Virus record (IMG/VR): IMGVR_UViG_3300033066_002329
Location: 1 to 64,000 of that record
Length of the DNA: 64,000 bases
Direction: 5' to 3' (one strand)
Source of the DNA: a virus
Taxonomy: Duplodnaviria; Caudoviricetes
Shown here: positions 1 to 64,000 of the stretch, piece by piece
Layout of the letters: each line of letters begins with the position of its first letter
Numbering within the stretch: the first letter of the stretch is position 1
Made by a program: the position numbers and the translations under genes
The notes under the pieces: generated by a model
Seen by the model: only the letters and a program-made list of their open reading frames with translations
The model's database searches: none
Told to the model about the DNA's origin: nothing

Positions 1-358
1 TAAATTCTTCTATTGTTATACCATCTTTTGTGACATTTACAGAAATATCTTCTCCAAATACTCTATTCATAAGCTCATCATCAAAACTATCCATTATATC
101 GAATAGTCTTAGATTAACTTTGTTCTGTTCTTCAGTGCTCATAAATGTAGCAGTCACATCTGGAGCTCTATGAGAAGAGTAGAAACCTTTCTTGTTATTA
201 ACAGAAAACTGCAATACAGTCTGTTCCCAATAAATAGATTGAACCGATGGGAATTCTTCAAAAAATGCCTTAAGAGATTCTACCAAAAAAGTTTCGGTAG
301 CAATTTGTAACTCATTATTTAAATAAGTTATCCTATCTTTAAATTGTTGCTTTGTCAT
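1..358 (-). CDS. hypothetical protein, runs off window start (MTKQQFKDRITYL...)
   Basis: Manual translation from ATG at 358; open for the codons read. Confidence 0.6.
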   Translation of the reverse strand, partial: MTKQQFKDRITYLNNELQIATETFLVESLKAFFEEFPSVQSIYWEQTVLQFSVNNKKGFYSSHRAPDVTATFMSTEEQNKVNLRLFDIMDSFDDELMNRVFGEDISVNVTKDGITIEEF

Positions 359-415
359 GGTTTATAATTTTATTTAATAAAATATAAACAATAGCCAATG
401 ATTTTCCAAATGATT

Positions 416-1291
416 TTAAAGCATATCTTTTCCAGTTCCCTTTTTAATTAATTCAATCGCATCTCTTGGAATTGCTTGATGAGTGTAAATCCACACTCCG
501 TTATCTGTGTTTGGGTCAAGAAACCATTTAACCCCATTAAGTTTCTTTGTATCAATCCTCCAAACATCATCATCCCATGTTGAGTCAAACCAGTCAACTT
601 TGTTATCTGAATTTGTTGCAAATACTGCATCACCTTCAATATCTGTATCAGAAAGCCACTGAAAGCCTCTATATGGAACAATGCCATTTTTTTCTATTCT
701 CTTTCTGTTTGCTATAGCTGAAGCGTGATAAAGATATCTGTTTAATTTAATTTTACCTTCATTTAAACCATCTACATTAGATTCTTTCACCTGCTTAAAC
801 AAGCATCTATGAAATACATCATAACCAAGAGTGGGAGCAAGTTTCTTTATAGGATTATCCTCAATTACAAGATTAACCTTAAGAGGTTCCTTACGAACCA
901 ATGCAGCAAACAATCTATGATGTCCATCTTCAACAAAAAACTTTCCCTTCTCAAAAGAAACATCAATAGGCTCTTCAAGACTAATCTTTTTTGCATAATC
1001 TAATTTAGATAATCCACTTCTTTCTTGTTCATGTTTAACATTTTCCCAATCTATTTTCCACTTTATTTTAAGTTGCTTAGGTTGAAGAGTCTTGATGCTA
1101 TCTTCTGTAAATCCAAAAGCTGCCATATCCAATATATCAGTTGGCAACCCTCCACTTCTTAGTAGCTGCTCATCAGTTTCAAATTTATTAACAAAGTCAA
1201 CTATCTCTTGAGTTACATTAATAACAGGACAAAAAAGCTCTTTTGACAAACCTTCTTCAATAACCTCTCTTATGTACTTTCTTAAATTCAT
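416..1291 (-). CDS. ParB/Srx-like domain fused to ADP-ribosyltransferase-like domain; N-terminal LRKYIRE motif
   Basis: VEDGHHRLFAA (ParB-like); LYHASAIANRKRIEKNGIVP (ART/Tpt1-like H motif). Confidence 0.55.
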   Translation of the reverse strand: MNLRKYIREVIEEGLSKELFCPVINVTQEIVDFVNKFETDEQLLRSGGLPTDILDMAAFGFTEDSIKTLQPKQLKIKWKIDWENVKHEQERSGLSKLDYAKKISLEEPIDVSFEKGKFFVEDGHHRLFAALVRKEPLKVNLVIEDNPIKKLAPTLGYDVFHRCLFKQVKESNVDGLNEGKIKLNRYLYHASAIANRKRIEKNGIVPYRGFQWLSDTDIEGDAVFATNSDNKVDWFDSTWDDDVWRIDTKKLNGVKWFLDPNTDNGVWIYTHQAIPRDAIELIKKGTGKDML

Positions 1292-1881
1292 TAACTATTC
1301 AATTTAAATAAACATACACCAACAGCCTTCATGTCTGCAGGCAATTTATCAAATGCATTTTTAAATGTGCTACCAGATGTAATAAAATCATCCATAACAC
1401 ATACAACATTTGTTCCTGTTAGGTCAACATCCAAGTGAAACAAATCACTTATTTTATCTCTGTCTGCTATTTGCAAAGACCTCATTTTGAATGATGGGTC
1501 CAATTTCTTAAACCCATTCTTAATAAATGGTTTATCTATAACACTGGCCATCTCTTCAGTAACAGGACTTGTTGTTTCTACAGACACAATAACTTCTGAG
1601 CTACTCAATTCAGGTATAGAATTAAATCTCATTTGAAATTCTTGTAAAAACATTTTATATGCCTTGTGGTCAAGTTTTAACTCTTCTGATTTACGTTTAA
1701 TAGCAAGTATTGATTCTCTGTTGTTGTAGTAATCAACATTTCCGAATAAAACATATACTGGTCTTCCTGAAATTTCAATTACTTGAATTTTGTCATAAGG
1801 CTCAGTAATTTCTAATGTATTATTTGTTACATTAAAATTCTCATTAATAATTTGTCTTATATACTTTCTTAAAGAGTCCAT
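1291..1881 (-). CDS. phosphoribosyltransferase-fold protein; N-terminal LRKYIRQ motif
   Basis: VCVMDDFITSGSTF PRPP-binding loop. Confidence 0.7.
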   Translation of the reverse strand: MDSLRKYIRQIINENFNVTNNTLEITEPYDKIQVIEISGRPVYVLFGNVDYYNNRESILAIKRKSEELKLDHKAYKMFLQEFQMRFNSIPELSSSEVIVSVETTSPVTEEMASVIDKPFIKNGFKKLDPSFKMRSLQIADRDKISDLFHLDVDLTGTNVVCVMDDFITSGSTFKNAFDKLPADMKAVGVCLFKLNS

Positions 1882-4800
1882 TTTATTCCTGGTATATTCA
1901 TTATTTCGTTTCCTGCCTTACTAAATAATTCAGGAAAATTATTATATTTCAAAGTCTCCCAGTGAATAGGAGTTTTATTATTATTTAATGTAACTGCATG
2001 TGCTTGTCTACCATTAAAATTAATCATTCTACTTAATGAAGCTGCAGTTTTCCAATCTACCTTTAAAGCTTTTAATTGACCATTATCATTTATAATTCTA
2101 AAAATATTAGAATCAAGAACAACCATTCTTGCGGATTTGCCTGGCGTATTATCAACCTTTGTTCTACCTAATTCCATAAGAGAAATTATATGACAAGCAT
2201 ATAAATTTTGTAAACCATTATCTTCTTTCCCTTTAATTAAAACGATGCCTCCATAAGTCCACAAATTTGTATCATTTGATTCTTCAATCACTTCAGACTC
2301 TTTATATAATTTATCATAATCTCTATCAGTTAATCCAAAATCAATTAAAACTAATTCTTCGCCACCATCTCTCTTAACAACTCCATAAGATGAAATTTGC
2401 CCTAAATCTCCAGCTAATGCATCTGTTCCATCCATAAATTCTCTAAGAGAATCTACAAATGAATCATTATATAATCTATCAAGTAAAGGTTTTTGTAAAA
2501 AATATTTTGCCTTTCTGCCATTGTTTTCATCTTGATGATTTATTAAGTATTTTGCAACATCTTCTAAATTAAATGTAGTTAGCATTCTAAATTCAGACTT
2601 ATTAATAGGTCTTGCAAGCTCCATTTCTACCCACAAACCATCTGGATGTGAATCAAAAACTTGAGCAAGAATATTAGAGAAATATGTATGATTTCCTCTA
2701 TCTATTTCTGTATCATTTTGAGTTATACCCTTAGCGTTCTTAGCAAGTTTCAAGACCTTGTTGTCATCAATTTGATAAACTATTCTTGAAGACCCTGAAC
2801 CAAGTCTTTTTAAATTAGCATTGCAATAAGCAACTCTTTCTTTAAATGTCTTAAGAGACTTAAAATGTTCCATATCGAATGAAGAAGGATAATCTTCTTG
2901 AATATTTTCTTCTATTTGTTGACTTTCTATTGCACGTTCATAATAATCAATTAATCCATTCTCTGTTGCAAAATACATTATATTCTCAGGCGCAAAATTA
3001 ACCGTTTCTCTACCTTTAATTTCAATACCATCATAGCCAAGTTTAAGCATTTCTTTTGATATAGAAGTATTTTGTGCAAACTCTCTTGAGTTCTTATAGT
3101 TCTTAAAAATCAAATTTTGTTGAATCCATATTTCTGCAAGATTTGTATCTCTGAAAACCATAGGATTTTTTGGTTTGCCATTAACTACAAAATAAAGTTT
3201 TCCATATTGTTTTGCCATCTTCATATTACTAAGCGGCGCCATATACAAACCTTCTCCGAATCTTGCACCTGAACCATTTTCAGTATCTAATGTACCATCA
3301 GAAGATATTCCTCTAACCATTACATTTTTTCTCTTCCATTTTCTATAATCATCAAGACTATTAGAAAATGCTTCTTGGACCATTCTTCTTGCTTCGGCAA
3401 GTTGAGCATCTCTTGATAACACTTCTTTTTCTCTATTAATACTCTGTTGATTTTTCTTATCAAGATTATCCATTTCCTTATGCCAATAAGCAGAAACTCT
3501 TGCTACAAGCTTTTTCTTAACTGAATCTGGCATTATTCTCCAACCATCAAAATGTATCATAAAATCCTTAACGACTTCAGCAAGAGGCTTCATCGTATAA
3601 TGAAAATAATCAACTCCATCTGGAGAAGTTGCGAAGTCACCCTTTGTAAATCTTGTTTCATTTACAGCCTGAGTAAACCTTGCCCAAATTTCATGTTGAA
3701 GCTTCAAATATTCTTGATGTTTTTTCTTGTTTAATTCAGGGTTTGCATACACCGCCTGTCTTCCGTTGGCCATTGTATGTTTCTTATTATATGCTTTAGT
3801 TTTTCTTGCTTGAAATAATTTTGAATTACTTCTATAGTCATCATAAGCATGTTGTATCTCATGTTCTAATGTAGAATGAAATGCATACCACATTGTAAAA
3901 TATGCATCTCTATAATCATGCTCTTTTTCCTTAGAATAATCTTCAGTTAATTTATTATAAAAGTCACTATTTGGAAATAAAACAATTTCTCTTATTTTAT
4001 CATTATCATATTCAGGCTCTTTGATATGTGTATAATGTCCTAAAACTCCACTATCTCTTGTAGCTCTTGATACCTTAACATATATTTTTGTGTTAACTAA
4101 AAAATCTGAAAGTACTTGGAATTTTTTCGGATTTTCCTGGTACACTTCAAGGAGTCTTACAGGCATTACATAATCAATATATTGATTACTCTTTACCTGC
4201 CTTACAAATGCATCTAAGTTTACCTTTGCAAGATAAATAAGAGTTTCGTTAGCTAAATCTTTAATCTCTTTCACAGAATTATAATCTTCTGCAAGAACTT
4301 CTTCATTCACTGATTTAGATTCAAAGAATTCTCTAACAAGTTTTCTAACCTCATCCAAAGGTTCCATTTCATCTGACTTTGTGTGATTAATAACTTTTAC
4401 AACTCTATCACTAAAAGCAACATATACATTACCTTCAAGCCAAGCTGTTTGACCAATTACACCATTAACATTACAAAAATTGTAAAGAAATTCTGATGCC
4501 TCTTTTTTACCTCCAAGAATAGCCTCTAAATATTGATAAAGACTATCCATTGTCCATAGACCATACTCTTGAATTTCATTTTGAAATTGCTCAGCGCTAT
4601 CTTCATGTTTAGTTTTAATTAATGCATTATAAACATCTTGTGCAAGACTTTCTGAAATTTCTGAATCCCATTCATAAAATGAATCTAAACCTATCAATTT
4701 AACTTCATAGATATTAAAACCAGCATCTTTAAGTTTTCCTATAGATAATTCCTTGGCATATTTTAAGGCTGTACTTGGACTATCTGTAAAATAAAATCCC

Positions 4801-4898
4801 CAACCAAATTTAGAACGAGAATCTCCACTGCCAACTTTTGATAAATCAAAATGGTCAAATTCATAAGGAGAGCCGTGATAAAAATTTTCTAAAATCAT
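1869..4898 (-). CDS. polyvalent protein: ART-like + HExxH metallopeptidase + second ART-like + kinase-like domain
   Basis: FYHGS...GFYFT; LEHEIQHAYDD; VRG...GLYM; LGSGSSRIVY...VLKLAK...LIDFG. Confidence 0.6.
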   Translation of the reverse strand: MILENFYHGSPYEFDHFDLSKVGSGDSRSKFGWGFYFTDSPSTALKYAKELSIGKLKDAGFNIYEVKLIGLDSFYEWDSEISESLAQDVYNALIKTKHEDSAEQFQNEIQEYGLWTMDSLYQYLEAILGGKKEASEFLYNFCNVNGVIGQTAWLEGNVYVAFSDRVVKVINHTKSDEMEPLDEVRKLVREFFESKSVNEEVLAEDYNSVKEIKDLANETLIYLAKVNLDAFVRQVKSNQYIDYVMPVRLLEVYQENPKKFQVLSDFLVNTKIYVKVSRATRDSGVLGHYTHIKEPEYDNDKIREIVLFPNSDFYNKLTEDYSKEKEHDYRDAYFTMWYAFHSTLEHEIQHAYDDYRSNSKLFQARKTKAYNKKHTMANGRQAVYANPELNKKKHQEYLKLQHEIWARFTQAVNETRFTKGDFATSPDGVDYFHYTMKPLAEVVKDFMIHFDGWRIMPDSVKKKLVARVSAYWHKEMDNLDKKNQQSINREKEVLSRDAQLAEARRMVQEAFSNSLDDYRKWKRKNVMVRGISSDGTLDTENGSGARFGEGLYMAPLSNMKMAKQYGKLYFVVNGKPKNPMVFRDTNLAEIWIQQNLIFKNYKNSREFAQNTSISKEMLKLGYDGIEIKGRETVNFAPENIMYFATENGLIDYYERAIESQQIEENIQEDYPSSFDMEHFKSLKTFKERVAYCNANLKRLGSGSSRIVYQIDDNKVLKLAKNAKGITQNDTEIDRGNHTYFSNILAQVFDSHPDGLWVEMELARPINKSEFRMLTTFNLEDVAKYLINHQDENNGRKAKYFLQKPLLDRLYNDSFVDSLREFMDGTDALAGDLGQISSYGVVKRDGGEELVLIDFGLTDRDYDKLYKESEVIEESNDTNLWTYGGIVLIKGKEDNGLQNLYACHIISLMELGRTKVDNTPGKSARMVVLDSNIFRIINDNGQLKALKVDWKTAASLSRMINFNGRQAHAVTLNNNKTPIHWETLKYNNFPELFSKAGNEIMNIPGIKWTL

Positions 4899-4919
4899 AG
4901 TTAAAGATAAATAGTTCCA

Positions 4920-4953
4920 AAAAAGGAAAAAGGATAGCTAAAAAGCCATCCTT
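4920..4953 (-). terminator. rho-independent terminator after release factor gene
   Basis: AAGGATGGC-TTTTT-AGCTATCCTT hairpin followed by U-rich tract. Confidence 0.6.
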
Positions 4954-4966
4954 CTTCAATTTAAGA

Positions 4967-5647
4967 TTATTTTTTTAACAATTCAAGTTTACCCTTCATA
5001 AACTGTTTTAGACTTGTCTCCTTGCCTGTTTCATGGTCAATAACCCTATCATCTTTCTGACGGTAAGTTCGCTTCTTATCAGACCTCTCTCCACTTCCAA
5101 TTTGAGAATTTCTTTCCTCAGAGGATTCTTCTTCATATCCAGTCCTATAAAAATTATTTACCCTCTTAGTTATTTCCTCTAATGCTTCTTCCTTATTTTT
5201 ATGTTGGTGCCTTCCATCTCTAACAACCTTAATGCCAGTTGAAATGTGGGTAATTACAACACAAGAATCTGTAGTATTTTTATGTTGACCACCATTTCCT
5301 GTTCCACGTGTTGTTTCAATTTTAAGTTCTTCTGGCCTAATAACAATATTTTCATATTGTTTATTTTCCAATACAGCAACTGTTATTGTTGATGTATGAA
5401 CTCTTCCCTTACGTTCTGTTGGAGGTATTCTTTGCCATCTATGGCCACCAGCCTCATTTTTAAAATAATCTTCTACTCCATCTCCAGTTAGTCAGATAGA
5501 TACAAGACCTTCTTTTCAGTGTTCGTTAGACACAATGAAGTTATTATTTTTGGCTGCTTTGATATACATTGCAGCCATGTCCTTTACAAGGAGTTTTGAA
5601 TCTTCACCGCCTTCAGCGCTTCTGATTTCTAATACGATTTTTTCCAT
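4967..5647 (-). CDS. prfA: class I peptide chain release factor, RF1-like, lacking domain 1; two in-frame TGA codons (5516-5518, 5492-5494)
   Basis: Manual translation MEKIVLEIRSAEGGED...EH*KEGLVSI*LTGDG...GGHRWQRIPPTERKGRVHTST joins in frame to the GGQ-containing ORF 4967..5371; PxT motif. Confidence 0.9.
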
Positions 5648-5654
5648 AACTGTT

Positions 5655-6569
5655 TTATTTATTATTTGTAAATATACTACTTTTTTCTAATACTTCAAAA
5701 ATATTATCACAATATTTTATTCTAATAAGTTCAATTTGTTTATCTTTACAATATTCATTTTTAATTTTATCTCGCTTTTGGATATCTTTAAAAGCCTTTT
5801 CTCCTCCCCATTTTTCTATAACTTCAAAATGCTGTCTCCCATCAAATTCAATACAGATATTTTTATCTGGTAAATAAAAATCGAAAGAAAGTTTATTCAT
5901 GTTTTTACAATCTGAAAAGGAATATTGACTTTCATAAGTGATTTTATTTTTAATTAAAAAATTTCGTACTTCTCTTTCACCTTTTGATTCTTTACAAATT
6001 GGACAACCATTTCCCTGTAAGTGATATTTTGGTTTTTGAAAAAAACTACCATGTATTTTACATCTTATTTCTATTTTAGTATGTTGATTTACATACTGAG
6101 AACAGTATGTAAATCTATCTCCATGAATTTTTAAAGCTTTATCAATAAAAATATTATTGTTATGTAAATGAGAACTTGAACTTGCTAATCTTCCACAAGC
6201 AGGACATCCTTTTCCGCTTAAGTGGTCATGTGGACTTTGCAAAAAAGAGTCGTGTAATGGACATTTAATTATAACTTTAGATTCATTATTTATGTATTCT
6301 GCTTTAGAATAATCATATTTTTCACCATGAATTTCAACAACCTTTTCAATGAAATATTTTGTATTTAACTTTCCTGTTCCAGAACAAATTGAACAGCCTT
6401 TTGTATTAATATGGTCATGATAGCGCTGTAAGAATTCTCCATGCTCTGGACAAATAATAGTAATTTTTTGTAAAGAATTTATATATTTTACTTTCGAATA
6501 ATCATACTTATTTCCATGAACTTCTTTACATTTAAAAACTATTTCTGAAGTTGTTAATTTTTTTGCCAT
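5655..6569 (-). CDS. putative homing endonuclease (CPxHG Zn-ribbon repeats + PD-(D/E)XK domain)
   Basis: Repeated C..HG.F.Q....H....GC..C; FDFYLP...IEFDGRQHF. Confidence 0.8.
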   Translation of the reverse strand: MAKKLTTSEIVFKCKEVHGNKYDYSKVKYINSLQKITIICPEHGEFLQRYHDHINTKGCSICSGTGKLNTKYFIEKVVEIHGEKYDYSKAEYINNESKVIIKCPLHDSFLQSPHDHLSGKGCPACGRLASSSSHLHNNNIFIDKALKIHGDRFTYCSQYVNQHTKIEIRCKIHGSFFQKPKYHLQGNGCPICKESKGEREVRNFLIKNKITYESQYSFSDCKNMNKLSFDFYLPDKNICIEFDGRQHFEVIEKWGGEKAFKDIQKRDKIKNEYCKDKQIELIRIKYCDNIFEVLEKSSIFTNNK

Positions 6570-6660
6570 TTTTATTTATAAATATAACAAAAAAAACAAA
6601 AACGACCATTCACAGCCCTTATTTCAAATGTAAATTTATTAAAATAACATATTTATATCT

Positions 6661-7071
6661 ATGAATATACAACTTCGAAAATTAATTAGAGAAACAATTG
6701 AATATATTGGTCAAATTAATCAACCAGAGTATTATTTAGATGATTTTTACGCAATAGATTACAATAGTGATGTAGATGAGAGTTCAGCAATACAATTTAT
6801 TCAATCTATAATAAATCAAGTTAATAATTTCACATTTCCACTCATTGTTTATAGAGGAATTAACACTAAATCTCCAAACGAAAGAGGTTACGAAAACTCT
6901 TCATGGTCATTAGATAAAAAAGTAGCTCAAGGCTTTGGAGATAAATTATTAATTGGTATTATACCAAATAAAAACATTATAGATTTAGAACAGACTATAA
7001 GAACAAGAGTAATGAATCCAGGAGAAAATGAAATTTATGTGCCTAATTCTGAAGGCGTAATAATACAATAA
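6661..7071 (+). CDS. ADP-ribosyltransferase-like protein; N-terminal LRKLIRE motif
   Basis: VYRG...SSWSLDKKVAQGF...ENE resembles the R-S-E ART signature. Confidence 0.55.
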   Translation: MNIQLRKLIRETIEYIGQINQPEYYLDDFYAIDYNSDVDESSAIQFIQSIINQVNNFTFPLIVYRGINTKSPNERGYENSSWSLDKKVAQGFGDKLLIGIIPNKNIIDLEQTIRTRVMNPGENEIYVPNSEGVIIQ

Positions 7072-7167
7072 TTAATTATTCTGCGGCACGAAGTTCAATT
7101 ACAATTGTTTTTTTCATAGCTGTTTTATTTTTTATAAATATACAACTTTTTATTCATGAAAAACAAA

Positions 7168-7863
7168 TTATTTAAAAATTTTTTCTAAAATTTCTGTTTC
7201 CTTAACCACTCTATCCCAATGAACCTTTTTAAGTTTCTTTCCCCACGCAGTATTAAATTCGATATCTTCAATAAATTTTTTTTGAGCTGGAATAAAATCT
7301 TCAAAACTTTTTCCAAATTCTTGAGATAATCCAAATACGCTTTGATGAATCCAATTATACATCATTACTTGCACAATATCCGCATCTCTAATAATCTCTT
7401 GATAAATATTTAAATCTTTCTTATCAATTACATAAGGATATTGAGTAGCATCCAATATCTCAGAAATAAATTTAAAATCTGCATCGACTTTTTCTTCTTT
7501 CAAAAATGTTTCTACTCCCTTTTTCGCTTCTTTGATATTTTTATCATCAGTAGTCTTACCTGCAGAATGATTAAAGTCATGAAAAATAGCTGCAATAAGC
7601 ATTTCTTTCATCATCTTATCTTCTGTAGTTGTTTCTTCACTAACACCATCATATACAGCCTTTGTAACAGTTAAAAGATGATTAAGATTATGATATGGAG
7701 CGCTGTTTGATTTATTATTTTTTATAATAAATTTAAAAGCTTTCTTCAAATAATCAAATTTATTAATTATCTCAATAGTTGATAAATCTTGTTTAGATGT
7801 AAATTTATTTTCAACCAATCCAGCAAGAATTGCCATCTTATTTTTTTCGTTTTCCATATTCAT
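7168..7863 (-). CDS. HD-domain phosphohydrolase
   Basis: PYHNLNH...AAIFHDFNH...DAD. Confidence 0.8.
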   Translation of the reverse strand: MNMENEKNKMAILAGLVENKFTSKQDLSTIEIINKFDYLKKAFKFIIKNNKSNSAPYHNLNHLLTVTKAVYDGVSEETTTEDKMMKEMLIAAIFHDFNHSAGKTTDDKNIKEAKKGVETFLKEEKVDADFKFISEILDATQYPYVIDKKDLNIYQEIIRDADIVQVMMYNWIHQSVFGLSQEFGKSFEDFIPAQKKFIEDIEFNTAWGKKLKKVHWDRVVKETEILEKIFK

Positions 7864-7892
7864 TTATACGATTTTAAATGTGAATAGTTACA
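7864..7892 (-). promoter_or_regulatory. ECF-sigma-type promoter TGTAAC-N16-CGTATAA (one of 11 copies)
   Basis: Exact 16-nt spacing shared with 10 other sites; abuts ATG of HD gene. Confidence 0.65.
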
Positions 7893-7895
7893 AAT

Positions 7896-7926
7896 AAAAA
7901 ACCCCCAGGTGTTACCTGAGGGCTTT
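7896..7926 (-). terminator. rho-independent terminator downstream of large ncRNA
   Basis: GCCCTCAGGT-AAC-ACCTGGGGGT + T run. Confidence 0.75.
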
Positions 7927-7944
7927 CAATTTTAAAAACTTGAG

Positions 7945-8842
7945 ATTACGGTTTTTAGTCCCGAACTTTGGTGGGATTATGTATTCCCCATTAGTCTTTA
8001 TCCAGGTATCTTGCGATACCTATTCGGTAGTCCTGATGAGCTAACGGCCATCACTCTTATCAATTGCTTCTATTCTGCAGATACTTCTCCTATACGATGA
8101 TGCCGCACCATATAAAACTTTCACTACAATCCGCCAAACTTTGTGAGTCTAAACGTTCCTAATTCAATCTTTCGAATGTTAGGATATGAAGAACCTTTCG
8201 AAGACAATCGTGTACGGGGTTTTTACTTTGTGTTATTTTAAACATAAATAGTAGCCTTCCAAGGGCAACTTTCCATCTTTCGATAAAAAGGGTTTCATAA
8301 TGCTCGCTAAGAGACGTACCCGTACAGGGTTGGCTCGGTTCCTTTTGAGAACGGAATACCACTACGCCTCTCTGTAGATGCTGACCGCATCCCACTAATT
8401 AATTTTATACTCTCCATTTGCATCATCCCGTCAAAGATAGCCTTAAATGGTGACGTAAGTATAAAACCTTTTTGACTTATAGCACTTGCCTTGCCTGACT
8501 TGCACAATAAATCTCGACTTTCTTATTTAGATATCCCTATCCTCAACACCACGTCATTATACATGATGTATTTCTCTCATCCATTAAGACATTGAGAAAT
8601 ATACTTATCTTTTGCTTGGTTGTCCTATCCAATGTATTACTACACTGACAAGGCGGAAGTTTGCAAACTCCCCTTTATTCACCATTACTGGGTTTATCTT
8701 TCCCCAGATAATTCCTCTTTCGAGAAACTATCTGTTGAGCCACCTTACGATGACTCAGGACATTGTATAACCTTTCGACTATACCAGGCCCCATGCGACC
8801 TGAATTTTTTTCAATATTTTAAAGAACGTTTCGTTTAATTTT
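7945..8842 (-). ncRNA. large (~0.9 kb) structured non-coding RNA, GOLLD/ROOL-like candidate
   Basis: GC-richer, no credible ORF, many GNRA-capped hairpins, own promoter and terminator, next to tRNA-like genes. Confidence 0.65.
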
Positions 8843-8848
8843 CTTTTG

Positions 8849-8880
8849 CAAATATATGATGACTTTCATCCAAATGCAAA
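8849..8880 (-). promoter_or_regulatory. Bacteroidota primary-sigma promoter TTTG-N20-TATATTTG
   Basis: Matches the -33 TTTG / -7 TAnnTTTG consensus. Confidence 0.75.
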
Positions 8881-8948
8881 TTTATTTTTGTTTTTTTTCT
8901 ATTTTTTTTATAACTAACTGTAAATCAAATAGAAAAAATAATAACGTC

Positions 8949-9030
8949 TGGTAATGGAGGACAACTCATTTCACTTATCCACATTTTTGCGAACATGGTG
9001 CTACTTTACTCTGTCCTTTATTCACTACCA
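8949..9030 (-). ncRNA. small structured RNA candidate
   Basis: Terminal stem TGGTAGTG/CATTACCA and inner stem AGGACA/TGTCCT. Confidence 0.4.
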
Positions 9031-9054
9031 ATATTTTAAAGAACTTATTAAAAA

Positions 9055-9187
9055 AAAGCCACAAGTAAAGCGTAGTGCAAGCGTCTCATGGACTCCTACT
9101 TTTTTCGATACTGATTTTGCATGTCCATCCTTCCTATTTTGTCTGCGCTATTTAAGGACCACCAAAGGCGATTGAACACGTAGCTTT
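9055..9187 (-). ncRNA. rod-like structured RNA candidate
   Basis: AAAGCTACG/TGTGGCTTT terminal stem; ATGGAC/GTCCAT inner stem. Confidence 0.35.
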
Positions 9188-9195
9188 TTAAATTT

Positions 9196-9216
9196 GCCTC
9201 CCAGGAGGGGTTCGAA
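9196..9216 (-). pseudogene. isolated 3-prime tRNA fragment (T-loop + acceptor strand)
   Basis: TTCGAAC-CCCTC-CTGGGAG-G at edge of endonuclease gene. Confidence 0.45.
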
Positions 9217-9247
9217 AATTTATTTTATATTTATATATAAATTATTT

Positions 9248-9928
9248 ATGAAATTACTTTACACAGAACAACAGTTTATACAAGCAAGAGGAAAAGAAGA
9301 ATTACCTTTAAAATGCTATTGTTGTTCAAAAACTTTTTATCTATCAAAAAAAAGAATTAAAGATTGTCTTAATCCTAAAGAAAATAGACAAGGAAAATAT
9401 TGTTCTCCAAAATGTCAATCCGATTCTACAATCAAATATTCAATTTTAAATTGTTTAGTGTGCAAAAAAGAATTTAAAAAAACGCAATCTGAAATTAAAA
9501 AAACTGTATCAGGTAATCATTTTTGCTCTAAATCTTGCTCAGCAACTTATAATAATACTCATAAGACAACTGGCACAAGACGCTCAAAACTGGAAAAATA
9601 TCTTGAAGAACAACTTATCACTCTTTATCCAAATCTATCTATTGATTTCAACAAAAAAGATACAATCAATTCTGAACTTGACATTTATATTCCATCGCTA
9701 AAACTTGCATTTGAACTAAATGGTATATATCATTATGAGCCAATTCATGGCCAATGTAAATTAAGTCAAACACAAAATAATGACCAACGCAAATTTCAAG
9801 CTTGTGCAGAAAATGGTATTTCACTATGTATTATAGATACCTCTAAGCAAAAGTACTTTAAAGAAAGTACCAGCCAAGAATTTCTAAATATCATAATTAA
9901 TATCATAAATAATAAATCAAAGAACTAA
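9248..9928 (+). CDS. PD-(D/E)XK homing-type endonuclease antisense to tRNA cluster; paralog of 41940..42605
   Basis: Cys-rich N-terminus; RRSKLE...ELDIYIPSLKLAFELNG; likely start ATG 9248. Confidence 0.8.
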   Translation: MKLLYTEQQFIQARGKEELPLKCYCCSKTFYLSKKRIKDCLNPKENRQGKYCSPKCQSDSTIKYSILNCLVCKKEFKKTQSEIKKTVSGNHFCSKSCSATYNNTHKTTGTRRSKLEKYLEEQLITLYPNLSIDFNKKDTINSELDIYIPSLKLAFELNGIYHYEPIHGQCKLSQTQNNDQRKFQACAENGISLCIIDTSKQKYFKESTSQEFLNIIINIINNKSKN

Positions 9929-9929
9929 G

Positions 9930-10003
9930 CTCTCCTGACAGGACTCGAACCTGCAACCTCTGATGTTAGGGCACCAGCCGTCTACCAGTTGAAATACAGG
10001 AGA
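9930..10003 (-). tRNA. atypical tRNA-Arg(CCT)-like, 8-nt anticodon loop GCCCTAAC
   Basis: Acceptor TCTCCTG/CAGGAGA; T-arm GCAGG TTCGAGT CCTGT; weak D-stem. Confidence 0.55.
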
Positions 10004-10011
10004 ATAATTTT

Positions 10012-10063
10012 AAACCTCCGAGGTTAGGCGCCCCAGCATTCTGCCAGTTGGAACTACAAGGAG
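10012..10063 (-). pseudogene. 5-prime half of tRNA-Arg(CCT), T-arm missing
   Basis: CTCCTTG TA GTTC...GAAT, anticodon loop CGCCTAA, then AT-rich spacer. Confidence 0.55.
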
Positions 10064-10076
10064 AGATTATTTAAGA

Positions 10077-10199
10077 ACGCTACAAAAAGAAGACTAAACG
10101 TAGGATTCGAGTCATGAACTCCCTACCTACATTTCTTCATGATTAACAATCATTACTCCCGTATTAGTTATTTTTCGGTAGTTTAGTCATCTGCATGCA
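10077..10199 (-). ncRNA. structured RNA candidate just downstream of ECF-type promoter
   Basis: GACTAAAC/GTTTAGTC, GTAGG/CCTAC and TGATT/AATCA stems. Confidence 0.4.
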
Positions 10200-10208
10200 G
10201 TTATCAAT

Positions 10209-10237
10209 CTATACGTTTTTTTTTAAAAAAGGTTTCA
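10209..10237 (-). promoter_or_regulatory. ECF-sigma-type promoter TGAAAC-N16-CGTATAG
   Basis: Same motif and spacing as other copies. Confidence 0.65.
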
Positions 10238-10250
10238 AAAAAATTAATTT

Positions 10251-11072
10251 TTATTCATCCCAATTTTTAGGGTCCATATCATCAAGCTTTTTATCGCCCC
10301 AATTTAAGTCATTCTTAAATCCTTCTGTTTCTGACTTATTACTTGGTTTTGTTGATGGGTCGAGAAGTGAAAGAAATTTTGAATTTATATCTAATCTGTC
10401 ATTGCCAAATCTTACTGAAATTTTATTACCATCTCTATTTACAACAAATCCATTTACACCAAAATAATTTTCAAGACCTCTTTGTTCATATTTTGGAATA
10501 AGCAATTCATCTAATTTAACCCAATCTCCACGAACAATTTTAGAATTTTCAGTTATTCTAACTTGCTGAACTCTTTCTCTATACCAATTTAAAAACCATT
10601 CTAACATAATTATTTTTCTTTGTTCAGTTAGTGGCCCAAGAGCAGGAAATTCTTTTGCAGTTTCTTCTCTGTTCCACACAGGCCCAGTTAACATTGTTGT
10701 TGCACAGACTCCATCAATTGGTCTTACATAATGCCACCCATCAATATGAGTCATATCATAATAACCACCATTTTCAAAAAGAATGGTAGCCATTTTCTCA
10801 GGAGGAGTTTCTCCTGAACCAAATCCAAGCCCCATTTCATATTTACCATTAAGAATATGCATAGCACTTGGCCAACGATGAGTATGAAATAATGCTTCTT
10901 CGGATTTACATGGATGTATAAAATGCAAAAGTAATCTATAATTACCAAGTTGAATCCAACATCTTTCTACAACTGGGGGAAAATAATCAACAAGTTTTGT
11001 TTGCCACAATTCAGGTTTAGATAATAATTCAATGATTTTTTTGTCTTCTATTTGTTGTAATTTATCAATCAT
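10251..11072 (-). CDS. cupin-like protein
   Basis: LFHTHRWPSAMHILNGKY...GWHYV. Confidence 0.5.
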   Translation of the reverse strand: MIDKLQQIEDKKIIELLSKPELWQTKLVDYFPPVVERCWIQLGNYRLLLHFIHPCKSEEALFHTHRWPSAMHILNGKYEMGLGFGSGETPPEKMATILFENGGYYDMTHIDGWHYVRPIDGVCATTMLTGPVWNREETAKEFPALGPLTEQRKIIMLEWFLNWYRERVQQVRITENSKIVRGDWVKLDELLIPKYEQRGLENYFGVNGFVVNRDGNKISVRFGNDRLDINSKFLSLLDPSTKPSNKSETEGFKNDLNWGDKKLDDMDPKNWDE

Positions 11073-11133
11073 AATTGAAACTTAACTTCTTTTTATACGT
11101 ATAAATATAGTAAAAGTTACGTCATAAACCAAG

Positions 11134-11436
11134 ATGTTTGTAAAAGCATACCATATTTCACATAGAAAAAATAGAGATTCTATTTTATCCAATGGCTTAT
11201 TGCCAAAAAGTAAGGATTCTGGAATAATACAATATCCACCAAGCATATTTCTATCTTTAAGCACACAAGATTTAGGTTATGATTTTGTTGATTATGTAAA
11301 TGTTGATTGTTGGGAATTTGAGGTTGATTCTGAAAAAATAAAGCCAGATTTATTTTCTGGCTCTACTAATCATTTTTATACTACAGAGAGAATATCTCCT
11401 GAAAAATTATCTCTTAACGAACTTTTTTCTGTTTAA
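11134..11436 (+). CDS. small ADP-ribosyltransferase/Tpt1-like protein
   Basis: AYHISHRKNRDSILSNGLLP...IFLS. Confidence 0.5.
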   Translation: MFVKAYHISHRKNRDSILSNGLLPKSKDSGIIQYPPSIFLSLSTQDLGYDFVDYVNVDCWEFEVDSEKIKPDLFSGSTNHFYTTERISPEKLSLNELFSV

Positions 11437-11935
11437 TAACATCCATATTTTTAATAATGGCATCTACCTTAAGCTTTTGAGCATCTTGAGCTACATAATT
11501 TTTAGCAAAATAAATTGTAATAATTTTATTGTCCCTTACAATTGCATAAACCATATTCCCATTACTTTGAGTTTCAGAATCTACAAATAATAAAGTATAT
11601 TTTTTTGCTTTTTCCTGAGCTTCTGGAGTTAAATATTTAACTTGTTGTTTATCAATAGGAACAACTGCTAATTGTATACCATATGATTTATTTTTTGGAA
11701 AATTATACCCCTCAATTAATTTGGCATTTTCGGCAATAGATAATTTTATACTTTCTGGTAAAGTATAGATTCCAACCTCTTCGTATTCTCCTACAGTACC
11801 TGGTATTTCATAGCCAACTGTTAAAATATCTTTATTTAAGAAACGGTCATATAACCTTTCAGTATAGTGAGGTTCCACAAAAGCTTCTTCTAATACTTTC
11901 CTAACCTCTTGTCTTATTTTTTTATTATTATCCAT
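11414..11935 (-). CDS. hypothetical protein with IRQEVRKVLEE N-terminal motif
   Basis: ORF; TATTTAT motif upstream. Confidence 0.6.
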   Translation of the reverse strand: MDNNKKIRQEVRKVLEEAFVEPHYTERLYDRFLNKDILTVGYEIPGTVGEYEEVGIYTLPESIKLSIAENAKLIEGYNFPKNKSYGIQLAVVPIDKQQVKYLTPEAQEKAKKYTLLFVDSETQSNGNMVYAIVRDNKIITIYFAKNYVAQDAQKLKVDAIIKNMDVIKQKKVR

Positions 11936-11995
11936 TTGTATATAAATAGTGCAAAAACAATAAAATATAACCTATTTATTTATAAAAATCAACTC

Positions 11996-13759
11996 ATGGA
12001 AAATAAAGAATTTGAAAACATCATTAAAAATATTTTAAAAGAATCTCACAATCAAGGGGCATTAAATGAAAGATTTGATGATGAAGATGAAGATGAAAAC
12101 TTAGGAATTTATTCTGGGAATTTTGATGCTGACGAATTTAGTGGCGATGCTATGAAAGCAGCAATGCAGGATATTGGGTCTGAATTTGAACCTTTAGGTA
12201 AAAGCAAATTTGAAAAAAATCTTAATCCAGATGAATTTATTTCTGACCTTGAAAGACAAAACTTAAATTTGCCAAATGATAAAGTTGAGCGTCAAAAATT
12301 AAAAAAAGCATTAGATACAAAGAAAAACCACGAAAAAATATTCGGTGCTGGTTCTCTTAATGAAGGTGATGAAATAAAATATAAAGGAGTAGTAATAAAA
12401 GTTTTACAACCTAGTGGTTATTTTGAGTTTTACTCAGATAAAGAGGGTAGATTTTTAAAGTTTGATGAATTGGATTCTGCAAAAGCTAGAATAGATTCTG
12501 AACTCGAAAATAATATTAAAGTTGAGCGTCAAAAATTAAAAAAAGCATTAGATACAAAGAAAAACCACGAAAAAATATTCGGTGCTGGTTCTCTTAATGA
12601 AGGTGATGAAATAAAATATAAAGGAGTAGTAATAAAAGTTTTACAACCTAGTGGTTATTTTGAGTTTTACTCAGATAAAGAGGGTAGATTTTTAAAGTTT
12701 GATGAATTGGATTCTGCAAAAGCTAGAATAGATTCTGAACTCGAAAATAATATTAATGAACAAAATAATTTTGATACAAAAAGTTTTTATCATTTTTTAA
12801 AAGATGCTTTATATCATGCTGAATCTAAATCTCTTGATTATGCTCAAACTGCAAAAATGCTAGAAGAAGCAATTATGGAAAATTACAATATAGAAAAAAA
12901 ATTACAAGAAAATATTGAATCTCCTGAAGTAAAAGCTTATTTTCCAAAAGATTCTGAAGGAAATAAACTTAAAATTAATACCATTGTAAAACACATCAAT
13001 TCTAATCATGAGGGTAGAATTAAAAGATTTGGAACTACAGAAAATGGACAAAAATTAGTTGCAGACGTTGAGTGGTTTGATAATAATGCTCCCATTCAAG
13101 GTATTCAAACTCCTCCTCCAAATAAAATAGCTCCAGAATTATTAGTTATTAGAAAAAAAGAAGATGAAATCGAAGAAGGTATGTCTCATTCTCACACAAT
13201 GGGAAGAGGACAAAACTTAAAACCTAATAATTATCCTAATACACTTAAAAGAGAAGGCTTATCAGAAAATCTTGATAGTGCGCAAATAGCAAAAAGCAAT
13301 AAAACAACATTTATTGTTGTAAATGACGCATTCAATAGAGCTCATTATGCTGACTTAATAGGTAAAACCTTTGATAATCCTCCAGGCTATGCTAGAGTAA
13401 AGCAAATAAATATTGAAGATGCTGATACAGAATCAAAAATTGATTATGATTTAGATGAAGACTTTGATTATGCAGCTGCAGAAAGAGCTTATCATGATGC
13501 TAAAGATTATGAAGAAAAACAAAATTTAATTGGAAAACAAATTGTAATTACTAATATAAATGCTATTCAAGAAATGCTTTTTCCAAATACAAAAAGAATA
13601 CAATCTATTTTAGATAGCATTAAAGAAGAGATTGCAAATCATAGAGTTTTCAACAATGTTATTGCTGCTACAGATAATATGGATACAACTTGGTTGTTTG
13701 ACCTTAAAAATGTAACAGATGATACAATAGAATTACAATTTACAGGAACAGCAAAATAA
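11996..13759 (+). CDS. acidic hypothetical protein with many LNE/IEE linkers and an internal 79-aa duplication
   Basis: Long ORF; likely start ATG 11996. Confidence 0.7.
   Translation: MENKEFENIIKNILKESHNQGALNERFDDEDEDENLGIYSGNFDADEFSGDAMKAAMQDIGSEFEPLGKSKFEKNLNPDEFISDLERQNLNLPNDKVERQKLKKALDTKKNHEKIFGAGSLNEGDEIKYKGVVIKVLQPSGYFEFYSDKEGRFLKFDELDSAKARIDSELENNIKVERQKLKKALDTKKNHEKIFGAGSLNEGDEIKYKGVVIKVLQPSGYFEFYSDKEGRFLKFDELDSAKARIDSELENNINEQNNFDTKSFYHFLKDALYHAESKSLDYAQTAKMLEEAIMENYNIEKKLQENIESPEVKAYFPKDSEGNKLKINTIVKHINSNHEGRIKRFGTTENGQKLVADVEWFDNNAPIQGIQTPPPNKIAPELLVIRKKEDEIEEGMSHSHTMGRGQNLKPNNYPNTLKREGLSENLDSAQIAKSNKTTFIVVNDAFNRAHYADLIGKTFDNPPGYARVKQINIEDADTESKIDYDLDEDFDYAAAERAYHDAKDYEEKQNLIGKQIVITNINAIQEMLFPNTKRIQSILDSIKEEIANHRVFNNVIAATDNMDTTWLFDLKNVTDDTIELQFTGTAK
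12281..12754 (+). repeat. perfect 237-bp tandem duplication (2 copies, in frame)
   Basis: 12281..12517 identical to 12518..12754. Confidence 0.9.
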
Positions 13760-13764
13760 ATAAT

Positions 13765-14088
13765 ATGCAAGAAGAAAACAAACAATCCAGTTGGTTTAAA
13801 ACTGACAAAAATATAAAATTTGAAAACTCTTTCAAATTTTGGTTCGCACTAATGTGGCAAAATCACTATATTCAAATTTTTGCTATAACTTTTTTATTAA
13901 CAATAATTGGATTATTCAATATTAATTGGGTTATAGATACTGTTAGTGAAAACTATTCTGATGAAGGAGCCTTAGGAGCTTCATTTGCTATTGCAGGTTT
14001 TTCAATTCCTCCTTTAGTTAGTGTAATAGTTGCATATAAAGGTTTCTGGCAATACTTTAATGACTTAAAACATGGCAGAAGTAGATAA
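13765..14088 (+). CDS. small membrane protein
   Basis: Two hydrophobic segments. Confidence 0.6.
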   Translation: MQEENKQSSWFKTDKNIKFENSFKFWFALMWQNHYIQIFAITFLLTIIGLFNINWVIDTVSENYSDEGALGASFAIAGFSIPPLVSVIVAYKGFWQYFNDLKHGRSR

Positions 14089-14470
14089 AAATAATCTTAC
14101 ATTACTTATCAGAGAAAGTCTTAGTTATTTTTTCAGAAAAAATGTAGAAGGGAAAGATTATCCTACTTTAAAAAAGCTAAGGTCAATTCTTAGAAATAAT
14201 ATTATTGTACCTTTAAGAAGAAAAGTTATTGAAGCTTATATAATTGGTTCTGAAGCAAAAGGAACAGCCAATGAAAATTCAGATTTAGATATAGCTATTA
14301 TAATAGAACCAGTTAGAGGTAAAACTGCTTTACAATTGACAGAGACATATCATAGCAAATTTTCAAGTGAGCAATTTGTTCCAAGATGGAATGGTAGAAA
14401 AATAGATGTACAGTTTTTTTACCCTGAAGATGAAGAATTAAAAAAATATCAAAAAATAAAACTTATTTAA
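14072..14470 (+). CDS. minimal nucleotidyltransferase (Pol-beta fold)
   Basis: IIGSEAKG...SDLDIAI. Confidence 0.8.
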   Translation: MAEVDKNNLTLLIRESLSYFFRKNVEGKDYPTLKKLRSILRNNIIVPLRRKVIEAYIIGSEAKGTANENSDLDIAIIIEPVRGKTALQLTETYHSKFSSEQFVPRWNGRKIDVQFFYPEDEELKKYQKIKLI

Positions 14471-14472
14471 AA

Positions 14473-14548
14473 TACGACCTAGGGCCGTGGCTGGCGCAAT
14501 CCAGTCGAAACCTCACCTAAATCGCTATCAGGTGGGGTTTCGTTTTTT
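14473..14548 (+). terminator. terminator preceded by two small hairpins
   Basis: GAAACCTCACCT/AGGTGGGGTTTC + T run; upstream ACGACCTAGGGCCGT and GGCTGG/CCAGTC. Confidence 0.65.
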
Positions 14549-14606
14549 ATAGAATTTACTTTTCCTTTTAATATTTATATTAAACAAACAATAAAACAAA
14601 CAAACA

Positions 14607-14759
14607 ATGGCAGCAGCAAAAACAAAACAAACATCTACAACTTTTTCATTAAGAGTTAGCACTAAAAAGAAACGTCCTGGCATACATGCCAAGAAAAAAT
14701 CTTCTCATATGAAGACTTCAAAAAATTACACTAAATCATATAGAGGACAAGGTAGATAA
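14607..14759 (+). CDS. 50-aa very basic protein ending KSYRGQGR (absent from ORF track)
   Basis: Manual translation MAAAKTKQ...KKKRPGIHAKKK...YRGQGR; TATTTAT motif upstream. Confidence 0.65.
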   Translation: MAAAKTKQTSTTFSLRVSTKKKRPGIHAKKKSSHMKTSKNYTKSYRGQGR

Positions 14760-15200
14760 ATGCTAAAATATTTCTACATATTATTATTTATATTAGGTCT
14801 TAGTTTTAGTTCTATGGCCCACATAGAAGATACATGCAAAGTTAAAATAGTAAAAATAGATAATAAGCCTATAATAGCTAATGCAATTTTTAATGCTTTT
14901 GCAAATAAAAAAATGTATGATTTATGTTCTTTTTGTAATAGTCATGTAGAATTTACAATCTTTCAAAAAGAAAAAAATTTCACTGAATCTGGTAGTGAAG
15001 TAAAAGCTATGCAAAATTTAACAGATATATTAACTGAAATTGATTATGTTAGATTTAAATTAATGAATGCAAAAGCTGAAAATGGAGAAGAGATAATAGC
15101 AATAACAGCATATAAATATGAATTTACTAATGATTATTCATTAAATATTCTTTTTATATTAAATTATAATTGTGAAATAAATAAAATAATTTTATTTTAA
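14760..15200 (+). CDS. hypothetical secreted protein
   Basis: N-terminal signal peptide. Confidence 0.6.
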   Translation: MLKYFYILLFILGLSFSSMAHIEDTCKVKIVKIDNKPIIANAIFNAFANKKMYDLCSFCNSHVEFTIFQKEKNFTESGSEVKAMQNLTDILTEIDYVRFKLMNAKAENGEEIIAITAYKYEFTNDYSLNILFILNYNCEINKIILF

Positions 15201-15202
15201 AA

Positions 15203-15610
15203 ATGGAAAATATTAGAAAATTTATAAAAAAAACACTTAACGAGTATGTATCATTTTCTGATTTAAAAGGAGTTGAAAATTATGCAGATGATATTTTTAA
15301 AGATGTGAATATAGATGTTGAATTTACAAAACATTTTCTGGACAGAGTAAATGACCCAAGAAATGGAATAGAAATTACTCCAGAAGAACTTAAGTTGCTT
15401 TATAAAAAAACACGTCAAAAATATGGTGAAATGTTATCTCAACTTAAGCCAGGTAATGAAAGAGTTGTAAATGATACTACAACAGATATAAATGTTCCAG
15501 TTGCAATTGGATGGGATGGTAAATCTCCAGACTTAGATATGACAGCTAAGACAGTTATGAGAAAAAAGAATTTTCTTACAACGCCTCAGTCTCCTAAATT
15601 AAAAGTTTAA
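15203..15610 (+). CDS. hypothetical protein with IRKFIKKTLNE motif
   Basis: ORF in operon. Confidence 0.6.
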   Translation: MENIRKFIKKTLNEYVSFSDLKGVENYADDIFKDVNIDVEFTKHFLDRVNDPRNGIEITPEELKLLYKKTRQKYGEMLSQLKPGNERVVNDTTTDINVPVAIGWDGKSPDLDMTAKTVMRKKNFLTTPQSPKLKV

Positions 15611-16960
15611 ATGAACCAGATAAAACTAAGAAACTTAATAAGAGAATCCATTGAAAATTTAATGGAAGACATTAATGTTCCTATAAATGTAGGAGATACA
15701 GTTCTTGGTGGTAAATTTAAAAACAAAAAAATCAAAGTCAAAGATATTGATAAAAATGAAAAAGGTGATATTACAATTAATGATAAACCATTATTGAGAG
15801 TAAGAATTCCAAAGGAAGTTAATGAAGTTGAATATGTTATTCCTACTCAAGATGAAATACCAAAAAATATTTCTGATAATATTAGAGTTTTTCATGGCTT
15901 TAATAGTTTTGAGAGTTTTGAAAAAGTTTTAAAAAAAGGCTTAAGCGGGAAAGAAACAGTTCCAAGAGTATATTCACATCATCTTCCAAAAGAACTAAAA
16001 GGGTTATTTGTTACAGCAGATTTCAATTTTGCAAAAAAATATGCTAATGGTGGTATAATAATTGAGTTTTCAGTTAATATAAATGATTTACTTCCTAATG
16101 ATGATAGTTTTAAAACTGGATATGATAATATAAGTTTTAAACATAGTAGTCAGGCAATATATACTGGAGATTTAGACCCAAATATGATTAAATATATTTG
16201 GAAATTTGAAGATGGTAAATGGAATAGATTTATAAGAAAAGATTTTATAAATAAATTTCATATTGATACAAGTCGTAGTGATTATGTTAAATATCTACCA
16301 AATGATGATTTCTCATTAGATGATTTTTCAAATACTTCAAGTGCTATCAATTTTTTTAAAAATGCTAATGAGTTTAAATTAAAACAAATGGGATTTTTCC
16401 CAAAACAAATCGACCAAATAATTAAACTTAAATCAGATGGATTTTTCAATGAAAAATTAAATGAAGGTTCTGTAAAAAAAAGTGATAGAGTTGATATATA
16501 CAGAGATAATAATTATGTCGTTGTAAGACCACTTACTGAAACAGCAAGCTGTAAATATGGGGCCTACACTAAATGGTGTATATCTGCCCCCAGTTCTGGA
16601 GCATGGGATAGCAGCCCTGATGCTATTGTAATTATGATTATTCAAAAGAAATATAGCATTACTCCTGAAAGACAAGAAATAATAGACAAATTGTTAAAAT
16701 ATATTGATGCTGCAGATAATAATGAAGTTACTCCAGAAATGAGAGAAGAAATGCGAGAATTAAGACGTGAAAATGATATTCATGATTTTGAAGATTTGTC
16801 AAAGATAGCATTAGTATTTCAAAAAAACAGTAATCATGTTGAAATATGGGATTCAAATAATATTAATATTAATGATAATTATCAATTTGGTTGGTTCGAT
16901 TTACCTTTAAGCTCAAATGTAATTAATGCGATTGAAAATTATATAATAAGCATAAAATAA
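15611..16960 (+). CDS. multidomain protein with ART-like domain; LRNLIRE motif
   Basis: VFHGF...KKGL...GLFVT; C-terminal SCKYGAYTKWCIS domain. Confidence 0.55.
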   Translation: MNQIKLRNLIRESIENLMEDINVPINVGDTVLGGKFKNKKIKVKDIDKNEKGDITINDKPLLRVRIPKEVNEVEYVIPTQDEIPKNISDNIRVFHGFNSFESFEKVLKKGLSGKETVPRVYSHHLPKELKGLFVTADFNFAKKYANGGIIIEFSVNINDLLPNDDSFKTGYDNISFKHSSQAIYTGDLDPNMIKYIWKFEDGKWNRFIRKDFINKFHIDTSRSDYVKYLPNDDFSLDDFSNTSSAINFFKNANEFKLKQMGFFPKQIDQIIKLKSDGFFNEKLNEGSVKKSDRVDIYRDNNYVVVRPLTETASCKYGAYTKWCISAPSSGAWDSSPDAIVIMIIQKKYSITPERQEIIDKLLKYIDAADNNEVTPEMREEMRELRRENDIHDFEDLSKIALVFQKNSNHVEIWDSNNININDNYQFGWFDLPLSSNVINAIENYIISIK

Positions 16961-16984
16961 AAAAGGCCTCATTTGAGGCCTTTT
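16958..16984. terminator. bidirectional terminator ending tRNA operon 1
   Basis: AAAAAGGCCTC-ATTT-GAGGCCTTTT. Confidence 0.75.
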
Positions 16985-16988
16985 CAAT

Positions 16989-17076
16989 TGGTAGCGGGAG
17001 TAGGAATCGAACCTACGGTCTCCGTGTCATTTCTGACGGCTTATGAGGCCTGGGGCTTACCAACAAGCTCCCCGCA
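16989..17076 (-). tRNA. atypical initiator-like tRNA-Met(CAT) with extra hairpin after anticodon arm; encoded CCA
   Basis: U1:U72 mismatch, loop CTCATAA, T-arm GTAGG TTCGATT CCTAC, inserted GTCA-GAAA-TGAC. Confidence 0.6.
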
Positions 17077-17081
17077 ATTTG

Positions 17082-17230
17082 TGGCAACGACAGGATTCGA
17101 ACCTGCACCTTACTGGTTATGAACCCAGCCGAACTTAGAGTAGACAGACCTTACAAACTAAAACACCTATCTATAGTTTCAATGTTTCAAAAATACGGTC
17201 TCATATAACTCACCATCGTTCTACGTTGCT
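17082..17230 (-). tRNA. tRNA-Met(CAT)-like with ~75-nt insertion in D-arm and 8-nt anticodon loop
   Basis: AGCAACG/CGTTGCC acceptor; insert 17135..17209 flanked by duplicated GTT. Confidence 0.55.
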
Positions 17231-17239
17231 AAACGTTTG

Positions 17240-17983
17240 TTATTTATTAAATTGTTTTATAAATTTTTCAAATTCTTCTTTTACAAATTTTTTATTTTCT
17301 TTCCCCATATCTTTAATAATATAAGGGGTGTATCCTAATTTTATTATTTCTTTTACTTTAATCTCATCTCTATTTTGAACCTGTTTCACAGAATGTTTAT
17401 TAGTTATTTTTTCATAATGCCATTTACCATTCCATAAGATAGCTATTTTTAAATCTTCAATTATTACATCTGCATCCCACCCATTAAATATACTTTCATT
17501 AAATTTTACTGATTCAAATTTTTCTTTACAAAGTTCTCCAAAATAAATTTCATTTTTACTTCTACGATTTTGAGACTGCACTGATTTTAAACCTCCTGCT
17601 CTTCCGTTATTTTGCGAAGCACAACTTTTACCACAAAAAATTTGTTTATGTCTTTTTTGTAAAACCTCGAACTTACATTTACATCCTGGACACTCTTTCT
17701 GTAAAGTTTCTTTTTTAACTCTATTTTCAAAAACACATTTTTGGCTACAAAACTCTTGTTTTCTTAAAGCCCATTTAACTGTAAATTCTTTTTTACATCC
17801 AGAACATGTTTTAGATACATCTGGATTTCCTCTTCCTTTTAATAATTTAGATACTGTTTTATTTATTTCTTTTCTTTTATTTTTTGTTGAAAACGCTCTT
17901 GCGCATTCTCTACAACAAAATTCACCTGTAGAATATTTACTATATTTTACACCTTCTTTTTTATTACAATTTTTACATTCCAT
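17240..17983 (-). CDS. PD-(D/E)XK homing-type endonuclease between tRNA-Met genes
   Basis: CxxC repeats; RSKNE...WDADVIIEDLKIAILWNGKWH; likely start ATG 17983. Confidence 0.75.
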   Translation of the reverse strand: MECKNCNKKEGVKYSKYSTGEFCCRECARAFSTKNKRKEINKTVSKLLKGRGNPDVSKTCSGCKKEFTVKWALRKQEFCSQKCVFENRVKKETLQKECPGCKCKFEVLQKRHKQIFCGKSCASQNNGRAGGLKSVQSQNRRSKNEIYFGELCKEKFESVKFNESIFNGWDADVIIEDLKIAILWNGKWHYEKITNKHSVKQVQNRDEIKVKEIIKLGYTPYIIKDMGKENKKFVKEEFEKFIKQFNK

Positions 17984-18044
17984 ACTAATAAATAGTATAA
18001 AAAATTCGAACTTATAATTTCTTATAGACTTTCGTCTTTTAAAG

Positions 18045-18119
18045 TAGCACAAGAGGGACTCGAACCCCCGTCTCTGCCTTATGAGAGCAGCGTAAGTAAA
18101 CCAACTCTACCATTGTGCC
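18045..18119 (-). tRNA. tRNA-Met/Ile2 (CAT)
   Basis: Canonical cloverleaf, loop CTCATAA. Confidence 0.85.
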
Positions 18120-18247
18120 ATAAAATAAATGCTATAAGTGATATTGCAAGCCACGCCCTGGAGGGAGTCGAACCACTCCAAGTTGGGGCCTCGAACCCCG
18201 CCTCACACTTACTCCTACTACCGTTCGGAATAACATTTATTATTTTT

Positions 18248-18571
18248 TTATTTACTAGGATATTTAGAATCCATTTCATCAATCACACTGAAAGGAGAAC
18301 CTCCAATGCCTGAATAACGAATATCGTCAAATCCATTTTCTTTAGTAATAAGAGATTCTTTCTCATCAATAGAACCTCTAAATTTATCAAACCCTTTTTT
18401 GTTTTCAATATTACCAGTTGAAGGATTATAACTTCCCCAATCTGCTGGTCTATCTGTACCAATAGGTTCTACAAAATATTTTTTACCTATTCTATAAGAG
18501 TGTACTATAAATCTACCACTCTCGTCTCTATCTGTTAAAAATTTTTGTCTAAATTCAAATGTTGTTTTCAT
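18248..18571 (-). CDS. hypothetical protein
   Basis: ORF within tRNA operon. Confidence 0.65.
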   Translation of the reverse strand: MKTTFEFRQKFLTDRDESGRFIVHSYRIGKKYFVEPIGTDRPADWGSYNPSTGNIENKKGFDKFRGSIDEKESLITKENGFDDIRYSGIGGSPFSVIDEMDSKYPSK

Positions 18572-18585
18572 AAAAGTTTCTTTTT

Positions 18586-18753
18586 TTATAACTTACTTAG
18601 CTCAAGTTTTAAATCTGCAATTTTTCTTACATAATCTGACACACTAATTTCCTTAGTGTCTGATGTCTTTTTTGTTAAAGACAATGTCATTTCATCTTGA
18701 AGATATTTTATTCTCTCTTCTAATTTTGCTCTTTTTTTATCTACTTTAGCCAT
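18586..18753 (-). CDS. 55-aa hypothetical protein (MAKVDKKRAKLEER...)
   Basis: Manual translation; below ORF-track cutoff. Confidence 0.55.
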   Translation of the reverse strand: MAKVDKKRAKLEERIKYLQDEMTLSLTKKTSDTKEISVSDYVRKIADLKLELSKL

Positions 18754-18893
18754 AACAAGTTTATGTTAGTTTTTTGTTTTTTTCCTCTAATACTTTCCAT
18801 ATGCTGAGCATATATTTTCATAAAGGCTTTCATCTTTTGAATCTTTTCTTCTTGGTGTTTACTTAAGGTGTCACCATCACCATCTGAATCCAT
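18741..18893 (-). CDS. 50-aa hypothetical protein (MDSDGDGDTLSKHQ...)
   Basis: Manual translation; below ORF-track cutoff. Confidence 0.45.
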   Translation of the reverse strand: MDSDGDGDTLSKHQEEKIQKMKAFMKIYAQHMESIRGKKQKTNINLLWLK

Positions 18894-18916
18894 TGGTTTT
18901 TTAAGTTAAATTTTTG

Positions 18917-18991
18917 AGCAGATGACGGGTCTCGAACCCGCAAAACCTCCACCTTGGCAAGGTGGCGCTCTACCAATTGAGCTACATCTGC
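18917..18991 (-). tRNA. tRNA-Gly(GCC)
   Basis: Canonical, loop TTGCCAA, U73. Confidence 0.92.
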
Positions 18992-18993
18992 AT

Positions 18994-19127
18994 AAAACAG
19001 GGATAGTTTATTAAGAGTGTATTTGTTTTGTTAAGCAGGAGTTGAACCTGCATCCTTTTTCTTGACATGAAAACACTCATCCATTGAGCTTTTAACCGAA
19101 GTAACTCTTAAATATTGCCACTGTTTT
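18994..19127 (-). ncRNA. Y RNA-like (Yrl) element enclosing a tRNA-like cloverleaf
   Basis: Shared arms GTGGC..AAGAGTTACTTC / TACACTCTT..ACTATCCC around D-, anticodon- (ATGTCAA) and T-arms. Confidence 0.65.
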
Positions 19128-19128
19128 G

Positions 19129-19202
19129 AGAGAACAATCGGGATTGAACCGACTCTATTTCGCCTTGGCAAGACGATGCACCACCACTTATGCGTCATTC
19201 TC
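19129..19202 (-). tRNA. tRNA-Gly(GCC), second copy
   Basis: Cloverleaf, loop TTGCCAA, U73. Confidence 0.85.
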
Positions 19203-19253
19203 TTGGAGAGGGACAGGTTATTTATACCTTTAAGGGACTCCCTCAGACCCTTG

Positions 19254-19326
19254 AGCGAAAGACGGGGCTCGAACCCGCCACCCTCAGATTGGAAATCTGA
19301 TGCTCTACCAAATGAGCTACTTTCGC
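19254..19326 (-). tRNA. tRNA-Gly(TCC)
   Basis: Canonical, loop TTTCCAA. Confidence 0.92.
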
Positions 19327-19360
19327 ATATACAGGATTACAAGGTTCCTGAGGACCTTTG

Positions 19361-19434
19361 AGCAAGTGACGGGAATCGAACCCGCTCTGTTCCAGATTGG
19401 AAGTCTGGCGCACCACCGTTTATGCGTCACTTGC
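19361..19434 (-). tRNA. tRNA-Gly(TCC), second copy
   Basis: Canonical, loop CTTCCAA. Confidence 0.9.
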
Positions 19435-19437
19435 ATG

Positions 19438-19599
19438 TTGTAATAGTAATTAAAATGAGTAAAATAGACCGCTGGGTTTAGCCACTCCCCCATCTCCCCA
19501 TTTATAATATTTGTGGGGAGAGTACGATTCGAACATACGTAGAGCATAGCTCGGCGGTTTTAACCAATTTTGAAGTAACTCGCATTGTAGCCATTACAA
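19438..19599 (-). ncRNA. YrlA-like RNA with circularly permuted class-II tRNA module
   Basis: Order: conserved arm, variable arm, T-arm, acceptor TCTCCCC closed by loop to GGGGAGA, D-arm, conserved arm. Confidence 0.7.
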
Positions 19600-19605
19600 T
19601 TTTTT

Positions 19606-19720
19606 TATAGGGATAGTTAAGAAGAGTATGATGCTAACCACTTAGCGTCATCCCCATTATTTAATTTGAGGGGATGACAGGAATCGAACCTGCGAAGTAA
19701 CTCTTACTTTTGCCACTATA
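19606..19720 (-). ncRNA. YrlA-like RNA (permuted T-arm / loop-closed acceptor / D-arm)
   Basis: GCAGG TTCGATT CCTGT, CATCCCC..GGGGATG, GCT AAGTGGTT AGC inside the shared bulged stem. Confidence 0.75.
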
Positions 19721-19746
19721 ATATTTTAAATTCAAAGAACTTTCTG

Positions 19747-19823
19747 TGGAGCGTGTCGTATTCGAAACGACCTGATATTCCTCTTTGCAAAAGAGGTGGC
19801 CAGCCCTAGCAGCCCCATGCCCC
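19747..19823 (-). tRNA. tRNA-Ala(TGC)
   Basis: Loop TTTGCAA, G3:U70. Confidence 0.85.
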
Positions 19824-19882
19824 AGTTACCAATTTTTCTTTTATTTTCAGTGTGCGGTTATTGGTTAACCTATCTGCTACTC

Positions 19883-20533
19883 TTAAAATTTTCTTCCTTT
19901 AGTCCAACCTTGTTTCAAATATGAATCTAATTCTTCTTTTTTTATTTTTTTATTTATACTATCTTTTGTTATCCAACATGTTCCAAATTGTGAATTTTTA
20001 TTTCCAATGCCTTGTTTAGATTTAGTTTCACTCATTTTATTTTTAGTTTTTTCATCATGTTGTTTACCATTCCAATCAAAAAAATATTTTCTTTCTCTTA
20101 CTCCTTCTTCATAAGATTTTATTTGACTTTTTATTTTTTTGTTTATCCAATTTTTTTTGAAAATAGTGTCGTTTTTTAATTTTTCATTAAAAGCTTTTTT
20201 ACCAGCCTTAGAACATTTAATCATATGTTCTTTGTTTGAAAAACCTCCTGAACCACCTTCTTTTAAGTTCATACACAAACTATCTAAAAGTAATTCTTTA
20301 TTTATAATTTCAGACTCTCTATTAATCAACAATTCTCTATTTGGTAAAAATTCAAGTATCTCTTTAACGTGATTTTCAATTCCATATTTTCTAATTGAAT
20401 ATCTTAATTTTGTACCTGAACCCATATATCCATCATCTAACTTTGCTGTTGAATGCATGCCTATATACCATTTTTTAGTTACATTACATGTTGTTTTATA
20501 AATGTAATGTATATTCGCTTTTTTTCTTGCCAC
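19883..20533 (-). CDS. GIY-YIG homing endonuclease between two tRNA-Ala genes; paralog of 21394..22059
   Basis: HYIYKTTC...WYIGMHST...YMGSG. Confidence 0.85.
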   Translation of the reverse strand: MARKKANIHYIYKTTCNVTKKWYIGMHSTAKLDDGYMGSGTKLRYSIRKYGIENHVKEILEFLPNRELLINRESEIINKELLLDSLCMNLKEGGSGGFSNKEHMIKCSKAGKKAFNEKLKNDTIFKKNWINKKIKSQIKSYEEGVRERKYFFDWNGKQHDEKTKNKMSETKSKQGIGNKNSQFGTCWITKDSINKKIKKEELDSYLKQGWTKGRKF

Positions 20534-20591
20534 TTTAAATCATTTCTAAATAAATATTTAGAAATTTTAAAAAGTACAAAAAAGTTTAAGG

Positions 20592-20665
20592 TGGAGATGA
20601 CGGGATTCGAACCCGCATACCTTCTGCTTGCAAAGCAGCTGCTCCGCCAGTTGAGCTACATCCCC
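20592..20665 (-). tRNA. tRNA-Ala(TGC)
   Basis: Canonical, G3:U70. Confidence 0.93.
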
Positions 20666-20669
20666 ATGG

Positions 20670-20749
20670 TCGGAAGTTCACAGAAACTAATCCCCTGCCA
20701 GGCAGGAAACATTTCAAAGGAATGACCTAAATCATTTCTGCTCTCCCGA
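20670..20749 (-). ncRNA. small structured RNA candidate
   Basis: TCGGGAG/CTTCCGA and GCAGAAA/TTTCTGT stems enclosing hairpins. Confidence 0.35.
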
Positions 20750-20758
20750 TATTTTTTT

Positions 20759-21175
20759 CTACTTCCACATTCCACCTTGTCCAAGCCATTCAGAATATTT
20801 TTGATTTCTCTTATCTTTTTTTCTTTCTAGGAAATCATCAAATTCTTTAATTAAAGGCTCAGGAATTTTTATATTTTTATCAATGAAAATTTGCATTATC
20901 TCATCTCTCGTAAAGGTCCAATCTACAATTCCGTCTGTCCATTGGTCTCTCCAAAGCCCCCAACCACTCTTACCTGTAAGTACATGCTTTAAAATATTTG
21001 GATGTCTGGTTTTTATTATTTCACCTTTTTGATATTGTCCATTTTCAAGTTTTCTAAAACAAAATTTTGCTTCATCTCCATTTGGGTCAAACATTATTTT
21101 ATTTTTACTCTCAATATCTGAACCACAAAAAGTTGTAATATTTTGTTTTGAGATTTGAAAGAAAAAGTTAAACAT
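20759..21175 (-). CDS. hypothetical protein
   Basis: ORF within tRNA operon. Confidence 0.6.
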   Translation of the reverse strand: MFNFFFQISKQNITTFCGSDIESKNKIMFDPNGDEAKFCFRKLENGQYQKGEIIKTRHPNILKHVLTGKSGWGLWRDQWTDGIVDWTFTRDEIMQIFIDKNIKIPEPLIKEFDDFLERKKDKRNQKYSEWLGQGGMWK

Positions 21176-21332
21176 TGTATTAAAATTATCAGAATACTTT
21201 TGAAGTTTCCGATTGTGTTTTGTTCCAATTACTTTTTTTCTTTCTTCGATTCTTTGTTGCCTTTCTTGGCCTAAATGGCGTCCAAGCTGTGACCTCCTTG
21301 ATTTTTCATTTTTTTAGTTTTTAAATTGTTTG

Positions 21333-21408
21333 TCAGAGTGGCAGGATTTGAACCTGCGAACTCTCGGCTCCTGACCGAGCGCACTAGACCTGGCTATGCG
21401 ACACTCTG
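21333..21408 (-). tRNA. atypical tRNA-Pro(AGG), loop TCAGGAG
   Basis: C1:G72 acceptor CAGAGTG/CACTCTG, intact T-arm, C33 instead of U33. Confidence 0.65.
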
Positions 21409-22059
21409 TTGTTTTCGTCCTTTGAACCACCCTTTTTTAAGGTGCGAATTAAGTTCTTCTTTTTTTATTTTTTTAGCAATACCTTCTTTAACTATCCAAC
21501 AAGTTCCATATTGAGAATTTTTATTTCCAATACGTTGCTTAGCCTTTTCACTCATTAATTCTTTAGTTTTATCAGATAATTTTTTATTAGTATTTGATTT
21601 GTTACCAAAATTCTTTTTTCTAACACCTGATTCAAAACTTATTTTCCAAGCTTCTGATAATGTTTTAGAATATTGTTTAGACCATTCTTCATTTTTAAAT
21701 AACTCTTTCTTTTTTTCATTAGCAGCTTTACTTATTTTTTTTCTTAATTTTATTGATAAACCAATAAGCCCTCCATCTCCTCCTACTTTTAAATTCATAC
21801 ATTCTTCTTTTGCAATTTCATTGAGATTTACAATCTCTCTTTCTCTTGCAGCCAACTGCTGTCTATCTTCAAAGAACTCTAATATTTCTCTTTTATGGTT
21901 TGCTACACCATATTTGTTAACAGAATATCTCAACCTCTTTCCTGAACCCATATAACCATCATCCAAGTCATTGGTTGAGTGCATTCCAATATAATACTTA
22001 CCACTAAGTAAGTTTGTCGTTTTGTATATGAAGTGATACTTCTTTTCTTTTCTTGCCAT
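21394..22059 (-). CDS. GIY-YIG homing endonuclease
   Basis: HFIYKTTN...YYIGMHST...YMGSG. Confidence 0.85.
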   Translation of the reverse strand: MARKEKKYHFIYKTTNLLSGKYYIGMHSTNDLDDGYMGSGKRLRYSVNKYGVANHKREILEFFEDRQQLAAREREIVNLNEIAKEECMNLKVGGDGGLIGLSIKLRKKISKAANEKKKELFKNEEWSKQYSKTLSEAWKISFESGVRKKNFGNKSNTNKKLSDKTKELMSEKAKQRIGNKNSQYGTCWIVKEGIAKKIKKEELNSHLKKGWFKGRKQQSVA

Positions 22060-22106
22060 AATATCCTTTTAAGATAAATAGAAAGAAAAAGTACAAAAAC
22101 GACCAA

Positions 22107-22195
22107 TGGTAGGTGTAGAGGAATTCGAATCCCCTGTGTATCTTACGTTCTTGTTTTACAGACAAGAGTCACTCCACCGCCGTGACCGTACACCC
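22107..22195 (-). tRNA. tRNA-Tyr(GTA) with encoded CCA
   Basis: Loop CTGTAAA, long variable arm. Confidence 0.88.
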
Positions 22196-22206
22196 ATGTT
22201 TTTTTG

Positions 22207-22288
22207 TGGGAGTGGTCAGATTCGAACTGACTCAGCAAAAGCACTTGTTTTACAGACAAGCCCAACTCTCCAACGTTGGCGCACTCCC
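22207..22288 (-). tRNA. tRNA-Tyr(GTA), second copy
   Basis: Loop CTGTAAA. Confidence 0.88.
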
Positions 22289-22392
22289 ATTAAATGACCC
22301 TTTTCAAAGCCATTTTTCACACTGAACAAACAATGTGGTTAGCCATAACTACTTGAAACTATAGACGTCCGTCTCAAGCAATCTTAGGTTAG

Positions 22393-22466
22393 CGGTCCTG
22401 ACGGGACTCGAACCCGCAACCTTCCCGCAGACAACGGGTTATCCTACCAAATTGGACGACAAGACC
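22393..22466 (-). tRNA. tRNA-Asp(GTC), atypical loop TTGTCTG
   Basis: Cloverleaf, G73, pyrimidine at position 37. Confidence 0.8.
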
Positions 22467-22494
22467 ATTTGAGTTTTAAGTTCTCCAACTTTTG

Positions 22495-22568
22495 CGGTCT
22501 GGACGGAATTCGAATCCGCAATCTTTCCCGTGACAGGGGAACGCCATACACCCATATGCTGCCAAACC
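22495..22568 (-). tRNA. tRNA-Asp(GTC)
   Basis: Loop CTGTCAC, G73. Confidence 0.88.
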
Positions 22569-22596
22569 AAATTAAGTTTTAAGTTCTTCAACTATG

Positions 22597-22685
22597 TCGG
22601 GGTAACAGGACTCGAACCTGCATAAGACTTAAACGTCCATTCTTGTTTCCAAAACAAGTCGTCTTCCAATTGACTACATACCCCG
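22597..22685 (-). tRNA. tRNA-Pro(TGG) with unusually long variable region
   Basis: Loop TTTGGAA; ~20-nt variable segment with GAC/GTC hairpin. Confidence 0.8.
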
Positions 22686-22690
22686 TTATG

Positions 22691-22765
22691 TCGGAAAGAC
22701 GGGGCTCGAACCCGCATAATCTCCTCATCCCAAATGAGGCGAGGTCCCAATTCCTCCACTTTCCG
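22691..22765 (-). tRNA. tRNA-Pro(TGG)
   Basis: Loop TTTGGGA, C1:G72. Confidence 0.9.
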
Positions 22766-22826
22766 AATCTGAGAATGATTCACATCATTCTCATAAACTT
22801 TTATTACCAATATGTCAAATAACGCT

Positions 22827-22864
22827 AAAAAAAAACACCCAACTCTTTTGGAATTGGGTGTTTT
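22827..22864 (-). terminator. attenuator terminator of tRNA operon 1
   Basis: AACACCCAATT-CCAAAAG-AGTTGGGTGTT + T run, between leader and first tRNA. Confidence 0.85.
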
Positions 22865-22891
22865 AAGTTTCTTTTATATTTTAAATCAACA

Positions 22892-23011
22892 TCATGACTC
22901 AATATTAAATAACACACCCTCATCCAAGCTATAATCCGCTGGAGCATAACCCGCCCCGCCGTTCATCGGCATTGCAGCTGGCATGTTTGAATATGTATTT
23001 AAAGTTTTCAC
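22892..23011 (-). CDS. 39-aa leader peptide MKTLNTYSNMPAAMPMNGGAGYAPADYSLDEGVLFNIES (attenuator 1)
   Basis: GTG start, TGA stop; 18 of codons 10-30 are Met/Pro/Ala/Gly/Tyr/Asp, the downstream tRNA set. Confidence 0.8.
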   Translation of the reverse strand: MKTLNTYSNMPAAMPMNGGAGYAPADYSLDEGVLFNIES

Positions 23012-23065
23012 CTGTTGTTTTATTTTAAATAGTTAATATTTTTTGTTTTTCAATAATTTCTACGA

Positions 23066-23098
23066 CAAAGATATAAAAAAGTTTCACCTAAATGCAAA
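23066..23098 (-). promoter_or_regulatory. Bacteroidota primary-sigma promoter TTTG-N21-TATCTTTG for leader/tRNA operon 1
   Basis: Consensus match. Confidence 0.75.
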
Positions 23099-23149
23099 TG
23101 TTTTTTTAAAAAAAATTATAAGTATCTGATTTTCAAACTAATAAATTTA

Positions 23150-23872
23150 TTATTCTCTTATAATTTTTTTCTTCATTTTTTCAAAAGAATATTCTTCATC
23201 TGGTTCTGAATCTCCATATAATGATGGCTGAGAATATATAACTTTATCCTCTAAAACTCTTAACTGTGGCTGCATTCCATCAACAGCAGGTACATATAGA
23301 GACCAAAATTCGTCAGAATTTTTAGCTGACCTTGCATAGTGACTAGTCCAAAGGTCACTTTCTTTTTCTTGTTTTTCTAAGAAATCAATAAAATCTTTTC
23401 TTGTAACTATTTCTTTTTTTTCAATCAATAATACATTTACAATACCATTAAACCCTAATTCTTTCGCCATCGGATATTCTTTCAAATCCTTATTTTCAGG
23501 ATTTGGGTCATATACAATATTAAATTTTTTATCAATTAATACTGCATGAGTTATTGGATTAGAATCATTTTTATCAAAGAATTTTGGAGAGTAAACAGAT
23601 GCGTAAAAATATCCATCTACACCATTATATTTATTTAGAGTACTTATAAAAGTTGGAAAATATAAAACTTTTTTATTTAAAGGATTATGAAGAACTCCTT
23701 CATATTGATAATCTGTAGTTTTTAAAAATTCAAGCAAAGGCTCATAATATCCATTCTTATTTTCAATAAAATTTGGAACATCTTCATATTCTTTTTCAAA
23801 CAAAGAAGCGATTGCAGCTCTCATGCAATCGCCCTTATCTTTATCTATCTCTTTCTGATAAACTTCTTTCAT
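23150..23872 (-). CDS. hypothetical protein, possible papain-like peptidase fold
   Basis: GDCMRAAIASL...THAVL. Confidence 0.45.
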   Translation of the reverse strand: MKEVYQKEIDKDKGDCMRAAIASLFEKEYEDVPNFIENKNGYYEPLLEFLKTTDYQYEGVLHNPLNKKVLYFPTFISTLNKYNGVDGYFYASVYSPKFFDKNDSNPITHAVLIDKKFNIVYDPNPENKDLKEYPMAKELGFNGIVNVLLIEKKEIVTRKDFIDFLEKQEKESDLWTSHYARSAKNSDEFWSLYVPAVDGMQPQLRVLEDKVIYSQPSLYGDSEPDEEYSFEKMKKKIIRE

Positions 23873-24447
23873 TACTTAAAATTTGGCTCTTGGAAATTTA
23901 AAGATTTTAAAATTTTACCATCAGCTTTTTTCTTAATGATAAAAAAATCATCCACCTTTTCATAATATGTTTCAATTTTTTCTCCCATCTTATTTGGATG
24001 AATTCCTTCAGAATAAAGTCTTACAGTTTCAATTGCATCTTCTTCTTTTTCACAGTACTTAGAAAAATTTGATTTCATTACCTCTGAAAAATCTTCATCA
24101 AATTTTTCTCTTAGACCTGCAAAATGTATTAAATTACCCATTACAACACGCATATCAGCGCATGCATCTCTTAATTCGTCAACACTACCTTCTTCTTTTA
24201 TATCAGTTAAAGAATCTTGTTTATTAATTGCTTTTTTAATTTTTTCTAATGAAGAATGAAGAAATTGAGAATATTGTTCTGTTGAACCTGATTCCGCAGC
24301 CTCCATTAATTCCTCAAGTATAAGTGATAATGCTAGTTGAAATTTATTATTTTCTGGAAACTTTGGAGTATTTCCTTCTTTATAGCCAGCTATATCCAGC
24401 CAATTTGATATTCTTTCTTGTTCTTTCATATTTAAGTTTTTATTCAC
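23872..24447 (-). CDS. MazG-like/PRA-PH NTP pyrophosphohydrolase
   Basis: ILEELMEA...DACADMRVV...EVMKSNFSK. Confidence 0.7.
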   Translation of the reverse strand: MNKNLNMKEQERISNWLDIAGYKEGNTPKFPENNKFQLALSLILEELMEAAESGSTEQYSQFLHSSLEKIKKAINKQDSLTDIKEEGSVDELRDACADMRVVMGNLIHFAGLREKFDEDFSEVMKSNFSKYCEKEEDAIETVRLYSEGIHPNKMGEKIETYYEKVDDFFIIKKKADGKILKSLNFQEPNFK

Positions 24448-24491
24448 TCAAATATAATAAAAAAGCCTGGCACTGCCAAGCTTTTAATATT

Positions 24492-24683
24492 TTATTTTTT
24501 AACATTACCATCTGAATCAAAAAATTCAGATAATGTAATTCTATCAGAATAATCAATTGTTAATTCTGAATTTTTTTGCTGTATTAAACCTAATTGCAGT
24601 TTCATATAAAACTGTTCATTAAATTTTTTAAGCTTTGATTCTCTTTTTACTCGTTCCCAATCTTTTGTTAAATTTGTTATCAT
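24492..24683 (-). CDS. hypothetical protein
   Basis: ORF in operon. Confidence 0.45.
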   Translation of the reverse strand: MITNLTKDWERVKRESKLKKFNEQFYMKLQLGLIQQKNSELTIDYSDRITLSEFFDSDGNVKK

Positions 24684-24688
24684 ATTAT

Positions 24689-25165
24689 TTAGAAATTATA
24701 AGTTAAACCTACAGATACATAATTTGTTCTTGCCCAATTACTATATTGAACAAAATATCCAAACTTCTTAGGACAATATGAAAAACCTGCTCCATACTCA
24801 ATAAAATTATTAAAGTTATTCTCCATATAAGCACCTACACCGAATAATAAATATCCACTGCATGCACCAATAGGTTGATAAACCGCTGTTTTCAATTCAT
24901 AGAAACCTCTTGTTGTAGAAGATGCAAATACATTCTCAGTTCCAACAATAGCTCCTAAACTAATATTTTTACGCATTAAACCAACTTCAAGAGAAGGGAA
25001 TGAAGCCTTATTGAAATTATCAATATTTGCATCGCTTGGGTCCACATGACCAATCGACATTCCGATGGATGCATAATAACTTGTTTTAGACTTTGTAGAA
25101 TCTGTTTGTGCTAATGCAGCTGTTGCCATAAGGCAGATGGCTAATGCCATGATGATTTTTTTCAT
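24689..25165 (-). CDS. secreted/outer-membrane beta-barrel-like protein
   Basis: Signal peptide; C-terminal VSVGLTYNF. Confidence 0.6.
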   Translation of the reverse strand: MKKIIMALAICLMATAALAQTDSTKSKTSYYASIGMSIGHVDPSDANIDNFNKASFPSLEVGLMRKNISLGAIVGTENVFASSTTRGFYELKTAVYQPIGACSGYLLFGVGAYMENNFNNFIEYGAGFSYCPKKFGYFVQYSNWARTNYVSVGLTYNF

Positions 25166-25182
25166 TTTACCTATTTTTTATT

Positions 25183-26061
25183 TTAAAGATTTACAAATAA
25201 GGAATCCAACTCATCACACAAAGAGTGAAATGCTGGCATTTTTTTAATTTCTGGATGCCATGCAAGATTTCTCTCAATCAAGTCATATTCATACTTAATT
25301 TTTGCTCCAGGAATTATATCTCCTGCTGGATTTCTATCTCGTCCCATAACCCAAAGAGTATCAGAGATTGCAGCAGTAGAAGGAATATCGTGAGATACAA
25401 TGATAATTGTATTAAGTTCATGCATATTAGCAACCTCAACAATAAGATTAGAAACCTTCTTCACCATATTAGGGTCAAGACCAGAGAAAGGCTCATCCAT
25501 TAACAAGAAATTATTTGAGCACAAAATCTGTTGCGCAATGGCTACACGTTGTTTTTGTCCTCCTGATAATTGACCAGGGTAAAAGCTTTTTCTATTAGAT
25601 AAATCAAAACGTTCCAAGATATCATTGATTCTATCTTCACGTTCTTTTTTGTTTTTGTATTTTACCTTAGCAGCTACTTCAAGATTTCCCAATACAGTTC
25701 TGTGTTCAAACAAAGGATAAGATTGTTGAATTACTCCAACTTTACCAATTTTAACTGGTTCAAGCTCGGCTCCTATTTTAATAGAACCATGCGCAAGCCT
25801 ATCCATTTTTTCAGCCACTCTATCTCCTGGATATTCATGACAATCAAACGGCATAATGCCAGATAAAAGTTCAAACAATTTTGTCTTACCAATTCCAGAT
25901 GGACCAAGCAATCCTATAATTTGACCTTGAGACATTCCAGGTCTTACAATATTCTTAACGTCAATATTGATATCTTTCAATATTGGTGTTTTACCATATT
26001 GCAATGATACATTTTCAACCTTAAGAATTGTTTCGTGTTTTTCGTATTGATAATTTGTCAT
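25183..26061 (-). CDS. ABC transporter ATP-binding protein (TauB/SsuB-like)
   Basis: GPSGIGKT; LSGGQKQR; LLMDEPF. Confidence 0.93.
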   Translation of the reverse strand: MTNYQYEKHETILKVENVSLQYGKTPILKDINIDVKNIVRPGMSQGQIIGLLGPSGIGKTKLFELLSGIMPFDCHEYPGDRVAEKMDRLAHGSIKIGAELEPVKIGKVGVIQQSYPLFEHRTVLGNLEVAAKVKYKNKKEREDRINDILERFDLSNRKSFYPGQLSGGQKQRVAIAQQILCSNNFLLMDEPFSGLDPNMVKKVSNLIVEVANMHELNTIIIVSHDIPSTAAISDTLWVMGRDRNPAGDIIPGAKIKYEYDLIERNLAWHPEIKKMPAFHSLCDELDSLFVNL

Positions 26062-26062
26062 T

Positions 26063-26851
26063 TTATTTTTTTTGTGTTCCTAATTGAGAATATGGGCAAA
26101 TAAGATTGCGAACTACTCCAAACAAATAATCTATCAATATACCCAAGAAAAATACAGTCATTTGCATTGCAAAAACAGAAGAAAGATTCAAATGTTTATT
26201 TTCGTTAAGCATCATGGCGCCAATACCTCCATCAGAACGAACAAGCCCCTCAGCAAATGTAAGCATTGTCCAAACTATAGCAAAATTTTGTTTAACAGCT
26301 GTAATCATTTCATGAACCTTACCAAGAACAACTCTCTCAAATACAACTCTCCATTCATTACCAAAAATTGTTCTTGCATGATTATATTGAACATCATTAA
26401 CACTTTGAACAACTGTAATCATTGATTCTACAATAAATACACTCATGCCAAATACAAGCAACTTGATTTTAAGGTCATAACCATTTGTAGACATCAAAGT
26501 AAATACGAAAGACAAGCCAACCATAGGTAAGAATCTTGACACTCTCATAAGATATGCAATTGGTTTAAAGAAAGTAATAACAGTTGAGTATGCTATAACC
26601 GCTGAAGCTATAATAGCGATTAATAACGCATGAAAACATAAAGACAGACTGGCCCATGTATCTTGTATTAAACCACCACTTATGGCAAGTTCAACCCAAG
26701 AAGTAAGAATCTCCATAGGCTTAGGTATTAATGGATTTGCAAAATAACACCAGTATAATAAAATCAAAACGATTTGACATGATGTCATTATAATAAAATT
26801 TCTCTTGCCAATAGCTTTATTAGGAGAGAAAATGTCTAAGAATTTCTTCAT
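26063..26851 (-). CDS. ABC transporter permease
   Basis: Multiple TM helices; WTMLTFAEGLVRSDGGIG. Confidence 0.85.
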   Translation of the reverse strand: MKKFLDIFSPNKAIGKRNFIIMTSCQIVLILLYWCYFANPLIPKPMEILTSWVELAISGGLIQDTWASLSLCFHALLIAIIASAVIAYSTVITFFKPIAYLMRVSRFLPMVGLSFVFTLMSTNGYDLKIKLLVFGMSVFIVESMITVVQSVNDVQYNHARTIFGNEWRVVFERVVLGKVHEMITAVKQNFAIVWTMLTFAEGLVRSDGGIGAMMLNENKHLNLSSVFAMQMTVFFLGILIDYLFGVVRNLICPYSQLGTQKK

Positions 26852-26990
26852 ACTATTTTATACGTTAATTATAAAAAAAGGTTACAAAAAAAGCCTGGAA
26901 AATTTCCAGGCTTTTCAAATTTATATATTAGAGTTTATTTACCCATCACGATTTCAATTTTTTTCTATCTATTTATAAAAAAACATATTT

Positions 26991-27707
26991 ATGACACCAG
27001 AAGAAAAAGAAAAGCGAAACGAATATATGAGAATGTATCGTGCAAAAAACAAAGAAAAAACGAGTAAATACAACAAAGAATACATGACTAAATATAGAAG
27101 TGGAGAATTTCGTAAAAAATACTTAGAAGGAAAGAAAAAATCTTATGAGAAAAATAAAGATAAAATTAGAAATGAACAAAAAAATTATTATTTAAAAAAT
27201 AAAAAAAAACTTAATGAAACCAATAAAGAAAATTATAACCTCAATAAAGAAAAAAGAAATTTACAAAGCAAAGAGTGGAGAGAAAAAAATTCTGAAAGAA
27301 ATAAAGAATTAAAGAAAAATTGGTATGAAAAAAATAAATATAAGAGGGCTCAGCAAATTAAAAAACGTAAAGAACAAGACCCCTTATTTAAACTTAAGAC
27401 AGCCATATCATCCAGAATTAGAAGCGGAATTAAAAGTACTGGTTTCTGCAAAAAATTTAAGACAAAAGAGATTTTGGGTTGTACATATGAAGAATTTAAG
27501 TTATATATTGAGTCAAAAATTGAGTCATGGATGACCTGGGAAAATTATGGAAAATACAATGGTGATTTAAATTATGGATGGGACCTTGACCACATTGTTC
27601 CATTAGCTACTGCTAAAACAGAAGAAGATATTATTAATCTTAATCATTATAAAAATTTTCAACCTCTATGTAGCAAAATTAATCGAGATATTAAATGGAA
27701 GAATTAA
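26991..27707 (+). CDS. HNH endonuclease inserted antisense within ABC operon
   Basis: WDLDHIVPL...NHYKNFQPL. Confidence 0.75.
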   Translation: MTPEEKEKRNEYMRMYRAKNKEKTSKYNKEYMTKYRSGEFRKKYLEGKKKSYEKNKDKIRNEQKNYYLKNKKKLNETNKENYNLNKEKRNLQSKEWREKNSERNKELKKNWYEKNKYKRAQQIKKRKEQDPLFKLKTAISSRIRSGIKSTGFCKKFKTKEILGCTYEEFKLYIESKIESWMTWENYGKYNGDLNYGWDLDHIVPLATAKTEEDIINLNHYKNFQPLCSKINRDIKWKN

Positions 27708-27754
27708 AAAAAAAGCAGGACTTAGCAGTCCTGCTTTTTTTTCTTTTATTTCAA

Positions 27755-29566
27755 TTAGCGGCCCATCACTATCTCCACACGACGGTTTTTAGCTCTACCG
27801 CTTGCGCTATTATTATCAGCAATTGGCTCTAATTGACCTCTACCTTGTACCTTTGCAAATCTTGACTCAGGATAATTAGCAGAAGATTTATTTTGTAACC
27901 ATTGTTTAACAGCTTGAGCACGTGCTTCAGATAATGACATATTAGAACTTGGATTTCCAACATCGTCTGTATGACCAAATATTTCTACTTGTAAACCACT
28001 TGCAATGTTTAATTGGTCATATAAGTTTTCTAATGTATTTAAAGCTTGTGGTGTAAAATTAGCACTACCAGTTTCAAATTCAATAGACCATGCACGCTTA
28101 GCAACTGTCTCACTTAAAGAACCTGTGTTATTATATGTAATTTTATCAGCAGAAACTAAATTGTTACTTCTTGATTTAACATTTAACATATAGCTTAAAT
28201 CTAATACACTTGCAATTTCAGGATATGTTTTAACATATTCAGGGTAAATTGAACTTACGATGTCACCGAACACTTTATAAACAGATGCATATACATTTGT
28301 CTTATTGTTACCAATACCATATAATTCAAGATTATCTGATAAATTAAACACTTTAGACCCACCTAATGAAACCATATTACCTTGAGCGTCTGATTGTGTT
28401 ACACCACGATAATATTTAACCCAATATGTACCATCTTTTTCATTATAAATTTTAGCACTAATTTCTCCAGCTTTTGTTAAAGCATCAGGATATGTTTTAA
28501 TTTGGTCTCCTGCATCAGCAATAGCCTTAATCATATCTTCAACATGCTTACGATTATCTTGCATATATTTTTTAATACCAATTACAACATTAGGCATTTG
28601 AGAACTATATTCTTTTGTAGATACAATACGAACTAAACCTCCTTTATTTTCAGCAACCATTACGTCACCAGGAGTCCAAGTAGTTGTACAGTTAACTGTA
28701 ATTTTCTTTTTATCACCAGTCTTAACTGTTTTACCAGTCTTTTCATCACGCTTTACTACATCACGCTCTTCAGAGTAACCTGAAATATATTTTTGAGCAG
28801 CATCAATAAAATCATTTGCAGCGACAAAATTCATAGCTTGTGGGTCATAAGTTTTTTCGTCTGTATTAACTGGAATTCCATTGTCTGAACACCATTTAAT
28901 TACAATATTCCAGTCCCCATCACGAAGAAAAGCAGAACAAACCATACCACGAGCATTTTGCGGATTTTCTTTTACGCTTGGAGCAGCCATAAATTGGTCT
29001 TCCCCATTAGATTTACCACAAGAATAAATAATTTGTGCAACATATTCATCACCTAACTTAGACAACTCGTTGTTAACACCTGATAAGAAAGCTGCTGCTC
29101 CATCTCCCATAATTGCTACGAAATTTGTACCTACAGCTGTTGAAGGATTGTTTTTATAATCATTAGCAAACTTAATTAAGTTTGCGGCCATTTGATTACA
29201 ATCGTCCTGTCTTTTAATAGTTAAATTAACATTATTCTTTTCCATTAAAGAACCTTGAGTAGTTTGAGGACCACCATTAGCTAAATTTAATCCCATTTGA
29301 GAATTCCAAGCCATAATTTCAAATGTCATACGTGGAGAATTTACTGTTGCAAGAGCATCTGTAGGCAAACCTGCAAATGCTACAGTTCCGCCTTGAACAT
29401 CTTTAGGAGCATCTGGTAAAATAACACTATTTACTTCTACTGTTTGCTTTATTTCTTTAGCGAAAAGCAACTCAGAATCTACGACTAACCATTTGATTCC
29501 GAAAATTAACGCTACTACTAATCCTGCTAAGGCTATCTTAGCTCCTGGTTTGATTTTTGTTTTCAT
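27755..29566 (-). CDS. ABC substrate-binding-like protein with C-terminal OmpA peptidoglycan-binding domain
   Basis: FETGSA...GHTD...LSEARA...NRRVEI; N-terminal TM. Confidence 0.85.
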   Translation of the reverse strand: MKTKIKPGAKIALAGLVVALIFGIKWLVVDSELLFAKEIKQTVEVNSVILPDAPKDVQGGTVAFAGLPTDALATVNSPRMTFEIMAWNSQMGLNLANGGPQTTQGSLMEKNNVNLTIKRQDDCNQMAANLIKFANDYKNNPSTAVGTNFVAIMGDGAAAFLSGVNNELSKLGDEYVAQIIYSCGKSNGEDQFMAAPSVKENPQNARGMVCSAFLRDGDWNIVIKWCSDNGIPVNTDEKTYDPQAMNFVAANDFIDAAQKYISGYSEERDVVKRDEKTGKTVKTGDKKKITVNCTTTWTPGDVMVAENKGGLVRIVSTKEYSSQMPNVVIGIKKYMQDNRKHVEDMIKAIADAGDQIKTYPDALTKAGEISAKIYNEKDGTYWVKYYRGVTQSDAQGNMVSLGGSKVFNLSDNLELYGIGNNKTNVYASVYKVFGDIVSSIYPEYVKTYPEIASVLDLSYMLNVKSRSNNLVSADKITYNNTGSLSETVAKRAWSIEFETGSANFTPQALNTLENLYDQLNIASGLQVEIFGHTDDVGNPSSNMSLSEARAQAVKQWLQNKSSANYPESRFAKVQGRGQLEPIADNNSASGRAKNRRVEIVMGR

Positions 29567-29597
29567 TTTTTGTTTTTAATTTATAATTTATAATAAC

Positions 29598-29626
29598 TTA
29601 TACGTTGTTTTTTTAAAAAAGTTTCA
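29598..29626 (-). promoter_or_regulatory. ECF-sigma-type promoter TGAAAC-N16-CGTATAA
   Basis: Same motif and spacing as other copies. Confidence 0.65.
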
Positions 29627-29627
29627 A

Positions 29628-30758
29628 TTACCAACGTTTAACTTCACTTCTTAATACACGTCCAATTAAGATTGAAGGCATTGAATGTAATCCATATCTA
29701 TTAAAATAGATTGTTTTATTATCTCCACTTAAAGCTGTAATATAAGTTACTAATAATTTTGTTGCACTAATTAATTGTAATTGATTATAAATTTTTAATG
29801 CACCCTTATATGCTTTCTGTTTCTTTTCATCAGCAATTTGTTTTTCTTGAAGAGATTTATAATATTCTCTATCTTGAATATCTGATAAAAAAGCTTTTAA
29901 TTTATCAAGATTTACTGGAACCATTTGACCATCTAAAGAAGCATCAGGATAAAGTAAAGTTGTAATTGCAAATGCAGCACCTCCTGAAAGATATAATTCA
30001 TTTCTATCTTCTGCTCCATCAATATTTGAAAAACTGTTTTTAATTTCTACTTTAAGAGAATCAAAACATTTATTCATACCTGCAATAAATGCTTGACGTT
30101 CTTGGTCTTTATCATCAGGATGAGATGACATATAACTTTTTGTAATTAACTCAGCAATACGAACAGACCCTAAATCGAAGTTTACTGGAATAGCAGTTAA
30201 TGAATTACCTTCTTTAACAATATATCCACCTTTTGTATTCGAGCCTCCTTGGTCAAGGACTAATGCATTATCAATTTTTTCATAAGGAATAGTACCTGCA
30301 ATTGTATATTTAGCTTCTTCAGTTTCTTTTACTACATATACACCATGTCCAGTTTTTGCCTTAACGGCCTCACAAAATTCATCAATATTTTTTGCCACAC
30401 CAACACCTGAAGACGTATAGAAAAATACATTTTTGTCATCAAGGCCAGCTGATTTATATCTTTCTAATAATTCACTATATGAATCATAAGAAGCAGAAGC
30501 AGCAGAAGCAATATCTTGAGGAGATATTTTACCAGTAGATTGGAAATTTTTAGACAAACCAATATTTAACTCTTTATTCTCAACTGGAACATAATGTCTA
30601 AAAGCTGCATCGGTATAGGCTATTACACCTAATTTAATGCCTTTACCGCCATATTCAACATACATTGTTAATTTAGTTGTGTTCTTTGGAACATTTGGAG
30701 TTTGCGCACCTAAAGTGAAAGCAAATAAAAGTGCGAAGATACAAAATATTTTTTTCAT
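29628..30758 (-). CDS. secreted ASKHA-fold (Ppx/GppA-like) protein
   Basis: VEYGGKGIK; VLDQGGSNT; LSGGAA; signal peptide. Confidence 0.65.
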   Translation of the reverse strand: MKKIFCIFALLFAFTLGAQTPNVPKNTTKLTMYVEYGGKGIKLGVIAYTDAAFRHYVPVENKELNIGLSKNFQSTGKISPQDIASAASASYDSYSELLERYKSAGLDDKNVFFYTSSGVGVAKNIDEFCEAVKAKTGHGVYVVKETEEAKYTIAGTIPYEKIDNALVLDQGGSNTKGGYIVKEGNSLTAIPVNFDLGSVRIAELITKSYMSSHPDDKDQERQAFIAGMNKCFDSLKVEIKNSFSNIDGAEDRNELYLSGGAAFAITTLLYPDASLDGQMVPVNLDKLKAFLSDIQDREYYKSLQEKQIADEKKQKAYKGALKIYNQLQLISATKLLVTYITALSGDNKTIYFNRYGLHSMPSILIGRVLRSEVKRW

Positions 30759-30777
30759 GATTTTGTGTTTTAGTTTT

Positions 30778-31164
30778 TTAATTAAAGTTTACGTTTAAAT
30801 TTTCTCTGTCTTCTTTTTTCTTTTTTTCTTGTTTTTTCTCAGGTTTAGCGACAGATTCTTTCTTAACCTTTGAATTTTGTTTTTTTACCTCTGTAGCTAC
30901 TTCTTGCGTAGATAAATTTTTATTTTCTGTAACTACACTCACTGTATTAGTTGAAGAAGTTACTGGAACAACTACTGGAGTTTCTGCTACTGTACTTATT
31001 GAAGTAGCTTGAACTGATGTAGGTGTAGAGGTAGAAACTTCTGCATTTGCAGTAGTTGTAACTTCTGTTTTTTTAGGTGCAAATGCAAAGTATAATCCGA
31101 ATATACCACCTACGATTAATGCAGCTAAAAAGATTTTAAATGCTGGTTTAATTTTTGTTTTCAT
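30778..31164 (-). CDS. membrane-anchored low-complexity protein
   Basis: N-terminal TM; Thr/Val/Lys-rich. Confidence 0.6.
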   Translation of the reverse strand: MKTKIKPAFKIFLAALIVGGIFGLYFAFAPKKTEVTTTANAEVSTSTPTSVQATSISTVAETPVVVPVTSSTNTVSVVTENKNLSTQEVATEVKKQNSKVKKESVAKPEKKQEKKKKEDRENLNVNFN

Positions 31165-31179
31165 TTTTTTATTGGTTTT

Positions 31180-32232
31180 TTATTGATTTTTTAGTTTAAA
31201 ATATTTACCTGTTTTTCCTGATTCATTATTTGACTTGCTTATTGGAGTTGGAGAAGGTATTTTAGTTAAGTCAACATAATTATTACTTCCCTGAGAAATA
31301 GCATTAGGAGTTGCTTGGTCTTTTTTTCCAAAGATAGCATCAATTCCATCTTGGTCAAATTTTTCCAATAATTTCATACCTTTTTCTGCATAAATTTCAT
31401 CATCAACTTCAACACAACTAATGAATTCCATAGAATCTTCTAACATCTTATCCATTTGACCAACTTTACCTCCAATGTCATCAACTACAAATTCCATAGC
31501 TTCATCAAAAATAATTTTCTTATCAGAATTTCCTTGAATAATACTCATTGCTGATTTCATTACAGAATGACCTTTTGTTATAGACTCTCTTTCTTCTTTA
31601 GCCTCTTCAACTTGCATTTCAGTTTCTTTAACCATGATAGAAGAGTAGTATTTCATTTTTTCTAAAACTCTATAAAGAACTTCCATTCTATTAGCTAAGG
31701 CCTGTAACTTATCAATTGATGCTTTAAGACGCATTCCTTGTCTTGCATGCATTTCTGCTTCGGCCCTTCTGTCTTTATCGTTTTTTAGTTGATTAGCTCT
31801 ATTTAAAGACATTTCACATTCATCTTTTTTCTTAGCTATTTTTAAATTTAAAGACCCTATCTGAGCTTTTAATTCAGTAAGCTGTTCTCCCATTTTAACC
31901 ATTTTCTCTTTAACATCTTCTACATAAGATTCTAAGATTGCTATAGGATTAAGTTCAATAGCTAAACCTGTAAAGAAACGCATCAACCCTTTGAAAAGAT
32001 ACCAAATAGTTGTTCTAAATCTATTATTCATCAAAAGTGAAATGATGAAAAATAAACCTACTCCAAGACCTATAGCAGTATAAAGATTTTGCATTAAATC
32101 AATAATAGATGGGAGCGCTTTATATAAAAAATAACCACCTAGACCTATTAATCCTGCTAATACAACCATTCCTGGTTTTCCTTCTGGCTTTTTCCAGAAT
32201 GATGTTGTTGTTTTTGAAATTTCGTTACTCAT
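31180..32232 (-). CDS. membrane-anchored PspA-like coiled-coil protein
   Basis: Two TM helices then long coiled coil. Confidence 0.55.
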   Translation of the reverse strand: MSNEISKTTTSFWKKPEGKPGMVVLAGLIGLGGYFLYKALPSIIDLMQNLYTAIGLGVGLFFIISLLMNNRFRTTIWYLFKGLMRFFTGLAIELNPIAILESYVEDVKEKMVKMGEQLTELKAQIGSLNLKIAKKKDECEMSLNRANQLKNDKDRRAEAEMHARQGMRLKASIDKLQALANRMEVLYRVLEKMKYYSSIMVKETEMQVEEAKEERESITKGHSVMKSAMSIIQGNSDKKIIFDEAMEFVVDDIGGKVGQMDKMLEDSMEFISCVEVDDEIYAEKGMKLLEKFDQDGIDAIFGKKDQATPNAISQGSNNYVDLTKIPSPTPISKSNNESGKTGKYFKLKNQ

Positions 32233-32249
32233 TTTTTCAGTTGTTTTTA

Positions 32250-32990
32250 TTATTTAATGTAAGTATTGATATTTAATTTATCTCTTTCAATCTCTCCTTT
32301 TACGATATCAATAGTTACCTTAAAGTTTTTACCTGTAGCTTCAATTTTATCTTTCATTTGCTGAGCCTCTATAGTGTCTTGATTAATAGACATATTTAAC
32401 TCTGCAATTTCAGCATTTAACTTAGCTATTTGCTCTGTTTTAGAAACTATAGTTTGTTGTTTTTCTTGAGCTGAATTTAAACGAGACTGAACTTGGTTAG
32501 TCATTTCCTTTGCCATTTCAGTGTTAAACTCTACTTCTTCTTTGTTTAATACATCAATGTAATGGTCAGCTGTTGTTACAAAATGTTCTTTTGCAACATT
32601 TTGATTTGATACTTGAGCCATAGCTTGAATTGATTCATATGCCATTTGATATTTTTGCGGCTCAGATAAATTTGGAATTGTTTCTTGACGTTTTCTAATT
32701 TTTGCAAACTCAAGATAATCATAACCCTCTAAGTTATTTTTATCTAAAATCACTTGCAATTCATTGTAAAAATTAGAATCAAATACTCCATTATTTTGTA
32801 ATGGATTTGGATTTGTAGAATAATTAAATGAACTCGGAATAGGAGCAGTAGCAGTAATTGTATCTACAACTGTCTCTTTTTTTGAGGGTTGGTCATTAGT
32901 ATCTGGAACTTCTTCTACAACCCAGCTTTTCATTTTTGAAAAAAAACTACTTGAGCTTTTTTCTTTATTGTTATCTTTTTCTTGTGACAT
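32250..32990 (-). CDS. coiled-coil hypothetical protein
   Basis: ORF in operon. Confidence 0.65.
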   Translation of the reverse strand: MSQEKDNNKEKSSSSFFSKMKSWVVEEVPDTNDQPSKKETVVDTITATAPIPSSFNYSTNPNPLQNNGVFDSNFYNELQVILDKNNLEGYDYLEFAKIRKRQETIPNLSEPQKYQMAYESIQAMAQVSNQNVAKEHFVTTADHYIDVLNKEEVEFNTEMAKEMTNQVQSRLNSAQEKQQTIVSKTEQIAKLNAEIAELNMSINQDTIEAQQMKDKIEATGKNFKVTIDIVKGEIERDKLNINTYIK

Positions 32991-33072
32991 TTTATTTATT
33001 TTTTTAACGGTTTTACAAATTTATACGAGCAAAATTAAAAAAAGTTGCGGGATTTCACAACTTTTTTTAATT

Positions 33073-33477
33073 TTATTTTAAAAATTCACTTAAATTATCA
33101 GGTAAAACAATTTTACAAGAATCATTTTCTATTGTAACAGGAATACGTACAACCTTTTTAGTTGCAAATACTTTAGCATCTGGATAATTTAAAATAATAT
33201 TCTCATTTTCTTTAGTTTCTGATTTTAAAGCCCCTAAAGCATATCCAAATTTAAATTTATTTTTATAAAATTCTAATACTTTATCCTTTCCATGTTTCTT
33301 TATGGATTTTGCACTAGTAAATTTTAACATATAGTCATAATTTCCTTGTGCATAAAAGATTTTAAACATATTTCCAAAATCAGAACCATAAATCATCGCA
33401 GGGTTAGAAAATGGTCCTTTTTGAGAAAAAGAACTTAAACTGGCAAGTAATAATAAAGTTAAAATTAAATTTTTCAT
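33073..33477 (-). CDS. hypothetical secreted protein
   Basis: Signal peptide. Confidence 0.6.
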   Translation of the reverse strand: MKNLILTLLLLASLSSFSQKGPFSNPAMIYGSDFGNMFKIFYAQGNYDYMLKFTSAKSIKKHGKDKVLEFYKNKFKFGYALGALKSETKENENIILNYPDAKVFATKKVVRIPVTIENDSCKIVLPDNLSEFLK

Positions 33478-33539
33478 TGTTTTTATTTTATCTTATTATA
33501 CGTTTTCTTTTAAAAAAAGTTTCAGAATATTTATATTAA

Positions 33540-34205
33540 ATGAATAATAACATTAAAATACTTGAATTAAGAAAGTTATTTAAAGAGTTTGGATTTCTTA
33601 AAGTAGATGAAGAATATAAAAAAGAAATTCAAAACATCTATGGACCAGAATTTTCAAAAACAGTTCAAGCAATTTTTAAAAAAAATCCAGATTTAAATAT
33701 ACTTTATAATAATTCTGAAAATTTATCTGAAGAAATTTCAACCAGCAATAAAGATAAAACTATTGGAGTTGAATTATATCAAGAAAACAACAATTATAAT
33801 TCCTTAGAATTATATACTAGTTGTGCAAATAAAAATGCTTTAAATGAAATAAAAGAAGAACATAAAAAAAGTGAGGAAATAAAAAAATTATATAGAAAAA
33901 TAGCGAATAAAACACATCCTGATAAAATACAAATAAAATTTTTAAATGACTTATATTTAAAGGCAAAAAACGCTTACAATTCTAATGACATCTTTACAAT
34001 TTATCTCATATGCAATGATTTAGATATAGAATATGATTTTCCAAAAGAAGAATTTTCTAACTTTAAATTAATTGTAAAAAATCTTAAAGCCCAAAATATG
34101 TTTATCGAACAAACATACCTTTGGGCTTGGATTAATGAGGAAAATGAAGAGATAAAAAACCAAATAATATTACATTATATCTCTAATGCCTATAAAAAAA
34201 ATTAA
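33540..34205 (+). CDS. J-domain-containing protein
   Basis: LYRKIANKTHPDK. Confidence 0.7.
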   Translation: MNNNIKILELRKLFKEFGFLKVDEEYKKEIQNIYGPEFSKTVQAIFKKNPDLNILYNNSENLSEEISTSNKDKTIGVELYQENNNYNSLELYTSCANKNALNEIKEEHKKSEEIKKLYRKIANKTHPDKIQIKFLNDLYLKAKNAYNSNDIFTIYLICNDLDIEYDFPKEEFSNFKLIVKNLKAQNMFIEQTYLWAWINEENEEIKNQIILHYISNAYKKN

Positions 34206-34828
34206 GATTTTACAATTGCATTTTCAGACCAAAATCTCACAGACCAGTCATAAGCTTTTTTATCTAAAGGAACTCCTGAACCACCCTCTTCCATTCCTAA
34301 TGCATTTCTCATCATTGTGATTGGCTGCATAGGTTCTTCATTGGAATGACTTTGTCCAAGAATAGCAACAACTCCCCACTCTTCATCTTCAGCTAATTCA
34401 AAATCAGGAATAATTGAATTTACATCAGCTTGCATTTTTTGTTTTTCATACTCTTTAAACAATTGCTCTCTGGAATAAACTACAACAATAAGAAAATTAG
34501 CCTTTGGAGCTGGGATTGGTAATTCAAACCATCTTGATAACACTGGAAGCTCTTGCTCTGTACGAGAAGAATAACCATGACGTAAATATTGAAAATTTGA
34601 TAAGTCTATTTTCATAGAGCCAACTTTAGCATCTGTAAAATTATCAATTGCTAATAATTTACAAAATGGAGCATATCCATCCATTATTTTTACAAACCCT
34701 TGAGATAATTCTTCTTCTAAGTGTTTTTCAAATTGATTAATTGTTGTATTGGTTATTTTTGTACCGCCCGATTTAGTTTCAAAATGACGTTTACCAAAAT
34801 TTGTGATTTTTACTTTTCCAAAAGACAT
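34202..34828 (-). CDS. DUF3228-like protein
   Basis: GYAPFCK...ELPVLSRWF...PMQPITMMRNALG..EGGSG. Confidence 0.7.
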   Translation of the reverse strand: MSFGKVKITNFGKRHFETKSGGTKITNTTINQFEKHLEEELSQGFVKIMDGYAPFCKLLAIDNFTDAKVGSMKIDLSNFQYLRHGYSSRTEQELPVLSRWFELPIPAPKANFLIVVVYSREQLFKEYEKQKMQADVNSIIPDFELAEDEEWGVVAILGQSHSNEEPMQPITMMRNALGMEEGGSGVPLDKKAYDWSVRFWSENAIVKS

Positions 34829-34891
34829 AGTTATTTTATTAAATTCGTTTTTTATACGAATAGAAATAAAATAAGTTTCAATAAAAATAAA

Positions 34892-35215
34892 TTATTTTAT
34901 AATATAAGCATATTGACCATTCTCAAGCATACTTAAATGTTGCGGTGCCCTGAATAAATTAGGCCCAACATATGATGTATTTGCAGAAACATAAAATTCC
35001 ATTATCTCTTTTTCGCTTGTTTGTACTTTGCAAATCCATCCATTTCTGATTTTTTTCGCATCTTCAAGAGCTTTGAGCTCATAATTTTCTCCATGAGATG
35101 TACATTCATAAAATATATCACCTTTTTTTAATTCTTTTATTTCTAAATAAAAGTCTTTCCAATCTTCTCCCTCTTTAAATAAAGACGGACTAATAATTTT
35201 TGCTTCTTTTTCCAT
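34892..35215 (-). CDS. hypothetical protein
   Basis: ORF. Confidence 0.55.
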   Translation of the reverse strand: MEKEAKIISPSLFKEGEDWKDFYLEIKELKKGDIFYECTSHGENYELKALEDAKKIRNGWICKVQTSEKEIMEFYVSANTSYVGPNLFRAPQHLSMLENGQYAYIIK

Positions 35216-35360
35216 AATAACTAAGTTTTTTAGTTTAATAAAGAACGATTTTATTGTCTTTTATAAATATGTAAAACTTATTTTTATTATAAAAAAGTTA
35301 ATAAAAAAAGGCTCAAAATTGAGCCTTTAATTTATTGATTTTCAATATTTTATATATTTT

Positions 35361-36419
35361 TTAACTTCCACATCCACCTCCACAGCCTCCTCCTCCACAG
35401 CCGCTACTACAACCGCTTGAACCACAGCCGCTTGAGCCTCCACTATCACTTCCGCAACCGTGCCCTCCTCCACTGTCTCCTCCATGACCACTATCTCCTC
35501 CGTGACCACCACCATGATTAGAGTCCGCTCCACAGCCTAAAAAAGAACCAGCTATTGTACAGCCTGTACCTCCTGAATCGCTTGAACTACTGTTACTTTC
35601 TTTTTTTGAACTTTCGGAATTTGTTTTTTTAGAAGACGAACTCTTACTCGAATAACTTGAATTAGTTGTTTTTTTAATATTATCTTTGTTACTTGCATAA
35701 TATCCTATGTCATTTTTAACATAATTACTATAACTACTGCTACGTTTTTCTTTCGTAAAGTATCTATATATACCATGCACAACAAAAAATGTAACAAGAC
35801 CAGCTAAAAAAAATAAAATTAAATCTGAATTATCTGAATTATCTGAATTTGATGCAGACATTAAAGTCACACAAGTAAAAAACCCAATTAAAGCTATTGA
35901 ATATACAATTAAATGTTTTTTAATTTTTGCCTTATTAAGGACAATATTATCATTCATATTTACTCTTTTAAAGTTTATATCTTCAAAGCGTTTTTTTGTG
36001 TTAGGCCATATGTCTGACGGAGCTTTTTCTCCAAATTCTGACTCATAAAAGTCAAGAGTGAATTGATATTGGTCTTTATATTTAACTGTTTCCTGATTTC
36101 CTCCTTTAGTAGGGCCATGATGTAATGATACACCTAAAGTTTCTTTACACAAATCAGTCCAATAAGAGTGAGTATAAATCATATGAAGATGCCATGCTTG
36201 GTCTACTTCTTCCGAAGGAGTTAAAGACTTACCAGAAATTACTGAAAGATATAAGAATTTCTTATATTCATTAATTACTCTTTTGGAATATTCACGACTC
36301 CAACCATTTTCTTTTGATAATCTACTTGAAAAAGGGAAAGATGATGTGGGGCTATCAAGATTAAAATCTGATATTTTTTTCCACAATTCTATTTGTTTAT
36401 TTTTATCTTGTATTCTCAT
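35361..36419 (-). CDS. glycine-rich-domain (TIGR04222-like) membrane protein
   Basis: EYKKFLYL...PSEEVDQAWHLH; G/C/S-rich tail. Confidence 0.7.
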   Translation of the reverse strand: MRIQDKNKQIELWKKISDFNLDSPTSSFPFSSRLSKENGWSREYSKRVINEYKKFLYLSVISGKSLTPSEEVDQAWHLHMIYTHSYWTDLCKETLGVSLHHGPTKGGNQETVKYKDQYQFTLDFYESEFGEKAPSDIWPNTKKRFEDINFKRVNMNDNIVLNKAKIKKHLIVYSIALIGFFTCVTLMSASNSDNSDNSDLILFFLAGLVTFFVVHGIYRYFTKEKRSSSYSNYVKNDIGYYASNKDNIKKTTNSSYSSKSSSSKKTNSESSKKESNSSSSDSGGTGCTIAGSFLGCGADSNHGGGHGGDSGHGGDSGGGHGCGSDSGGSSGCGSSGCSSGCGGGGCGGGCGS

Positions 36420-36465
36420 ATTATTAATTTATACGAAATTACAAAAAAAAAGTTACAGACAAAAT

Positions 36466-37059
36466 TTATTTTTTAAGATTACCGAACTCATCAAAGTCTT
36501 CAACTTCTGGAAATTGTGAAGGAATACCAGGATATGCTCGTACAGAACCAGTAGATGAAATATTCATTCCATCTCTCTCTTCTATTTTCTTATCATTTTT
36601 TAAGACTTTATTACCTATGCCTATTTCTCTTATTATACCACTTAATTTTAACTTTTGAATAGGTGTCCAATTAAGTATTTTTTTACTATCTGCAGCAGCA
36701 GCTCCAGTAGCTTTATTAAATGCAATGGTAATATGTGGTATATCATTTTTTGAATAATATCCAGATACTCCAAAGGCTATAGCATTTTCTGAAATTCCAA
36801 TCATATCAACAGTGAGTTCAACATCCTTATTTAAATCGCCTCTTAATCTTAATGTTTCTGGCAATCCACCATGAGCAATTGTCATATGATAATGAGCTGG
36901 TTCGCTCCAACCATCAGGAATATAATTTTTAGAAAATTCTTGTATCTTCTGTATTTCTGATGGTTCTTCAATTACAACTGCAGAGTATAAAACATCACGA
37001 TTTAAATATACTTCACTTAATGTTTTTCTAATTATATTACGAAGTTTATTCAGCATCAA
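36466..37059 (-). CDS. 2H phosphoesterase; N-terminal LRNIIRK motif
   Basis: Two HxT motifs (YHMTI, PHITI). Confidence 0.75.
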   Translation of the reverse strand: MMLNKLRNIIRKTLSEVYLNRDVLYSAVVIEEPSEIQKIQEFSKNYIPDGWSEPAHYHMTIAHGGLPETLRLRGDLNKDVELTVDMIGISENAIAFGVSGYYSKNDIPHITIAFNKATGAAAADSKKILNWTPIQKLKLSGIIREIGIGNKVLKNDKKIEERDGMNISSTGSVRAYPGIPSQFPEVEDFDEFGNLKK

Positions 37060-38116
37060 AACTTTTCATTAAATTGTAAATCATCTGTCTATACTCATCT
37101 GTTTGAGTCATATCTATTCTCTTAAGATTTTGAATATTACCATTTCTCAAAATTTGTTTATTTTCTAAGAAGACTTTTAATAAACCTTTCGAATCTGTAA
37201 ATTGATGTTCTATTTCAAAATTTGTACCAAATGATTCATTAAATTCTTTAATTTTTTCTTCAAACATTTTTAATTCTTTAAGATGTTTATTACTCATCAA
37301 ATCAAGTCCAGATATTTTTGATTCATTTATTTTAGCATCAATTGAAAACATTACATATTTGTGATTAATTGATTTATTAGAAAACCTCTCATCTAGTATT
37401 TCAGATTTTGTAATATTTACAATTTCACTACCTTCAATAAAATACATAAGCCATTCAAACATAAAATCAGGTAATTTAACATTCCCTCCTCTATCTAAAA
37501 CTCCATTTTTACAGTCAATACCTCTTTCTATGCCAACTTGTAAATCATCCTTTAACCTTTTATTGTACATCATCTCACCTGGAGTAACTCCCCTAAATTC
37601 AGGTTCATTATTCATTGGGTAAAATCTTCCATTTTTATCTTTAGGCAAATCTCTTACATCTGTAAATTGCTTATTAACATCATATAACATTCCTCCAACA
37701 ACATCCTCATATTTTGCTCTTAAATCGTTCTCAGAAGGTTGTATTTTTTTTGTTTCTCCAAGAGTATTTCTAATTGATTTAATGCTTTCTATTGGTATAC
37801 CAGTCCTATTTGAAGCATATTTATAATCAGCTTCTCTTAAATTTTTTTCTGATATAGAAATAAAATCATCTAAAAATTGTTTTTGAAAATCATCCAAAGG
37901 CCATTTAAGATGATTGAATTTTTTTGTTATAGGTTTACCTGCATATCTACCATCGCTCTCATTTAAAGAAATAGCCGAATCCATAAAAGAGATAGAACCC
38001 ATAGGTCTTTTTAAAACTGGAATAGAAACTTTTGAATTCTTTTTTTTCTTTTTAATTCTTTTAGTTTCTTCAGTTATTAATTTTAAAATAATATCTAAAG
38101 TACTTTTTGTATTCAT
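37046..38116 (-). CDS. hypothetical protein
   Basis: Long ORF with LNE linker. Confidence 0.65.
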   Translation of the reverse strand: MNTKSTLDIILKLITEETKRIKKKKKNSKVSIPVLKRPMGSISFMDSAISLNESDGRYAGKPITKKFNHLKWPLDDFQKQFLDDFISISEKNLREADYKYASNRTGIPIESIKSIRNTLGETKKIQPSENDLRAKYEDVVGGMLYDVNKQFTDVRDLPKDKNGRFYPMNNEPEFRGVTPGEMMYNKRLKDDLQVGIERGIDCKNGVLDRGGNVKLPDFMFEWLMYFIEGSEIVNITKSEILDERFSNKSINHKYVMFSIDAKINESKISGLDLMSNKHLKELKMFEEKIKEFNESFGTNFEIEHQFTDSKGLLKVFLENKQILRNGNIQNLKRIDMTQTDEYRQMIYNLMKSFDAE

Positions 38117-38118
38117 AA

Positions 38119-38538
38119 TTAGTCACCTTCTGTTCCAAAACTTTTCAATGCATTAGTTTGCATTTTTTCCATTGCTTTATATGGCTCATTTAAAATTTGA
38201 ATAGACCCATCTAAATTAACTGCAAATAATGGTTCTTCTCCATATTTTTCTTTAAAATCGTTAATATATCCATTCATCTTAAATATTTTATTTGATGTTG
38301 GATGAGTCCAAGCCTCAGAACCTAATATATCATCCTTAGATAAAATATGAGTTTTTCCTATCCCTTCAATTGAAGGCAAATAAGCATTACCTCTATTTTT
38401 AAAATCTACCTCTTTTCTAGTTTGTGGCAATTCATTAAATGGTCTAACCTGAAGAATATCAACCCCTTTAATAATAGGAGTTTTTTCTTGTTCAAATAAT
38501 CTTTCAAGAGCTTCTCTGATATATTGTCTAAGTTTCAT
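38119..38538 (-). CDS. hypothetical protein with LRQYIREALE motif
   Basis: ORF; TATTTAT upstream. Confidence 0.6.
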   Translation of the reverse strand: MKLRQYIREALERLFEQEKTPIIKGVDILQVRPFNELPQTRKEVDFKNRGNAYLPSIEGIGKTHILSKDDILGSEAWTHPTSNKIFKMNGYINDFKEKYGEEPLFAVNLDGSIQILNEPYKAMEKMQTNALKSFGTEGD

Positions 38539-38570
38539 AACCTTTTTGTAATAAATAGCCTAAAAAAGCA

Positions 38571-38596
38571 AAAAAGCCTGGCATATACCAGGCTTT
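38571..38596 (-). terminator. terminator ending tRNA operon 2
   Basis: AAAGCCTGG-TATATG-CCAGGCTTTTT. Confidence 0.65.
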
Positions 38597-38599
38597 CTA

Positions 38600-39304
38600 C
38601 TACCAATAATCCCATCTTGCAGAATTTCTGTGGTGATATCTGTATTCGTATTTATCGAATTCATCACCTCCGAACATCATATTCTTATAGACAGTTTGTT
38701 TAGAATTTCTTCTATCTGAACGATGGTATGGTTTTATGAAATCTTTTGGAGGATTTGCATCTCCCCATATTTGGACATCATAGAATTTTTTGCTAGATAA
38801 TTCATCATGCTTTTCATTGATTTGGCTTTCTATTACAGAATCAAACTCTTTATAATGAGTCACCCAACGAGCTTTAATTTTTATAACGAAGAAGTATGTT
38901 TGAACCACACATCTGTAACGTGGCCAAAAACTATTGTAGTCTTTATCTCCATAAGTTATTTTACAGAAGTATTTTTTAACTTCTGGCTCTAAGCCCTCAT
39001 AGACTCTTTCTGAAATATAACCGAATCCAGGACTTACATATTCGTATTTCCCTTTTCTGATTTTTTTCTTGAAAGATTTGTCTCTATTCCAGACTCTTTC
39101 TCCTACAAGTTGGATACATTTATAGAATACCCAAGCATCATCACGATTCTTGATGTCATCTCTTAAGTCCCATACTTTGTAGTAGCCATCTTTATATGGC
39201 TTTTCTAATTCTATCCAGTTTTGATTATCCTGGATTTTTTCAAGCTCCCATTTGTCTCTTTGGACTTTGAGCTTCTCTTTGTAAAGAGGATGTTTTGTGT
39301 TCAT
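38600..39304 (-). CDS. basic, Trp/Arg-rich hypothetical protein
   Basis: ORF. Confidence 0.65.
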   Translation of the reverse strand: MNTKHPLYKEKLKVQRDKWELEKIQDNQNWIELEKPYKDGYYKVWDLRDDIKNRDDAWVFYKCIQLVGERVWNRDKSFKKKIRKGKYEYVSPGFGYISERVYEGLEPEVKKYFCKITYGDKDYNSFWPRYRCVVQTYFFVIKIKARWVTHYKEFDSVIESQINEKHDELSSKKFYDVQIWGDANPPKDFIKPYHRSDRRNSKQTVYKNMMFGGDEFDKYEYRYHHRNSARWDYW

Positions 39305-39319
39305 ACGATTTTAGTTTAC

Positions 39320-39370
39320 TTACCAAAATCGCCAAACTCCTCCTGCAGTGCTTTTTAAGTTATTTTTCAT
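39320..39370 (-). CDS. 16-aa peptide MKNNLKSTAGGVWRFW
   Basis: Manual translation, ATG..TAA, A-rich upstream context. Confidence 0.35.
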   Translation of the reverse strand: MKNNLKSTAGGVWRFW

Positions 39371-39394
39371 TTTTTTATTTTTGTTTTTTATCCG

Positions 39395-39466
39395 TAGCCT
39401 CGGCAGGAATCGAACCTGCATCTGAAGTTTAGGAAACTTTTATTCTATCCATTGAACTACGAAGCC
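39395..39466 (-). tRNA. tRNA-Arg(CCT)
   Basis: Canonical, loop TTCCTAA. Confidence 0.88.
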
Positions 39467-39732
39467 AAATCATCTTGAATATCATTCCAGATTTGCTTAT
39501 TAATTTTAAACTTTGGAGTACGTTCATATTTTTCATATGTACACATCCAACAATTACATGGCCTTGCTGTCGTTCTTAAAAAAGTGCAAGACTCCCCTTT
39601 TTCTATCTCCTTAATCCACTCTTCTCTTTTTTGTGGATGATAGCTATAAGTTCCTTGAGTCCAAACTTTAATTCTTTTCTTAAACTTTACTTTTTTTTTG
39701 TAACGTCTTAGGGCTCTTTTATAATTTTTCAT
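39457..39732 (-). CDS. basic hypothetical protein with CxCxxC
   Basis: ORF; PCNCWMC. Confidence 0.6.
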   Translation of the reverse strand: MKNYKRALRRYKKKVKFKKRIKVWTQGTYSYHPQKREEWIKEIEKGESCTFLRTTARPCNCWMCTYEKYERTPKFKINKQIWNDIQDDLAS

Positions 39733-39733
39733 A

Positions 39734-39805
39734 TACTTCAGGTGTTATCCTCACCAGAATGCGTCGAAGTATTTCGATTTAGCATCTGGCTTAGCGCCTG
39801 CAGTA
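39734..39805 (-). other. long imperfect hairpin abutting start codon
   Basis: TACT.CAGG/CCTG.AGTA, CCAGA/TCTGG, TCGAA-ATAC-TTCGA. Confidence 0.4.
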
Positions 39806-39855
39806 TCTGAGTTTAATATTAAACATAGTTTTATTTTTTATAAATATACGAATTT

Positions 39856-40584
39856 TTAAGAGAACTTCTCAATCATTTTACGAGAAATCTCCTCCTTAAG
39901 TTGCAAATTTGTTTCATATTTATCAATTTCTACACCTAAATGCCTGGCAATCAAATGAATATTTTTTGTTCCATCCTCATTCATATTTGCCTTTCTAATC
40001 TTTTTATCATAATCTTCATCAAATAGATAAAGTACATGCTTTTCTCCTGCGGACTTAGACATTTTCTTTGTTGGGTCTATAAGTGACATAACCTTGTCTG
40101 CATCTCCAAATTCATATTTATAATATTTTCCATCAACTCTTTTAGATATGTCATTACAAAGGTCTATATGAGCAACTTGGTCTTTACCAACAATAATTAC
40201 ATCTGGGTCATTCATCATAATATCTGCAGCCATAAGTACAGGATATAACAATAGGCCCATATCAAATTTAACATCATCTTTTTTATCCTTGTATTGAGGC
40301 ATCTTAACAAGAGTAGGTAAACTAAGTTTGCAACATAATTTAAAAAAAAGTTCAGTATATTCTGGAGTTTGTCTTTTAATGTTTTTACAGCCAAGTCTAA
40401 TTAATTCTTGCTCTGTTACATCTGAATAATTATCAGTTGTTAGAGCATGATAATTTGCTATAAGAAATGTTACATCGTGACCCTGCGCTTGAAGCTCAAG
40501 TCCTCTCTTAATGCATCCCAAATAGTTTCCGATATGAAGTCGTCCTGTAGGTTGAATCCCAATAAGATATTTTTTTGTTTCCAT
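39856..40584 (-). CDS. trpS: tryptophanyl-tRNA synthetase (short, 242 aa)
   Basis: GIQPTGRLHIGNYLG; YPVLMAADI; VGKDQ; KMSKS. Confidence 0.88.
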   Translation of the reverse strand: METKKYLIGIQPTGRLHIGNYLGCIKRGLELQAQGHDVTFLIANYHALTTDNYSDVTEQELIRLGCKNIKRQTPEYTELFFKLCCKLSLPTLVKMPQYKDKKDDVKFDMGLLLYPVLMAADIMMNDPDVIIVGKDQVAHIDLCNDISKRVDGKYYKYEFGDADKVMSLIDPTKKMSKSAGEKHVLYLFDEDYDKKIRKANMNEDGTKNIHLIARHLGVEIDKYETNLQLKEEISRKMIEKFS

Positions 40585-41027
40585 GATAATGTTTTTAATT
40601 TTGTTTCATTTAAATTTTCTTCACAAAAACCGATAAGTGGTTTTGTTTTAATCCAAGAGTCTTTATCAGAAAGACCTTCAAGAGAAGAATCATCATCAAT
40701 TAAAATAAAATTATCAAAATTATTTTCAGCAATAAATTTTTCAAATTCTTCTTTTCTACTTATATAACCATAAATAGGAACGATACCGTCAATTTGTTTT
40801 TTGATATTTCTATTTTTAAATATTTGATTTAACTCTTCATTTTTTTTTGTTCTTCTCCTATCAGAGATAAGCCATAATTCAAAATTTAAATCATCTGTAA
40901 GCTCATTAAAATTATCTACAGCTATAGAGTTGAATTTTGAATAACCATCGCTTTCTAATTCATCTCTACGCCAAGAAGGAGTTGTAATAAGAACTCCATC
41001 CAAGTCTAATATAATTACATTTTTCAT
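40470..41027 (-). CDS. HAD phosphatase, Swiss-Army-knife RNA-repair type
   Basis: IILDLDGVL...ILIDDD; likely start ATG 41027. Confidence 0.7.
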   Translation of the reverse strand: MKNVIILDLDGVLITTPSWRRDELESDGYSKFNSIAVDNFNELTDDLNFELWLISDRRRTKKNEELNQIFKNRNIKKQIDGIVPIYGYISRKEEFEKFIAENNFDNFILIDDDSSLEGLSDKDSWIKTKPLIGFCEENLNETKLKTLSWKQKNILLGFNLQDDFISETIWDALREDLSFKRRVTM

Positions 41028-41030
41028 TTG

Positions 41031-41104
41031 CACTAGCGGCAGGAATCGAACCTGCCCACGGAGATTTGGAGTTTCCATCGCCTACCCTTGGGACATTCGC
41101 TAGT
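41031..41104 (-). tRNA. tRNA-Trp(CCA), atypical D and anticodon stems
   Basis: Loop CTCCAAA, G73, A30:C40 mismatch. Confidence 0.8.
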
Positions 41105-41198
41105 ATGTGATGATTCTCATTACTATTGAATCATCATTGAATTGCATCCTTCCTTTCGTAAGTGAGTAAGAGATTTAAAAATCTCAGCAATTCTATTG

Positions 41199-41269
41199 CA
41201 CGCCTGGACAGATTCGAACTGCCATCAAAAGTTTTGGAGACTTCTATTCTACCATTGAACTACAGACGT
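41199..41269 (-). tRNA. tRNA-Trp(CCA)
   Basis: Canonical, loop CTCCAAA, G73. Confidence 0.9.
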
Positions 41270-41278
41270 ATATTTTTG

Positions 41279-41355
41279 CAGCCACCACGGGAGTCGAACC
41301 CGTATGTATCCAGTTACTCTTTCAACTGTTTAGAAGACAGAGGAGTTATGCAGCC
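41279..41355 (-). ncRNA. rearranged tRNA-Arg(TCT)-like RNA (anticodon arm inside D-stem)
   Basis: ACTC [CTGT CTTCTAA ACAG] GAGT, then AACTGGATA, then T-arm ACGGG TTCGACT CCCGT. Confidence 0.65.
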
Positions 41356-41453
41356 ATAATAAAAAATAATTATGAATAACTGGAATTGCGATATTCCATT
41401 ACGTTATTAGCGTTGTCGCAGTCTCACTACTATACAGCCATAATTATTTTTTG

Positions 41454-41526
41454 TGACCCTAGAGGAATTCGAATCCCCATTAAAAGCTTAGAAGGCTCTT
41501 GTCCTATCCAGTTGAACGATAAGGCC
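41454..41526 (-). tRNA. tRNA-Arg(TCT)
   Basis: Canonical, loop CTTCTAA. Confidence 0.9.
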
Positions 41527-41607
41527 ATTTATAGTTAGTCTAAGTAGTTTTATGATGCCAACTATTAAATGCATCCTCATAACGGATTACTACAATCCTT
41601 GAATTTG

Positions 41608-41688
41608 TGCTAAGTAGTGGAGTCGAACCACCAGATAATCAGTACGTACATAACTATCTTTCCAAATGCATGCTTATTTGACCTCAAC
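41608..41688 (-). ncRNA. tRNA-like RNA without a recognisable anticodon loop
   Basis: T-arm GGTGG TTCGACT CCACT; stems CAAAT/ATTTG and AGATAGT/ATTATCT. Confidence 0.4.
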
Positions 41689-41692
41689 ATTG

Positions 41693-41780
41693 CGGAAGCA
41701 GTCGTATTCGAAACGAGCCCAACTAAATGGGTTCTTGTTTTCCAAACAAGCAAGAGCCACCTGCCCTATCTTCAACTTCC
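41693..41780 (-). tRNA. tRNA-Ser(GGA)
   Basis: Loop TTGGAAA, long variable arm, G73. Confidence 0.85.
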
Positions 41781-41781
41781 A

Positions 41782-41870
41782 TGGCGGAAAACGGAGCAAT
41801 CGAAGCCCAGTCAAATTAATGACCCTCTCGCTTAGCAGGCGGAGATAGAACCCTGTCTATTTCGTTTTCC
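41782..41870 (-). tRNA. tRNA-Ser(GCT) with encoded CCA
   Basis: Loop CTGCTAA, long variable arm. Confidence 0.88.
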
Positions 41871-41939
41871 ATTTTTTATGCGGAACTAAAAAGATTCAAA
41901 AATCAATTTTTACCACATATTTATTATAAAACTTAATTT

Positions 41940-42605
41940 ATGAAACCATTATATACTCAGCAACAATTTGACAGTGCTAAATCAAGAGATAAACTTCCTT
42001 GTGAATGTTATATTTGTAAAAATACTTTTTATAAAATAAAGTATGATATACAAAAACATTTAAACTCTAATAATATGCACAAAATAAAATACTGCTCTTC
42101 TAAATGCACTATTACTAAACAAACAGTTAACTGTATTCAATGTAATAAATCATTTTCTAAAGTTTTAAATCAAATCAAAAAAACAAAGAATAATTTTTGT
42201 TCAAAATCTTGTGCTGCAACTTACAACAATGCTCATAAGACCATTGGCACAAGACGTTCAAAACTTGAAATTTATCTTGAACAACAACTTACAACCTTAT
42301 ATCCAAATCTTCATGTTGACTTCAACAAAAAAGAAGCGATTAATTCTGAACTTGACATCTACATTCCATCTTTAAAACTTGCATTTGAGCTTAATGGCAT
42401 CTATCATTATGAGCCAATTCATGGTCAAAATAAATTAAGTCAAACACAAAATAACGACCAACGTAAATTCCAGGCTTGTATTGAACAAGGTATATCACTA
42501 TGTATAATTGATGTCTCTAAACAAAAATACTTTAAAGAAAGTACAAGTCAAGAGTTCTTAAGTATTATAACTGATATCATAAACAATATGTCAAAGAACA
42601 TTTAA
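41940..42605 (+). CDS. PD-(D/E)XK homing-type endonuclease antisense to tRNA-Ser genes
   Basis: C-terminal half nearly identical to 9248..9928. Confidence 0.8.
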   Translation: MKPLYTQQQFDSAKSRDKLPCECYICKNTFYKIKYDIQKHLNSNNMHKIKYCSSKCTITKQTVNCIQCNKSFSKVLNQIKKTKNNFCSKSCAATYNNAHKTIGTRRSKLEIYLEQQLTTLYPNLHVDFNKKEAINSELDIYIPSLKLAFELNGIYHYEPIHGQNKLSQTQNNDQRKFQACIEQGISLCIIDVSKQKYFKESTSQEFLSIITDIINNMSKNI

Positions 42606-42609
42606 TCAG

Positions 42610-42696
42610 AGGAGAGTGGAGGAACCGACCCCCTATCAGCTCATCACCGAAACCATAGTTTTCAAGACTATTTGCGCTCCATGCACGGCACTCTCC
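42610..42696 (-). tRNA. tRNA-Ser(TGA), degenerate T-loop, U73
   Basis: Loop CTTGAAA; acceptor GGAGAGT/ACTCTCC; T-loop TCGGTT. Confidence 0.65.
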
Positions 42697-42706
42697 ATTT
42701 TTATTC

Positions 42707-42740
42707 AAAAAAAAATCCTGATTCTTTTGGAACCAGGATT
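42707..42740 (-). terminator. attenuator terminator of tRNA operon 2
   Basis: AATCCTGGTTC-CAAAA-GAATCAGGATT + T run. Confidence 0.85.
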
Positions 42741-42781
42741 CAATATTGTAATTTAATTTATCTCTTATAACGTAAAAAAAA

Positions 42782-42868
42782 TTATGACAATATATGGCCT
42801 GGTTCGGAGTTTCTTGAACTCGAACTTGAACTTCTCCAAGACCATCTATATGTTGTTAATACTTTCAT
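42782..42868 (-). CDS. 28-aa leader peptide MKVLTTYRWSWRSSSSSSRNSEPGHILS (attenuator 2)
   Basis: ATG..TAA; 13 of codons 8-21 are Arg/Trp/Ser, the downstream tRNA set. Confidence 0.85.
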   Translation of the reverse strand: MKVLTTYRWSWRSSSSSSRNSEPGHILS

Positions 42869-42913
42869 TACTTTTAAATAGTGTAAAATTTTATTTTTTA
42901 TATTTTCTACGCA

Positions 42914-42945
42914 CAAATATATAAAAGGTTTCAATTAAATGCAAA
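42914..42945 (-). promoter_or_regulatory. Bacteroidota primary-sigma promoter TTTG-N20-TATATTTG for leader/tRNA operon 2
   Basis: Consensus match. Confidence 0.75.
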
Positions 42946-42993
42946 TATTTTTTTAATTTTATTTCTTTCTACTTGAGAATCAGTGTTTTATTT

Positions 42994-43257
42994 TTAATTA
43001 CGACGTGAATTATACTTATACCATTCAACTCTTGTAACTTTTTGTATAAATTTAGGATTTGCTAAAAAAAACATTTTTATTTTTTGACATACTTCATATT
43101 TTTCTAACTGACAAAAATATTCAAGTGCCTCTTCTATAACAAAGCTAGGTATTAGTTTAGATTCTTTTTTCTTAATTTTATTTTCAGCCAAGTCAGCTAA
43201 ACCATTGTAAACTTTTATAGATTTTTTTTCAACATTTATTTCTTCATTTATTTTCAT
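42994..43257 (-). CDS. hypothetical protein
   Basis: ORF. Confidence 0.55.
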   Translation of the reverse strand: MKINEEINVEKKSIKVYNGLADLAENKIKKKESKLIPSFVIEEALEYFCQLEKYEVCQKIKMFFLANPKFIQKVTRVEWYKYNSRRN

Positions 43258-43263
43258 AACTAA

Positions 43264-43506
43264 TTAACATAATAATCCATTCCCTTTTCCTCCTCCTAAG
43301 ATATTATTGTGTCGTGGAAGATTTCTTAAAACTTTTTTTGAAACTTCAACAGACTCACTCTCTTCTTCACTCCTATCGGGAGTTTCTTTTTTTAATACAA
43401 GAGCTAGGTGGTCCTTAATTATTGAAACTTGTTTTTCATTCAAAGTTTTAGCATCTGAAATCTCAAAATAACCTTGTAACCAATATATAAATGCCTCTGT
43501 TGTCAT
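43264..43506 (-). CDS. hypothetical phage protein (FIYWLQGYFE)
   Basis: ORF. Confidence 0.6.
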   Translation of the reverse strand: MTTEAFIYWLQGYFEISDAKTLNEKQVSIIKDHLALVLKKETPDRSEEESESVEVSKKVLRNLPRHNNILGGGKGNGLLC

Positions 43507-43591
43507 TGCTTTATTTTCTATTATAAATAACTTATTAAAACTTAAATTTGTCTTTTTAAAAATATATTTTTTTTATCCCGTTTTTTTCTTT

Positions 43592-43906
43592 TTATTGCAT
43601 ATTTACTGCTCTTAGAGGATTTCTTTCATACAAAAAATCACCTTGAATGTTATTACAATATGTAATTAACTTAAAATATTTTCTATCTTTTTTTCTTCTA
43701 AATAAATACATAGTAATACCATCTTTTTTTTGATGATTATACATATGTTCAAATGGAAAATCATCATTGATTTCATATATATCATCTTTAAAAAAAGAAC
43801 TTAAAGCTTTTTCTTCTCCATATTCAATGCAAACTTCACTAAATACTTCATCTACTATTTTAGCAGATTTTAAAAAATTTGAAATTTCGATTTTTTCCAT
43901 ACTCAA
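43592..43906 (-). CDS. hypothetical protein
   Basis: ORF. Confidence 0.55.
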   Translation of the reverse strand: MSMEKIEISNFLKSAKIVDEVFSEVCIEYGEEKALSSFFKDDIYEINDDFPFEHMYNHQKKDGITMYLFRRKKDRKYFKLITYCNNIQGDFLYERNPLRAVNMQ

Positions 43907-43923
43907 ATATAAGAAAAAGTCTT

Positions 43924-44002
43924 AAAAAAAACAAGAGCCGTGGTAATTTATCCACGACTCTTTAAGCAAACCAGGGTAGGCTTTGCCAGTAATAATTTGC
44001 TT
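43924..44002 (-). ncRNA. small RNA candidate with own ECF-type promoter (44009..44037) and terminator
   Basis: AAGCAAA/TTTGCTT hairpin then AAGAGTCGTGG/CCACGGCTCTT + T run. Confidence 0.4.
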
Positions 44003-44032
44003 ATTGTTTTATACGCAATATAGAATAAAAGG

Positions 44033-44575
44033 TTACTCTTGCTCTGGGGACATAATAACATAATGCCTCAAAGCCTCATATACACTCTTACCTTCATCAT
44101 ACATAATCTTTATATCTTCCCACTTCATAGATTCTCTATTATATTCTTCATAATCTCCATCAATCATTCCCCAATTCATTAAATAAGAAAAAGTAATTTG
44201 AAAATCTCTCCACTCACAAGTGTCTTTACTTAAATCATCAGGATAATAACTATACTTATTCACAAGCTCTTTCAATTTTAATTGAAACTCTTCTTGAAAA
44301 ATTGGATTTCCATTCTCGTCTATTTTATCTATTTTAGTTTTAAGTAAATCTATGTTTTTACAATCTACATGCATACCTGCTTCTCTTGACCAGAATATAT
44401 CTAAATGTATAATTGATTTTACTTCAGGTTCTGGTAATACCTTAAAAAGTTCATACCATTTTTTCGTTGGTTTAATCTGAGAAACTTTTAAGCCACCGAA
44501 TCCAACTCTACAGAATGGACAAGTAATTTCTGGGTGTAACAAGAATTTTTTACTGATTGGAATTTTTTTTTTCAT
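44033..44575 (-). CDS. hypothetical protein
   Basis: ORF. Confidence 0.6.
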   Translation of the reverse strand: MKKKIPISKKFLLHPEITCPFCRVGFGGLKVSQIKPTKKWYELFKVLPEPEVKSIIHLDIFWSREAGMHVDCKNIDLLKTKIDKIDENGNPIFQEEFQLKLKELVNKYSYYPDDLSKDTCEWRDFQITFSYLMNWGMIDGDYEEYNRESMKWEDIKIMYDEGKSVYEALRHYVIMSPEQE

Positions 44576-44730
44576 GAAAAAGCTTTTTCTTTTCCTTGAA
44601 AGATAGTCTCAAAACTTCAAGCTCTTCTTTCTTTTTTTTATACTCATCTCTAAGTTTATCAATTTCTTGTTCAATCAGTGATGGCTTAATAGATAATTCA
44701 TAATATTTTTTATTATAAATATGCTAATGT

Positions 44731-45024
44731 TTATAATATCTCAACTACTTTTCCAAAAATATTTTTGGTCCATCCATTGACATAGCCACTATTATTGGAT
44801 ATTTGGCACCCCTTCTTTGAATCGACTGCTGATACAAGATGAGTGTAATAATTACCCTTAACTTTACAATAAACAATATCTCCAACATCAACTTCTTCCC
44901 ATGTTGCAGGAATAATTTTTACTGGTTGTTTTGATTTTATAAGAGGAAGCATAGAATTGCCTGGCTCCTTAGAAATAATAGTTTCTCCTAAGGCAAGTTT
45001 TTCTATTTTCCAATTTCTTCCCAT
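44731..45024 (-). CDS. S24/S26 peptidase-like small protein
   Basis: GNSMLPLI...VGDIVYC...THLV. Confidence 0.6.
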   Translation of the reverse strand: MGRNWKIEKLALGETIISKEPGNSMLPLIKSKQPVKIIPATWEEVDVGDIVYCKVKGNYYTHLVSAVDSKKGCQISNNSGYVNGWTKNIFGKVVEIL

Positions 45025-45281
45025 TATTTTTTTTCATTTCTTTTTTTATACCACACACTTGCATAAGTACCTATAAATGCGCCTATTAATGCAGCAATTA
45101 CAAAAGTTTTATCATCAACATATGTATTTACAGAAAATGCTCCACAAGCCATTATCGCCATAGACCAAACTGCTGCTGCAAAACTTTTTCTTTCTTCTAC
45201 CTTAATAAAATAATAAGTCCAGCAAATATCGCCTATGCATACTGCTAAAATTACACTAAAAAATTTAATCCAATATTCCAT
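45024..45281 (-). CDS. small membrane protein
   Basis: Three hydrophobic segments. Confidence 0.6.
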   Translation of the reverse strand: MEYWIKFFSVILAVCIGDICWTYYFIKVEERKSFAAAVWSMAIMACGAFSVNTYVDDKTFVIAALIGAFIGTYASVWYKKRNEKK

Positions 45282-45283
45282 AA

Positions 45284-46684
45284 TTATATCCCTTGGCCCC
45301 CCTCTTCTTCAATTACTGTTATTATTCCCTTTTTATCTTTAGCTACACCTAAATATGTAGCTCCTCTATCAAAGTCCATAGTTTTATCATCTTTATCAAT
45401 GTAAGGAGTATCTATAGCTCCACTATTAATAAGAGTAATTAGTCTCTTTGGTAATATTATATCTTTATCTTTATTTATTCTTTCAATATTCTCAAAATCA
45501 GAAAAACGTTCTCCAGACATTTCTGTATAAGAATAAATACCATATCTACCAAAGAAAATTTTATCTAATTCTGGAGCAGCCTCAAAACATTTTTTACCAG
45601 CTTCGATTATAAATAACTCAAAATCTTTCTCTTCTTTATTTTCAAAATAATTTGTAATATCATATGACCTTACATTTTCTAAAATAACTTTACCATGATG
45701 CACAAGAGTGTATGTATCATCATAGATAGATTTTTTATATGCTTCTTCTGCTGCTTTCTCTTTTTCTTCTATTTCAATCTTAGCTTTTTCATCGTTTGAG
45801 TACTTTCTTAAATTAGGATAAGAAGATAAAACAGATTTAGATGCCTTAACCTCTACTCCTTCTAAATCATAAAATTGACTTATATCCCAATTTGAATTAT
45901 TAAGAAATTTTATTGTGTGGACTCCAAAATCTTTAAGATTTTTTATTTTTGTTTTAAGCAAATCTCTATTATCATAGTGAAGCAACTTATTCATGATAGA
46001 ACTAGTAGGCTTATAAACTCCATCTTTAATATCCATTTTAATAAAATGGTCTAAGTCAATTTTTCCTATTTTTTCTGCTGCTCCTTCCCACGTATATTCT
46101 GGATGTTTTTTTTGAATATAAGCAGATGGAGTCAGGTGAAATTCATTTGTTGGCTTTTTAGGAAATCCAATAGGACCAACTAATTCCTCTAATTCATATT
46201 CTACCAATGGAATATCTGGATTATCTTTTAATAATTCAATCAAAGTCTCAAGGCCTTCAAAAGATTTATTATAATGTTTTTTTTTATCATATCCAATACA
46301 CTGCTGTACTTCCATAGCCTTTAATCTATAACCATGATAATCCATATAAATTGCATGCTCAAAATAATCTTGTTTATAAAACTCACTTCTGTATACGCCA
46401 CTCACAAAACCATAAAATGTATAATCTCCTAAAATAAATTTCTTTCCAGCATATTTATTCCAATCTATGGAGTCATAAATTTTTTCGATTTCTTGAGGAG
46501 TAAATACTTTCCCAAATTTTTTGGAAAAATTATTCATACTATAGTGAGGGTCAAATTTTCCGTCTATTTTTTCATTCCAATTGTATCTTTGTTCTGAAGG
46601 TTTTTCATGAAAATACATATGGTCATTTAACCAAAAAGCTGTTCCATTCCAATAAGATTCGTGAAATTTTTCTATTGTCATCAT
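45284..46684 (-). CDS. hypothetical protein
   Basis: Long ORF. Confidence 0.7.
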   Translation of the reverse strand: MMTIEKFHESYWNGTAFWLNDHMYFHEKPSEQRYNWNEKIDGKFDPHYSMNNFSKKFGKVFTPQEIEKIYDSIDWNKYAGKKFILGDYTFYGFVSGVYRSEFYKQDYFEHAIYMDYHGYRLKAMEVQQCIGYDKKKHYNKSFEGLETLIELLKDNPDIPLVEYELEELVGPIGFPKKPTNEFHLTPSAYIQKKHPEYTWEGAAEKIGKIDLDHFIKMDIKDGVYKPTSSIMNKLLHYDNRDLLKTKIKNLKDFGVHTIKFLNNSNWDISQFYDLEGVEVKASKSVLSSYPNLRKYSNDEKAKIEIEEKEKAAEEAYKKSIYDDTYTLVHHGKVILENVRSYDITNYFENKEEKDFELFIIEAGKKCFEAAPELDKIFFGRYGIYSYTEMSGERFSDFENIERINKDKDIILPKRLITLINSGAIDTPYIDKDDKTMDFDRGATYLGVAKDKKGIITVIEEEGGQGI

Positions 46685-46694
46685 AATTCTAAAT

Positions 46695-47642
46695 TTATTT
46701 TAGCCATAAATAATCATGGCTGATTTTTGTATCATAAGTTGCAAATTCTACAATTTCTTTTTTTGGCATAATCCAACCATCATTTCTCAATTGTTCTATT
46801 GCTGTTTTTATTTTAAATTCAAATTCCTCTCTACCGACATGATAATCTCTAATTGTAATCATTAGAATATACTTACCATCATCAATTTTTTTGAATACAT
46901 TCTTAGACAAATGGCCATTAACTCTTCTTGCAGACGCTGTCAACTCTTCTCTCGCTTCTTTAGACCCATCAAATTCTACTCCTATGTGGCTCTCAAAATA
47001 GCAACCTGTAGGCATTGACTCTCCTTCTTTTTGAGGAGCTCCTGGATGCCAAGGTGCTGTTTCTACTTTTTCTCTAACTACTTTATACCCCAATCGTTTT
47101 AGAGAACCTGATATTCTTTGGAGCTCTTCATAAACACCTCTATTGTCTCCTACATATTTGGATGATGTCATAACATCATTTGATAAATCTCCTTCGCTAT
47201 TTTCTAAATCTAATACGATAGCTTTAACATTCAATTTTGTGCATGCATTTTGAAAAAGCTTAATAAAATCTTCTAATGGCATTTCATTATCTCTTTCAAC
47301 TGTTACATGTATTTCATATGGTAGTGGAAAGTTAGCACTCTCTTCTTTTGCTTGTAATCCTTGCCACATTTGAGATTTTTCAAACATCATTTCTTCAATG
47401 TCTTCATGCTCAAACCCAAGGTCATATGCAATTGATATTGCTGCTAGAACTGTATCTACTACTTCTTCTAATATATTATGCTTATCAACAAATCTATGTC
47501 TACAAGCATAAGCAGAATCAAAAGGAAGTGCTACTTTTGCAAGCTCTCCTCCCTCTTCAAATACTTTAGAAACTTTTTGAGATAAATTTTTCTTATCTCT
47601 CTTTGATAACTCCTGAATGTAATCTAATATTTTTTTATCCAT
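46695..47642 (-). CDS. MazG-like NTP pyrophosphohydrolase fused to C-terminal domain
   Basis: KVFEEGGELAK...ILEEVVDTV. Confidence 0.65.
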   Translation of the reverse strand: MDKKILDYIQELSKRDKKNLSQKVSKVFEEGGELAKVALPFDSAYACRHRFVDKHNILEEVVDTVLAAISIAYDLGFEHEDIEEMMFEKSQMWQGLQAKEESANFPLPYEIHVTVERDNEMPLEDFIKLFQNACTKLNVKAIVLDLENSEGDLSNDVMTSSKYVGDNRGVYEELQRISGSLKRLGYKVVREKVETAPWHPGAPQKEGESMPTGCYFESHIGVEFDGSKEAREELTASARRVNGHLSKNVFKKIDDGKYILMITIRDYHVGREEFEFKIKTAIEQLRNDGWIMPKKEIVEFATYDTKISHDYLWLK

Positions 47643-47748
47643 AATGCAAATATAATAAAAAAACAGTTAAAGAACATTTACTGTCGAGCTTAATGGGTAT
47701 TTCAAGGCTTCAGATTTTGTTCAGTACTATAAGCCTTTTTTCCTCTGT

Positions 47749-48075
47749 TTATTTTGAAAGTTTTTCGTAATCTTTATTTAAAGATTTAAAACTTGTATAT
47801 AACTCTTTAGAAATGTTTTTACTCTTATAGTTTTCTTCAAGTCTTGCTTTAATATCGGAAATATAATTTTTGCCTCTACCTGAATCTTTTGCAGCAGCAG
47901 ATAAAGATATCTTTCTTCTAATAGCAAGCTTTAAGATTTTAATACCATTTTCAAGGCTAACAACAGAACTACTTCTTCTTAATGTTTTAACAGCAGTTTT
48001 TGTGCTTCTTTTTGTAATAACTTTGCCAGTAGCTTTTTTTGCTACTTTCTTTTTGCTTTTTAAATTTGTTTTCAT
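47749..48075 (-). CDS. basic hypothetical protein (possible DNA-binding)
   Basis: Lys/Arg-rich ORF. Confidence 0.55.
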   Translation of the reverse strand: MKTNLKSKKKVAKKATGKVITKRSTKTAVKTLRRSSSVVSLENGIKILKLAIRRKISLSAAAKDSGRGKNYISDIKARLEENYKSKNISKELYTSFKSLNKDYEKLSK

Positions 48076-48151
48076 TTTTATCTTTTTTTAATTTAACAAC
48101 CAAATATAATAAAACACAAACTAAAAACCAAATTTTTAAAAAATTTTCCCG

Positions 48152-48688
48152 CTATTCTTCTTTTTTTATTTTTGCAATAAGATATTTGGTCACTTCTTCC
48201 CATCCGTTAAAAGGTTCAGTACCGAACATAATATGTTCTCCGATAAAATTAGATGCGCCATATTTAGTTCTATCATCTACAAGATAATGTCCTATAGACC
48301 TATCTTTTCTAAAGGTAAGGTCCATTCTTTTATATCCCCATTCTCCAAAGTTTTTTTCAACCCAAATTCTTTTTTCAATAAAAGAGTGTGGATTACTCCA
48401 AGATGGAGCAGACAAAAATCTAATTTGAAAGTGTTTATCCAATTCTTCAATTGCCTCTTTTGCTCCAGGCATTAATTCTAATTCTGCATAGAAATTAGGT
48501 TGTCTATATAATTTTTTATCTGCAAATTCTTTAGCTGTTAATCCTAATTTTTCGCCCCATATTCCTGCTGTTTTTTCAAAATCTGCCACAACTCCATCCA
48601 TATCTAAATATAGAGTAGGTTTTCCTTCTGCTAATTCAAGAGCATTTAATAATGTTTTAATTTGTTCTTCAGTAAGATGTTTTTTCAT
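48152..48688 (-). CDS. 5(3)-deoxyribonucleotidase (HAD, NT5C-like)
   Basis: LYLDMDGVVADF...EKRIWV...YLVDDR. Confidence 0.85.
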   Translation of the reverse strand: MKKHLTEEQIKTLLNALELAEGKPTLYLDMDGVVADFEKTAGIWGEKLGLTAKEFADKKLYRQPNFYAELELMPGAKEAIEELDKHFQIRFLSAPSWSNPHSFIEKRIWVEKNFGEWGYKRMDLTFRKDRSIGHYLVDDRTKYGASNFIGEHIMFGTEPFNGWEEVTKYLIAKIKKEE

Positions 48689-48695
48689 AGTGTTA

Positions 48696-49688
48696 TTATT
48701 TTATTAAATGTTTTATTACTGTATGCCAATCTGGAAATTGTTCACTTCCAAATTTTATCAATGTCCCTTCAAAATCCAATTGATTAGCATGTATATCATC
48801 ATCAATCAAATAATTACCTTTTCCGATAACAAGAGATTTATCACATGATAAAATTAAATTTTCAAGCACATGAAATCCAAGATAGCGTTTAATCCAATCT
48901 GCTTTTTCTGTATAACACATTAAATTATAAATAGAAGGCCTAGTAAGTATATATACTTCATAATGCTCTTCTAAAATTTTAAAGGCATCTATAGCGCCTG
49001 GCAATGGTTCAAGATTACTAAAAAACCCAAATTGAGATTGAGGATATTCTATTTCTGGATGGTCTTTTTTCCAAGCTAAATAAGAACCTTTAAAATCACA
49101 TAATACACCATCCATATCCACAAACATCTTAGGTCTTTGTTTATAATTTAATCTTTTATAAACTTCTTTTCTTGTTTGTGTTTTGTCTCCTCCTAAATCT
49201 CTAATTAAATATCCCTTTGGATAATACGCTGTTGTATCAATTCCTAGTTTCAATCCAGCTTTAATTCCAGCCTCATCAAAACCAGTTTGTCCTCCTGAAC
49301 GAATAGCTTTAATTTTTATCTTAAGTTCAGGATGATTTATTATATCGTATAATAAATCATAAGTAAAAGAATCACATTCTTCTTGAGTCATATGACCCTT
49401 CAAAGTATATATACCATTTCCAGCAATATTAAAAACTATAGAATGCTTTTTATTTAAAAAAGTAGAATTAATAAGCGGAACGATTTTATCTGCCTTATCT
49501 TTAGTATTGCCAGATGGATGAACAGGAATATATAGTTTATTATTTCCAACAGCTAATTCTTTAGTCAACTTCTCTCCTGCAGAATCAAATTTGATTGCGA
49601 TAGCAAAAGTAACATCAGATTTAATTACATTTACTTCTGTTCTATCTTTATATGATGAAGATTTATCTTCGGATAAAATAAATTGCAT
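48696..49688 (-). CDS. SLOG/MoCo-carrier-like domain fused to NT5C-like HAD
   Basis: IRSGGQTGFDEAG; FVDMDGVLCDF...YLIDDD. Confidence 0.75.
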   Translation of the reverse strand: MQFILSEDKSSSYKDRTEVNVIKSDVTFAIAIKFDSAGEKLTKELAVGNNKLYIPVHPSGNTKDKADKIVPLINSTFLNKKHSIVFNIAGNGIYTLKGHMTQEECDSFTYDLLYDIINHPELKIKIKAIRSGGQTGFDEAGIKAGLKLGIDTTAYYPKGYLIRDLGGDKTQTRKEVYKRLNYKQRPKMFVDMDGVLCDFKGSYLAWKKDHPEIEYPQSQFGFFSNLEPLPGAIDAFKILEEHYEVYILTRPSIYNLMCYTEKADWIKRYLGFHVLENLILSCDKSLVIGKGNYLIDDDIHANQLDFEGTLIKFGSEQFPDWHTVIKHLIK

Positions 49689-49693
49689 ATTAA

Positions 49694-50011
49694 TTAATCT
49701 TTAAATAAAATTTCATTATTACTTTTCATTTCTTTGAAATCATTCTCCCAAATGCAAATTCCATTATCAGAAGATAATACTCTTTCAAATAATTTATCTG
49801 ATATCATAACAGCCCTTAATAATCCTTCAGGCCTTGAATATTCTGCAGGAGTTTCTTCTGGCAAATCACTATTATATTCTTCAATATATGATTTATAATC
49901 TTCCTCACTAAAATGAATTGTATAACCATCTGGTCTTTTTCCCCAACCTGCCTCTGATTCAATCCAAGTTATTAATAATGCCTCTTTCATGTTTTTATAT
50001 TTATACCACAA
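49694..50011 (-). CDS. hypothetical protein
   Basis: ORF (ESEAGWGKRPDG). Confidence 0.6.
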   Translation of the reverse strand: MWYKYKNMKEALLITWIESEAGWGKRPDGYTIHFSEEDYKSYIEEYNSDLPEETPAEYSRPEGLLRAVMISDKLFERVLSSDNGICIWENDFKEMKSNNEILFKD

Positions 50012-50103
50012 AGATACAAATATTTTATTATATAAAAAAATTACTTTTTTAATGGATTTTTTTTGCTTTTATTATTACTATTTATAAACAAAAATAAGAA
50101 AAT

Positions 50104-50544
50104 ATGATTACTAATTTTTTAAAAAATCTATGGAATAAATTATTCCCAAAAAAGCAAGAAATTGCTAAAACAACTAATGATTGGACTCCTTCTAAGGAGC
50201 TACAGGCTTATATAAAATCGTCAATAAACGATAGCCCAGTTAACACTCCTGCTCCTATTGAAATCATCAAAGAAGCAGAAATAGAACCAGTTATTATTGA
50301 GCCTCAAATTCAAACTATTGAAATTTCTAATACTACATCTGTTGCAGAAAATTTCGAAGAGCATGCAACATCAAAAAAAGCTCCTATTAAAAAAGCTACT
50401 ACTAAAAAAGCAGCCACAAAAAAAACTCCATTGAAAAAAGCTCCTGCAAAAAAAGCTTCTATAAAAAAGGCTCCTGTGAAAAAAACTCCTGCAAAAAAAA
50501 CAACAAATAAAACAATAAATAAAACAACAAAAAACAAAAAGTAA
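50104..50544 (+). CDS. protein with histone-like KKAP/KKAT repeat tail
   Basis: KKAPIKKATTKKAATKKTP repeats. Confidence 0.65.
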   Translation: MITNFLKNLWNKLFPKKQEIAKTTNDWTPSKELQAYIKSSINDSPVNTPAPIEIIKEAEIEPVIIEPQIQTIEISNTTSVAENFEEHATSKKAPIKKATTKKAATKKTPLKKAPAKKASIKKAPVKKTPAKKTTNKTINKTTKNKK

Positions 50545-50545
50545 A

Positions 50546-50956
50546 ATGGCAAACAACAATAAAGAAAAAACTTATTTTTTCGGATGGCAAAACATAAAGT
50601 GGCTAATACGTGAAATGGCCGCTATGTATAGTAACAGAAAAAGTTACTTTAGTAAAAAAAGATTTGAAAGCTCTATGGCTTTTTTATCAGCATTAGGAGT
50701 TATCCTTGCTCATGTAATTATACATATTCATACAATAAGCAACTCTGAAATACTTGCAGATGCAGCGCTTTTATTTGGTGTAGCTGGATATACAGTAGGT
50801 CAAATCCAAAAAGAGAAAAAAGAATTGCCTAACTCTGAAGATACAGGAGAAACTCAAGAATCCAACTCAATTAAACAAGATAATAAATCTACAAAAAAAT
50901 TGATAACAGAAAACACAGATAAAACTGATTATTCAAAAGATGAAGATGCAGTGTAA
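50546..50956 (+). CDS. two-TM membrane protein (holin-like possible)
   Basis: Two hydrophobic helices, charged tail. Confidence 0.5.
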   Translation: MANNNKEKTYFFGWQNIKWLIREMAAMYSNRKSYFSKKRFESSMAFLSALGVILAHVIIHIHTISNSEILADAALLFGVAGYTVGQIQKEKKELPNSEDTGETQESNSIKQDNKSTKKLITENTDKTDYSKDEDAV

Positions 50957-50971
50957 AAAAAGCGACCTAAA

Positions 50972-51316
50972 TTAGGTCGCTTTTTTATTTAATGTAGACA
51001 TTTCTTCTATTGCTTGAAAATTATCATCTATTTTTTTACAAATAGCTTTAAAGTTTTTTATAATTTCATCAGAGAATCTAAACCATTCACCTTCAAGTTT
51101 ATTTCCATCTTCTTCATGAGCTTGAAATGATGAATAACTATTATGGATAGCTGCTTCTATTTGAGAAGCTCTATTTGTTTTATAAAAATCAGTAACAAGC
51201 AATTTTTTTGCACTGCCAGTTTGCAATTCTTTTAAACGTTTTTGAGGATTTTTCTTGGTAAAGCCAACCTTACAAACATTTGAGCCTTCTACTTGTATTA
51301 AATAAACAAATTTCAC
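50972..51316 (-). CDS. GIY-YIG-like T5orf172/MUG113 domain protein
   Basis: VYLIQ...KVGFT...RLKELQTGS...GEWF. Confidence 0.75.
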   Translation of the reverse strand: MKFVYLIQVEGSNVCKVGFTKKNPQKRLKELQTGSAKKLLVTDFYKTNRASQIEAAIHNSYSSFQAHEEDGNKLEGEWFRFSDEIIKNFKAICKKIDDNFQAIEEMSTLNKKAT

Positions 51317-51351
51317 AATTAAATATATAACTTATTTTTTTAATAAACAAA

Positions 51352-51768
51352 TTATTGCATACCTGAATTATCAAAATAATATTTATATCCTTCTTCATTA
51401 TTATCAATTTCTGACATAGGAATTTTATGAGCAATTGATTTTATATATGGTATTAACTCTACAATTATTTCATTGTCTTCGGATTCAGTTAATCTATTAA
51501 TTTCCATATATCCTCTAAGTAATCCTCCATAAATAATATAACACCTTTTCCCAGGTATTGTTTTGGGGACTGAACCTACTATAATATCAAGAGTTTGAGA
51601 ATTAGCTTTTAATTTTATAAAATAAGCTATATATTCAGACCAACTTCTATCTTTAGGTAAAGATATAATTATATCTCTATCTTGTAAATCTGTTATTTTT
51701 TTAAGGATATCCATATACAATAAATAATATTCAAAAAAACAAAACCCCGCTTTACAGCAGGGTTTCAT
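51352..51768 (-). CDS. hypothetical protein
   Basis: ORF. Confidence 0.55.
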   Translation of the reverse strand: MKPCCKAGFCFFEYYLLYMDILKKITDLQDRDIIISLPKDRSWSEYIAYFIKLKANSQTLDIIVGSVPKTIPGKRCYIIYGGLLRGYMEINRLTESEDNEIIVELIPYIKSIAHKIPMSEIDNNEEGYKYYFDNSGMQ

Positions 51769-51786
51769 AAGAATAATATTATTTTA

Positions 51787-53238
51787 TTATAATTCTACAC
51801 TATTTTTAATTGTATTAGTAAGAATGTTAATATCTTGCTCTGCAAGTTTCATAAGGTCAAAAATCTTTTCAGAAAATCCAACTAAAAAAATCACCTTATT
51901 TCCAACAAATTGAATTGTTGGATTACCTGCTAAATCAAAATTATATAAAAATGGATTTGCCCCTGTTTTCTTTTTATAATCATTAAAGCAATATTGACTT
52001 GAATTCATTTGACCCCAAGCTTCTCCATCTGATAATATAATCAAACGGTCATATTTATTTTTTTCTTTATCCATTAATTCAAAAAACTTACTATATTTTG
52101 TTCCTCCAAGGTCAATTCCATTAAACTTTTCACTGATAGTAAAAATACTATCTTTTAAATTAAAGTTTACATAATTAGCAGTATCTCCAAATACAATTAC
52201 ATCAGCATTATTTGATTTTGCTAATACAGCAGCAAATAAACCTCCAATTTTAGTTGGTTGACCACGCATAGAACCTGAACGGTCATATATTACACAAGTT
52301 TTTCCTGGTAATGCTGGAACATTAGAACAAGATATTTCAATAGCATCTTCTAATGCTGAGATAACTTGTCTCGAATTGCTTCCTCCTACTTTTTGCAATT
52401 CCTCAATTGCAGTTACAAATTGAAAAGGTAATATTAAAGACTTGGAAATTAAATTTTTATCTCTAAGCAAATTACATGCAGCATCTATAGACTCAGGAGA
52501 TTGAATCATTATATTTCTCAAATTTCTTACAAGAGCTAAATAACCAATCTTCTTAGTTTCAATAAGTTCTTTCCAAACTTGAGCCTTTTTTTCATTTTTA
52601 TCATTACCTGAATTAGACTGTCCTGCCTCAGAAAGTTTTGCCTCCCATGTATCTGTATTTTTTAAAGTACCATTAATAAGTTCAGCAAGAGCTTTCTTGT
52701 TTTTATTTGTTGCTTTAGGATGTACTAAATTAACAATATCAACAAGAGAAACTTCATTTCCTTCTCCTTTATATTTTGCCAATTGATATCCATCAAATTT
52801 ATCAAATGCCTTCGAAAATCCTTTTTTCAGAGAATTTGGTAAAGCCTTATTTTTATTTTTAATAAAATAATAAGATATAATTTCACTCATATCATCTGGT
52901 CTATTAATAATATCTTCAAAGAATTTTTTACTCCATTCTTTACCTGACAAGTATTTCGCAACTTCAACTGCAAGTACATGAGTAATAGAACGCATACCAA
53001 ATGTAGTTCTTGCATATATAGCAGCTTTTGCTGCAAATTTTGGGTCTACTTTTGTTAGTAATTCAGGAATCCTTTTTAAGGTATCTGTAGACTTTTTATA
53101 AAATTGGTCTTGTACAAATGAAGTTAAAAGAATTGACACTAATTCTACTTCTGCTGTTTTTTCATATGCTTGACCACCTGCATAATTAACAGCTTCAACT
53201 CTCTGTGGAGTTATCTTTTTTGTGTTAAATTTTCCCAT
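51787..53238 (-). CDS. Ro60/Rsr-like TROVE-vWA RNA-binding protein
   Basis: NYAGGQAY; YQLAKYK; YLALVRNLRN; YDRSGSM; LSDGE. Confidence 0.88.
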   Translation of the reverse strand: MGKFNTKKITPQRVEAVNYAGGQAYEKTAEVELVSILLTSFVQDQFYKKSTDTLKRIPELLTKVDPKFAAKAAIYARTTFGMRSITHVLAVEVAKYLSGKEWSKKFFEDIINRPDDMSEIISYYFIKNKNKALPNSLKKGFSKAFDKFDGYQLAKYKGEGNEVSLVDIVNLVHPKATNKNKKALAELINGTLKNTDTWEAKLSEAGQSNSGNDKNEKKAQVWKELIETKKIGYLALVRNLRNIMIQSPESIDAACNLLRDKNLISKSLILPFQFVTAIEELQKVGGSNSRQVISALEDAIEISCSNVPALPGKTCVIYDRSGSMRGQPTKIGGLFAAVLAKSNNADVIVFGDTANYVNFNLKDSIFTISEKFNGIDLGGTKYSKFFELMDKEKNKYDRLIILSDGEAWGQMNSSQYCFNDYKKKTGANPFLYNFDLAGNPTIQFVGNKVIFLVGFSEKIFDLMKLAEQDINILTNTIKNSVEL

Positions 53239-53270
53239 TTTCTTTTTTTTAAGGGTTAAACATTTTATGC

Positions 53271-53304
53271 AAAAAAAAAGGACATCATCTTACGACAATA
53301 TCCC
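53271..53304 (-). terminator. terminator between Y-like leader and Ro60 gene
   Basis: GGATATTGTC-GTAA-GATGATGTCC + T run. Confidence 0.75.
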
Positions 53305-53383
53305 ATTCAAACACACTAAAATAAGTTGTATAATTTTATAGCCTGAAATATTCAGGCACTTCCTTATCTTAGTATTTATTTTT

Positions 53384-53453
53384 ATAGGGATATTGTAAAA
53401 AGAGTATTTTGATAAATCTTGGTAATCGAAGTAACTCTTTTAGTCGCCACTAT
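53384..53453 (-). ncRNA. minimal Y RNA-like element (no tRNA module) upstream of Ro60
   Basis: ATAGTGGC..AAAAGAGTTACTTC..TACTCTTTT..ATATCCCTAT; same arms as the three elements at 19.0-19.7 kb. Confidence 0.7.
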
Positions 53454-53640
53454 TTTTTTACTTTTATAAATAACTAATATTATATATATTTAAAATTTAA
53501 TAAAACACTTCTCTTAAATCAAATATTTTTATGTTTTTTTTGTAACTTATTGATTTTCAATGCTAAAATTACTTATTAACTTATATTTTTTTTTCTTTTT
53601 ACGCAAAAAAACATTTATATTTATAAATAAACAGGTTGAT

Positions 53641-53904
53641 ATGGAAAACAATAAAGAAGAAACAAAAGACAAAGCAATCAATGAAGAAATAAAAGATACA
53701 GAAATCTTTTCATTTAGTTGTCTCGTTAATATTATTTTAGATTATTATAGTGAAACTTCTTCTGAAGAAGATTCGTCTGAAGCTTGGAAAAAAGGAACAG
53801 AACACGAAGAAAAAGGTGGAGTATCAGTTCCTAATGATGTAGATGATTTAGTAAAGAAAGCATTTAAATCTCAATTAAAAAAATTTATAAATAAAAATGT
53901 TTAG
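53641..53904 (+). CDS. acidic hypothetical protein
   Basis: Likely start ATG 53641. Confidence 0.55.
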   Translation: MENNKEETKDKAINEEIKDTEIFSFSCLVNIILDYYSETSSEEDSSEAWKKGTEHEEKGGVSVPNDVDDLVKKAFKSQLKKFINKNV

Positions 53905-54712
53905 TGATAACAATTTAATATTATTTTTACTTTGTATTATACCAGTAGTATTTTATTCACTTTTTATTTTTGCTAATTCTCCTTCTTTTTCAATAAGATT
54001 AAAGGCTTCTTTCACTTATTTGTATACAGGTTTATTATCAGTTACTTTGTTACAATTTATTCATTTTATATTTCCTCATTTACATGATGTATTTTTACAA
54101 ATTAATGTAGAAAAATTTACAATACAAAATGAGAATTTTAATTTTGTACAACCTACACTTGGCTCAATCATTCTATTTGCATTTATTCAAGTAGCATTAT
54201 TTGAAGAACTATCAAAATGGGTAGCTTTTAAATGCGTAAGCTATATGCGTGGCAGAAGAAGAAAAAACTTAGACCATCCTTATGCTATAATGTTTTATTC
54301 CTCATTAGTAGCAGCAGCTTTTTCTATAGTTGAAAATATTCAATATGCTCAACGAGCTATGTCTGGTGAATTTGGAATTGTAGAACCTTCAGATATTTTA
54401 ACCATAAGAGCTGTTACATCAGTAATTGTTCATATGGCCTGTGGTTTATTTATGGGTTATTATATGGGTCTGTCCAAAGGTTGCAACAAGCCAAAGGTAA
54501 TTTTATATAATACAATAGGTATTATATTAGCAACTTTTACGCATGGAATCTATGATTTTAATTTAATGAGAACAAATACTGCAAGTGATTTTTTTCATTG
54601 CTTCGGAACTGAAATACACATTCCAAGTTTAGTGATAATAAGTTTCAGCTTATTATCTTGCTATTTAATGTCTTGCTACTTAAAAACTAAAGAGACTACT
54701 AATCTTCAGTAA
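53897..54712 (+). CDS. PrsW-family intramembrane glutamic/metallo-protease
   Basis: FEELSKW; FSIVEN; HMACG; HGIYD. Confidence 0.8.
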   Translation: MFSDNNLILFLLCIIPVVFYSLFIFANSPSFSIRLKASFTYLYTGLLSVTLLQFIHFIFPHLHDVFLQINVEKFTIQNENFNFVQPTLGSIILFAFIQVALFEELSKWVAFKCVSYMRGRRRKNLDHPYAIMFYSSLVAAAFSIVENIQYAQRAMSGEFGIVEPSDILTIRAVTSVIVHMACGLFMGYYMGLSKGCNKPKVILYNTIGIILATFTHGIYDFNLMRTNTASDFFHCFGTEIHIPSLVIISFSLLSCYLMSCYLKTKETTNLQ

Positions 54713-55247
54713 CAACTGTACCATTTTTAATATAATAACTCATTTCATCAAAGATACAAGTTAATATATCCATCAATGTAAATTTTACTTTTAGCTTTAA
54801 ATTTACATCATTATGTTTAAGCTCAATATTATCATCTATAATCAAAGATAAACTTCCAAGCTTATCAGAACCTATCTCACCTTCTAAAGCTTCTATAAAC
54901 TCAATTTCTGGAAGAATATAGACAAATTCTTCATCTGATAAAAACTCATCTGATTCTATAACCATTTTTTTATACAATCTTACTGCTTTATATTTTTTAT
55001 CTAATTTAGTTGCAGTCGCAAATGCTCTAACAACTTCATATTCTTCTGAAAAATATCCCTTAATAAATTCTCTAAGGCCATAAAGTCCATGAACAAGTTC
55101 TTCAATTTTTACATCTTCATCAATTGTAACATAGAAACCCAGAAGTTGCATTAAATATTCATTTATATTTTCTACTCCTTCTGTTGTTACTAATCCATCT
55201 TCTATGTAAAAATTACCATTCTTTTTTATGCTTAATAAATTCTTCAT
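54699..55247 (-). CDS. hypothetical protein
   Basis: ORF. Confidence 0.6.
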   Translation of the reverse strand: MKNLLSIKKNGNFYIEDGLVTTEGVENINEYLMQLLGFYVTIDEDVKIEELVHGLYGLREFIKGYFSEEYEVVRAFATATKLDKKYKAVRLYKKMVIESDEFLSDEEFVYILPEIEFIEALEGEIGSDKLGSLSLIIDDNIELKHNDVNLKLKVKFTLMDILTCIFDEMSYYIKNGTVVTED

Positions 55248-56467
55248 TATTTTACAGTTACAGCATTTAATTTTTCATCAAACTTCAGTTTTAATACAGT
55301 TCCTGGCTTAACTTTTTTACCTAATAAAAATTTAGCAATTGGAGTTTCTACATATGATGTAATTGCTCTCTTAAGAGGTCTTGCTCCATAGTCTCTATCA
55401 TATCCATTATCCATAAGAAATTTCTTAACAGACATATCAATATTTACTTTGTAACCTTTATTCTCAATTCTACTAATCATATGACCCAATTCAATATCAA
55501 CAATTTTTAAAATATTTTCTTCTGAAAGAGGCTGAAAAACTATCTTTTCATCAATTCTATTTAATAACTCAGGTCTAAATTCTTTTTTAAGTTCAGACAT
55601 GACTTTTTCTGTAACTGAATCATCAATAGAATTGCCTACTGCAAAACCAAGTTTTTTATCGGTTAATATTTTTTCTGTTCCAATGTTAGAAGTCATGATG
55701 ATAATTGTATTCTTAAAATTTATTTCTTTACCATGAGAATCAGAAAGTTTACCCTCATCAAGAACTTGTAATAAAATATTAAAAATATCCTTATGAGCTT
55801 TTTCAATTTCATCAAATAAAACAATTGAATATGGTTTGTTTTTTACTTTTTCTGTTAGTAAACCCTTTTCTTCATGGCCAACATATCCAGGAGGAGCACC
55901 TATTAATTTAGATACATTAAATTTCTCCATATATTCAGACATATCAAATCGTATAAATGATTCATCAGTATCAAACAAATACCTTGATAATATCTTTGCT
56001 AAGTGAGTATTGTGAGACAATATACCATTTGTATAATATCTCCTATTAGAATTTTCATCCAATTCAAGGTCATACATTTCTTCGAAAAACCCAGTAGCAA
56101 CTATTGATTTTATTTCGTCAATCTCAAGTTCTCCATTCCCGCTATCTACATATATTAAATCACCCACTGACAAGTTTGCAACAAAAATTTCATCCATTAA
56201 ATAGTCGAAAACTATATGGTTATCTGCGCACCTTATTTCTTTTCCAGATTTAGTTTTTAGTTCATACACTTCATATGGTATGGTTGTATGTAAATTAACA
56301 ATATCAATAAACCCTTCGTCAGTCAACACTTCATAATCTAATACTTTTTTTGTTTCTACTATTTTTTTATATCCATCAAACTCTTTTTTGTCTAATATAA
56401 AAAACTGTGGTCCATTTTCTCTTTTTCCTTCTATCATAATTTTTAAGTTAAATATTAAAATACTCAA
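55247..56467 (-). CDS. clpC: split-intein C-part fused to C-terminal half of ClpC-like ATPase (AAA2)
   Basis: ...ILSHN then THLAK; DMSEYMEK; GAPPGYVG; LFDEIEKAH; RPELLNRID. Confidence 0.9.
   Translation of the reverse strand: MSILIFNLKIMIEGKRENGPQFFILDKKEFDGYKKIVETKKVLDYEVLTDEGFIDIVNLHTTIPYEVYELKTKSGKEIRCADNHIVFDYLMDEIFVANLSVGDLIYVDSGNGELEIDEIKSIVATGFFEEMYDLELDENSNRRYYTNGILSHNTHLAKILSRYLFDTDESFIRFDMSEYMEKFNVSKLIGAPPGYVGHEEKGLLTEKVKNKPYSIVLFDEIEKAHKDIFNILLQVLDEGKLSDSHGKEINFKNTIIIMTSNIGTEKILTDKKLGFAVGNSIDDSVTEKVMSELKKEFRPELLNRIDEKIVFQPLSEENILKIVDIELGHMISRIENKGYKVNIDMSVKKFLMDNGYDRDYGARPLKRAITSYVETPIAKFLLGKKVKPGTVLKLKFDEKLNAVTVK
56009..56467 (-). mobile_element. C-intein (about 143-153 aa) of split intein
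   Basis: Block B IRCADNH; block F MYDLEL; block G SHN followed by Thr. Confidence 0.85.
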
Positions 56468-56875
56468 TTATTTTTTTATCATATTACTTTTAATGCTTTT
56501 ATGAATATTATATTTAATACTCTCGCCATATTCTAAAATTTTTTTAATAATATAACTATTTAACTCACCATTTAAAGTTGCCATTACTTCTTCATCAATA
56601 ATATCTTCACTTTCACATATTCTTAAAGTTAAATGAAATATTTCATGTGATAACGTACTTATATCTATAATATAATTGTCTCTTTTTATAAATAGAATAA
56701 TTTTATTTGTATTATAAAAACAAATTACACATCCATTTATTTTTTCTATTTTAGATTTTACAATACTGTGTTTTTCATATAATTTTGTTACACTTTTAAA
56801 GTCTGACGAAATTAATACATGTATTAATTTCGTCACATTTTTAATTTTTATAATAAACTCTAAATCTTTCACCAT
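56468..56875 (-). CDS. hypothetical protein with HEIFH motif, inside fractured clpC locus
   Basis: LSHEIFH. Confidence 0.5.
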   Translation of the reverse strand: MVKDLEFIIKIKNVTKLIHVLISSDFKSVTKLYEKHSIVKSKIEKINGCVICFYNTNKIILFIKRDNYIIDISTLSHEIFHLTLRICESEDIIDEEVMATLNGELNSYIIKKILEYGESIKYNIHKSIKSNMIKK

Positions 56876-56880
56876 GCCTA

Positions 56881-57456
56881 TTATATATTATATATGAACA
56901 ATGCAGAATACTCTTTTTTTGAATTAAATTCTTTAATCTGTTTCATATACATACCATATGATAAATTTTTTTGCATATTGTTATCTAAAACAACTTTATA
57001 AGTTTCACCAATAATTCCCATTATTTTTTGCGTTTTTAGAGAATTTAATTCTTTTTTTTCTTCTTCATTAAACTCTCTAAAATATTCACTATCTCTAATT
57101 ATACTTAAGATTTCACTTGAAACAAAGATAGTGTTTATTTTTTTACCACTTCTATACATATGAACATTTGATAGTTGTGAAACACTTTTAATAAAAGTTG
57201 CGTTCCATTCCTTTTGGTTTCCATGAAAATTTGATTTATTTTTAAAACCATTATAATCCCATGATGCAGTACAAGGCAAAACAAACTCCTTAATATCTTC
57301 CCCCAATTCTGCAACTTCATCCTCAGCTAATATGTCATTATCATATTTTTTAAATATCTTTGTATATACTTTGTTTTTTTTAATATCATAATTTAGAGTT
57401 GATATTGTTTTCATTGTTTTCATTGTTTTCATTGTTTTTAAATTATTAATAAACAA
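56881..57456 (-). CDS. hypothetical protein inside fractured clpC locus
   Basis: ORF. Confidence 0.55.
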   Translation of the reverse strand: MFINNLKTMKTMKTMKTISTLNYDIKKNKVYTKIFKKYDNDILAEDEVAELGEDIKEFVLPCTASWDYNGFKNKSNFHGNQKEWNATFIKSVSQLSNVHMYRSGKKINTIFVSSEILSIIRDSEYFREFNEEEKKELNSLKTQKIMGIIGETYKVVLDNNMQKNLSYGMYMKQIKEFNSKKEYSALFIYNI

Positions 57457-57466
57457 ATATACATTT

Positions 57467-58999
57467 TTATTTAATTATTTCCAAAAATTTTAGGCATTTA
57501 TCTACAACTTCTTGTTTATTGTTTTTATATTCATTTTCACTCACATGTAAAACTTCATATCCACAACTTTTTATAGATATATCTCGCCTTTCTTCTCTTT
57601 TTTTATTTTCTGGATTCAATCTGTGATAATAAGTACCATCAAATTCGATTATTTTTTTATCTTCTAACACGAAAAAATCTGGTAATACAACTTTATCATC
57701 CAGACTCAATCTATATTCATTGTTTTTATCCTCAATCTCTTTTTCTTTTATCTCTTGGTTTAATGTAGCAAAAAACACCTGCCTCTTAAGTTTATAGCAC
57801 AAAGGCATCTCTTTGTAAATCTCCCAAAATAATTTCTGTGATATTTTTGAGTAATTATTTCTCTTGTAATTTTTTAGCCACTTTTCCTGTCTATCTCTCC
57901 ATCTTTTTTCTCCATCTTCTTTTCCATGATTTTCAATACACTTTTCTAAAGAAAATGTAGACTGTCTTTCTCTTAATTTTTCTTTTGCATCTTCTTCTGA
58001 GTGACCGTTGTTTATCCAATACCCAATTTGTGTTTGTGTCACAGCTGAATATGCGCCAGGATTTTCTTCTCTTTTTTTTGTAAACTTAATTGAGTTACTT
58101 TTTTGTAACTCTCTCACCTTGTATTTTGACTCGACTTCTGAAAACCCTTTCTTTGTCCAAAATTCTTCTTGAGTAGGAGATAAACATATTTCATCAATTT
58201 CCAAATCAGAATATCCATATTTTTTAAGATTTTCTTTTGTTGGTATGAATGGATTTATTCTTTTTTTAGAATTTTCAGATTGTATTTTAAATATTTCTTT
58301 TTTTGCGTCTTCCTCAGAATATCCTTTTTTCATCCAACTTTCAATAGATAAGGTGTTTTTTTCTTTAATTTTCTTTGCTATATTTCCAATCATCTTAATA
58401 GCAACATCATTCGGCAAAAAAGATAAATATTTATCATTTTTTTTCATGTTATGCGTTTTACAGTCATTAGACGAACATCCAATTATTTTATAATAAAATT
58501 TATCAGATATATTATTTATATTAACTCTTTTTAAAATTAAATCGCTATTACACTCATTGCAAATAGGTTTATTTTTTGAATAAAATATTCCAGATATAAA
58601 TCTAAATTCTTTTTCTGAACCATTTACAATTAACACATTCTTGTCCTTATTATGTATATTCCTTGTATTAGACTGCTTTATTGCTCTTTCTGATTTATCT
58701 TTCTGTATTATGTTATTTGATTCATCATTGCTCCAACCACGTTCAATCCAGAACTCTTTTTTTGTTACATTTTTATACTTAAAACTAAATCCTCTATGTA
58801 AATTTCTTGTTAGTCTTGTATATTGAATAACTTCATCTGTTATGGAAAAAAAACTATAGGCCTGTTTTATTTTATCTTCTATAATTTTACTATCAAATTT
58901 AAGAGAAGAATAATTTATTTTTAAATATTCAATAAACGAATCAACTGTTGGAAACAATATTACAAACTCTTTTCTTTTTCTTTCATGCACTATTAACAT
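57467..58999 (-). CDS. free-standing endonuclease (W..KGYSEE.A repeats + PD-(D/E)XK) inside fractured clpC locus
   Basis: Repeats; LPDFFV...IIEFDGTYYH. Confidence 0.75.
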   Translation of the reverse strand: MLIVHERKRKEFVILFPTVDSFIEYLKINYSSLKFDSKIIEDKIKQAYSFFSITDEVIQYTRLTRNLHRGFSFKYKNVTKKEFWIERGWSNDESNNIIQKDKSERAIKQSNTRNIHNKDKNVLIVNGSEKEFRFISGIFYSKNKPICNECNSDLILKRVNINNISDKFYYKIIGCSSNDCKTHNMKKNDKYLSFLPNDVAIKMIGNIAKKIKEKNTLSIESWMKKGYSEEDAKKEIFKIQSENSKKRINPFIPTKENLKKYGYSDLEIDEICLSPTQEEFWTKKGFSEVESKYKVRELQKSNSIKFTKKREENPGAYSAVTQTQIGYWINNGHSEEDAKEKLRERQSTFSLEKCIENHGKEDGEKRWRDRQEKWLKNYKRNNYSKISQKLFWEIYKEMPLCYKLKRQVFFATLNQEIKEKEIEDKNNEYRLSLDDKVVLPDFFVLEDKKIIEFDGTYYHRLNPENKKREERRDISIKSCGYEVLHVSENEYKNNKQEVVDKCLKFLEIIK

Positions 59000-59092
59000 A
59001 TTTTTTTAATTTTATTATAAATAGTAATTAAAAAATACTTAAACCAACAAATAGAAACTAAAAAGTGGGTTGAAGTGGGTTAGGAAAACGAT

Positions 59093-60439
59093 TTATAATC
59101 TTTTTTTCAACTCATCTATACTAATAGACTCAATCACTCCAGTAGACTTTCGCCTTGTAACTATTTGACTATCAGAACAAAAACATTTACCTACACCAGT
59201 TGAACCCAAAAATAAAAATGAAGCAATAGGCTTATTAGGGTCTTGGACTCCTATTCTTGACCTTTGAATTGCATCCGTAATTTTAGTTATTGCTTCATCT
59301 TGACCTATAATTCTTTCTTTTAAATAAGAATCTAATTGAAGTAGTTTTTCATTTTCAGAATCTGTCAATTTATTAAGAGGAATTCCCGTTTGTTTAGAAA
59401 TTATTTTTGCTACATCTTCAACAGTTACTTGAATTTTAATTTCTTTAGATTTCTTATGCCAGCTAATATTCTCTTCTTCAATTTTGATATTAATATCTCT
59501 AATTGAGTCTCTGAATTTTGCCGCAGATTCATAATTTTGTTGACGTGCTGCTTCTTTCTTTTTTAATTCAGCTTCTTTTAATTCTAATTCTAATTTTTTG
59601 ATTTCTTCTGAAACAAATACATTTGATAATTTAACCCTTGAACCTACTTCATCCATTAAATCAATTGCTTTATCTGGAAAGTTTCTATAAGTAATATATC
59701 TATCTGCTAATTCAACACATTTTTCAAGTATTTCATCTGAAAATACTACGCCATGATATTCTTCATATTTATCACTAATTTGTTTTAATATACTTACGGT
59801 TTCTTCTTTGGTTGGTATATTAACATATACTTTTTGAAATCGTCTTTCAAGAGCGCTATCTGTCTCTATTACTTTCTTATATTCATCAACAGTAGTTGCT
59901 CCAATACATCTCATATCTCCTCTTGCAAGAGCAGGTTTAATAATATTTGCAGCATCCATAGAACCAGAAGCTCCACCAGCACCAATTACATTATGTAATT
60001 CATCAATAAAAAGAATAATATCTGGATTATTTTGAACTTCTTTAATAATCTCTTCCATTCTTTGTTCGAATTCTCCACGATATTTAGTTCCTGATACAAC
60101 AGAAGTAATATTTAACTCAATAATTCTTTTATTGAATAACCATCTATCAATTTGCTTATTGTGTATTCTAATTGCTAAACCTTCAACTATAGCTGTTTTA
60201 CCAACGCCTGGTTCTCCAATTAAAATAGGATTGTTTTTTTTCTTCTTATTTAAGATTTGAATAGTTTGGTCTATTTCATCTTCTCTGCCTATTACAGGGC
60301 TTAAAGTTCCCTTAGCTGCTAACACTGTTAAGTCCTTGCCAAAATTGTCCAAAAAAGGAGTGCTTGTCTTAGTCTTTTTGATTTTATCAATACTTGACCC
60401 TTCATCTTCTTCTGGGCCGAATGCTCTATTTTTGTCCAT
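59093..60439 (-). CDS. clpC: N-terminal half of ClpC-like ATPase (AAA1 + coiled coil) fused to 30-aa N-intein
   Basis: GEPGVGKT; FIDELH; GATT; ends GSTGVGK then CFCSDSQIV...KKRL*. Confidence 0.9.
   Translation of the reverse strand: MDKNRAFGPEEDEGSSIDKIKKTKTSTPFLDNFGKDLTVLAAKGTLSPVIGREDEIDQTIQILNKKKKNNPILIGEPGVGKTAIVEGLAIRIHNKQIDRWLFNKRIIELNITSVVSGTKYRGEFEQRMEEIIKEVQNNPDIILFIDELHNVIGAGGASGSMDAANIIKPALARGDMRCIGATTVDEYKKVIETDSALERRFQKVYVNIPTKEETVSILKQISDKYEEYHGVVFSDEILEKCVELADRYITYRNFPDKAIDLMDEVGSRVKLSNVFVSEEIKKLELELKEAELKKKEAARQQNYESAAKFRDSIRDINIKIEEENISWHKKSKEIKIQVTVEDVAKIISKQTGIPLNKLTDSENEKLLQLDSYLKERIIGQDEAITKITDAIQRSRIGVQDPNKPIASFLFLGSTGVGKCFCSDSQIVTRRKSTGVIESISIDELKKRL
59096..59185 (-). 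mobile_element. N-intein (30 aa) of atypically split intein
   Basis: Begins Cys-Phe immediately after Walker A GK; block-A-like CFCSDSQIV. Confidence 0.8.
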
Positions 60440-60495
60440 ATTTTTATTTCTTTTTTTAAATATAATTGTTAAAACTTAAAAAACCAAAAAATTAA

Positions 60496-60690
60496 TTAAC
60501 TCTTTGGCTTAAGCTCTATAAAATAAATATTATTATTTTTTTTGTCTGCAGATATAGATAATACATCAAATTTATTAACAGAATAAGCAGCTCTAACCTT
60601 ATCCCATATAGCATCGAATCCCTCTTTCTCTATTTCTCTGGAAGTAACTGATATTACTATCTTTTCCAGAGTTCTTTGTATAAACTCCAT
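60496..60690 (-). CDS. hypothetical protein
   Basis: ORF. Confidence 0.5.
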   Translation of the reverse strand: MEFIQRTLEKIVISVTSREIEKEGFDAIWDKVRAAYSVNKFDVLSISADKKNNNIYFIELKPKS

Positions 60691-61021
60691 AATATAAATT
60701 ATATATTATAAATAATAATATAATTCTTTTAAATATCAATGTTTATAAGTGTTTTAAAAAAAATAAATAAAAAAAATCCGAGAAAAAATCTCGGATTTAT
60801 ATTAACTGTTTATTTTTTTCTGAAATCTTTTTAGAATCTTTATCTTTAAATTAATCTCTGAAAAATTTTCTTGATTAATTCTTAATTCTATATTATCTGA
60901 TTTTGCAGCGGATGAAGGATTATTTTCAATAAAAGACTGAATTATATTTCTTTTTTTATTTTCTAATAAATATATTTTCTTTTTAACGCATAAGCGTTTT
61001 ATTAGTTTGTGTATTTTATTT

Positions 61022-61927
61022 TTATAAACCATATTTTACATTCAATCTTTTTAACTCAGCAAATAACTGCATTGTTATTTCAAAAGTATCCGAACTTGAA
61101 GCATCTAAATTAGATAAAAATAAAGTCCATTCAGCTATAAATTCACTATAAGAAGAAATGTTTTTATCTAAATTTTCAATGTATTCGAATACTGTTTTAG
61201 TTAAATAGTCGTCAAATATAATTTTTTTACCTTTTAATGCAAATTCTTTTTCAGAATAAAATTTTAAAGTTTCTGAAGAATCTAAAATTTCATAATATAA
61301 TTTAACAAGTTTACCCATTCTGTTTTTTGTAGTCTCAATGGTTCTTGTATTTCTCTTTTCATCAAATACCATATGAACATGAGCATCTGAATCAAATTTT
61401 AAAAAACTTGCTCCTTCAAAGTCACCATCTTTAGTAAGTTGCCCAATTAAAATAACAACACCACCAGTTCTATCTTTCCATTCTGTTAAAACATCATAAA
61501 TATGTCTCATAGCAGCTTCTCTTGTCATTCCTTCTTTTACGAAGTCAACAGCAATTCTTTGAATAGAATCTAAGATTAAAATTTTAACATCTCCACGCTC
61601 TTCAATCATTTTCATAAATAAATTAAAATGAGGAAAGTCTTTGCTATCAGCAATAAAAGCATTTTTATGAGTAATTTCTAAACGTAAAGTTTGTTTTTTT
61701 ACCAAAGAACTTAACATCTCTCTTGAGTAAAAAGCTGAAACATGGTCTGAAATAAGAGATTGTATTTTTTTACAAAGAGTTGTTTTACCAGCCCCTGAAG
61801 TACCAGTTAAAAATATTAAATTAGCCCATTCAATACCACCTTGTGTAGAAAATAAGTTGTCTAATTTTTCATCTCCAGTTCTTACTGCTGCTACTGAGGA
61901 TAATTCAACGTCTTGATAATTTTTCAT
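61022..61927 (-). CDS. RadA/Sms-like P-loop ATPase
   Basis: TGDEKLDNLF..GGI; GTSGAGKTT; ILDSIQ; KNRMG. Confidence 0.75.
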   Translation of the reverse strand: MKNYQDVELSSVAAVRTGDEKLDNLFSTQGGIEWANLIFLTGTSGAGKTTLCKKIQSLISDHVSAFYSREMLSSLVKKQTLRLEITHKNAFIADSKDFPHFNLFMKMIEERGDVKILILDSIQRIAVDFVKEGMTREAAMRHIYDVLTEWKDRTGGVVILIGQLTKDGDFEGASFLKFDSDAHVHMVFDEKRNTRTIETTKNRMGKLVKLYYEILDSSETLKFYSEKEFALKGKKIIFDDYLTKTVFEYIENLDKNISSYSEFIAEWTLFLSNLDASSSDTFEITMQLFAELKRLNVKYGL

Positions 61928-61994
61928 TTTCTTTGTTTTTGTTTCTAAATTATTATACGTTTACAATTTAGAAAGGTTTCAAAAAAAATGAAAA

Positions 61995-63332
61995 TTATGA
62001 TAATAAGGAAATTATATTTTTTGCATCTTGATAAGATTTAGCCAAATATCTTCTCTGGCCTGTCTCTTTAGACATATGAGTTATCTTAAAAAGATTGCAA
62101 ATTGTTAAAAAATCTAATACTTCCTTTTCTTTATATTGAATTCCTTCTTTAGTTAATTCACTTAATAGAGTTGGATAAGACATTAAATCATCACCAACTT
62201 GCAAAGTCCCCTTATTAAATAAAACTTCTAAAAAAGAAATATAACTTGAGTTTTTCTCAATTCCCTGAGCCTTTAGTTCTTCTAACGATGATTTTGGAAT
62301 TTCAACTTTTATTTCTTTCACATCTTCTTTAACAGGTATAAACTCGCCTGAATTATCGGCTATATATTTCATTACTTCTTCTTTATTTGAAGTATCTACT
62401 ACAACTTCTGATATAGGCTCAATTGCAGCTTCAACTTCTTTTGAAATATCCTCTTTGGCTTCTATCAAAACATCGCCTAAAGATTCTGCTGTGTTATTTG
62501 GCTCAGGCTCCTTTTTATTATCTACATTTTTCTTAAATTCTTTTTCTATAGAAAGATTGGTTGCAATTACAAGAGATACAGCTAATGGGTCAAAAACAAA
62601 TATTAATAATAAAATAAAAAAATTAACAACAGAATCCATATCTTTACCTGTTAATTTAGCTATATATCTTAAAGGTCCTACTTCACTATTAATGTCATTA
62701 TTTTTTAAATCAATAACTTCAAGGTCTAAACTTGAAATCTCTGAATATTTTCTTTGTATCTGAGCTGTTAGTGTATCTACTTCTACAGTAGTCATTGATA
62801 TTTCTTTAGTTGATTGCTCTATTTGAGTTTCTACTCTTTTTGCCGCTGCAGTTTGTCTTCTATTATATAAACTATCTACTCTAGCTTCTTGTTTTGTTCT
62901 TAAATCTACAAGTGATTGAACTCTATTGCTTTTTAATTTTTTATTTTCTTCCAATCTTGTTATCTCTGAGTTTATAATAGTTTTTTTCTTATCAACTAAT
63001 TCAACCTGAGAATCTACATTTTGAAGTTTATTAGATGTTACAGAATAAGCATTTGAAAGGAAGCCATAAATACCAAGGCTTGTAATAATCATTACAGTTA
63101 TTACACCCAACGTTAAATAAGTTTTCATTTGCCATTTAAGGTCATTCCAATATCTATGTAAGAATGATGCTGTAACTAATTTAGCAAATTCTAAAGCAGA
63201 TGCCATAATGATAACTTCTGTCTTAGCTCCACCAAATAATTTTGATAAACCTGTAACTGAAAAAAAAGCTGCTGCGCCAGCTAATGATAATGCAGATAAA
63301 GCTATTAGTAATGGAAATATATATTTTTTCAT
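61995..63332 (-). CDS. membrane-anchored coiled-coil protein
   Basis: N-terminal TM helices; GPLRY...IFVFDPLAV. Confidence 0.65.
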   Translation of the reverse strand: MKKYIFPLLIALSALSLAGAAAFFSVTGLSKLFGGAKTEVIIMASALEFAKLVTASFLHRYWNDLKWQMKTYLTLGVITVMIITSLGIYGFLSNAYSVTSNKLQNVDSQVELVDKKKTIINSEITRLEENKKLKSNRVQSLVDLRTKQEARVDSLYNRRQTAAAKRVETQIEQSTKEISMTTVEVDTLTAQIQRKYSEISSLDLEVIDLKNNDINSEVGPLRYIAKLTGKDMDSVVNFFILLLIFVFDPLAVSLVIATNLSIEKEFKKNVDNKKEPEPNNTAESLGDVLIEAKEDISKEVEAAIEPISEVVVDTSNKEEVMKYIADNSGEFIPVKEDVKEIKVEIPKSSLEELKAQGIEKNSSYISFLEVLFNKGTLQVGDDLMSYPTLLSELTKEGIQYKEKEVLDFLTICNLFKITHMSKETGQRRYLAKSYQDAKNIISLLS

Positions 63333-63368
63333 AAGTGAAAAATAATAATTTATTTGTAAAAAATCAAA

Positions 63369-63830
63369 TTACTTTTCACCTGGTTCTAAATCACTATGAT
63401 TATTATCTCCAATTCCATGAGCTTTTTTAAATTTTTTTATTAAGCCCTGTAAATAAGAAGTAGGTCTTCCTTGAGTTTTAGAGTTTGGTCTAAGGTCTTC
63501 TAAGTGTTTTTTCGTCCACTTATTAACTTCCCCATCATCATTTATATAATCATCATAATTGTAATACCAAGTGTCTTTATACCATAAGTATAAAGGATGT
63601 TGTTCTCCATAAGAATAAGCTACATACATTTCACCTAAATCTCCAAGGTCTTCACCATAAGTATGAGAACCAACAAAATTTTGTCTATTATTTACACTTT
63701 CTGCAGCTTCTTTATTTGTAATTCTTTCCTCATCCAAGATTTGTTCATCCATCATACCTTGAAATTCCTGTATAATAGATTCTGCTATCTCAAAAGATTC
63801 TTTAATTATTTTATTGATGTTGATATTCAT
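63369..63830 (-). CDS. hypothetical protein with INKIIKES motif
   Basis: ORF; TATTTAT upstream. Confidence 0.6.
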   Translation of the reverse strand: MNININKIIKESFEIAESIIQEFQGMMDEQILDEERITNKEAAESVNNRQNFVGSHTYGEDLGDLGEMYVAYSYGEQHPLYLWYKDTWYYNYDDYINDDGEVNKWTKKHLEDLRPNSKTQGRPTSYLQGLIKKFKKAHGIGDNNHSDLEPGEK

Positions 63831-63907
63831 GTAAATTTTATTATAAATATCCTAAAAAACAAAAAACCCTCTAAAATTAGAGGGTTTTTTAATTGTTTTA
63901 TTTCAAA

Positions 63908-64000
63908 TTAGAATGGTAAATCATCCATTGCTTCACTTGAAAAAGAATTGTTTGCAAATGCACCAGCTGGTGTATTTGCATAAGCCTCAGCTTGCTTAGA
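63908..64000 (-). CDS. 3-prime end of a gene with acidic DDLPF tail (SSB-like C-terminus)
   Basis: ...AMDDLPF*; truncated by window edge. Confidence 0.45.
   Translation of the reverse strand, partial: SKQAEAYANTPAGAFANNSFSSEAMDDLPF

Follow-up and report, generated by a model that had tools for sequence, protein, structure and literature searches.

A short release factor gene interrupted by two UGA codons

The stretch of DNA considered here (the window) comprises positions 1 to 64,000 of IMG/VR virus record IMGVR_UViG_3300033066_002329, which is a single contig (G000) of 88,943 bp and 29% GC. A gene for a short RF1-type class-I release factor made up of domains 2-4 occupies positions 4967..5647 of its minus strand. 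The gene runs in one frame from ATG 5647 to the TAA at 4967-4969, and this single reading of 226 codons has two TGA codons inside it. As the first-pass annotation had remarked, the list of open reading frames under translation table 11 shows just a 134-aa product with the GGQ half of the protein at this locus (4967-5371); the public gene call (P0055) is likewise a 134-aa fragment.

The earlier proposal of an RF1-like gene that starts at ATG 5647, stays in one frame and covers domains 2-4 is borne out by profile and structure matches that span the stops. Pfam PCRF covers residues 3-90 of the read-through protein (E 2e-20), extending across both stops, and Pfam RF-1 covers residues 100-205 (E 3.5e-24). 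The NCBIfam prfA model (NF001859) aligns residues 3-223 with profile positions 105-333 (of 347) at 214 bits, and RF1 structures in the PDB match residues 2-222 (E 5e-44). These NCBIfam scores lie below the equivalog cut-offs (214 vs 400 bits for NF001859, 209 vs 423 for TIGR00019); the corresponding score for prfB is 116 bits. Since the prfA match begins only at profile position 105 and just 13 codons are open 5' of the ATG, domain 1 (~105 residues in RF1) is absent.

An AlphaFold model made from the family alignment has a mean pLDDT of 89.7 and superposes on ribosome-bound RF1 with a TM score of 0.88-0.90 and an rmsd of 2.0-2.3 Å (39% identity); RF2 superposes on it less well than RF1 does (~30% identity). 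The modelled fold is that of an intact RF1 domain 2-4 module. In lacking domain 1 the protein resembles another class-I release factor homologue, PrfH (RF-H, paired with RtcB2). It differs from PrfH in its low score against the prfH profile (69.9 bits; cut-off 166.65, TIGR03072), in a structural match that is weaker than that to RF1 (TM 0.65, 22% identity), in keeping the PxT motif, and in having no RtcB neighbour (the genes next to it encode a DUF4379 protein and an ART-PolyVal protein).

The stop specificity of a release factor is set by its tripeptide, PxT as opposed to SPF. The tripeptide here is PPT (residues 75-77; 5417..5425, minus strand), an RF1-type PxT motif that had been read from the outset as a sign of UAA/UAG specificity. 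In the family alignment A3, P75, T77 and E78 never vary and P76 hardly does; the cellular RF2 matches of the same survey carry SPF. The catalytic GGQ motif of domain 3 (residues 119-121; 5285..5293, minus strand) is invariant in alignments A1 and A3. PPT together with the conserved Gln and Thr around the motif predicts a factor that reads UAA and UAG and not UGA. The family tally is 66 PPT to seven SPT, the latter at loci L077, L089, L103, L111, L128, L145 and L153. SPT is a hybrid of the RF1 PxT and the RF2 SPF and has no clear tie to the type of internal stop; the tripeptide rule would predict that it reads a wider set of stop codons.

The two in-frame stops, which can be thought of as gates on expression of the full-length protein, are read directly in the DNA at the codons that the first-pass annotation gave for them. 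Gate 1 is codon 44 (5516..5518, minus strand; CAC TGA AAA, a UGA-A context) and gate 2 is codon 52 (5492..5494, minus strand; ATC TGA CTA, a UGA-C context). In the AlphaFold model both gate residues sit in the domain 2 β-hairpin formed by strands 38-45 and 48-55, that of gate 1 at the end of the first strand, adjoining the hairpin turn, and that of gate 2 in the middle of the second. Both gates are in frame, with no CUU-stop-C +1 frameshift heptamer at either. An SD-like stimulator 3 nt upstream of the gate was found neither in the window nor in the clade of relatives with a frameshift cassette at codon 54 (see below). A search for conserved RNA structure or a SECIS element after either UGA gave 0 consensus pairs over 20 sequences, and the window's own fold after the stops has z = -1.66. 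Selenocysteine at the gates was rejected on the lack of conserved structure after the stops and on the variation in both position and kind of gate.

Genome context

The gene immediately upstream (5655..6569, minus strand) encodes a 304-aa zinc-finger protein with DUF4379 that is homing-endonuclease-like. It ends 7 nt before the release factor start, so that the two genes are probably co-transcribed. An intrinsic-terminator-like hairpin with a T-rich tail (4926..4957, minus strand) lies 10 nt past the release factor stop; it has 14 pairs and a 4-nt loop, and is the one site found against 0.4 expected in shuffled sequence. A scan for sigma-70 promoters gave nothing above chance. The TATTTAT motif noted earlier upstream of the operon is indeed present (6578-6584, minus strand), but the window holds 87 copies of it and as a promoter signal it is not significant. 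A 12-kb piece of the window had no megablast match among phage records.

Several other features lie close by. Directly past the terminator, the gene at 1869-4898 (minus strand) encodes a protein of 1009 aa whose N-terminus is an ART-PolyVal ADP-ribosyltransferase domain. A GOLLD RNA lies at 7937-8372, 2.3 kb upstream of the release factor gene on the same strand (Rfam 156.5 bits against a gathering score of 150; full length, 1-416). Zinc-finger, homing-endonuclease-like genes occur twice, at 5655-6569 (minus strand) directly 5' of the release factor gene and at 9176-9928 (plus strand) beside an odd tRNA. The second of these overlaps a candidate for another readthrough gene (8954-9928, plus strand), which was rejected: its homology, to a homing-endonuclease-like gene, lies only past the TGA and starts from an internal Met.

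All the long ORFs of the contig are free of in-frame TGA, the release factor gene being the sole TGA-interrupted gene. With standard-code ORFs covering the contig and no second gene of this kind, genome-wide use of code 4 or 25 was discarded. The 84 contig genes of at least 100 aa end in TAA (76), TAG (7) or TGA (1), and the lone TGA runs straight into TAATAA; relative to TAG, TGA is scarcer as a terminator than base composition would predict (p = 0.009). SD-like motifs precede 3 of 83 genes of G000, in keeping with a host whose translation does not depend on SD pairing. Together with what is reported of huge-phage hosts (Al-Shayeb 2020, PMC7162821), this lack suggests that the host is Bacteroidota-like.

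Gates in related phages

The closest phage records are uncultured huge phages of 595-735 kb, with 42-46% identity. LR745206 (W01) has TGA at both window sites, LR756504 at site 1 alone, LR756502 at site 2 alone, and LR756501 at site 2 and at another site further upstream; one member of higher GC has no gate stop. DNA-level searches of viral and metagenome contigs, sorted by tblastn and by direct reading of the DNA, brought in 160 further loci. Among 83 unique short phage release factors (221-232 aa), 73 are gated, with the gate within codons ~37-55. Readthrough types comprise one in-frame TGA (27 unique proteins), two in-frame TGAs (18), TGA and TAG both in frame (2), in-frame TAG only (2), and in-frame TAG with a stray TAA (1). 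Frameshift types comprise a +1 shift at a TAG cassette (CTT TAG C, in one case TTT TAG C; 11), at CTT TGA C or CTT TGA A (9), and at CTT TAA C (1); TGA is combined with a CTT TAG C frameshift in 2 unique proteins, and 10 have no gate. At a cassette, a one-base skip yields the full-length protein with PPT and GGQ intact. Cassette carriers include L084-L089, L110, L121-L146 and others, and a TGA occurs together with a +1 cassette at three loci, L088, L103 and L143.

The cassettes are of two sorts. The one at codon 38 has GGAGG, GGGAG or GGGGG 3 nt upstream, as in prfB, and its loci are of higher GC, with SD motifs at one third of genes. The one at codon 54 (TGT CTT TAG C) is without an SD element and occurs in SD-poor phages like that of the window. 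In full-length cellular RF1 (PxT) and RF2 (SPF), which have 110-170 upstream codons for domain 1, the gate region is ordinary.

A quick maximum-likelihood tree (IQ-TREE) brings the gated genes together in a single 78-row clade (SH-aLRT 98), of whose rows 77 are gated; ungated short forms and cellular factors fall outside it. Within this clade there have been at least 5-8 switches between readthrough and frameshift. The window's gene groups (support 100) with three relatives, one of them of type TGA+TGA and the other two of type TGA+TAG. Save for the one stray TAA, in-frame stops are confined to columns 50-71 of the 284 in the alignment. Site 1 is also TGA in L039/L062, L040-42, L061, L001, L002, L090, L095, L098 and L099. 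The gate 2 column is a stop in 39 of 95 rows, reading TAG in L040-42/L063-65 and L132; members of the frameshift clade encode Cys there, and their CTT TAG C follows one codon further on. Homologs thus keep the stops, and neither gate column is a Trp column in relatives: other residues are mainly E (34), D (9) and S (8) at gate 1 and C (12), E (7), L (6), S (5), K (5), T (5) and R (4) at gate 2. A W is printed at the gate sites of public full-length calls, all of them from short contigs, which looks like a gene caller picking code 4.

That two separate in-frame stops speak against sequencing error, as first argued, is now supported by recurrence. Identical double-TGA proteins were assembled from five samples (L073, L074, L075, L082 and L083), and the same stops are seen in independent assemblies at 42-80% protein identity, which argues against chance as well as error.

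Loci L078 and L080 (454-663) additionally have a partial second copy of the release factor N-terminus ~1 kb upstream of the full gene. It covers approximately codons 1-75 and has TGA at both gate positions.

Selection and stop context

The pN/pS ratio over 160 pairs is 0.27 for codons 1-37, which lie 5' of all gates, and 0.29 for codons 57-226; comparison of the window with its closest relative, L062, gives values of 0.15, 0.08 and 0.23. Low ratios on either side of the gates imply that both parts of the gene are translated and constrained. The TGAs persist even though synonymous sites are near saturation (pS ~0.68). The decay of the gene among stop-free homologs that was named in advance as a possible refutation is therefore not what is seen: homologs are gated, and purifying selection acts on both sides.

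The UGA-A and UGA-C contexts singled out in the window prove to be family-wide, the next base being A or C for all 67 of 67 in-frame TGAs, where the null expectation is 0.54 (the share of family sense codons starting with A or C). Terminating TGAs of W01 are followed by C in 0 of 124 cases. A backup TAA or TAG within 5 codons follows 59% of its TGA terminators vs 34% of its TAA terminators (p = 6e-7), a pattern that suggests unreliable termination at UGA in the course of infection. TGA nevertheless ends 18% of the genes of W01, which shares both gates with the window, and avoidance of TGA terminators is therefore not a general rule.

TGA- or TAG-joined genes apart from the release factor gene were found neither in G000 nor in the complete LR745206. 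The two genomes have ~21 detectable genes in common, and tblastn found no real stop-crossing alignment. A codon-usage scan of W01 gave 24 TGA-joined candidates, all of which looked like low-complexity antisense shadows and were set aside.

The interchange of TGA, TAG and +1 cassettes implies that selection preserves a stop for its function as a stop and not for the residue that might be inserted at it. The stops are very probably a programmed, selected gate on expression, an in-frame equivalent of the frameshift gate of prfB.

A proposed readthrough gate in competition with RF2

The explanation preferred here, with moderate confidence, is that the stops constitute a readthrough gate in competition with RF2 on a functional RF1-type factor. 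Full-length release factor would be made only when ribosomes pass both UGAs (UGA-A and UGA-C) by near-cognate decoding; termination at the gates by host RF2 would release harmless peptides of 43 or 51 residues. UGA-C is a weak termination context, and each stop, in the ribosomal A site, would sit in a context of slow termination. In this way the gates would hold the factor at a low level as long as termination at UGA works well, and allow it to build up as RF2 activity per ribosome drops; two gates would multiply, giving a low basal level and a steep response. RF1 and RF2 both read UAA. Since this shared codon ends 90% of the phage's genes, extra phage RF1 would free RF2 and so restore UGA termination, closing a feedback loop. 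Such feedback could only be indirect, because a factor of the predicted RF1 specificity cannot itself read UGA. A sensor of weak UGA termination would fit all of the findings; for the RF2-sensing logic specifically, the balance tips only gently in favour, the competition with RF2, the feedback loop and the UAA/UAG specificity of the factor each being an inferred element of it. With two successive UGAs to pass, the yield could be very low if nothing boosts readthrough, and no booster was found. The contig is a fragment (89 kb, where relatives have 300-735 kb), so that the rest of the genome could encode a suppressor tRNA or an inhibitor of RF2.

A possible but doubtful reading turns the gate into part of a takeover by release factor swap: the phage, having cleared its own gene ends of TGA (1 of 84), would disable or outrun RF2, host genes ending in UGA would be misread, and the double-UGA lock would delay RF1. 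If this were true, phage RF1 would be made only after RF2 collapse and the infected cell would run on UAA and UAG alone, without a suppressor tRNA. Across the family, UGA gates would then report on RF2 activity and UAG gates on that of RF1, with CUU UAG C as the first natural autoregulatory frameshift of an RF1.

Other explanations of the gates

The gates might instead be a timed switch, with the UGAs read once the phage makes a dedicated decoder, either a UCA tRNA encoded in sequence that lies beyond the contig or the tRNA-Trp(CCA) copies of the phage together with its TrpRS-like enzyme. RF1 would then take part in a change of genetic code, as in the TGA-recoded Jade phages, whose module combines a suppressor tRNA, TrpRS and RF1 (Borges et al., preprint 10.1101/2021.08.26.457843). 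The resemblance lies in a phage RF1 that occurs with a TrpRS-like gene and is linked to UGA decoding, and the incompleteness of the contig leaves room for a suppressor, but on the whole this is unlikely. The Jade module is itself written in the standard code and the Jade TGAs lie in late genes, whereas the TGAs here are in the RF1 gene only, with no second gene that has an in-frame TGA and so nothing else to switch on. No UCA-anticodon tRNA was found on the contig (two Rfam-only tRNAs, which are Gly-GCC and Asp-GTC, included), among the 59 tRNAs of the fully scanned LR745206, or in the fetched tRNA-cluster regions of W02-W04, three other complete huge phages. This, with gate columns that are not Trp columns, also tells against the early suggestion that UGA is probably decoded as Trp.

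The window does hold two tRNA-Trp(CCA) genes (41030-41269) and, adjoining them, a gene for a 249-aa TrpRS/TyrRS-class synthetase (39856-40605, minus strand). The Pfam match of the TrpRS-like protein stops at profile position 255 of 292, so that the protein may lack the C-terminal part that binds the anticodon. (The idea that the TrpRS is split or recoded was rejected: the ORF ends in TAA followed by more stops, and the downstream ORF is unrelated.) One tRNA-Trp(CCA) copy has a U11-A24 D-stem pair, which we take to be the configuration produced by the Hirsh UGA-suppressor mutation, but this pair is common among tRNAs generally.

Alternatively, the stops could be a plain attenuator that holds a potentially toxic release factor at a low, constitutive level and senses nothing. 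Release factor overexpression lowers fitness (PMC12421855), the early position of the gates keeps aborted products short, and any kind of gate (TGA, TAG, TAA, frameshift) seems acceptable. A weak start or promoter would nevertheless serve equally well, without wasted ribosomes, and RF-specific stops in weak contexts, together with RF-dependent prfB-type cassettes, point to responsiveness. Any stop gate responds kinetically to release factor concentration, so that such an attenuator, which we think improbable, differs from the RF2-competing gate mainly in purpose.

It is very improbable that the gates sense the host's genetic code, with phage RF1 made only in hosts without RF2, the phage living in bacteria that read UGA as sense (code 4 or 25) or in both types of host. 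G000 is of low GC and avoids TGA both inside genes and at their ends (1/84), in a manner that resembles code-11-compatible phages of code-25 bacteria. Against this, the CTT TGA C +1 cassettes of relatives interleaved with the UGA-gated genes need poor decoding of UGA, W01 combines the same gates with its many TGA gene ends, the relatives are 300-735-kb phages with predicted Bacteroidetes hosts (PMC7162821), and SD-poor starts fit Bacteroidota.

Scarcely credible, finally, is a decaying pseudogene, an assembly error or a pair of selenocysteine codons, as the broken look of the gene under table 11 and the 12 Cys rows at gate 2 (Cys/Sec pairs mark selenoproteins) might suggest, in the face of purifying selection on either side of stops that recur across many independent assemblies, vary in position, swap with TAG and frameshift cassettes, share columns with E, L, S, K, T, R and D, and are followed by no conserved hairpin (0 consensus pairs; z = -1.66).

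Comparison with other gated release factor genes

Gating of a release factor gene by a stop is a textbook example of control for bacterial RF2, and a single giant-virus case has been described. In the large and diverse family of phage RF1-type genes considered here, gating is near-universal; a full-text literature search found no description of stop-gated RF1-type genes in phages. The huge-phage paper, for which genes were called with code 11, has RF1 and RF2 in its list of phage genes and makes no mention of internal stops (PMC7162821).

The analogies with prfB and with giant-virus release factors, drawn in the first-pass annotation, are apt because relatives of the window carry prfB-type +1 cassettes (CTT TAG C, CTT TGA C) at the very place of the gates. 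A survey from 2025, which covered more than 12,000 bacterial genomes, reports programmed frameshifting as shown for prfB and not for prfA, recorded 34 frameshifted prfA genes without conserved elements, and found TAG in 0 of 8,164 bacterial prfB motifs (PMC12421855). As in prfB, an internal stop early in a class-I release factor gene ties yield to termination efficiency. The UGA-C context of prfB is that of gate 2, and relatives share its heptamer CTT TGA C, some with GGAGG, GGGAG or GGGGG 3 nt upstream. Unlike prfB, the window's gene calls for in-frame readthrough, twice, and no frameshift; its gate falls within domain 2 instead of domain 1; its factor is RF1-type and predicted not to read its own gate codon; and the cassettes of many relatives use TAG. 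Relatives with TAG gates would, to judge from their sequences, read their own gate codon, which is a prfB-like feature.

The class-I release factor gene of Mimivirus (R726) and Megavirus (mg280) requires one frameshift and one readthrough, both experimentally shown (Jeudy et al. 2012, PMC3521657). There too a viral release factor is made through two internal stops and is the genome's only recoded gene, and the mix of frameshift and readthrough has its counterpart here in relatives L088, L103 and L143. The giant-virus factor is of eukaryotic/archaeal eRF1 type and belongs to viruses of amoebae, whereas the window's is of bacterial RF1 type and would need two readthroughs.

The gates of this family are interchangeable (UGA or UAG readthrough, CUU UAG C, CUU UGA C with or without SD element), and the presence of the SD element matches host translation style. 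The series is natural material for the question of how recoding signals arise and replace each other. The gates can be regarded as compact natural sensors of RF1 or RF2 activity, and as a clue to how huge phages manage termination in infection. There is also a practical side. Public calls truncate these release factor genes or render their TGAs as Trp under an apparently wrong code, so that the factor is systematically mis-annotated, and short contigs with a gated release factor gene may pass for code-4 sequences.

tRNA genes near the release factor gene

A tRNA-like gene lies in the window at 9930-10003 (minus strand; Rfam 40 bits), called 'Arg|Pyl' by ARAGORN. Its anticodon loop, CCCTAA, is of 6 nt, or of 8 nt if the closing G-C pair is opened. 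It aligns poorly with the canonical CUA tRNAs of relatives. These amber-suppressor-type tRNAs (loop CU-CUA-AA) lie ~0.9-1.1 kb downstream of double-TGA release factor genes on the same strand, at L066, L068, L070, L071, L076, L077, L079 and L142, and one is also found at L227:10585-10738 (LR756501). The arrangement pairs a UAG-reading tRNA with a factor predicted to read UAG. Partial recoding of TAG, an idea that these neighbours raise, was dismissed, as there are no in-frame TAG genes in G000 or W01.

In many relatives (flanks of L066-L146) the release factor gene lies inside a tRNA array, in which one or two same-strand tRNA(CAT) genes precede it by 46-400 nt. At L119 a tRNA-Trp(CCA) begins 9 nt past the release factor gene, and at L121 and L146 a tRNA-Cys(GCA) lies just 5' of it.

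Follow-up and report, generated by a model that had tools for sequence, protein, structure and literature searches.

The stretch of DNA analyzed here (the window, 64,000 nucleotides of an IMG/VR virus record that totals 89 kb and has a CheckV completeness of 29%) comes from a phage, carries 18 tRNA genes and contains, on its minus strand, a compact non-coding unit extending from position 8880 to position 7890. This unit comprises a promoter, a boxA-like element in the leader, an RNA body of 864 nt made of two domains (together 8802-7937), and an intrinsic terminator. These features, their internal landmarks and the surrounding genes are listed in Table 1.

Table 1. Features of the non-coding unit and its neighborhood (window positions; empty cells where nothing is given).
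Feature	Position	Strand	Basis or remark
Polyvalent protein, 1009 aa, with ART-PolyVal ADP-ribosyltransferase domain	1869-4898	minus	GOLLD neighbor
RF1-like gene	4967-5647	minus	~2.5 kb downstream of GOLLD
HNH homing endonuclease (phrog_559)	5655-6569	minus	GOLLD neighbor
Phosphohydrolase (phrog_16069, weak PDEase_I hit)	7168-7863	minus	27 nt after terminator
Intrinsic terminator	7890-7927	minus	Terminator search; hairpin 7927-7897, T-run to 7890
GOLLD 3' domain	7937-8372	minus	Rfam RF02032, alignments with other GOLLDs
GUAAUCUCA	within 7949-7937	minus	3'-terminal motif
GGGGAA-N3-AUAAUCCC	7989-7973	minus	3'-terminal motif
P21 hairpin GGUGCGGCAUCAUC	8109-8096	minus	L21b-like
Long-range helix	8210-8200 with 8070-8061	minus	Model positions 131-141 with 289-298, pseudoknot-annotated
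Linker of 3' domain	about 8310-8211	minus	Poorly conserved
GOLLD 5' domain, ~430 nt	8373-8802	minus	Landmarks, model R1, MFE
GAUGCAAAUGG	8424-8414	minus	Within 5' domain
Core end (UUGAG, helix c, AAUAAGAAAG)	8546-8518	minus	Three-helix core 8602-8518
Core helix b	8568-8547	minus	Three-helix core
Core helix a	8602-8569	minus	Three-helix core
AUAAAC-hairpin-AUAAAG	8697-8673	minus	Common to most GOLLD lineages
AGAUAAAC-[CCA GUAA UGG]-UGAAUAAAGG	8699-8672	minus	Conserved 5' motif
Hairpin H4	8733-8706	minus	GNRA, lineage-specific
Hairpin H3	8756-8737	minus	GUAA loop, lineage-specific
Hairpin H2	8784-8765	minus	GAAA loop, lineage-specific
Hairpin H1	8802-8785	minus	First hairpin of 5' domain
boxA-like element GTTCTTTAAAA	8817-8827	minus	Perfect consensus match
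Promoter, Bacteroidota sigma-A type	8849-8880	minus	Pattern enrichment, tRNA-operon copies; -33 TTTG 8880-8877, -7 box TATATTTG 8856-8849
80-nt element	9028-8949	minus	Directly after second boxA
Second exact copy of the boxA 16-mer GTTCTTTAAAATATTG	9044-9029	minus	Upstream of GOLLD promoter
HNH homing endonuclease gene	9194-9928	plus	Between tRNA-like gene and next boxA
boxA-like GTTCTTTGATT	9925-9915		Directly after tRNA-like gene
tRNA-like gene	10003-9929	minus	6-nt anticodon loop CCCUAA
Partial duplicate of tRNA-like gene	about 10062-10010		Just upstream of tRNA-like gene

The RNA segment differs from its surroundings in composition, with 40.0% GC (8800-7937) vs. 29.4% for the whole window, which places it in the top 1.7% of equal-size windows. 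Internal ORFs are short (at most 78 aa) and gave no match in a Pfam search, and a coding reading of the segment was rejected on this basis. The minus strand folds far more stably than shuffled sequences, both for the 5' half (MFE z = -6.67, with 0 of 100 shuffles as good) and for the whole RNA (z = -5.75, 0 of 20). The original prediction of a GC-richer, structured non-coding RNA of about 0.9 kb is borne out by these properties, and the tetraloop hairpins it had quoted are all present, including H2 (GAAA) and H3 (GUAA) in the 5' domain, AGGTATC-GCAA-GATACCT in the 3' domain and several UCGAAAGA hairpins.

A primary-sigma promoter had also been proposed, and its location holds; its type is not the classical -35/-10 but the Bacteroidota -33/-7 arrangement (TTTG-N20-TATATTTG), with a 20-nt spacer and an A-rich tract upstream. 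The corresponding pattern, TTTG-N18-21-TANNTTTG, occurs 14 times in the window vs. 4.3 +/- 2.0 expected, a number reached by none of 100 shuffles, while the same site scored as a sigma-70 promoter gives 9 of 12 matches, no better than shuffles. In the published Bacteroidota sigma-A -33/-7 consensus the -7 box spans -12 to -5 (PMC9723704), so that the transcription start is predicted near position 8844. The promoters preceding the two tRNA arrays (23098-23066 and 42945-42914) are nearly copied in that of GOLLD, down to the A-tract and the spacer TTTGCATTT...TGAAA. Taken as a set, near-identical minus-strand promoters (A-tract, TTTGCATTT, TGAAA, TATATMTTTG) are observed at 8849-8880, 23066-23098, 42914-42945 and 61213-61243, and a boxA follows only the one at GOLLD. 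At the other end of the unit, the terminator that had been placed at 7896-7926 was recovered as a strong intrinsic terminator with a 14-bp stem (6 G-C pairs), a 3-nt loop and a T-run; it is the sole terminator-like site within 7000-10200 and begins 10 nt past the end of the Rfam match described below.

The GOLLD family reportedly goes back to an original paper by Weinberg et al. in 2009. When the window was compared with all 4227 Rfam families (cmscan), GOLLD (RF02032) was the sole non-tRNA hit, with a minus-strand match at 8372-7937 (156.5 bits, E 1.5e-43) that is not truncated and covers positions 1-416 of the 416-position model. The Rfam model represents the conserved 3' domain only, the 5' domain lying outside of it. 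The score clears the gathering cut-off of 150 by only 6.5 bits, and lake-type GOLLDs typically score ~300 bits vs. 156.5 for the window RNA. Alignments of the 3' domain with other GOLLDs agree with the Rfam assignment. The long-range helix of this domain is preserved by pairing rather than by sequence, since CGAUUG(u)CUUC pairs with GAAGCAAUUG in 10 of 10 standard or G-U pairs although the sequence is unlike the consensus. The 3'-terminal motifs (GGGGAA-N3-AUAAUCCC and GUAAUCUCA, with AAAG also present) are invariant columns in an alignment with seven other GOLLDs. The linker within the domain is long, exceeding that of the model by ~28 nt. No match to ROOL, OLE or group I/II introns was obtained at E <= 1 within 7600-9200 on either strand, or at gathering scores across the whole window. 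Thus, of the identities originally put forward for this RNA (GOLLD or ROOL, or else a new class), the Infernal comparison with Rfam selects GOLLD, with the 3' half above the curated cut-off over the full model; ROOL drops out with no match at E <= 1, and a new class is disfavored both by RF02032 and by the 5'-domain model R1 (see below). The tRNA-proximal context that had been part of the same claim applies only loosely, as the nearest tRNA-like gene lies 1.1 kb upstream and the main arrays are at least 10 kb away.

For a broader comparison, GOLLD loci were fetched from IMG/VR and JGI metagenomes using short conserved DNA patterns and confirmed by Rfam or by an nhmmer profile, which yielded 22 distinct 3' domains including that of the window, with two loci (L138 and L139) added later. 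The 3' domain of the window RNA is 42-56% identical to the 21 other distinct GOLLDs, the nearest of them (54-56%) being those of L005 (a 372-kb contig), L091 (229 kb) and L025 (508 kb); the later-added metagenome locus L138 falls in the same identity range. Searches for closer relatives were negative along several lines. The whole RNA had no match among INPHARED phages in the distant mode of blastn; the downstream phosphohydrolase used as a probe revealed no related viral contigs, and an exact-protein look-up gave no match. A lineage-specific 3'-domain pattern retrieved nothing from metagenome or genome contigs, and a looser one retrieved only the L005 group from metagenome and viral contigs and nothing from genome contigs. 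Altogether, scans of viral, metagenome and genome contigs with two specific patterns and one looser pattern found no relative closer than L005, L091 and L025.

The 5' half presents a series of landmarks whose order agrees with that seen in other GOLLD lineages, from the first hairpin through the AUAAAC motif to the three-helix core. The conserved 5' motif is laid out as AGAUAAAC, a 3-4 bp stem with a GNRA loop and then AUAAAGG, and its stem covaries, being CCA/UGG in the window and CUGG/CCAG, CUG/CAG or UAC/GUA in other lineages. Three GNRA hairpins (H2-H4, 8784-8706) are intercalated between H1 and the AUAAAC motif. These three extra hairpins, together with the outcome of blastn, in which the 5' half showed no similarity to other GOLLD 5' domains outside the leader, might suggest that the RNA belongs to a new class of large phage RNAs, or to ROOL, and has only some motifs in common with GOLLD. 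The full-length RF02032 match (E 1e-43), the lack of any ROOL, OLE or intron match at E <= 1 and the conserved blocks standing in GOLLD order all weigh against such an interpretation, as does the recognition of the 5' core by a model derived from other GOLLDs. The same three inner core helices were found in the window, in four sequences of the L005 group and in three lake-type sequences, each folded singly. A covariance model (R1) was built from the 5' cores of these seven other GOLLDs with the window left out, and its match on the window is therefore independent: the best match in the 64 kb is at 8610-8509 (35.9 bits; E 3.4e-5, a rough value owing to a short calibration, with the runner-up at E 0.13). 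We therefore regard a separate class, or a ROOL, as close to excluded.

Covariation among homologs, which had been suggested as a check on the RNA, was observed for this core. In an alignment of 11 sequences (A6), which is fitted to the model so that its counts favor it, 88.4% of cells are paired vs. 63.3% upon shuffling (0 of 500), both sides have changed in 16 of 19 pairs, and sliding the partners leaves 38-52% paired. A plain MAFFT alignment with RNAalifold recovered just 10 pairs in the 5' core, because helix lengths differ between lineages; single-sequence folds projected onto the alignment, along with the covariance model, were used for this region. As no close relative was found, H2-H4 and a 170-nt region between the conserved blocks are without covariation support. 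Overall, both halves belong to GOLLD, the 3' one as its 3' domain and the 5' one through the core of the 5' domain that it contains; judged by its sequence, the window RNA is a remote new member of the known GOLLD family and not a new class.

The main departure of the 3' domain from other GOLLDs is in the P21 region, where the window RNA has a single L21b-like hairpin, identical in 13 of 14 positions to that of the marine locus L020. A hairpin with a GCAA or CGAA loop (model 234-250) is deleted, and the same hairpin is absent from four other lineages (L005, L091, L037 and L038/L040). By our mapping, which relies on position, the missing hairpin would correspond to L21a of GOLLD env-38. In env-38, L21a is located at residues 656-657 and the 3' domain starts at residue 421 (PMC12286853); the loop GC of L046 lies ~237 nt into its 3' domain, near the env-38 residues 656-657, and the GC/CG alternation described for L21a agrees with this mapping. 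Self-kissing of L21a forms bridge B8, one of the three half-shell contacts in the env-38 cage (PMC12286853), so that cage closure could differ in an RNA lacking an L21a-type hairpin. The absence being shared by four other lineages, the sequences point to a recurring one-hairpin variant rather than to damage.

This bears directly on whether the locus might be a decayed GOLLD remnant, still recognizable by Rfam but no longer caged or used. The borderline Rfam score (156.5 vs. 150), the missing small hairpin, the 28-nt insertion in the linker and an apparently singleton lineage without close relatives are features that decay could have left behind. A remnant would not, however, be expected to combine an intact and correctly placed promoter, boxA and terminator with base pairs preserved over nearly all of the 3' model and within the 5' core and with a fold far more stable than chance, and the one-hairpin form recurs in at least four other lineages (L005, L091, L037 and L038/L040), on contigs of at least 79 kb. 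Decay is thus a very unlikely explanation, and the preferred reading, to which we assign a probability of roughly 90%, is that an uncultured jumbo phage carries here a GOLLD RNA gene of full length, which is probably functional.

Additional insight into the expression of this RNA comes from its leader. Counted from the predicted start, the boxA-like element occupies about +18 to +28, at a distance of 22 nt from the -7 box upstream and of 15 nt from the first helix downstream, and it perfectly matches the published consensus GYTCTTTAANA (PMC5725501); the respective boxA words are UGCUCUUUAACA in E. coli and AUGAUCUUUGAAA in B. subtilis (PMC13753749). In the window it forms part of an exact 16-mer, GTTCTTTAAAATATTG (8827-8812), and an identical 16-mer precedes the GOLLD of L005 as well as two tRNA-like genes there. 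Of 23 distinct GOLLD loci, 22 have the core GYTCTTT shortly ahead of the 5' domain. Among loci fetched by 3'-domain patterns only, 14 of 15 carry it vs. 7% of control windows (Fisher p = 3.5e-15), these loci being related rather than fully independent and spanning about eight lineages. Directly 5' of tRNAs, a boxA 17-mer occurs in many phage contigs. Across the window as a whole, the boxA pattern shows no enrichment (4 matches vs. 2.0 expected), and the matches at 4016 and 42589, which fall inside ORFs, were taken as chance. Among the papers covered by a literature search, none links GOLLD with boxA.

The conserved position of boxA 5' of GOLLD suggests antitermination by Nus factors. A search of the 89-kb record revealed no gene for a phage NusG or NusB, so that these factors would have to come from the host. 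In the lake-type loci L013, L002 and L008 the box is preceded by a separate promoter and then by a small hairpin and is thus transcribed, in an order that matches the rrn leader; a boxB-like hairpin between promoter and boxA, present in these three loci, is lacking in the window. Another rrn-like feature, a leader-trailer helix, was rejected, the duplex energies being no better than those of shuffles (z = +0.17 for the window, mean z of 0.03 over 19 loci).

The main alternative is that GTTCTTTAAAA is not a Nus-factor site and instead signals processing by an RNase, or belongs to a phage-specific promoter, in phage tRNAs and GOLLD alike. Such a role would fit the 17-mer filling nearly the whole inter-tRNA spacer in L049 and L069, where processing sites lie, as well as the AU-rich and single-stranded character of a box that has no boxB hairpin before it in the window. 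A promoter element is hard to reconcile with the transcribed box of L013, L002 and L008, the match to the published boxA consensus is exact, and rrn operons, too, have boxA in tRNA-adjacent spacers (general knowledge; PMC13753749). We consider the alternative possible but rather unlikely, and a Nus site and a processing signal are not mutually exclusive. The reading we favor, as the most likely one, is that GOLLD and other stable RNAs of this phage are probably made by a Nus-modified RNA polymerase in the style of rRNA.

Several other elements in the vicinity of GOLLD deserve a description of their own. Upstream of the GOLLD promoter, the second copy of the 16-mer is followed directly by an 80-nt element with a 7-bp closing stem (GGUAGUG...CAUUACC) and a fold z of -4.7. 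This element, which matches no Rfam family and has a 73-aa ORF without Pfam match on the opposite strand, is possibly another small stable RNA. In L005, the place directly upstream of the GOLLD promoter is taken by an Rfam Bacteria_small_SRP element (11344-11427, minus strand; 42.3 bits vs. a cut-off of 40), and the same small SRP RNA element was seen in L091. Farther upstream in the window, ARAGORN names no anticodon for the tRNA-like gene, for which CUA is possible. Many phage contigs carry the boxA 17-mer followed, after ~10 nt, by GGTGGCAAT...AGAGTTACTTCG running into the 3' half of a tRNA-like sequence (L005 3700-4140, L044, L046, L062, L075, L076, L086 and L094), an element that may represent a tRNA leader of an unusual kind or else a tRNA that is split or permuted. 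Downstream of GOLLD, the GGQ (RF-1) domain is the only one seen in the plain ORF of the RF1-like gene, and reading its in-frame TGA codons as W adds a PCRF domain upstream (E 2e-20). Homologues with 48-60% identity are found in L005 (8052-8450), L138 (2929-3330), L091 (1-303) and L139 (5-124), at ~2 kb on the downstream side of GOLLD in L005 and L138 and in its vicinity in L091 and L139, which suggests that GOLLD and a release-factor-like gene are kept together in this group of phages.

Combining these data with the structural literature leads to a tentative scheme. Host RNA polymerase would start near 8844, and the nascent boxA would load host NusB/S10 and other Nus factors, as on rRNA operons; this loading would protect the ~950-nt untranslated transcript from Rho and aid its co-transcriptional folding until transcription stops at the terminator near 7890. 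The RNA would then fold into two domains, a "cap" at the 5' side and a "ring" at the 3' side, and, by homology with GOLLD env-38, might self-assemble into a closed cage made of RNA only. Cryo-EM has established env-38 as an empty D7 14-mer cage, with the 5' domain as cap and the 3' domain as ring (Kretsch et al. 2025; PMC12286853), and env-38 is the only GOLLD for which a closed homo-oligomeric cage is known (PMC12286853). GOLLD genes are located near tRNA islands, and their expression rises during lysis (PMC12286853). [quoted passage not shown] Conceivable but unlikely is the idea that the enlarged 5' cap and the loss of one of three bridges may result in a different subunit number or in an equator that opens more easily, with assembly chaperoned via boxA and Nus factors. 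If this were true, GOLLD cages would constitute a tunable family of containers produced by the ribosome-making machinery of the host.

GOLLD is among the largest bacterial and phage RNAs of unknown function, with a single member structurally solved, and a remote member helps to sort the essentials of the cage from its options: the 3' ring core and the 5' core are kept, the cap is changed, and one hairpin mapped to a contact joining the half-shells is dropped. The tRNA-type promoter and the conserved boxA suggest, in a form open to testing, how an untranslated RNA of this length could avoid Rho and reach its correct fold, and these expression signals tie GOLLD to the translation-related gene set of the phage. 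The window RNA may thus serve structure-function studies as a natural variant and provide a further case of a boxA leader.

A side-by-side comparison with known systems places the window RNA, with respect to GOLLD (RF02032), within the same two-domain layout of a variable 5' domain, an unstructured linker and a conserved 3' domain, with the long-range helix, GGGGAA/AUAAUCCC, GUAAUCUCA, AUAAAC-hairpin-AUAAAG and the three-helix 5' core in common; its size (864 nt vs. >800 nt for GOLLD), non-coding nature and origin from a phage with tRNA genes also agree. Differences from other GOLLDs consist of ~28 extra linker nucleotides, three extra GNRA-capped hairpins and the lack of a tRNA directly upstream or in the linker, and env-38 has both L21a and L21b, a variable feature, whereas the window RNA has only an L21b-like hairpin. 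The loci L005 and L091 share with the window the leader 16-mer GTTCTTTAAAATATTG, the presence of only one P21 hairpin, the sequence GAUGCAAA close to where the 5' domain ends and an RF1-like gene in the vicinity; they carry a small SRP-like RNA directly upstream, where the window has the unclassified, stem-closed 80-nt element. The 5' domains of L005, L091, L025 and L138 fall short of that of the window by ~90 nt and have one or two extra hairpins instead of three. ROOL (RF03087) is likewise a large phage or prophage RNA found near tRNA genes and forms an RNA-only 8-mer cage, but its sequence and secondary structure are unrelated to those of the window RNA. Finally, the rrn leader differs in its cargo (rRNA vs. 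a phage RNA) and in features not found in the window (boxB hairpin, boxC and leader-trailer helix), but it has the same boxA word, GYTCTTTAANA, placed ahead of a long, untranslated, structured RNA and repeated before neighboring stable RNAs.

Follow-up and report, generated by a model that had tools for sequence, protein, structure and literature searches.

Two paralogous leader units upstream of phage tRNA arrays

The analysed window, a 64,000-nt stretch from the 88.9-kb record of an uncultured large phage, carries two arrays of tRNA genes, each preceded by one of two paralogous units on the minus strand (23098–22827 and 42945–42707). Both units run in the same order, from a Bacteroidota-type promoter through a short ORF, with an antiterminator segment in its 3′ part, to a strong intrinsic terminator and then the tRNA genes. 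A preliminary description of this DNA had proposed such a common layout for the two operons, and every element that it named was found, all on the minus strand.

The unit 1 promoter (23066..23098, minus strand, as for all features below unless stated) has a −33 TTTG at 23098–23095 and a −7 box of the TAnnTTTG type at 23073–23066. These elements sit within an 18-nt promoter word common to both units, of which the window has 3 copies where 0.41 would be expected. The leader ORF (22892..23011, 39 codons) opens with GTG at 23011 and closes with TGA; initiation could alternatively use an in-frame ATG at 22984. As discussed below, we call the central part of each leader its roster core. In unit 1 this core spans 18 codons (22931..22984), of which 17 specify Met, Pro, Ala, Gly, Tyr or Asp, and the codon table shows several synonymous codons per amino acid. 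It is followed by region 2, the antiterminator strand (22913..22928), which is complementary to the 5′ arm and loop of the terminator. The terminator itself (22827..22864) comprises a 14-pair stem (22864–22832) with the loop CCAAAAG and then a T tract. Within the 60-nt gap between terminator and tRNA, no sigma-70-like site was found; Bacteroidota-type promoters were checked there by eye only.

Array 1 (16989..22765; ARAGORN and Rfam), whose first tRNA lies at 22765, encodes tRNA-Pro(TGG) ×2, Asp ×2, Tyr ×2, Pro(AGG), Ala ×2, Gly(TCC) ×2, Gly(GCC) ×2 and Met ×2. One further Asp-like gene was also seen. The tRNA genes are interleaved with homing-endonuclease ORFs (21394–22059, 19883–20533 and 17240–18052; PHROG matches).

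In unit 2, a promoter paralogous to that of unit 1 (42914..42945) precedes a leader ORF of 28 codons (42782..42868; ATG start at 42868, TAA stop). Its roster core (42812..42847) consists of 12 consecutive Arg, Trp and Ser codons, using AGA for Arg, TGG for Trp, and both the TCN and AGY boxes for Ser. Region 1 (42836..42845) lies within these roster codons and pairs with region 2 (42797..42806) in the untranslated fold (RNAfold); region 2, again the antiterminator strand, is complementary to the terminator 5′ arm. The terminator (42707..42741) has a 12-pair stem (42741–42713), the same loop as unit 1 and a T tract, which ends about 10 nt before the first tRNA.

That first gene, Ser(TGA) at 42696–42609 (ARAGORN, lowered threshold), opens array 2 (39394..42696), and Ser(GGA), Arg(TCT) ×2, Trp ×2 and Arg(CCT) follow, down to 39394. 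The array also holds two ORFs of unknown function and, on the opposite strand, a homing-endonuclease gene (41940–42605; PHROG match). A Ser(GCT)-like gene at about 41870–41782, with an imperfect anticodon stem, was called by eye only. We infer the 3′ extent of each transcription unit, homing-endonuclease genes interrupting both arrays.

The terminator loop word TTCCAAAAGA is common to both units, while the stems differ in a mutually compensating manner: between the paralogues, region 2 changes along with the terminator stem, so that complementarity is kept. The shared word, to which the preliminary description had drawn attention, is indeed present in both terminators, but it is not diagnostic alone, being counted 7 times in the record, and most of its IMG/VR matches are due to chance.

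Leader codons compared with downstream tRNA genes

We compared the two leaders with all 801 small ORFs of 20–60 amino acids in the 88.9-kb record. Leader 1 ranked top for Ala, Asp, Gly, Met, Pro and Tyr, with 17 of 18 codons (the runner-up had 10), and leader 2 ranked top for Arg, Ser and Trp, with 12 of 12 (runner-up, 8), bearing out the earlier proposal that each sensing core matches its own operon. For these two units, agreement with the own tRNA sets gave r = 0.62 and 0.72, and with the swapped sets r = −0.25 and −0.29. The match is not exclusive, as leader 1 includes three Asn codons, yet array 1 has no tRNA-Asn. Leader 2 lacks AGG, the codon of tRNA-Arg(CCT), and any one roster codon is present just 1–5 times.

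The same layout, with other tRNA sets, was found at IMG/VR loci L076/L029 and L014, in many further IMG/VR contigs and in an unbiased sample of viral tRNA arrays. It occurs in cultured flavobacterial phages, namely Maribacter phage Panino (two units), Cellulophaga phages phi38:1 and Calle_1 (two units each) and Tenacibaculum phage Gundel_1, and also in Vibrio phage D69 and the 642-kb huge phage LR756502.1, which has five units. Among relatives bearing the promoter word of the analysed phage, two have leaders that carry 6–7 consecutive Gln codons before 4–5 tRNA-Gln genes, and an Asn/Thr/His/Lys/Ile leader stands upstream of exactly those tRNAs.

A survey of related phages for co-variation of leader and tRNA content, as the preliminary description had suggested, was clearly positive: the leader mirrors its own downstream tRNA set in 19 or more non-redundant units, which come from several lineages of phages. 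Across 19 units, mean r was 0.56 for the own set against 0.01 for other sets (z = 8.9; permutation p ≤ 3e-6). Permutation at the amino-acid level, on 10 units chosen without optimisation, gave p < 5e-6, as did permutation at the codon level (p < 5e-6), and for 34 of 42 Leu, Arg and Ser codons there was an anticodon downstream that serves their box. Apart from a short Met-Lys-Thr-like stretch at the N terminus, the leader peptides show no conservation, and their composition tracks the downstream tRNA set. In a matched sample of cellular tRNA arrays, terminators and small ORFs were present but without a roster match, and no convincing case was found.

Complementary segments and ribosome position

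The region 2 duplex of unit 1 (−15.8 kcal/mol) was stronger than in 300 of 300 shuffles, and the antiterminator pairing also appeared in RNAfold once the 3′ arm was omitted; the unit 2 duplex (−13.8 kcal/mol) was stronger than in 96% of shuffles. More widely, in 10 of 11 units the 2:3 duplex was stronger than in at least 96% of shuffles; it was positioned 0–25 nt before the leader stop codon.

We simulated ribosome passage in 10 units by masking the ribosome footprint, with region 4 not yet transcribed. In all 10, the terminator 5′ arm was sequestered with the A site on roster codons and freed once the ribosome reached the non-roster 3′ codons, so that the edge of the roster codons coincided with the edge of the antiterminator-permissive zone. 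The effect was modest in units 1 and 2, where the pairing probability of region 3 fell from about 0.6–0.7 to 0.1–0.4; when the truncated transcripts carried no ribosome, region 3 was still 46–71% paired, which makes that state ambiguous. Full-length folds gave a 1:2 helix plus the terminator. When units 1 and 2 were folded at equilibrium, the terminator prevailed at every ribosome position; a switch of the kind proposed would thus have to be kinetic, like that of trp.

The terminator often adjoins the first tRNA, which begins 7–11 nt past the T tract in Panino and phi38:1 and about 10 nt past it in unit 2, too close to leave space for another promoter, and at such loci the tRNAs could therefore be made by read-through only. 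The units do not have the T-box hallmarks sought (a Stem I specifier loop and a T-box sequence), and a search of the whole window against Rfam 15 returned only tRNA and GOLLD.

A proposed attenuator for tRNA supply and its alternatives

From these sequence features, we consider it likely that the phage carries two ribosome-mediated (leader-peptide) transcription attenuators, one per tRNA operon, and that it probably makes each tRNA set only upon slow decoding of that set's codons. Transcription would begin at the Bacteroidota-type promoter, with a ribosome on the short leader trailing close behind RNA polymerase. Were the roster decoded fast, the ribosome would reach the last 8–14 codons and cover region 2, allowing the terminator hairpin to form and ending transcription ahead of the first tRNA. 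Were any roster codon slow, its charged tRNA being scarce, the ribosome would stall upstream, leaving region 2 to pair with the terminator 5′ arm; the polymerase would then read through and the whole tRNA block would be made. The roster would thus list the amino acids, and largely also the codons, served by the block, and the device would therefore amount to an OR gate whose inputs are the tRNAs of the block. As phage tRNAs accumulated, the leader would again be read fast and the operon would shut, a negative feedback. Translation of the leader, control of read-through by stalling and the nature of the biological trigger behind the shortage are inferred in this scheme.

What purpose tRNA genes serve in phages, and how phages use them, has long been asked; proposals include compensation for codon usage, a means of surviving decay of the host's tRNA, and evasion of anticodon nucleases. 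Speculatively, roster attenuators could serve as a phage counter-defence and as a take-over sensor that reads the cell's decoding capacity block by block, through translation in miniature of just those codons that the phage's own tRNAs serve, a reading that we hold tentatively and regard as possible but somewhat doubtful. Replacement tRNAs would then be switched on only upon cleavage or depletion of specific host tRNAs, be the cause anticodon nucleases, another tRNA-targeting defence or decay of host tRNA that the phage itself induces, and separately gated blocks would allow a response of their own to each kind of shortage. The data agree no less well with a supply-and-demand homeostat than with an answer to anticodon nucleases.

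The same attenuator hardware might instead respond to amino-acid starvation through uncharged tRNA, tying tRNA synthesis to host nutrition. A stalled ribosome could not distinguish a missing tRNA from an uncharged one, every classical leader-peptide attenuator, to our knowledge, reports charging, and the permutation tests, duplex tests and footprint simulation do not separate the two signals. We nevertheless think this unlikely: extra tRNA gives no relief from amino-acid starvation, so that output would mismatch signal, whereas rosters are partitioned exactly like the tRNA blocks and follow anticodon-level codon boxes, which better fits a logic of tRNA supply.

The small ORFs might also be independent micro-protein genes, or be untranslated, with the hairpins acting as leaky terminators or insulators that fix a low tRNA level without codon sensing. 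Several such ORFs do stand as plain hypothetical proteins in GenBank records, and units 1 and 2 keep their terminator in equilibrium folds. Against this, the peptides are not conserved, yet vary in composition with the tRNA genes downstream (z about 9), region 2 and the terminator arm change together, the limits of roster and permissive zone coincide, and the sampled cellular arrays, though they possess terminators and small ORFs, lack a roster match; we judge this explanation very improbable. Less probable still, in our view, is regulated stalling by a nascent peptide or small molecule, as in tnaC or the erm leaders, rather than by tRNA supply. It could draw on the recurrence of the N-terminal start (Met-Lys-Thr/Val and similar) in many units, but the core sequences bear no relation to one another and vary in step with the tRNA sets, and the leaders have no arrest motif in common. 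Bacteroidota are hosts that do not use Shine–Dalgarno sequences, and the A-rich start finds a simpler explanation in efficient initiation in such hosts.

If attenuation by tRNA supply is correct, phage tRNA production would be demand-driven, and each roster would tell which shortages the phage expects, making the question of purpose testable. Textbook leader-peptide attenuation of amino-acid and synthetase genes would extend to non-coding RNA genes and to viruses, dozens of 'hypothetical proteins' upstream of phage tRNA arrays would gain an annotation rule, and compact, programmable codon- and tRNA-sensing switches would be on offer. Cultured carriers (phi38:1 and Calle_1 on Cellulophaga, Gundel_1 on Tenacibaculum, Panino on Maribacter and D69 on Vibrio) make experiments feasible.

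Transcription of tRNA operons is subject to growth-rate and stringent control at promoters, and the T4 tRNA cluster is transcribed from upstream promoters and then processed. Such operons, including that of T4, resemble the phage units in having a polycistronic tRNA precursor as output; we know of no translated leader or attenuator described for them. Our literature searches likewise found no publication on leader-peptide or attenuator control of tRNA genes, in agreement with the preliminary description, which knew of none for phage tRNA arrays.

T-box riboswitches are alike in sensing the state of a specific tRNA and in switching antiterminator against terminator, but there the tRNA is bound directly, by a specifier codon and the T-box motif, no ribosome takes part, and the targets are synthetase, transport or biosynthesis genes. 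The E. coli pheM leader of pheST (phenylalanyl-tRNA synthetase) applies leader-peptide attenuation to the translation apparatus rather than to biosynthesis; it differs in being cellular, in serving a synthetase for one amino acid and in having no tRNA genes. The ilvGMEDA (Ile/Leu/Val) and thr (Thr/Ile) leaders share with the phage units a promoter and a short translated leader in which different regulatory codons are mixed; in both, antiterminator and terminator hairpins exclude one another, and the terminator stands immediately ahead of the genes under control. The phage units, by contrast, would control tRNAs and not enzymes, with rosters of 3 to about 19 amino acids that equal the block's tRNA content; their product would be the very molecule whose supply is sensed, giving direct feedback, and their elements are carried by phages and have so far not been found in sampled cellular tRNA arrays. 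Among single-amino-acid leaders (hisL, with 7 His codons, trpL and pheL), hisL is the one that the relatives' Gln-codon leaders look like; their target is tRNA-Gln genes, whereas the analysed phage's own two units are multivalent.

Leader regions of the two tRNA arrays

The source record (88.9 kb, IMG/VR; estimated completeness 29%; G+C about 30%) carries two tRNA clusters within the window, as identified by ARAGORN and Rfam. Array 1 runs from 22765 down to 16989 and comprises two Pro(TGG), two Asp, two Tyr, one Pro(AGG), two Ala, two Gly(TCC), two Gly(GCC), one Asp-like and two Met genes. Array 2, from 42696 down to 39394, comprises Ser(TGA), Ser(GGA), two Arg(TCT), two Trp and Arg(CCT); a Ser(GCT)-like gene at about 41870–41782 (minus strand) was read by eye only and has an imperfect anticodon stem. 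Homing-endonuclease ORFs are interleaved among the tRNAs of the arrays, and we infer the 3′ ends of both operons.

The preliminary description had proposed codon-matched leader-peptide attenuators before both operons. The common layout on which that proposal depended, of promoter, leader ORF, strong intrinsic terminator and then tRNAs, is present in the sequence, with all of these elements on the minus strand. Both promoters are of the Bacteroidota type (−33 TTTG and −7 TAnnTTTG) and lie within an 18-nt word of which the window has three copies where 0.41 would be expected. The leader ORF of unit 1 (23011–22892) has 39 codons and a GTG start, and is followed by a terminator of 14 pairs (22864–22832); that of unit 2 (42868–42782) has 28 codons, with a terminator of 12 pairs (42741–42713). 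Each terminator is the sole such site in its own region (0.1 expected). The first tRNA of unit 2 starts only about 10 nt past the T tract, so that its transcription would require read-through. Alignment of the two units holds over two stretches, one spanning the promoter and the transcription start and the other at the terminator loop; the terminator stems are unlike between units but complementary within each. An Rfam scan assigned no family to either leader.

The claim that each leader matches its own operon was borne out. In the core of leader 1, 17 of 18 codons specify Met, Pro, Ala, Gly, Tyr or Asp, with several synonymous codons per amino acid; leader 2 has an uninterrupted run of 12 codons for Arg, Trp and Ser, comprising AGA (which fits Arg(TCT)), TGG and Ser codons of both boxes. 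Each is the single most extreme of the 801 small ORFs (20–60 aa) in the whole record, the next best reaching 10/18 for the unit 1 set and 8/12 for the unit 2 set. Leader composition correlated with its own tRNA set (0.62 for unit 1 and 0.72 for unit 2) but not with that of the other unit (−0.25 and −0.29, respectively). The rosters, meaning the leader codons for amino acids served by the downstream block, are not perfectly exclusive: leader 1 contains Asn codons, and AGG is absent from leader 2.

The third copy of the promoter word (8880–8863, minus strand) was considered as an attenuator head and rejected, there being no such leader ORF or terminator there. It lies upstream of a GOLLD RNA (7937–8372, minus strand; Rfam RF02032, 156 bits), separated from it by about 450 nt of G+C-richer, non-coding and apparently structured sequence.

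A homing-endonuclease-like gene (41940–42605, plus strand) interrupts array 2 directly after its first tRNA. Its paralogue at 9194–9928 (plus strand) is 69% identical; the pair have PHROG HNH and homing-endonuclease matches, and both adjoin tRNA genes of the opposite strand. Outside arrays 1 and 2 are a tRNA-like gene at 9929–10003 (minus strand), given a two-base anticodon by ARAGORN, and, immediately upstream, another tRNA-like sequence at about 10010–10085 (minus strand).

Co-variation of leaders and tRNA sets across phages

A survey of phages for leader and tRNA co-variation, proposed earlier as a check, recovered the same layout with differing tRNA sets. DNA similarity and synteny searches failed: blastn with both leader regions and the leader of L076 (an IMG/VR locus) gave no match among 50,697 phage records, suggesting that the elements diverge too fast for such searches, and the product of the gene immediately upstream of unit 1 led to no syntenic relatives. 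Pattern scans worked, as did a purpose-built detector, which required a hairpin with a T tract no more than 160 nt ahead of a same-strand tRNA, and a small ORF whose end lies within 110 nt upstream of that hairpin. The loop word TTCCAAAAGA plus T tract was discarded as a search key, as it gave mostly chance matches and true units only in the IMG/VR loci L029 and L076; a third IMG/VR locus, L014, was a chance match to this key, yet has two units elsewhere.

L076 and L029 each have a leader with 19 kinds of amino acid before 20 or more tRNAs. The two leaders of L014, one of Phe/Asp/Ala/Glu/Ser and one of Thr/Tyr/Lys/Gln/Pro/Gly, each precede exactly those tRNAs. Maribacter phage Panino has two units, in one of which ten consecutive codons specify the Gln, Arg, Leu, His, Glu and Pro of the seven following tRNAs. 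Cellulophaga phages phi38:1 and Calle_1 have two units each, Tenacibaculum phage Gundel_1 has the same layout, and the 642-kb huge phage LR756502.1 has five units. In Vibrio phage D69, the leader contains all eleven amino acids of twelve downstream tRNAs, which indicates that the device is not confined to phages of Bacteroidota. Scanning with the promoter word of the phage studied here also found relatives with matching leaders: two have 6 or 7 consecutive Gln codons followed by 4–5 tRNA-Gln genes, and one has an Asn/Thr/His/Lys/Ile leader before three Asn, one His, three Thr, four Lys and two Ile tRNAs.

Some leader ORFs are, or lie within, GenBank ‘hypothetical protein’ coding sequences: Panino CDS0063 (locus L127, 4367–4462), phi38:1 gp066 (L128, 4874–4981) and VPHD69_0165 of Vibrio phage D69 (L134, 6792–6935). 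The terminators of the two phi38:1 units are at about 5009–5032 and 6504–6533 of L128. Just 4 nt separate the end of the −7 box from the ATG in Panino P1 and Gundel_1, whose leaders may thus be on near-leaderless mRNAs. Some units have an ORF of 70–86 aa between the terminator and the first tRNA (locus L132, about 46159–46560; locus L278, 409–1040, minus orientation), in which case a protein gene would come under the attenuator along with the tRNAs. The second attenuated tRNA block of Panino contains a permuted tmRNA (Rfam RF04321; L127, 6651–6859).

For 10 units, with leader ORFs taken without optimization, the observed match between leader and tRNA set was never reached in 200,000 re-pairing permutations, at the level of amino acids or of codons (wobble rules). 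Across 19 non-redundant units, the mean correlation was 0.56 with the own set versus 0.01 with other sets (z 8.9, p ≤ 3e-6), figures with a slight bias toward the hypothesis because 4 of the 19 are represented by the candidate ORF that matched best. The own set ranked first in 11 of these 19 units and among the top two in 16. A downstream anticodon serves the codon box of 34 of the 42 codons for Leu, Arg or Ser.

An unbiased viral sample (118 contigs with tandem tRNAs, giving 70 arrays with the 5′ end in view) yielded 11 candidate units, several of which are very clear, in contigs L142, L173 (three units), L182, L219 and L230. The same pattern and detector applied to 120 bacterial and archaeal tandem-tRNA loci (55 arrays with the 5′ end in view) found no convincing unit, the one borderline candidate pairing an ORF of 12 codons with a set of 13 amino acids. 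No unit was detectable by the criteria used in Aeromonas phage 4_4572 (18 tRNAs), and crAss001 at 50–100 kb has no tRNAs and is hence uninformative.

Predicted RNA switching

Full-length folds gave a 1:2 helix plus the terminator (z-scores −3 to −4), and folds lacking the terminator 3′ arm (region 4) paired the 3′ leader segment with the 5′ arm (region 3). The antiterminator strand in this segment, region 2, is at 22928–22913 in unit 1 (minus strand; duplex −15.8 kcal/mol, beating 100% of shuffles) and 42806–42797 in unit 2 (minus strand; −13.8 kcal/mol, beating 96%). In a comparison of 11 units from different phages, the region 2 duplex was beyond at least 96% of shuffles in 10, and its position was always 0–25 nt before the leader stop codon.

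Ribosome simulations masked a 30-nt footprint. At equilibrium, four units flipped (L076, Panino P1, Panino P2 and phi38:1 unit a): the terminator was abolished by a stall on roster codons but returned when the ribosome had reached the final codons or was absent. Units 1 and 2 of the window did not flip at equilibrium, with a partial effect in unit 2 only; we therefore used a kinetic approximation, in which the transcript ends before region 4. Here, in 10 of 10 units, the terminator 5′ arm was sequestered with the A site on roster codons and freed once the ribosome was at the 3′ codons beyond the roster; roster and permissive zone share this edge. The effect was moderate in units 1 and 2, for which the modelling predicts a switch that is kinetic, not thermodynamic.

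Probable attenuation and alternative readings

The best-supported reading, which we consider probable, is ribosome-mediated attenuation of the classical type, re-used for gating tRNA genes as a homeostat and OR gate. A ribosome slowed at any codon that the tRNAs of the block read would stall before reaching region 2, letting the antiterminator form and the tRNA block be transcribed; fast decoding of the roster would lead to termination. As the product is the molecule sensed, the arrangement would constitute a supply-and-demand homeostat, each attenuator acting as an OR gate over the tRNAs of its block. The mechanism itself is known from classical attenuation, but the target class, the sensing logic and the viral setting differ. 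Full-text literature searching turned up no account of phage or cellular tRNA genes being controlled by leader-peptide or ribosome-mediated attenuation, and the phi38:1 transcriptome paper (PMC5335546), with RNA-seq time courses of infection in efficient and inefficient Cellulophaga hosts, does not discuss such control.

Leaders that follow their tRNA sets from phage to phage are better explained by attenuation through tRNA decoding than by the other readings weighed. Were amino-acid starvation the true signal, the fit to this co-variation would be poorer; the same holds if the leaders were independent micro-proteins with leaky terminators downstream, or if the nascent peptide itself caused arrest. 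For attenuation through tRNA decoding, the trigger could be codon-usage mismatch, host tRNA decay during infection or tRNA-targeting defences; a counter-defence version, with the attenuators answering such defences, seems to us rather unlikely.

Elsewhere in the window, the phage encodes a Ro60/TROVE protein with a vWA domain (51787–53238, minus strand; Pfam), and the annotation of Bacteroides phage crAss001 also includes a TROVE-domain protein, gp96. A 1009-aa protein (1869–4898, minus strand) carries an ART-PolyVal ADP-ribosyltransferase domain at its N-terminus.

What the first reader, a model, noticed from the sequence alone, without database searches (positions are those of the whole stretch)
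18994..19720. Three YrlA-like Y RNAs embedded in the attenuated tRNA operon
Three elements share terminal arms (GTGGC/ATGGC..GAGTTACTTC and TAC(A)CTC..ACTAT) with a fourth copy upstream of the Ro60 gene. Two enclose a circularly permuted tRNA (T-arm, acceptor closed by an AU-rich loop, D-arm), the established YrlA architecture. The third encloses a normally ordered cloverleaf with a GTC loop. The 19438 copy keeps a class-II variable arm and anticodon stem. Because they lie downstream of attenuator 1, Y RNAs would be co-induced with tRNAs under tRNA stress, linking phage Ro60 RNPs to tRNA damage or repair.
Basis: partly seen in the sequence, partly recalled or inferred. Interest (0 to 1): 0.8.

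Follow-up and report, generated by a model that had tools for sequence, protein, structure and literature searches.

The report
Phage Y RNAs inside tRNA operon
Three small RNA genes wedged between the tRNA genes of a large uncultured phage belong to the Y RNA family, the partners of the Ro60 protein that this phage also encodes. They are new and partly unusual members of a known class, not a new kind of system.

Summary
Three minus-strand elements, A (19603-19723), B (19436-19601) and C (18993-19128), share a closing stem and the motif GAGUUACUUC with a fourth, D (53380-53457), just upstream of the Ro60/TROVE gene (51787-53238).

- **Interiors.** A and B enclose T arm, loop-closed acceptor stem, D arm, which is the YrlA layout. 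B also keeps an anticodon stem and a class II variable arm. C encloses a normal-order cloverleaf with a GUC loop.
- **Rfam.** The YrlA model (RF02553) does not hit them.
- **Own model.** A covariance model built only from other phages' elements ranks C, A, D and B as the window's only full-length matches that are not an ordinary tRNA gene (43.7, 41.5, 29.7, 23.5 bits).
- **Link to YrlA.** Some seed sequences match RF02553 end to end (E 7e-7 to 1e-3). 46 of 64 loci found by the RNA motif alone carry Ro60 in the same stretch, usually within about 1.5 kb.
- **Relatives.** Huge phages also keep Y RNAs in tRNA arrays 20-150 kb from Ro60.

Co-transcription with the tRNAs is plausible but not shown. 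Ro60 binding, and a link to tRNA damage or repair, are inferences. This scan has noted similar RNAs in other phages.

The parts
19603..19723 (-). Y RNA A, minimal YrlA-type. 5' arm 19700-19721 (AUAGUGGC...AAGAGU); motif GAGUUACUUCG 19693-19703; T arm 19677-19693; acceptor hairpin 19648-19677 (8-9 bp, AU-rich 13-nt loop); D arm 19633-19646; 3' arm 19605-19627 (ACUCUU...CCCUAUA).
   Evidence: R1 41.5 bits, E 1.2e-10, full length 1-138. MFE fold z = -3.9. Motif hits.
19436..19601 (-). Y RNA B, YrlA-type with a class II tRNA module opened at the anticodon loop. Motif 19572-19581; anticodon-stem strands 19554-19558 and 19468-19472; variable arm 19542-19552; T arm 19522-19538; acceptor hairpin 19493-19521; D arm 19474-19490; ACUC 19457-19460.
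   Evidence: R1 23.5 bits, E 4e-5, full length, with mismatches in the inner helix. Folds. This is the weakest of the four.
18993..19128 (-). Y RNA C: the same closing stem around a normal-order cloverleaf (19027-19098) with a 5-bp acceptor helix and anticodon loop AUGUCAA (19062-19068).
   Evidence: R1 43.7 bits, E 2.6e-11. Rfam tRNA 44.8 bits on the interior. No ARAGORN call. The same layout occurs in L210:7711-7847 and L271:5805-5941.
53380..53457 (-). Y RNA D: short hairpin form (YrlB-like) with the same arms and no tRNA module, about 140 nt upstream of the Ro60 start codon.
   Evidence: R1 29.7 bits, E 5e-7. Sequence. Covered by another report of this scan.
51787..53238 (-). Ro60 gene (TROVE plus Ro60-type vWA domains), the presumed protein partner.
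   Evidence: Pfam TROVE 84.3 bits and vWA_Ro60 31.2 bits. 52% amino-acid identity to a gene of the 635-kb uncultured phage LR745206.1.
19746..19823 (-). tRNA-Ala(UGC), directly upstream of A (22-nt spacer).
   Evidence: ARAGORN.
19360..19434 (-). tRNA-Gly(UCC). Its 5' end lies 1-4 nt after B's closing stem, so RNase P cleavage here would make B's 3' end.
   Evidence: ARAGORN and Rfam.
19129..19202 (-). tRNA with anticodon loop UUGCCAA (Gly GCC). Its 3' end abuts C's 5' arm.
   Evidence: Rfam tRNA 36.6 bits. Not called by ARAGORN. Loop read.
18916..18991 (-). tRNA-Gly(GCC). Its 5' end lies directly after C's 3' tail (CCCUGUUUUAU).
   Evidence: ARAGORN and Rfam.
23066..23098 (-). The only Bacteroidota-type promoter match (TTTG-N-TAnnTTTG) upstream of the tRNA and Y RNA run.
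   Evidence: Pattern scan: 15 matches against 5.4 expected; none on the minus strand between 23066 and 18900.
22832..22864 (-). Strong terminator hairpin of the leader attenuator reported by another agent. It is the only strong minus-strand terminator before the Y RNAs.
Evidence: Terminator scan: 14 pairs followed by a T run.

Best explanation
A, B and C are genes for Y RNAs, the small non-coding partners of Ro60, in the YrlA-type branch that carries a tRNA-like module. The steps below are marked as shown or inferred.

1. **Transcription (inferred).** They are made as part of the polycistronic tRNA transcript that starts at the promoter near 23.1 kb.
2. **Release (inferred).** They are cut out by the enzymes that mature the neighbouring tRNAs. 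RNase P at the 5' end of the next tRNA would set the 3' ends of B and C. 3' processing of the preceding tRNA would set the 5' end of C.
3. **Docking (family membership shown, binding inferred).** The conserved closing stem, GUGGC...GAGUUACUUC paired with ACUC...CCC, would be the site for the phage's own Ro60, encoded 32 kb away.
4. **Effector modules (anatomy shown, role inferred).** Each RNA shows a different tRNA-shaped module on the other side of the ring. A shows a bare tRNA elbow, B a class II tRNA body, and C a whole cloverleaf with an Asp-type anticodon loop. As in the Deinococcus, Salmonella and Thermus-phage systems, these modules would tether or gate a partner: host PNPase, or a tRNA-recognising enzyme.

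Shown here: the anatomy, membership of a Ro60-linked RNA family, covariation in the stems, and co-occurrence with Ro60 genes.

Inferred: expression, processing, Ro60 binding and the effector.
For: - **CM on the window.** Model R1 was built from 36 elements of other phages. It finds C, A, D and B as full-length matches at 43.7, 41.5, 29.7 and 23.5 bits. Every match that outscores B, apart from these, is a partial one spanning two adjacent tRNAs. The remaining full-length matches are weaker and overlap ordinary tRNA genes.
- **Bridge to YrlA.** R1 seed members L216, L219, L186 and L195 match Rfam YrlA RF02553 over positions 1-114, with E 7e-7 to 1e-3.
- **Ro60 next door.** Loci were fetched by the RNA motif alone. 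Of these, 46 of 64 carry a Ro60 homologue in the same stretch, mostly 10-1500 nt from the element.
- **Ro60 in the same genome.** TROVE genes are present in 5 of 5 and in 13 of 17 motif-positive large phage records, and in 9 of 10 that are at least 90% complete. The one exception is a false positive (an ordinary tRNA-Tyr).
- **Covariation.** The closing stem and inner helix are 93% paired, with compensatory changes at all 14 pairs. Slid controls give about 45%.
- **Same arrangement in relatives.** Full-length Y RNAs lie inside tRNA arrays 20-150 kb from Ro60 in G001-G004 and LR745206.1, often 0-30 nt from a tRNA.
- **Precedents.** D. radiodurans Yrn1 and Yrn2 are made on one precursor with tRNA-Asp, and M. 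smegmatis YrlA is cut by RNase P (PMC4201824). Thermus phage phiLo Ro60 binds two phage Y RNAs and host PNPase (PMC12135203).
Against: - Rfam RF02553 gives no match on A-D. Only E about 1-7 matches appear, at other places.
- The published 5'-strand Ro60 motif GNCGAAN0-1G is only loosely present: GGCAAAAG in A, GGCGACUA in D, worse in B and C.
- A-C lie 32-34 kb from Ro60, outside the 4-kb neighbourhood used to validate YrlA.
- B scores low, and its thermodynamic fold is ambiguous.
- A and C have A, not U, at tRNA position 8. The phage's own odd tRNAs share this.
- There is no expression or binding data. The host is uncultured and the record is only 29% complete.
Confidence: 0.75

Rival explanations
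1. Ro60-independent cis elements of the tRNA operon. On this reading the stem-closed structures serve as processing punctuation, RNase E/III entry sites or stabilisers for the polycistronic tRNA precursor. The copy upstream of Ro60 would be a separate regulatory hairpin that merely shares the motif.
For: - The elements abut tRNAs at 1-25 nt.
- No binding data exist.
Against: - The same motif family lies next to Ro60 genes in 46 of 64 loci, many without any tRNA in the stretch (24 of 72 elements).
- The interiors keep tRNA elbow features, which a processing hairpin does not need.
- Covariation keeps a specific two-helix stem across very different phages.
Confidence: 0.1
2. Permuted or masked pre-tRNAs that mature into working tRNAs. 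The closing stem would be removed and the ends joined, as for the permuted tRNA genes of Cyanidioschyzon merolae. For C, RNase P and RNase Z would simply excise the cloverleaf.
For: - A and B have 7-9-bp acceptor helices, the length that made M. smegmatis YrlA an RNase P substrate (PMC4201824).
- Wang et al. raise this possibility for YrlA (10.1101/312249).
- ARAGORN calls the C-type relative L210:7711-7847 as tRNA-Pro, and by my reading its acceptor helix has 7 pairs.
- The relative G001 encodes RtcB.
Against: - A has no anticodon arm at all.
- C's acceptor helix has only 5 pairs, with positions 1-72 and 2-71 mismatched, and ARAGORN rejects it.
- No bulge-helix-bulge motif or splicing endonuclease is known in bacteria or phages.
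- The phage already carries two tRNA-Asp(GUC) genes.
- The closing stem is conserved in sequence, which an excised spacer need not be.
Confidence: 0.05
3. Decaying remnants of tRNA gene rearrangements: tRNA dimers and fragments that happen to be flanked by a repeated sequence and have no function of their own.
For: - R1 also gives partial matches across pairs of neighbouring tRNAs, showing how easily a T arm plus the next D arm imitates the module.
- A's acceptor strands and T arm resemble the phage's tRNA-Ala.
Against: - Four paralogs keep the stem through compensatory changes.
- Homologous elements with the same ends occur in hundreds of viral contigs.
- Acceptor hairpins and T/D arms are intact in all copies.
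Confidence: 0.05

Closest known systems
YrlA (Y RNA-like A; Rfam RF02553; Chen et al. 2014, PMC4201824; crystal structure in Wang et al. 2018, 10.1101/312249)
   Same: - The 5' and 3' ends pair into a bulged stem.
- A YUAY motif (here UUAC) follows the stem.
- The interior is T arm, loop-closed acceptor stem, D arm (A and B).
- A Ro60 gene lies in the same genome on the same strand.
- Phage examples are already known.
   Different: - Below Rfam's threshold.
- The 5' motif reads GUGGCAA rather than GNCGAA.
- The elements lie 32-34 kb from Ro60, inside a tRNA operon.
- B keeps an anticodon stem and a class II variable arm.
- C has the tRNA parts in normal order, with an anticodon loop.
Short hairpin Y RNAs: S. 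Typhimurium and M. smegmatis YrlB, D. radiodurans Yrn2 (PMC4201824)
   Same: Copy D is a long hairpin with the same Ro60-type stem and a small interior, placed directly upstream of Ro60. This matches the pattern of one tRNA-like and one hairpin Y RNA per genome.
   Different: Here the hairpin form alone stays beside Ro60, and the tRNA-like forms are elsewhere.
D. radiodurans Yrn2-tRNA-Asp-Yrn1 polycistronic precursor, and the dimeric-tRNA origin model (PMC4201824; Sim and Wolin 2018, as cited in 10.1101/312249)
   Same: Y RNAs are interleaved with tRNA genes and presumably released by tRNA processing. The modules look like the 3' part of one tRNA joined to the 5' part of the next.
   Different: This is a phage operon of more than 14 tRNAs, with three Y RNAs of three different designs, under a leader-peptide attenuator according to another agent's report.
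Thermus phage phiLo Ro60 with Yrl1 and Yrl2 (PMC12135203)
   Same: A phage-encoded Ro60 with its own Y RNAs, shown there to assemble with host PNPase. This is the most direct functional model.
   Different: The phiLo RNAs are stem-bulge-stem hairpins right upstream of the gene, with a CGAA motif and no tRNA module or tRNA array.
Bas63 gp130, a Ro60-like protein next to the phage's tRNA genes (bioRxiv 10.1101/2024.10.10.617714)
   Same: The authors suggest that some 'tRNA genes' beside a phage Ro60-like gene are really Y RNAs. They show that the protein counters the Ppl defence system.
   Different: That proposal was not tested at the RNA level, and gp130 resembles Ro60 by structure only. Here the protein is a clear TROVE/vWA Ro60, and the RNAs are identified by homology.

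Membership tests
YrlA-type Y RNA (Chen et al. 2014; Rfam RF02553) | The 5' and 3' ends pair into a long bulged stem, supported by covariation. | tested here: met
   Folds. Compensatory differences among A-D. Family-wide, 93% paired with changes on both sides at all 14 stem pairs, against about 45% when slid.
YrlA-type Y RNA (Chen et al. 2014; Rfam RF02553) | Interior ordered T arm, loop-closed acceptor stem, D arm, with tRNA-like T and D loops. | tested here: met
   Met for A and B. Not met for C, whose cloverleaf is in normal order.
YrlA-type Y RNA (Chen et al. 2014; Rfam RF02553) | Conserved YUAY after the stem, at the start of the variable region. | tested here: met
   UUAC within GAGUUACUUC in all four copies. 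This motif is invariant in the 36-sequence seed, which was selected by it.
YrlA-type Y RNA (Chen et al. 2014; Rfam RF02553) | 5'-strand Ro60 motif GNCGAAN0-1G. | tested here: inconclusive
   A has GGCAAAAG, D GGCGACUA, C GGCAAUAU, B GGCUACAA. The wider phage family reads G-N-Y-G-U-A-G. The motifs are related but do not match.
YrlA-type Y RNA (Chen et al. 2014; Rfam RF02553) | Score at or above Rfam's gathering threshold (69 bits). | tested here: not met
   No RF02553 match on A-D, even at E up to 10. Canonical phage relatives reach only 32-44 bits. The Rfam model is evidently narrow.
YrlA-type Y RNA (Chen et al. 2014; Rfam RF02553) | Encoded within about 4 kb of the Ro60 gene on the same strand (the validation criterion of Chen et al.). 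| tested here: not met
   Same strand: yes. Distance is 32-34 kb for A-C, and D alone is adjacent. Other huge phages show the same distal placement.
YrlA-type Y RNA (Chen et al. 2014; Rfam RF02553) | Bound by Ro60/Rsr; carries tRNA modifications (pseudouridine 55, dihydrouridine). | not testable with these tools
   Needs RIP or EMSA, and modification mapping.
Phage Ro60-adjacent Y RNA family with the GAGUUACUUC motif (defined here by model R1) | Significant full-length match to a covariance model built from members in other phages. | tested here: met
   C 43.7, A 41.5, D 29.7, B 23.5 bits, all over model positions 1-138. 46 of 64 of the family's loci carry Ro60 nearby.
Functional tRNA (for the cloverleaf inside C) | 7-bp acceptor stem with a paired 1-72, a free 3' end, and a call by tRNA finders. 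| tested here: not met
   Rfam tRNA gives 44.8 bits, but the acceptor helix has 5 pairs, positions 1-72 and 2-71 are mismatched, and ARAGORN makes no call.
Permuted tRNA genes (Cyanidioschyzon merolae type) | A complete anticodon arm is regenerated after removal of the joining stem at a bulge-helix-bulge motif. | tested here: not met
   A has no anticodon stem. B has a stem but no recognisable loop halves. No BHB motif is seen.

The most novel reading that the evidence does not exclude
In huge phages the Ro60 docking stem may be a modular scaffold that displays interchangeable tRNA parts: elbows, class II bodies, or whole cloverleaves with specific anticodon loops. Examples are GUC in this window, and GUA and GUU beside tRNA-Tyr and tRNA-Asn in a 372-kb relative. 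Made from the same attenuator-gated transcript as the phage's replacement tRNAs, these RNPs would act as isoacceptor-specific decoys or sensors. Their targets would be host tRNA-cleaving or tRNA-sensing defences, and damaged RNAs would be handed to PNPase or an RNA ligase. The arrays would also be the place where new Y RNAs arise from tRNA dimers.
Probability: 0.12. Interest if true: 0.8.

Novelty: new variant of a known kind. Interest (0 to 1): 0.5.

Why it matters
**What the literature has.** Y RNAs and Ro60 are known from animals, bacteria and a few phages. They have been sought, and validated, only within a few kilobases of the Ro60 gene.

**What this case adds.** Large phages keep several Y RNAs of different designs inside their tRNA operons, tens of kilobases from Ro60. 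The tRNA-like module also comes in more forms than the published permuted layout. These include a class II body with an anticodon stem, and a whole normal-order cloverleaf.

**What it gives experimenters.**
- Named RNA partners to test against a phage Ro60.
- Sequence support for the proposal that Y RNAs arise from tRNA dimers.
- A concrete link between Ro60 particles and the phage's tRNA supply.

**Practical point.** Phage "tRNA counts" from gene finders can hide, or mislabel, these RNAs.

Tried and rejected
- **Rfam on the window** (gathering and E up to 10). There was no YrlA hit on the elements. The two weak RF02553 hits span a T arm and the next tRNA's D arm, so they are artefacts.
- **First collection scan,** TGGC-N6-12-GAGTTACTTC. 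It was not used.
- **The search for related loci with the single Ro60 protein** found nothing.
- **GAGWTACTTC sites in LR745206.1**. Most lie inside genes and are chance. Only those at 240.6 kb, 240.7 kb and 388.9 kb are Y-like.
- **Weak full-length R1 hits** at 17991-18122, 20567-20654 and 9855-9996. They overlap ordinary or odd tRNAs and lack the motif, so I rejected them as Y RNAs.
- **Parent tRNAs for A-C in the record**. Only T-arm similarity and a tRNA-Ala-like acceptor in A were found, with no recent copy.
- **Anticodon-arm matches between relatives' Y RNAs and neighbouring tRNAs**. There is one 23/23 identity (a 5' half to tRNA-Asn). Otherwise the arms are generic, which is suggestive only.
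- **RtcB and Rnl2 families in this record**. None was found, but the record is 29% complete.
- **Two review papers** (PMC10870794, PMC6047535) are not held in the library.

Full report
**What the window is.** The window is the first 64 kb of an 88.9-kb IMG/VR virus record, estimated 29% complete.
- It carries 18 ARAGORN tRNAs plus two more seen only by Rfam, and a GOLLD RNA.
- It has a Ro60 gene at 51787-53238 on the minus strand: TROVE 84 bits, Ro60-type vWA 31 bits.
- Its best relative in the cultured and deposited phage set is the 635-kb uncultured phage LR745206.1, at 52% amino-acid identity.
- Promoter matches are of the Bacteroidota type.

**The observation.** On the minus strand the run reads as follows:
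- tRNA-Ala(UGC) 19746-19823
- element A 19603-19723
- element B 19436-19601
- tRNA-Gly(UCC) 19360-19434
- tRNA-Gly(UCC) 19253-19326
- a tRNA with a GCC loop, 19129-19202
- element C 18993-19128
- tRNA-Gly(GCC) 18916-18991

A, B and C, and a fourth element D upstream of Ro60 (53380-53457), all begin with (A/G)UGGC, 6-9 nt, then GAGUUACUUC. All end with ACUC, 6-9 nt, then a stretch that pairs with the first bases. The combined 5' pattern occurs four times in the record and never in the reversed control. The terminal pairs differ compensatorily between copies: UAUAG/CUAUA, ACAG/CUGU, UUGUAA/UUACAA, AUAG/CUAU.

**The interiors.**
- **A** folds as predicted (z = -3.9): closing stem, inner helix, then T arm, acceptor hairpin closed by an AU-rich loop, and D arm.
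- **B** has the same three arms plus an ACCGC/GCGGU stem and a GAGC-UAU-GCUC arm, which is a class II tRNA opened at the anticodon loop. Its MFE is not unique.
- **C** holds a cloverleaf in normal order, which Rfam's tRNA model scores at 44.8 bits, with loop AUGUCAA. It has only five acceptor pairs and two terminal mismatches, and ARAGORN does not call it.

**Are they Y RNAs?** Rfam's YrlA model does not see them, so I looked for relatives.
- Most hits show one architecture: a GUAG-type 5' strand, GAGUUACUUCG, a hairpin with a 7-nt anticodon-like loop, AGGUC, T arm, acceptor hairpin, D arm, ACUCU and a pyrimidine-rich 3' strand.
- An alignment of 36 of them shows compensatory changes in the closing stem, inner helix, T stem and D stem.
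- I built the covariance model R1 from these alone. With filters off, it ranks C (43.7 bits, E 2.6e-11), A (41.5, 1.2e-10), D (29.7, 5e-7) and B (23.5, 4e-5) among the top six matches, all full length.
- The other two top matches cover only model positions 29-104 and span two neighbouring tRNAs. That artefact is itself a reminder of the dimeric-tRNA origin model. Weaker full-length matches overlap ordinary tRNA genes and lack the motif.
- No further copies lie in the rest of the record.

**The bridge to YrlA and Ro60.**
- Several seed members match Rfam RF02553 over its whole length: L216 43.8 bits (E 7e-7), L219, L201, L186, L195, L106. All are below the curated 69 bits.
- 46 of the 64 loci that the RNA motif alone brought in carry a Ro60 homologue in the same short stretch, mostly 10-1500 nt from the element. 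This is the context by which Chen et al. validated YrlA (PMC4201824).
- In whole records, a TROVE gene is present in 5 of 5 huge phages. It is present in 13 of 17 further records, and in 9 of 10 that are at least 90% complete. The one complete exception was brought in by an ordinary tRNA-Tyr.
- On a model-fitted alignment of 82 matches, the two stem helices are 93% paired with changes on both sides at every pair. The figure is about 45% when partners are slid.

**The distal, tRNA-embedded placement is general.**
- In four IMG/VR huge phages (345-455 kb) and LR745206.1, full-length R1 matches lie 20-150 kb from Ro60, on its strand, inside tRNA arrays and often 0-30 nt from a tRNA.
- The 372-kb phage G001 has the same end sequences as the window (CAGUGGCAAC...GAGUUACUUCG ... 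UUUUCCCUG). Its Y RNAs have hairpin loops CUGUAAA and CUGUUAA, and they sit beside tRNA-Tyr(GUA) and tRNA-Asn(GUU) respectively.
- Close relatives of the window's Ro60 (tblastn E 1e-119 to 1e-144) instead have up to five Y-like elements directly upstream of the gene.
- The normal-order design of C recurs in L210:7711-7847 and L271:5805-5941. These share its T arm and its ACAAAUACAC-type linker but have other anticodon loops. A further variant lacks the acceptor 5' strand.

**Transcription and processing (inference).**
- The only Bacteroidota-type promoter match upstream of the run is at 23066-23098.
- The only strong minus-strand terminator is the attenuator hairpin at 22832-22864. A weaker hairpin lies at 20690-20710.
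- Three ORFs, one with faint GIY-YIG similarity, lie between.
- The 3' tails of B and C end where the next tRNA begins, and C's 5' arm follows a tRNA's 3' end. tRNA processing would therefore define these ends.
- A and B have acceptor helices of at least 7 bp. That is the feature which made M. smegmatis YrlA an RNase P substrate, so two-piece forms are possible.

**Function (inference).** The established roles of Y RNAs are to tether Ro60 to PNPase and to gate its cavity. A phage Ro60 with its Y RNAs binds host PNPase in vitro (PMC12135203). A Ro60-like protein of phage Bas63, encoded next to its tRNA genes, counters the Ppl defence system, and its authors guessed that some of those 'tRNAs' are Y RNAs (10.1101/2024.10.10.617714). 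No RNA ligase is present in this partial record. G001 has RtcB, and all four complete or near-complete relatives have Rnl2-type ligases. The link to tRNA damage or repair is therefore possible but unsupported here.

**Novelty.**
- Already published: phage Y RNAs, their tRNA mimicry, and occasional adjacency to tRNAs.
- Not found in the searchable literature: identified Y RNAs embedded in phage tRNA operons far from Ro60; the class II and normal-order cloverleaf modules; the breadth of this GAGUUACUUC family.
- Other agents of this scan have reported similar RNAs in other phages. Those are unpublished AI notes.

I class the finding as a new variant of a known kind, of moderate interest.

Noticed in passing
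window 7937-8372 (-), promoter-like site 8849-8880 (-): A GOLLD RNA (Rfam 156.5 bits, just over its threshold of 150). Upstream is a Bacteroidota-type promoter match whose sequence (TTTGCATTTGGATGAAA...) closely resembles those in front of the two tRNA operons (23066-23098, 42914-42945).
   Followed up: no
window 18916-22765 (-): Most isoacceptors come in pairs: Gly-UCC, Gly-GCC, Ala-UGC, Asp-GUC, Tyr-GUA and Pro-UGG. One copy has a canonical UAGCUCA...GGUAGAGC D arm. The other has an odd D arm and A8-C9 (for example 19360-19434 and 19129-19202), or is otherwise aberrant (19746-19823). Y RNA A shares the A8-C9 feature.
   Followed up: partly
window 9929-10003 (-): A tRNA-like gene (Rfam 40.3 bits) for which ARAGORN reports a two-base anticodon, meaning an abnormal anticodon loop. 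It lies about 1.5 kb from the GOLLD RNA.
   Followed up: no
L001:2625-2890 (LR745206.1, about 240.71-240.98 kb): Directly after the short Y hairpin upstream of that phage's Ro60 lies a roughly 260-nt element. It opens with AGCGAUA...GAGAUACUUCG and closes with UAUCGCU, so it has a Y-type stem around a large non-tRNA interior.
   Followed up: no
L281 and L284 (G001, IMGVR_UViG_3300014208_000024, 34.6-49.1 kb): At least six Y RNAs lie in the tRNA arrays of a complete 372-kb phage. Two have hairpin loops carrying the anticodon of the adjacent tRNA (GUA by Tyr, GUU by Asn). One has a 5' half identical over 23 nt to a nearby tRNA-Asn.
   Followed up: partly
L192:3706-4491, L210:5948-11298, L271:985-5941: Relatives carry runs of five to seven Y-like elements of mixed design next to Ro60. 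Multi-copy modular Y RNA sets therefore seem to be the rule in these phages.
   Followed up: partly
window 19883-20533, 20759-21175, 21394-22059 (-): Three ORFs are interleaved with the tRNA genes. Only the last shows a faint GIY-YIG/SegE homing-endonuclease signal (E about 5e-3).
   Followed up: partly
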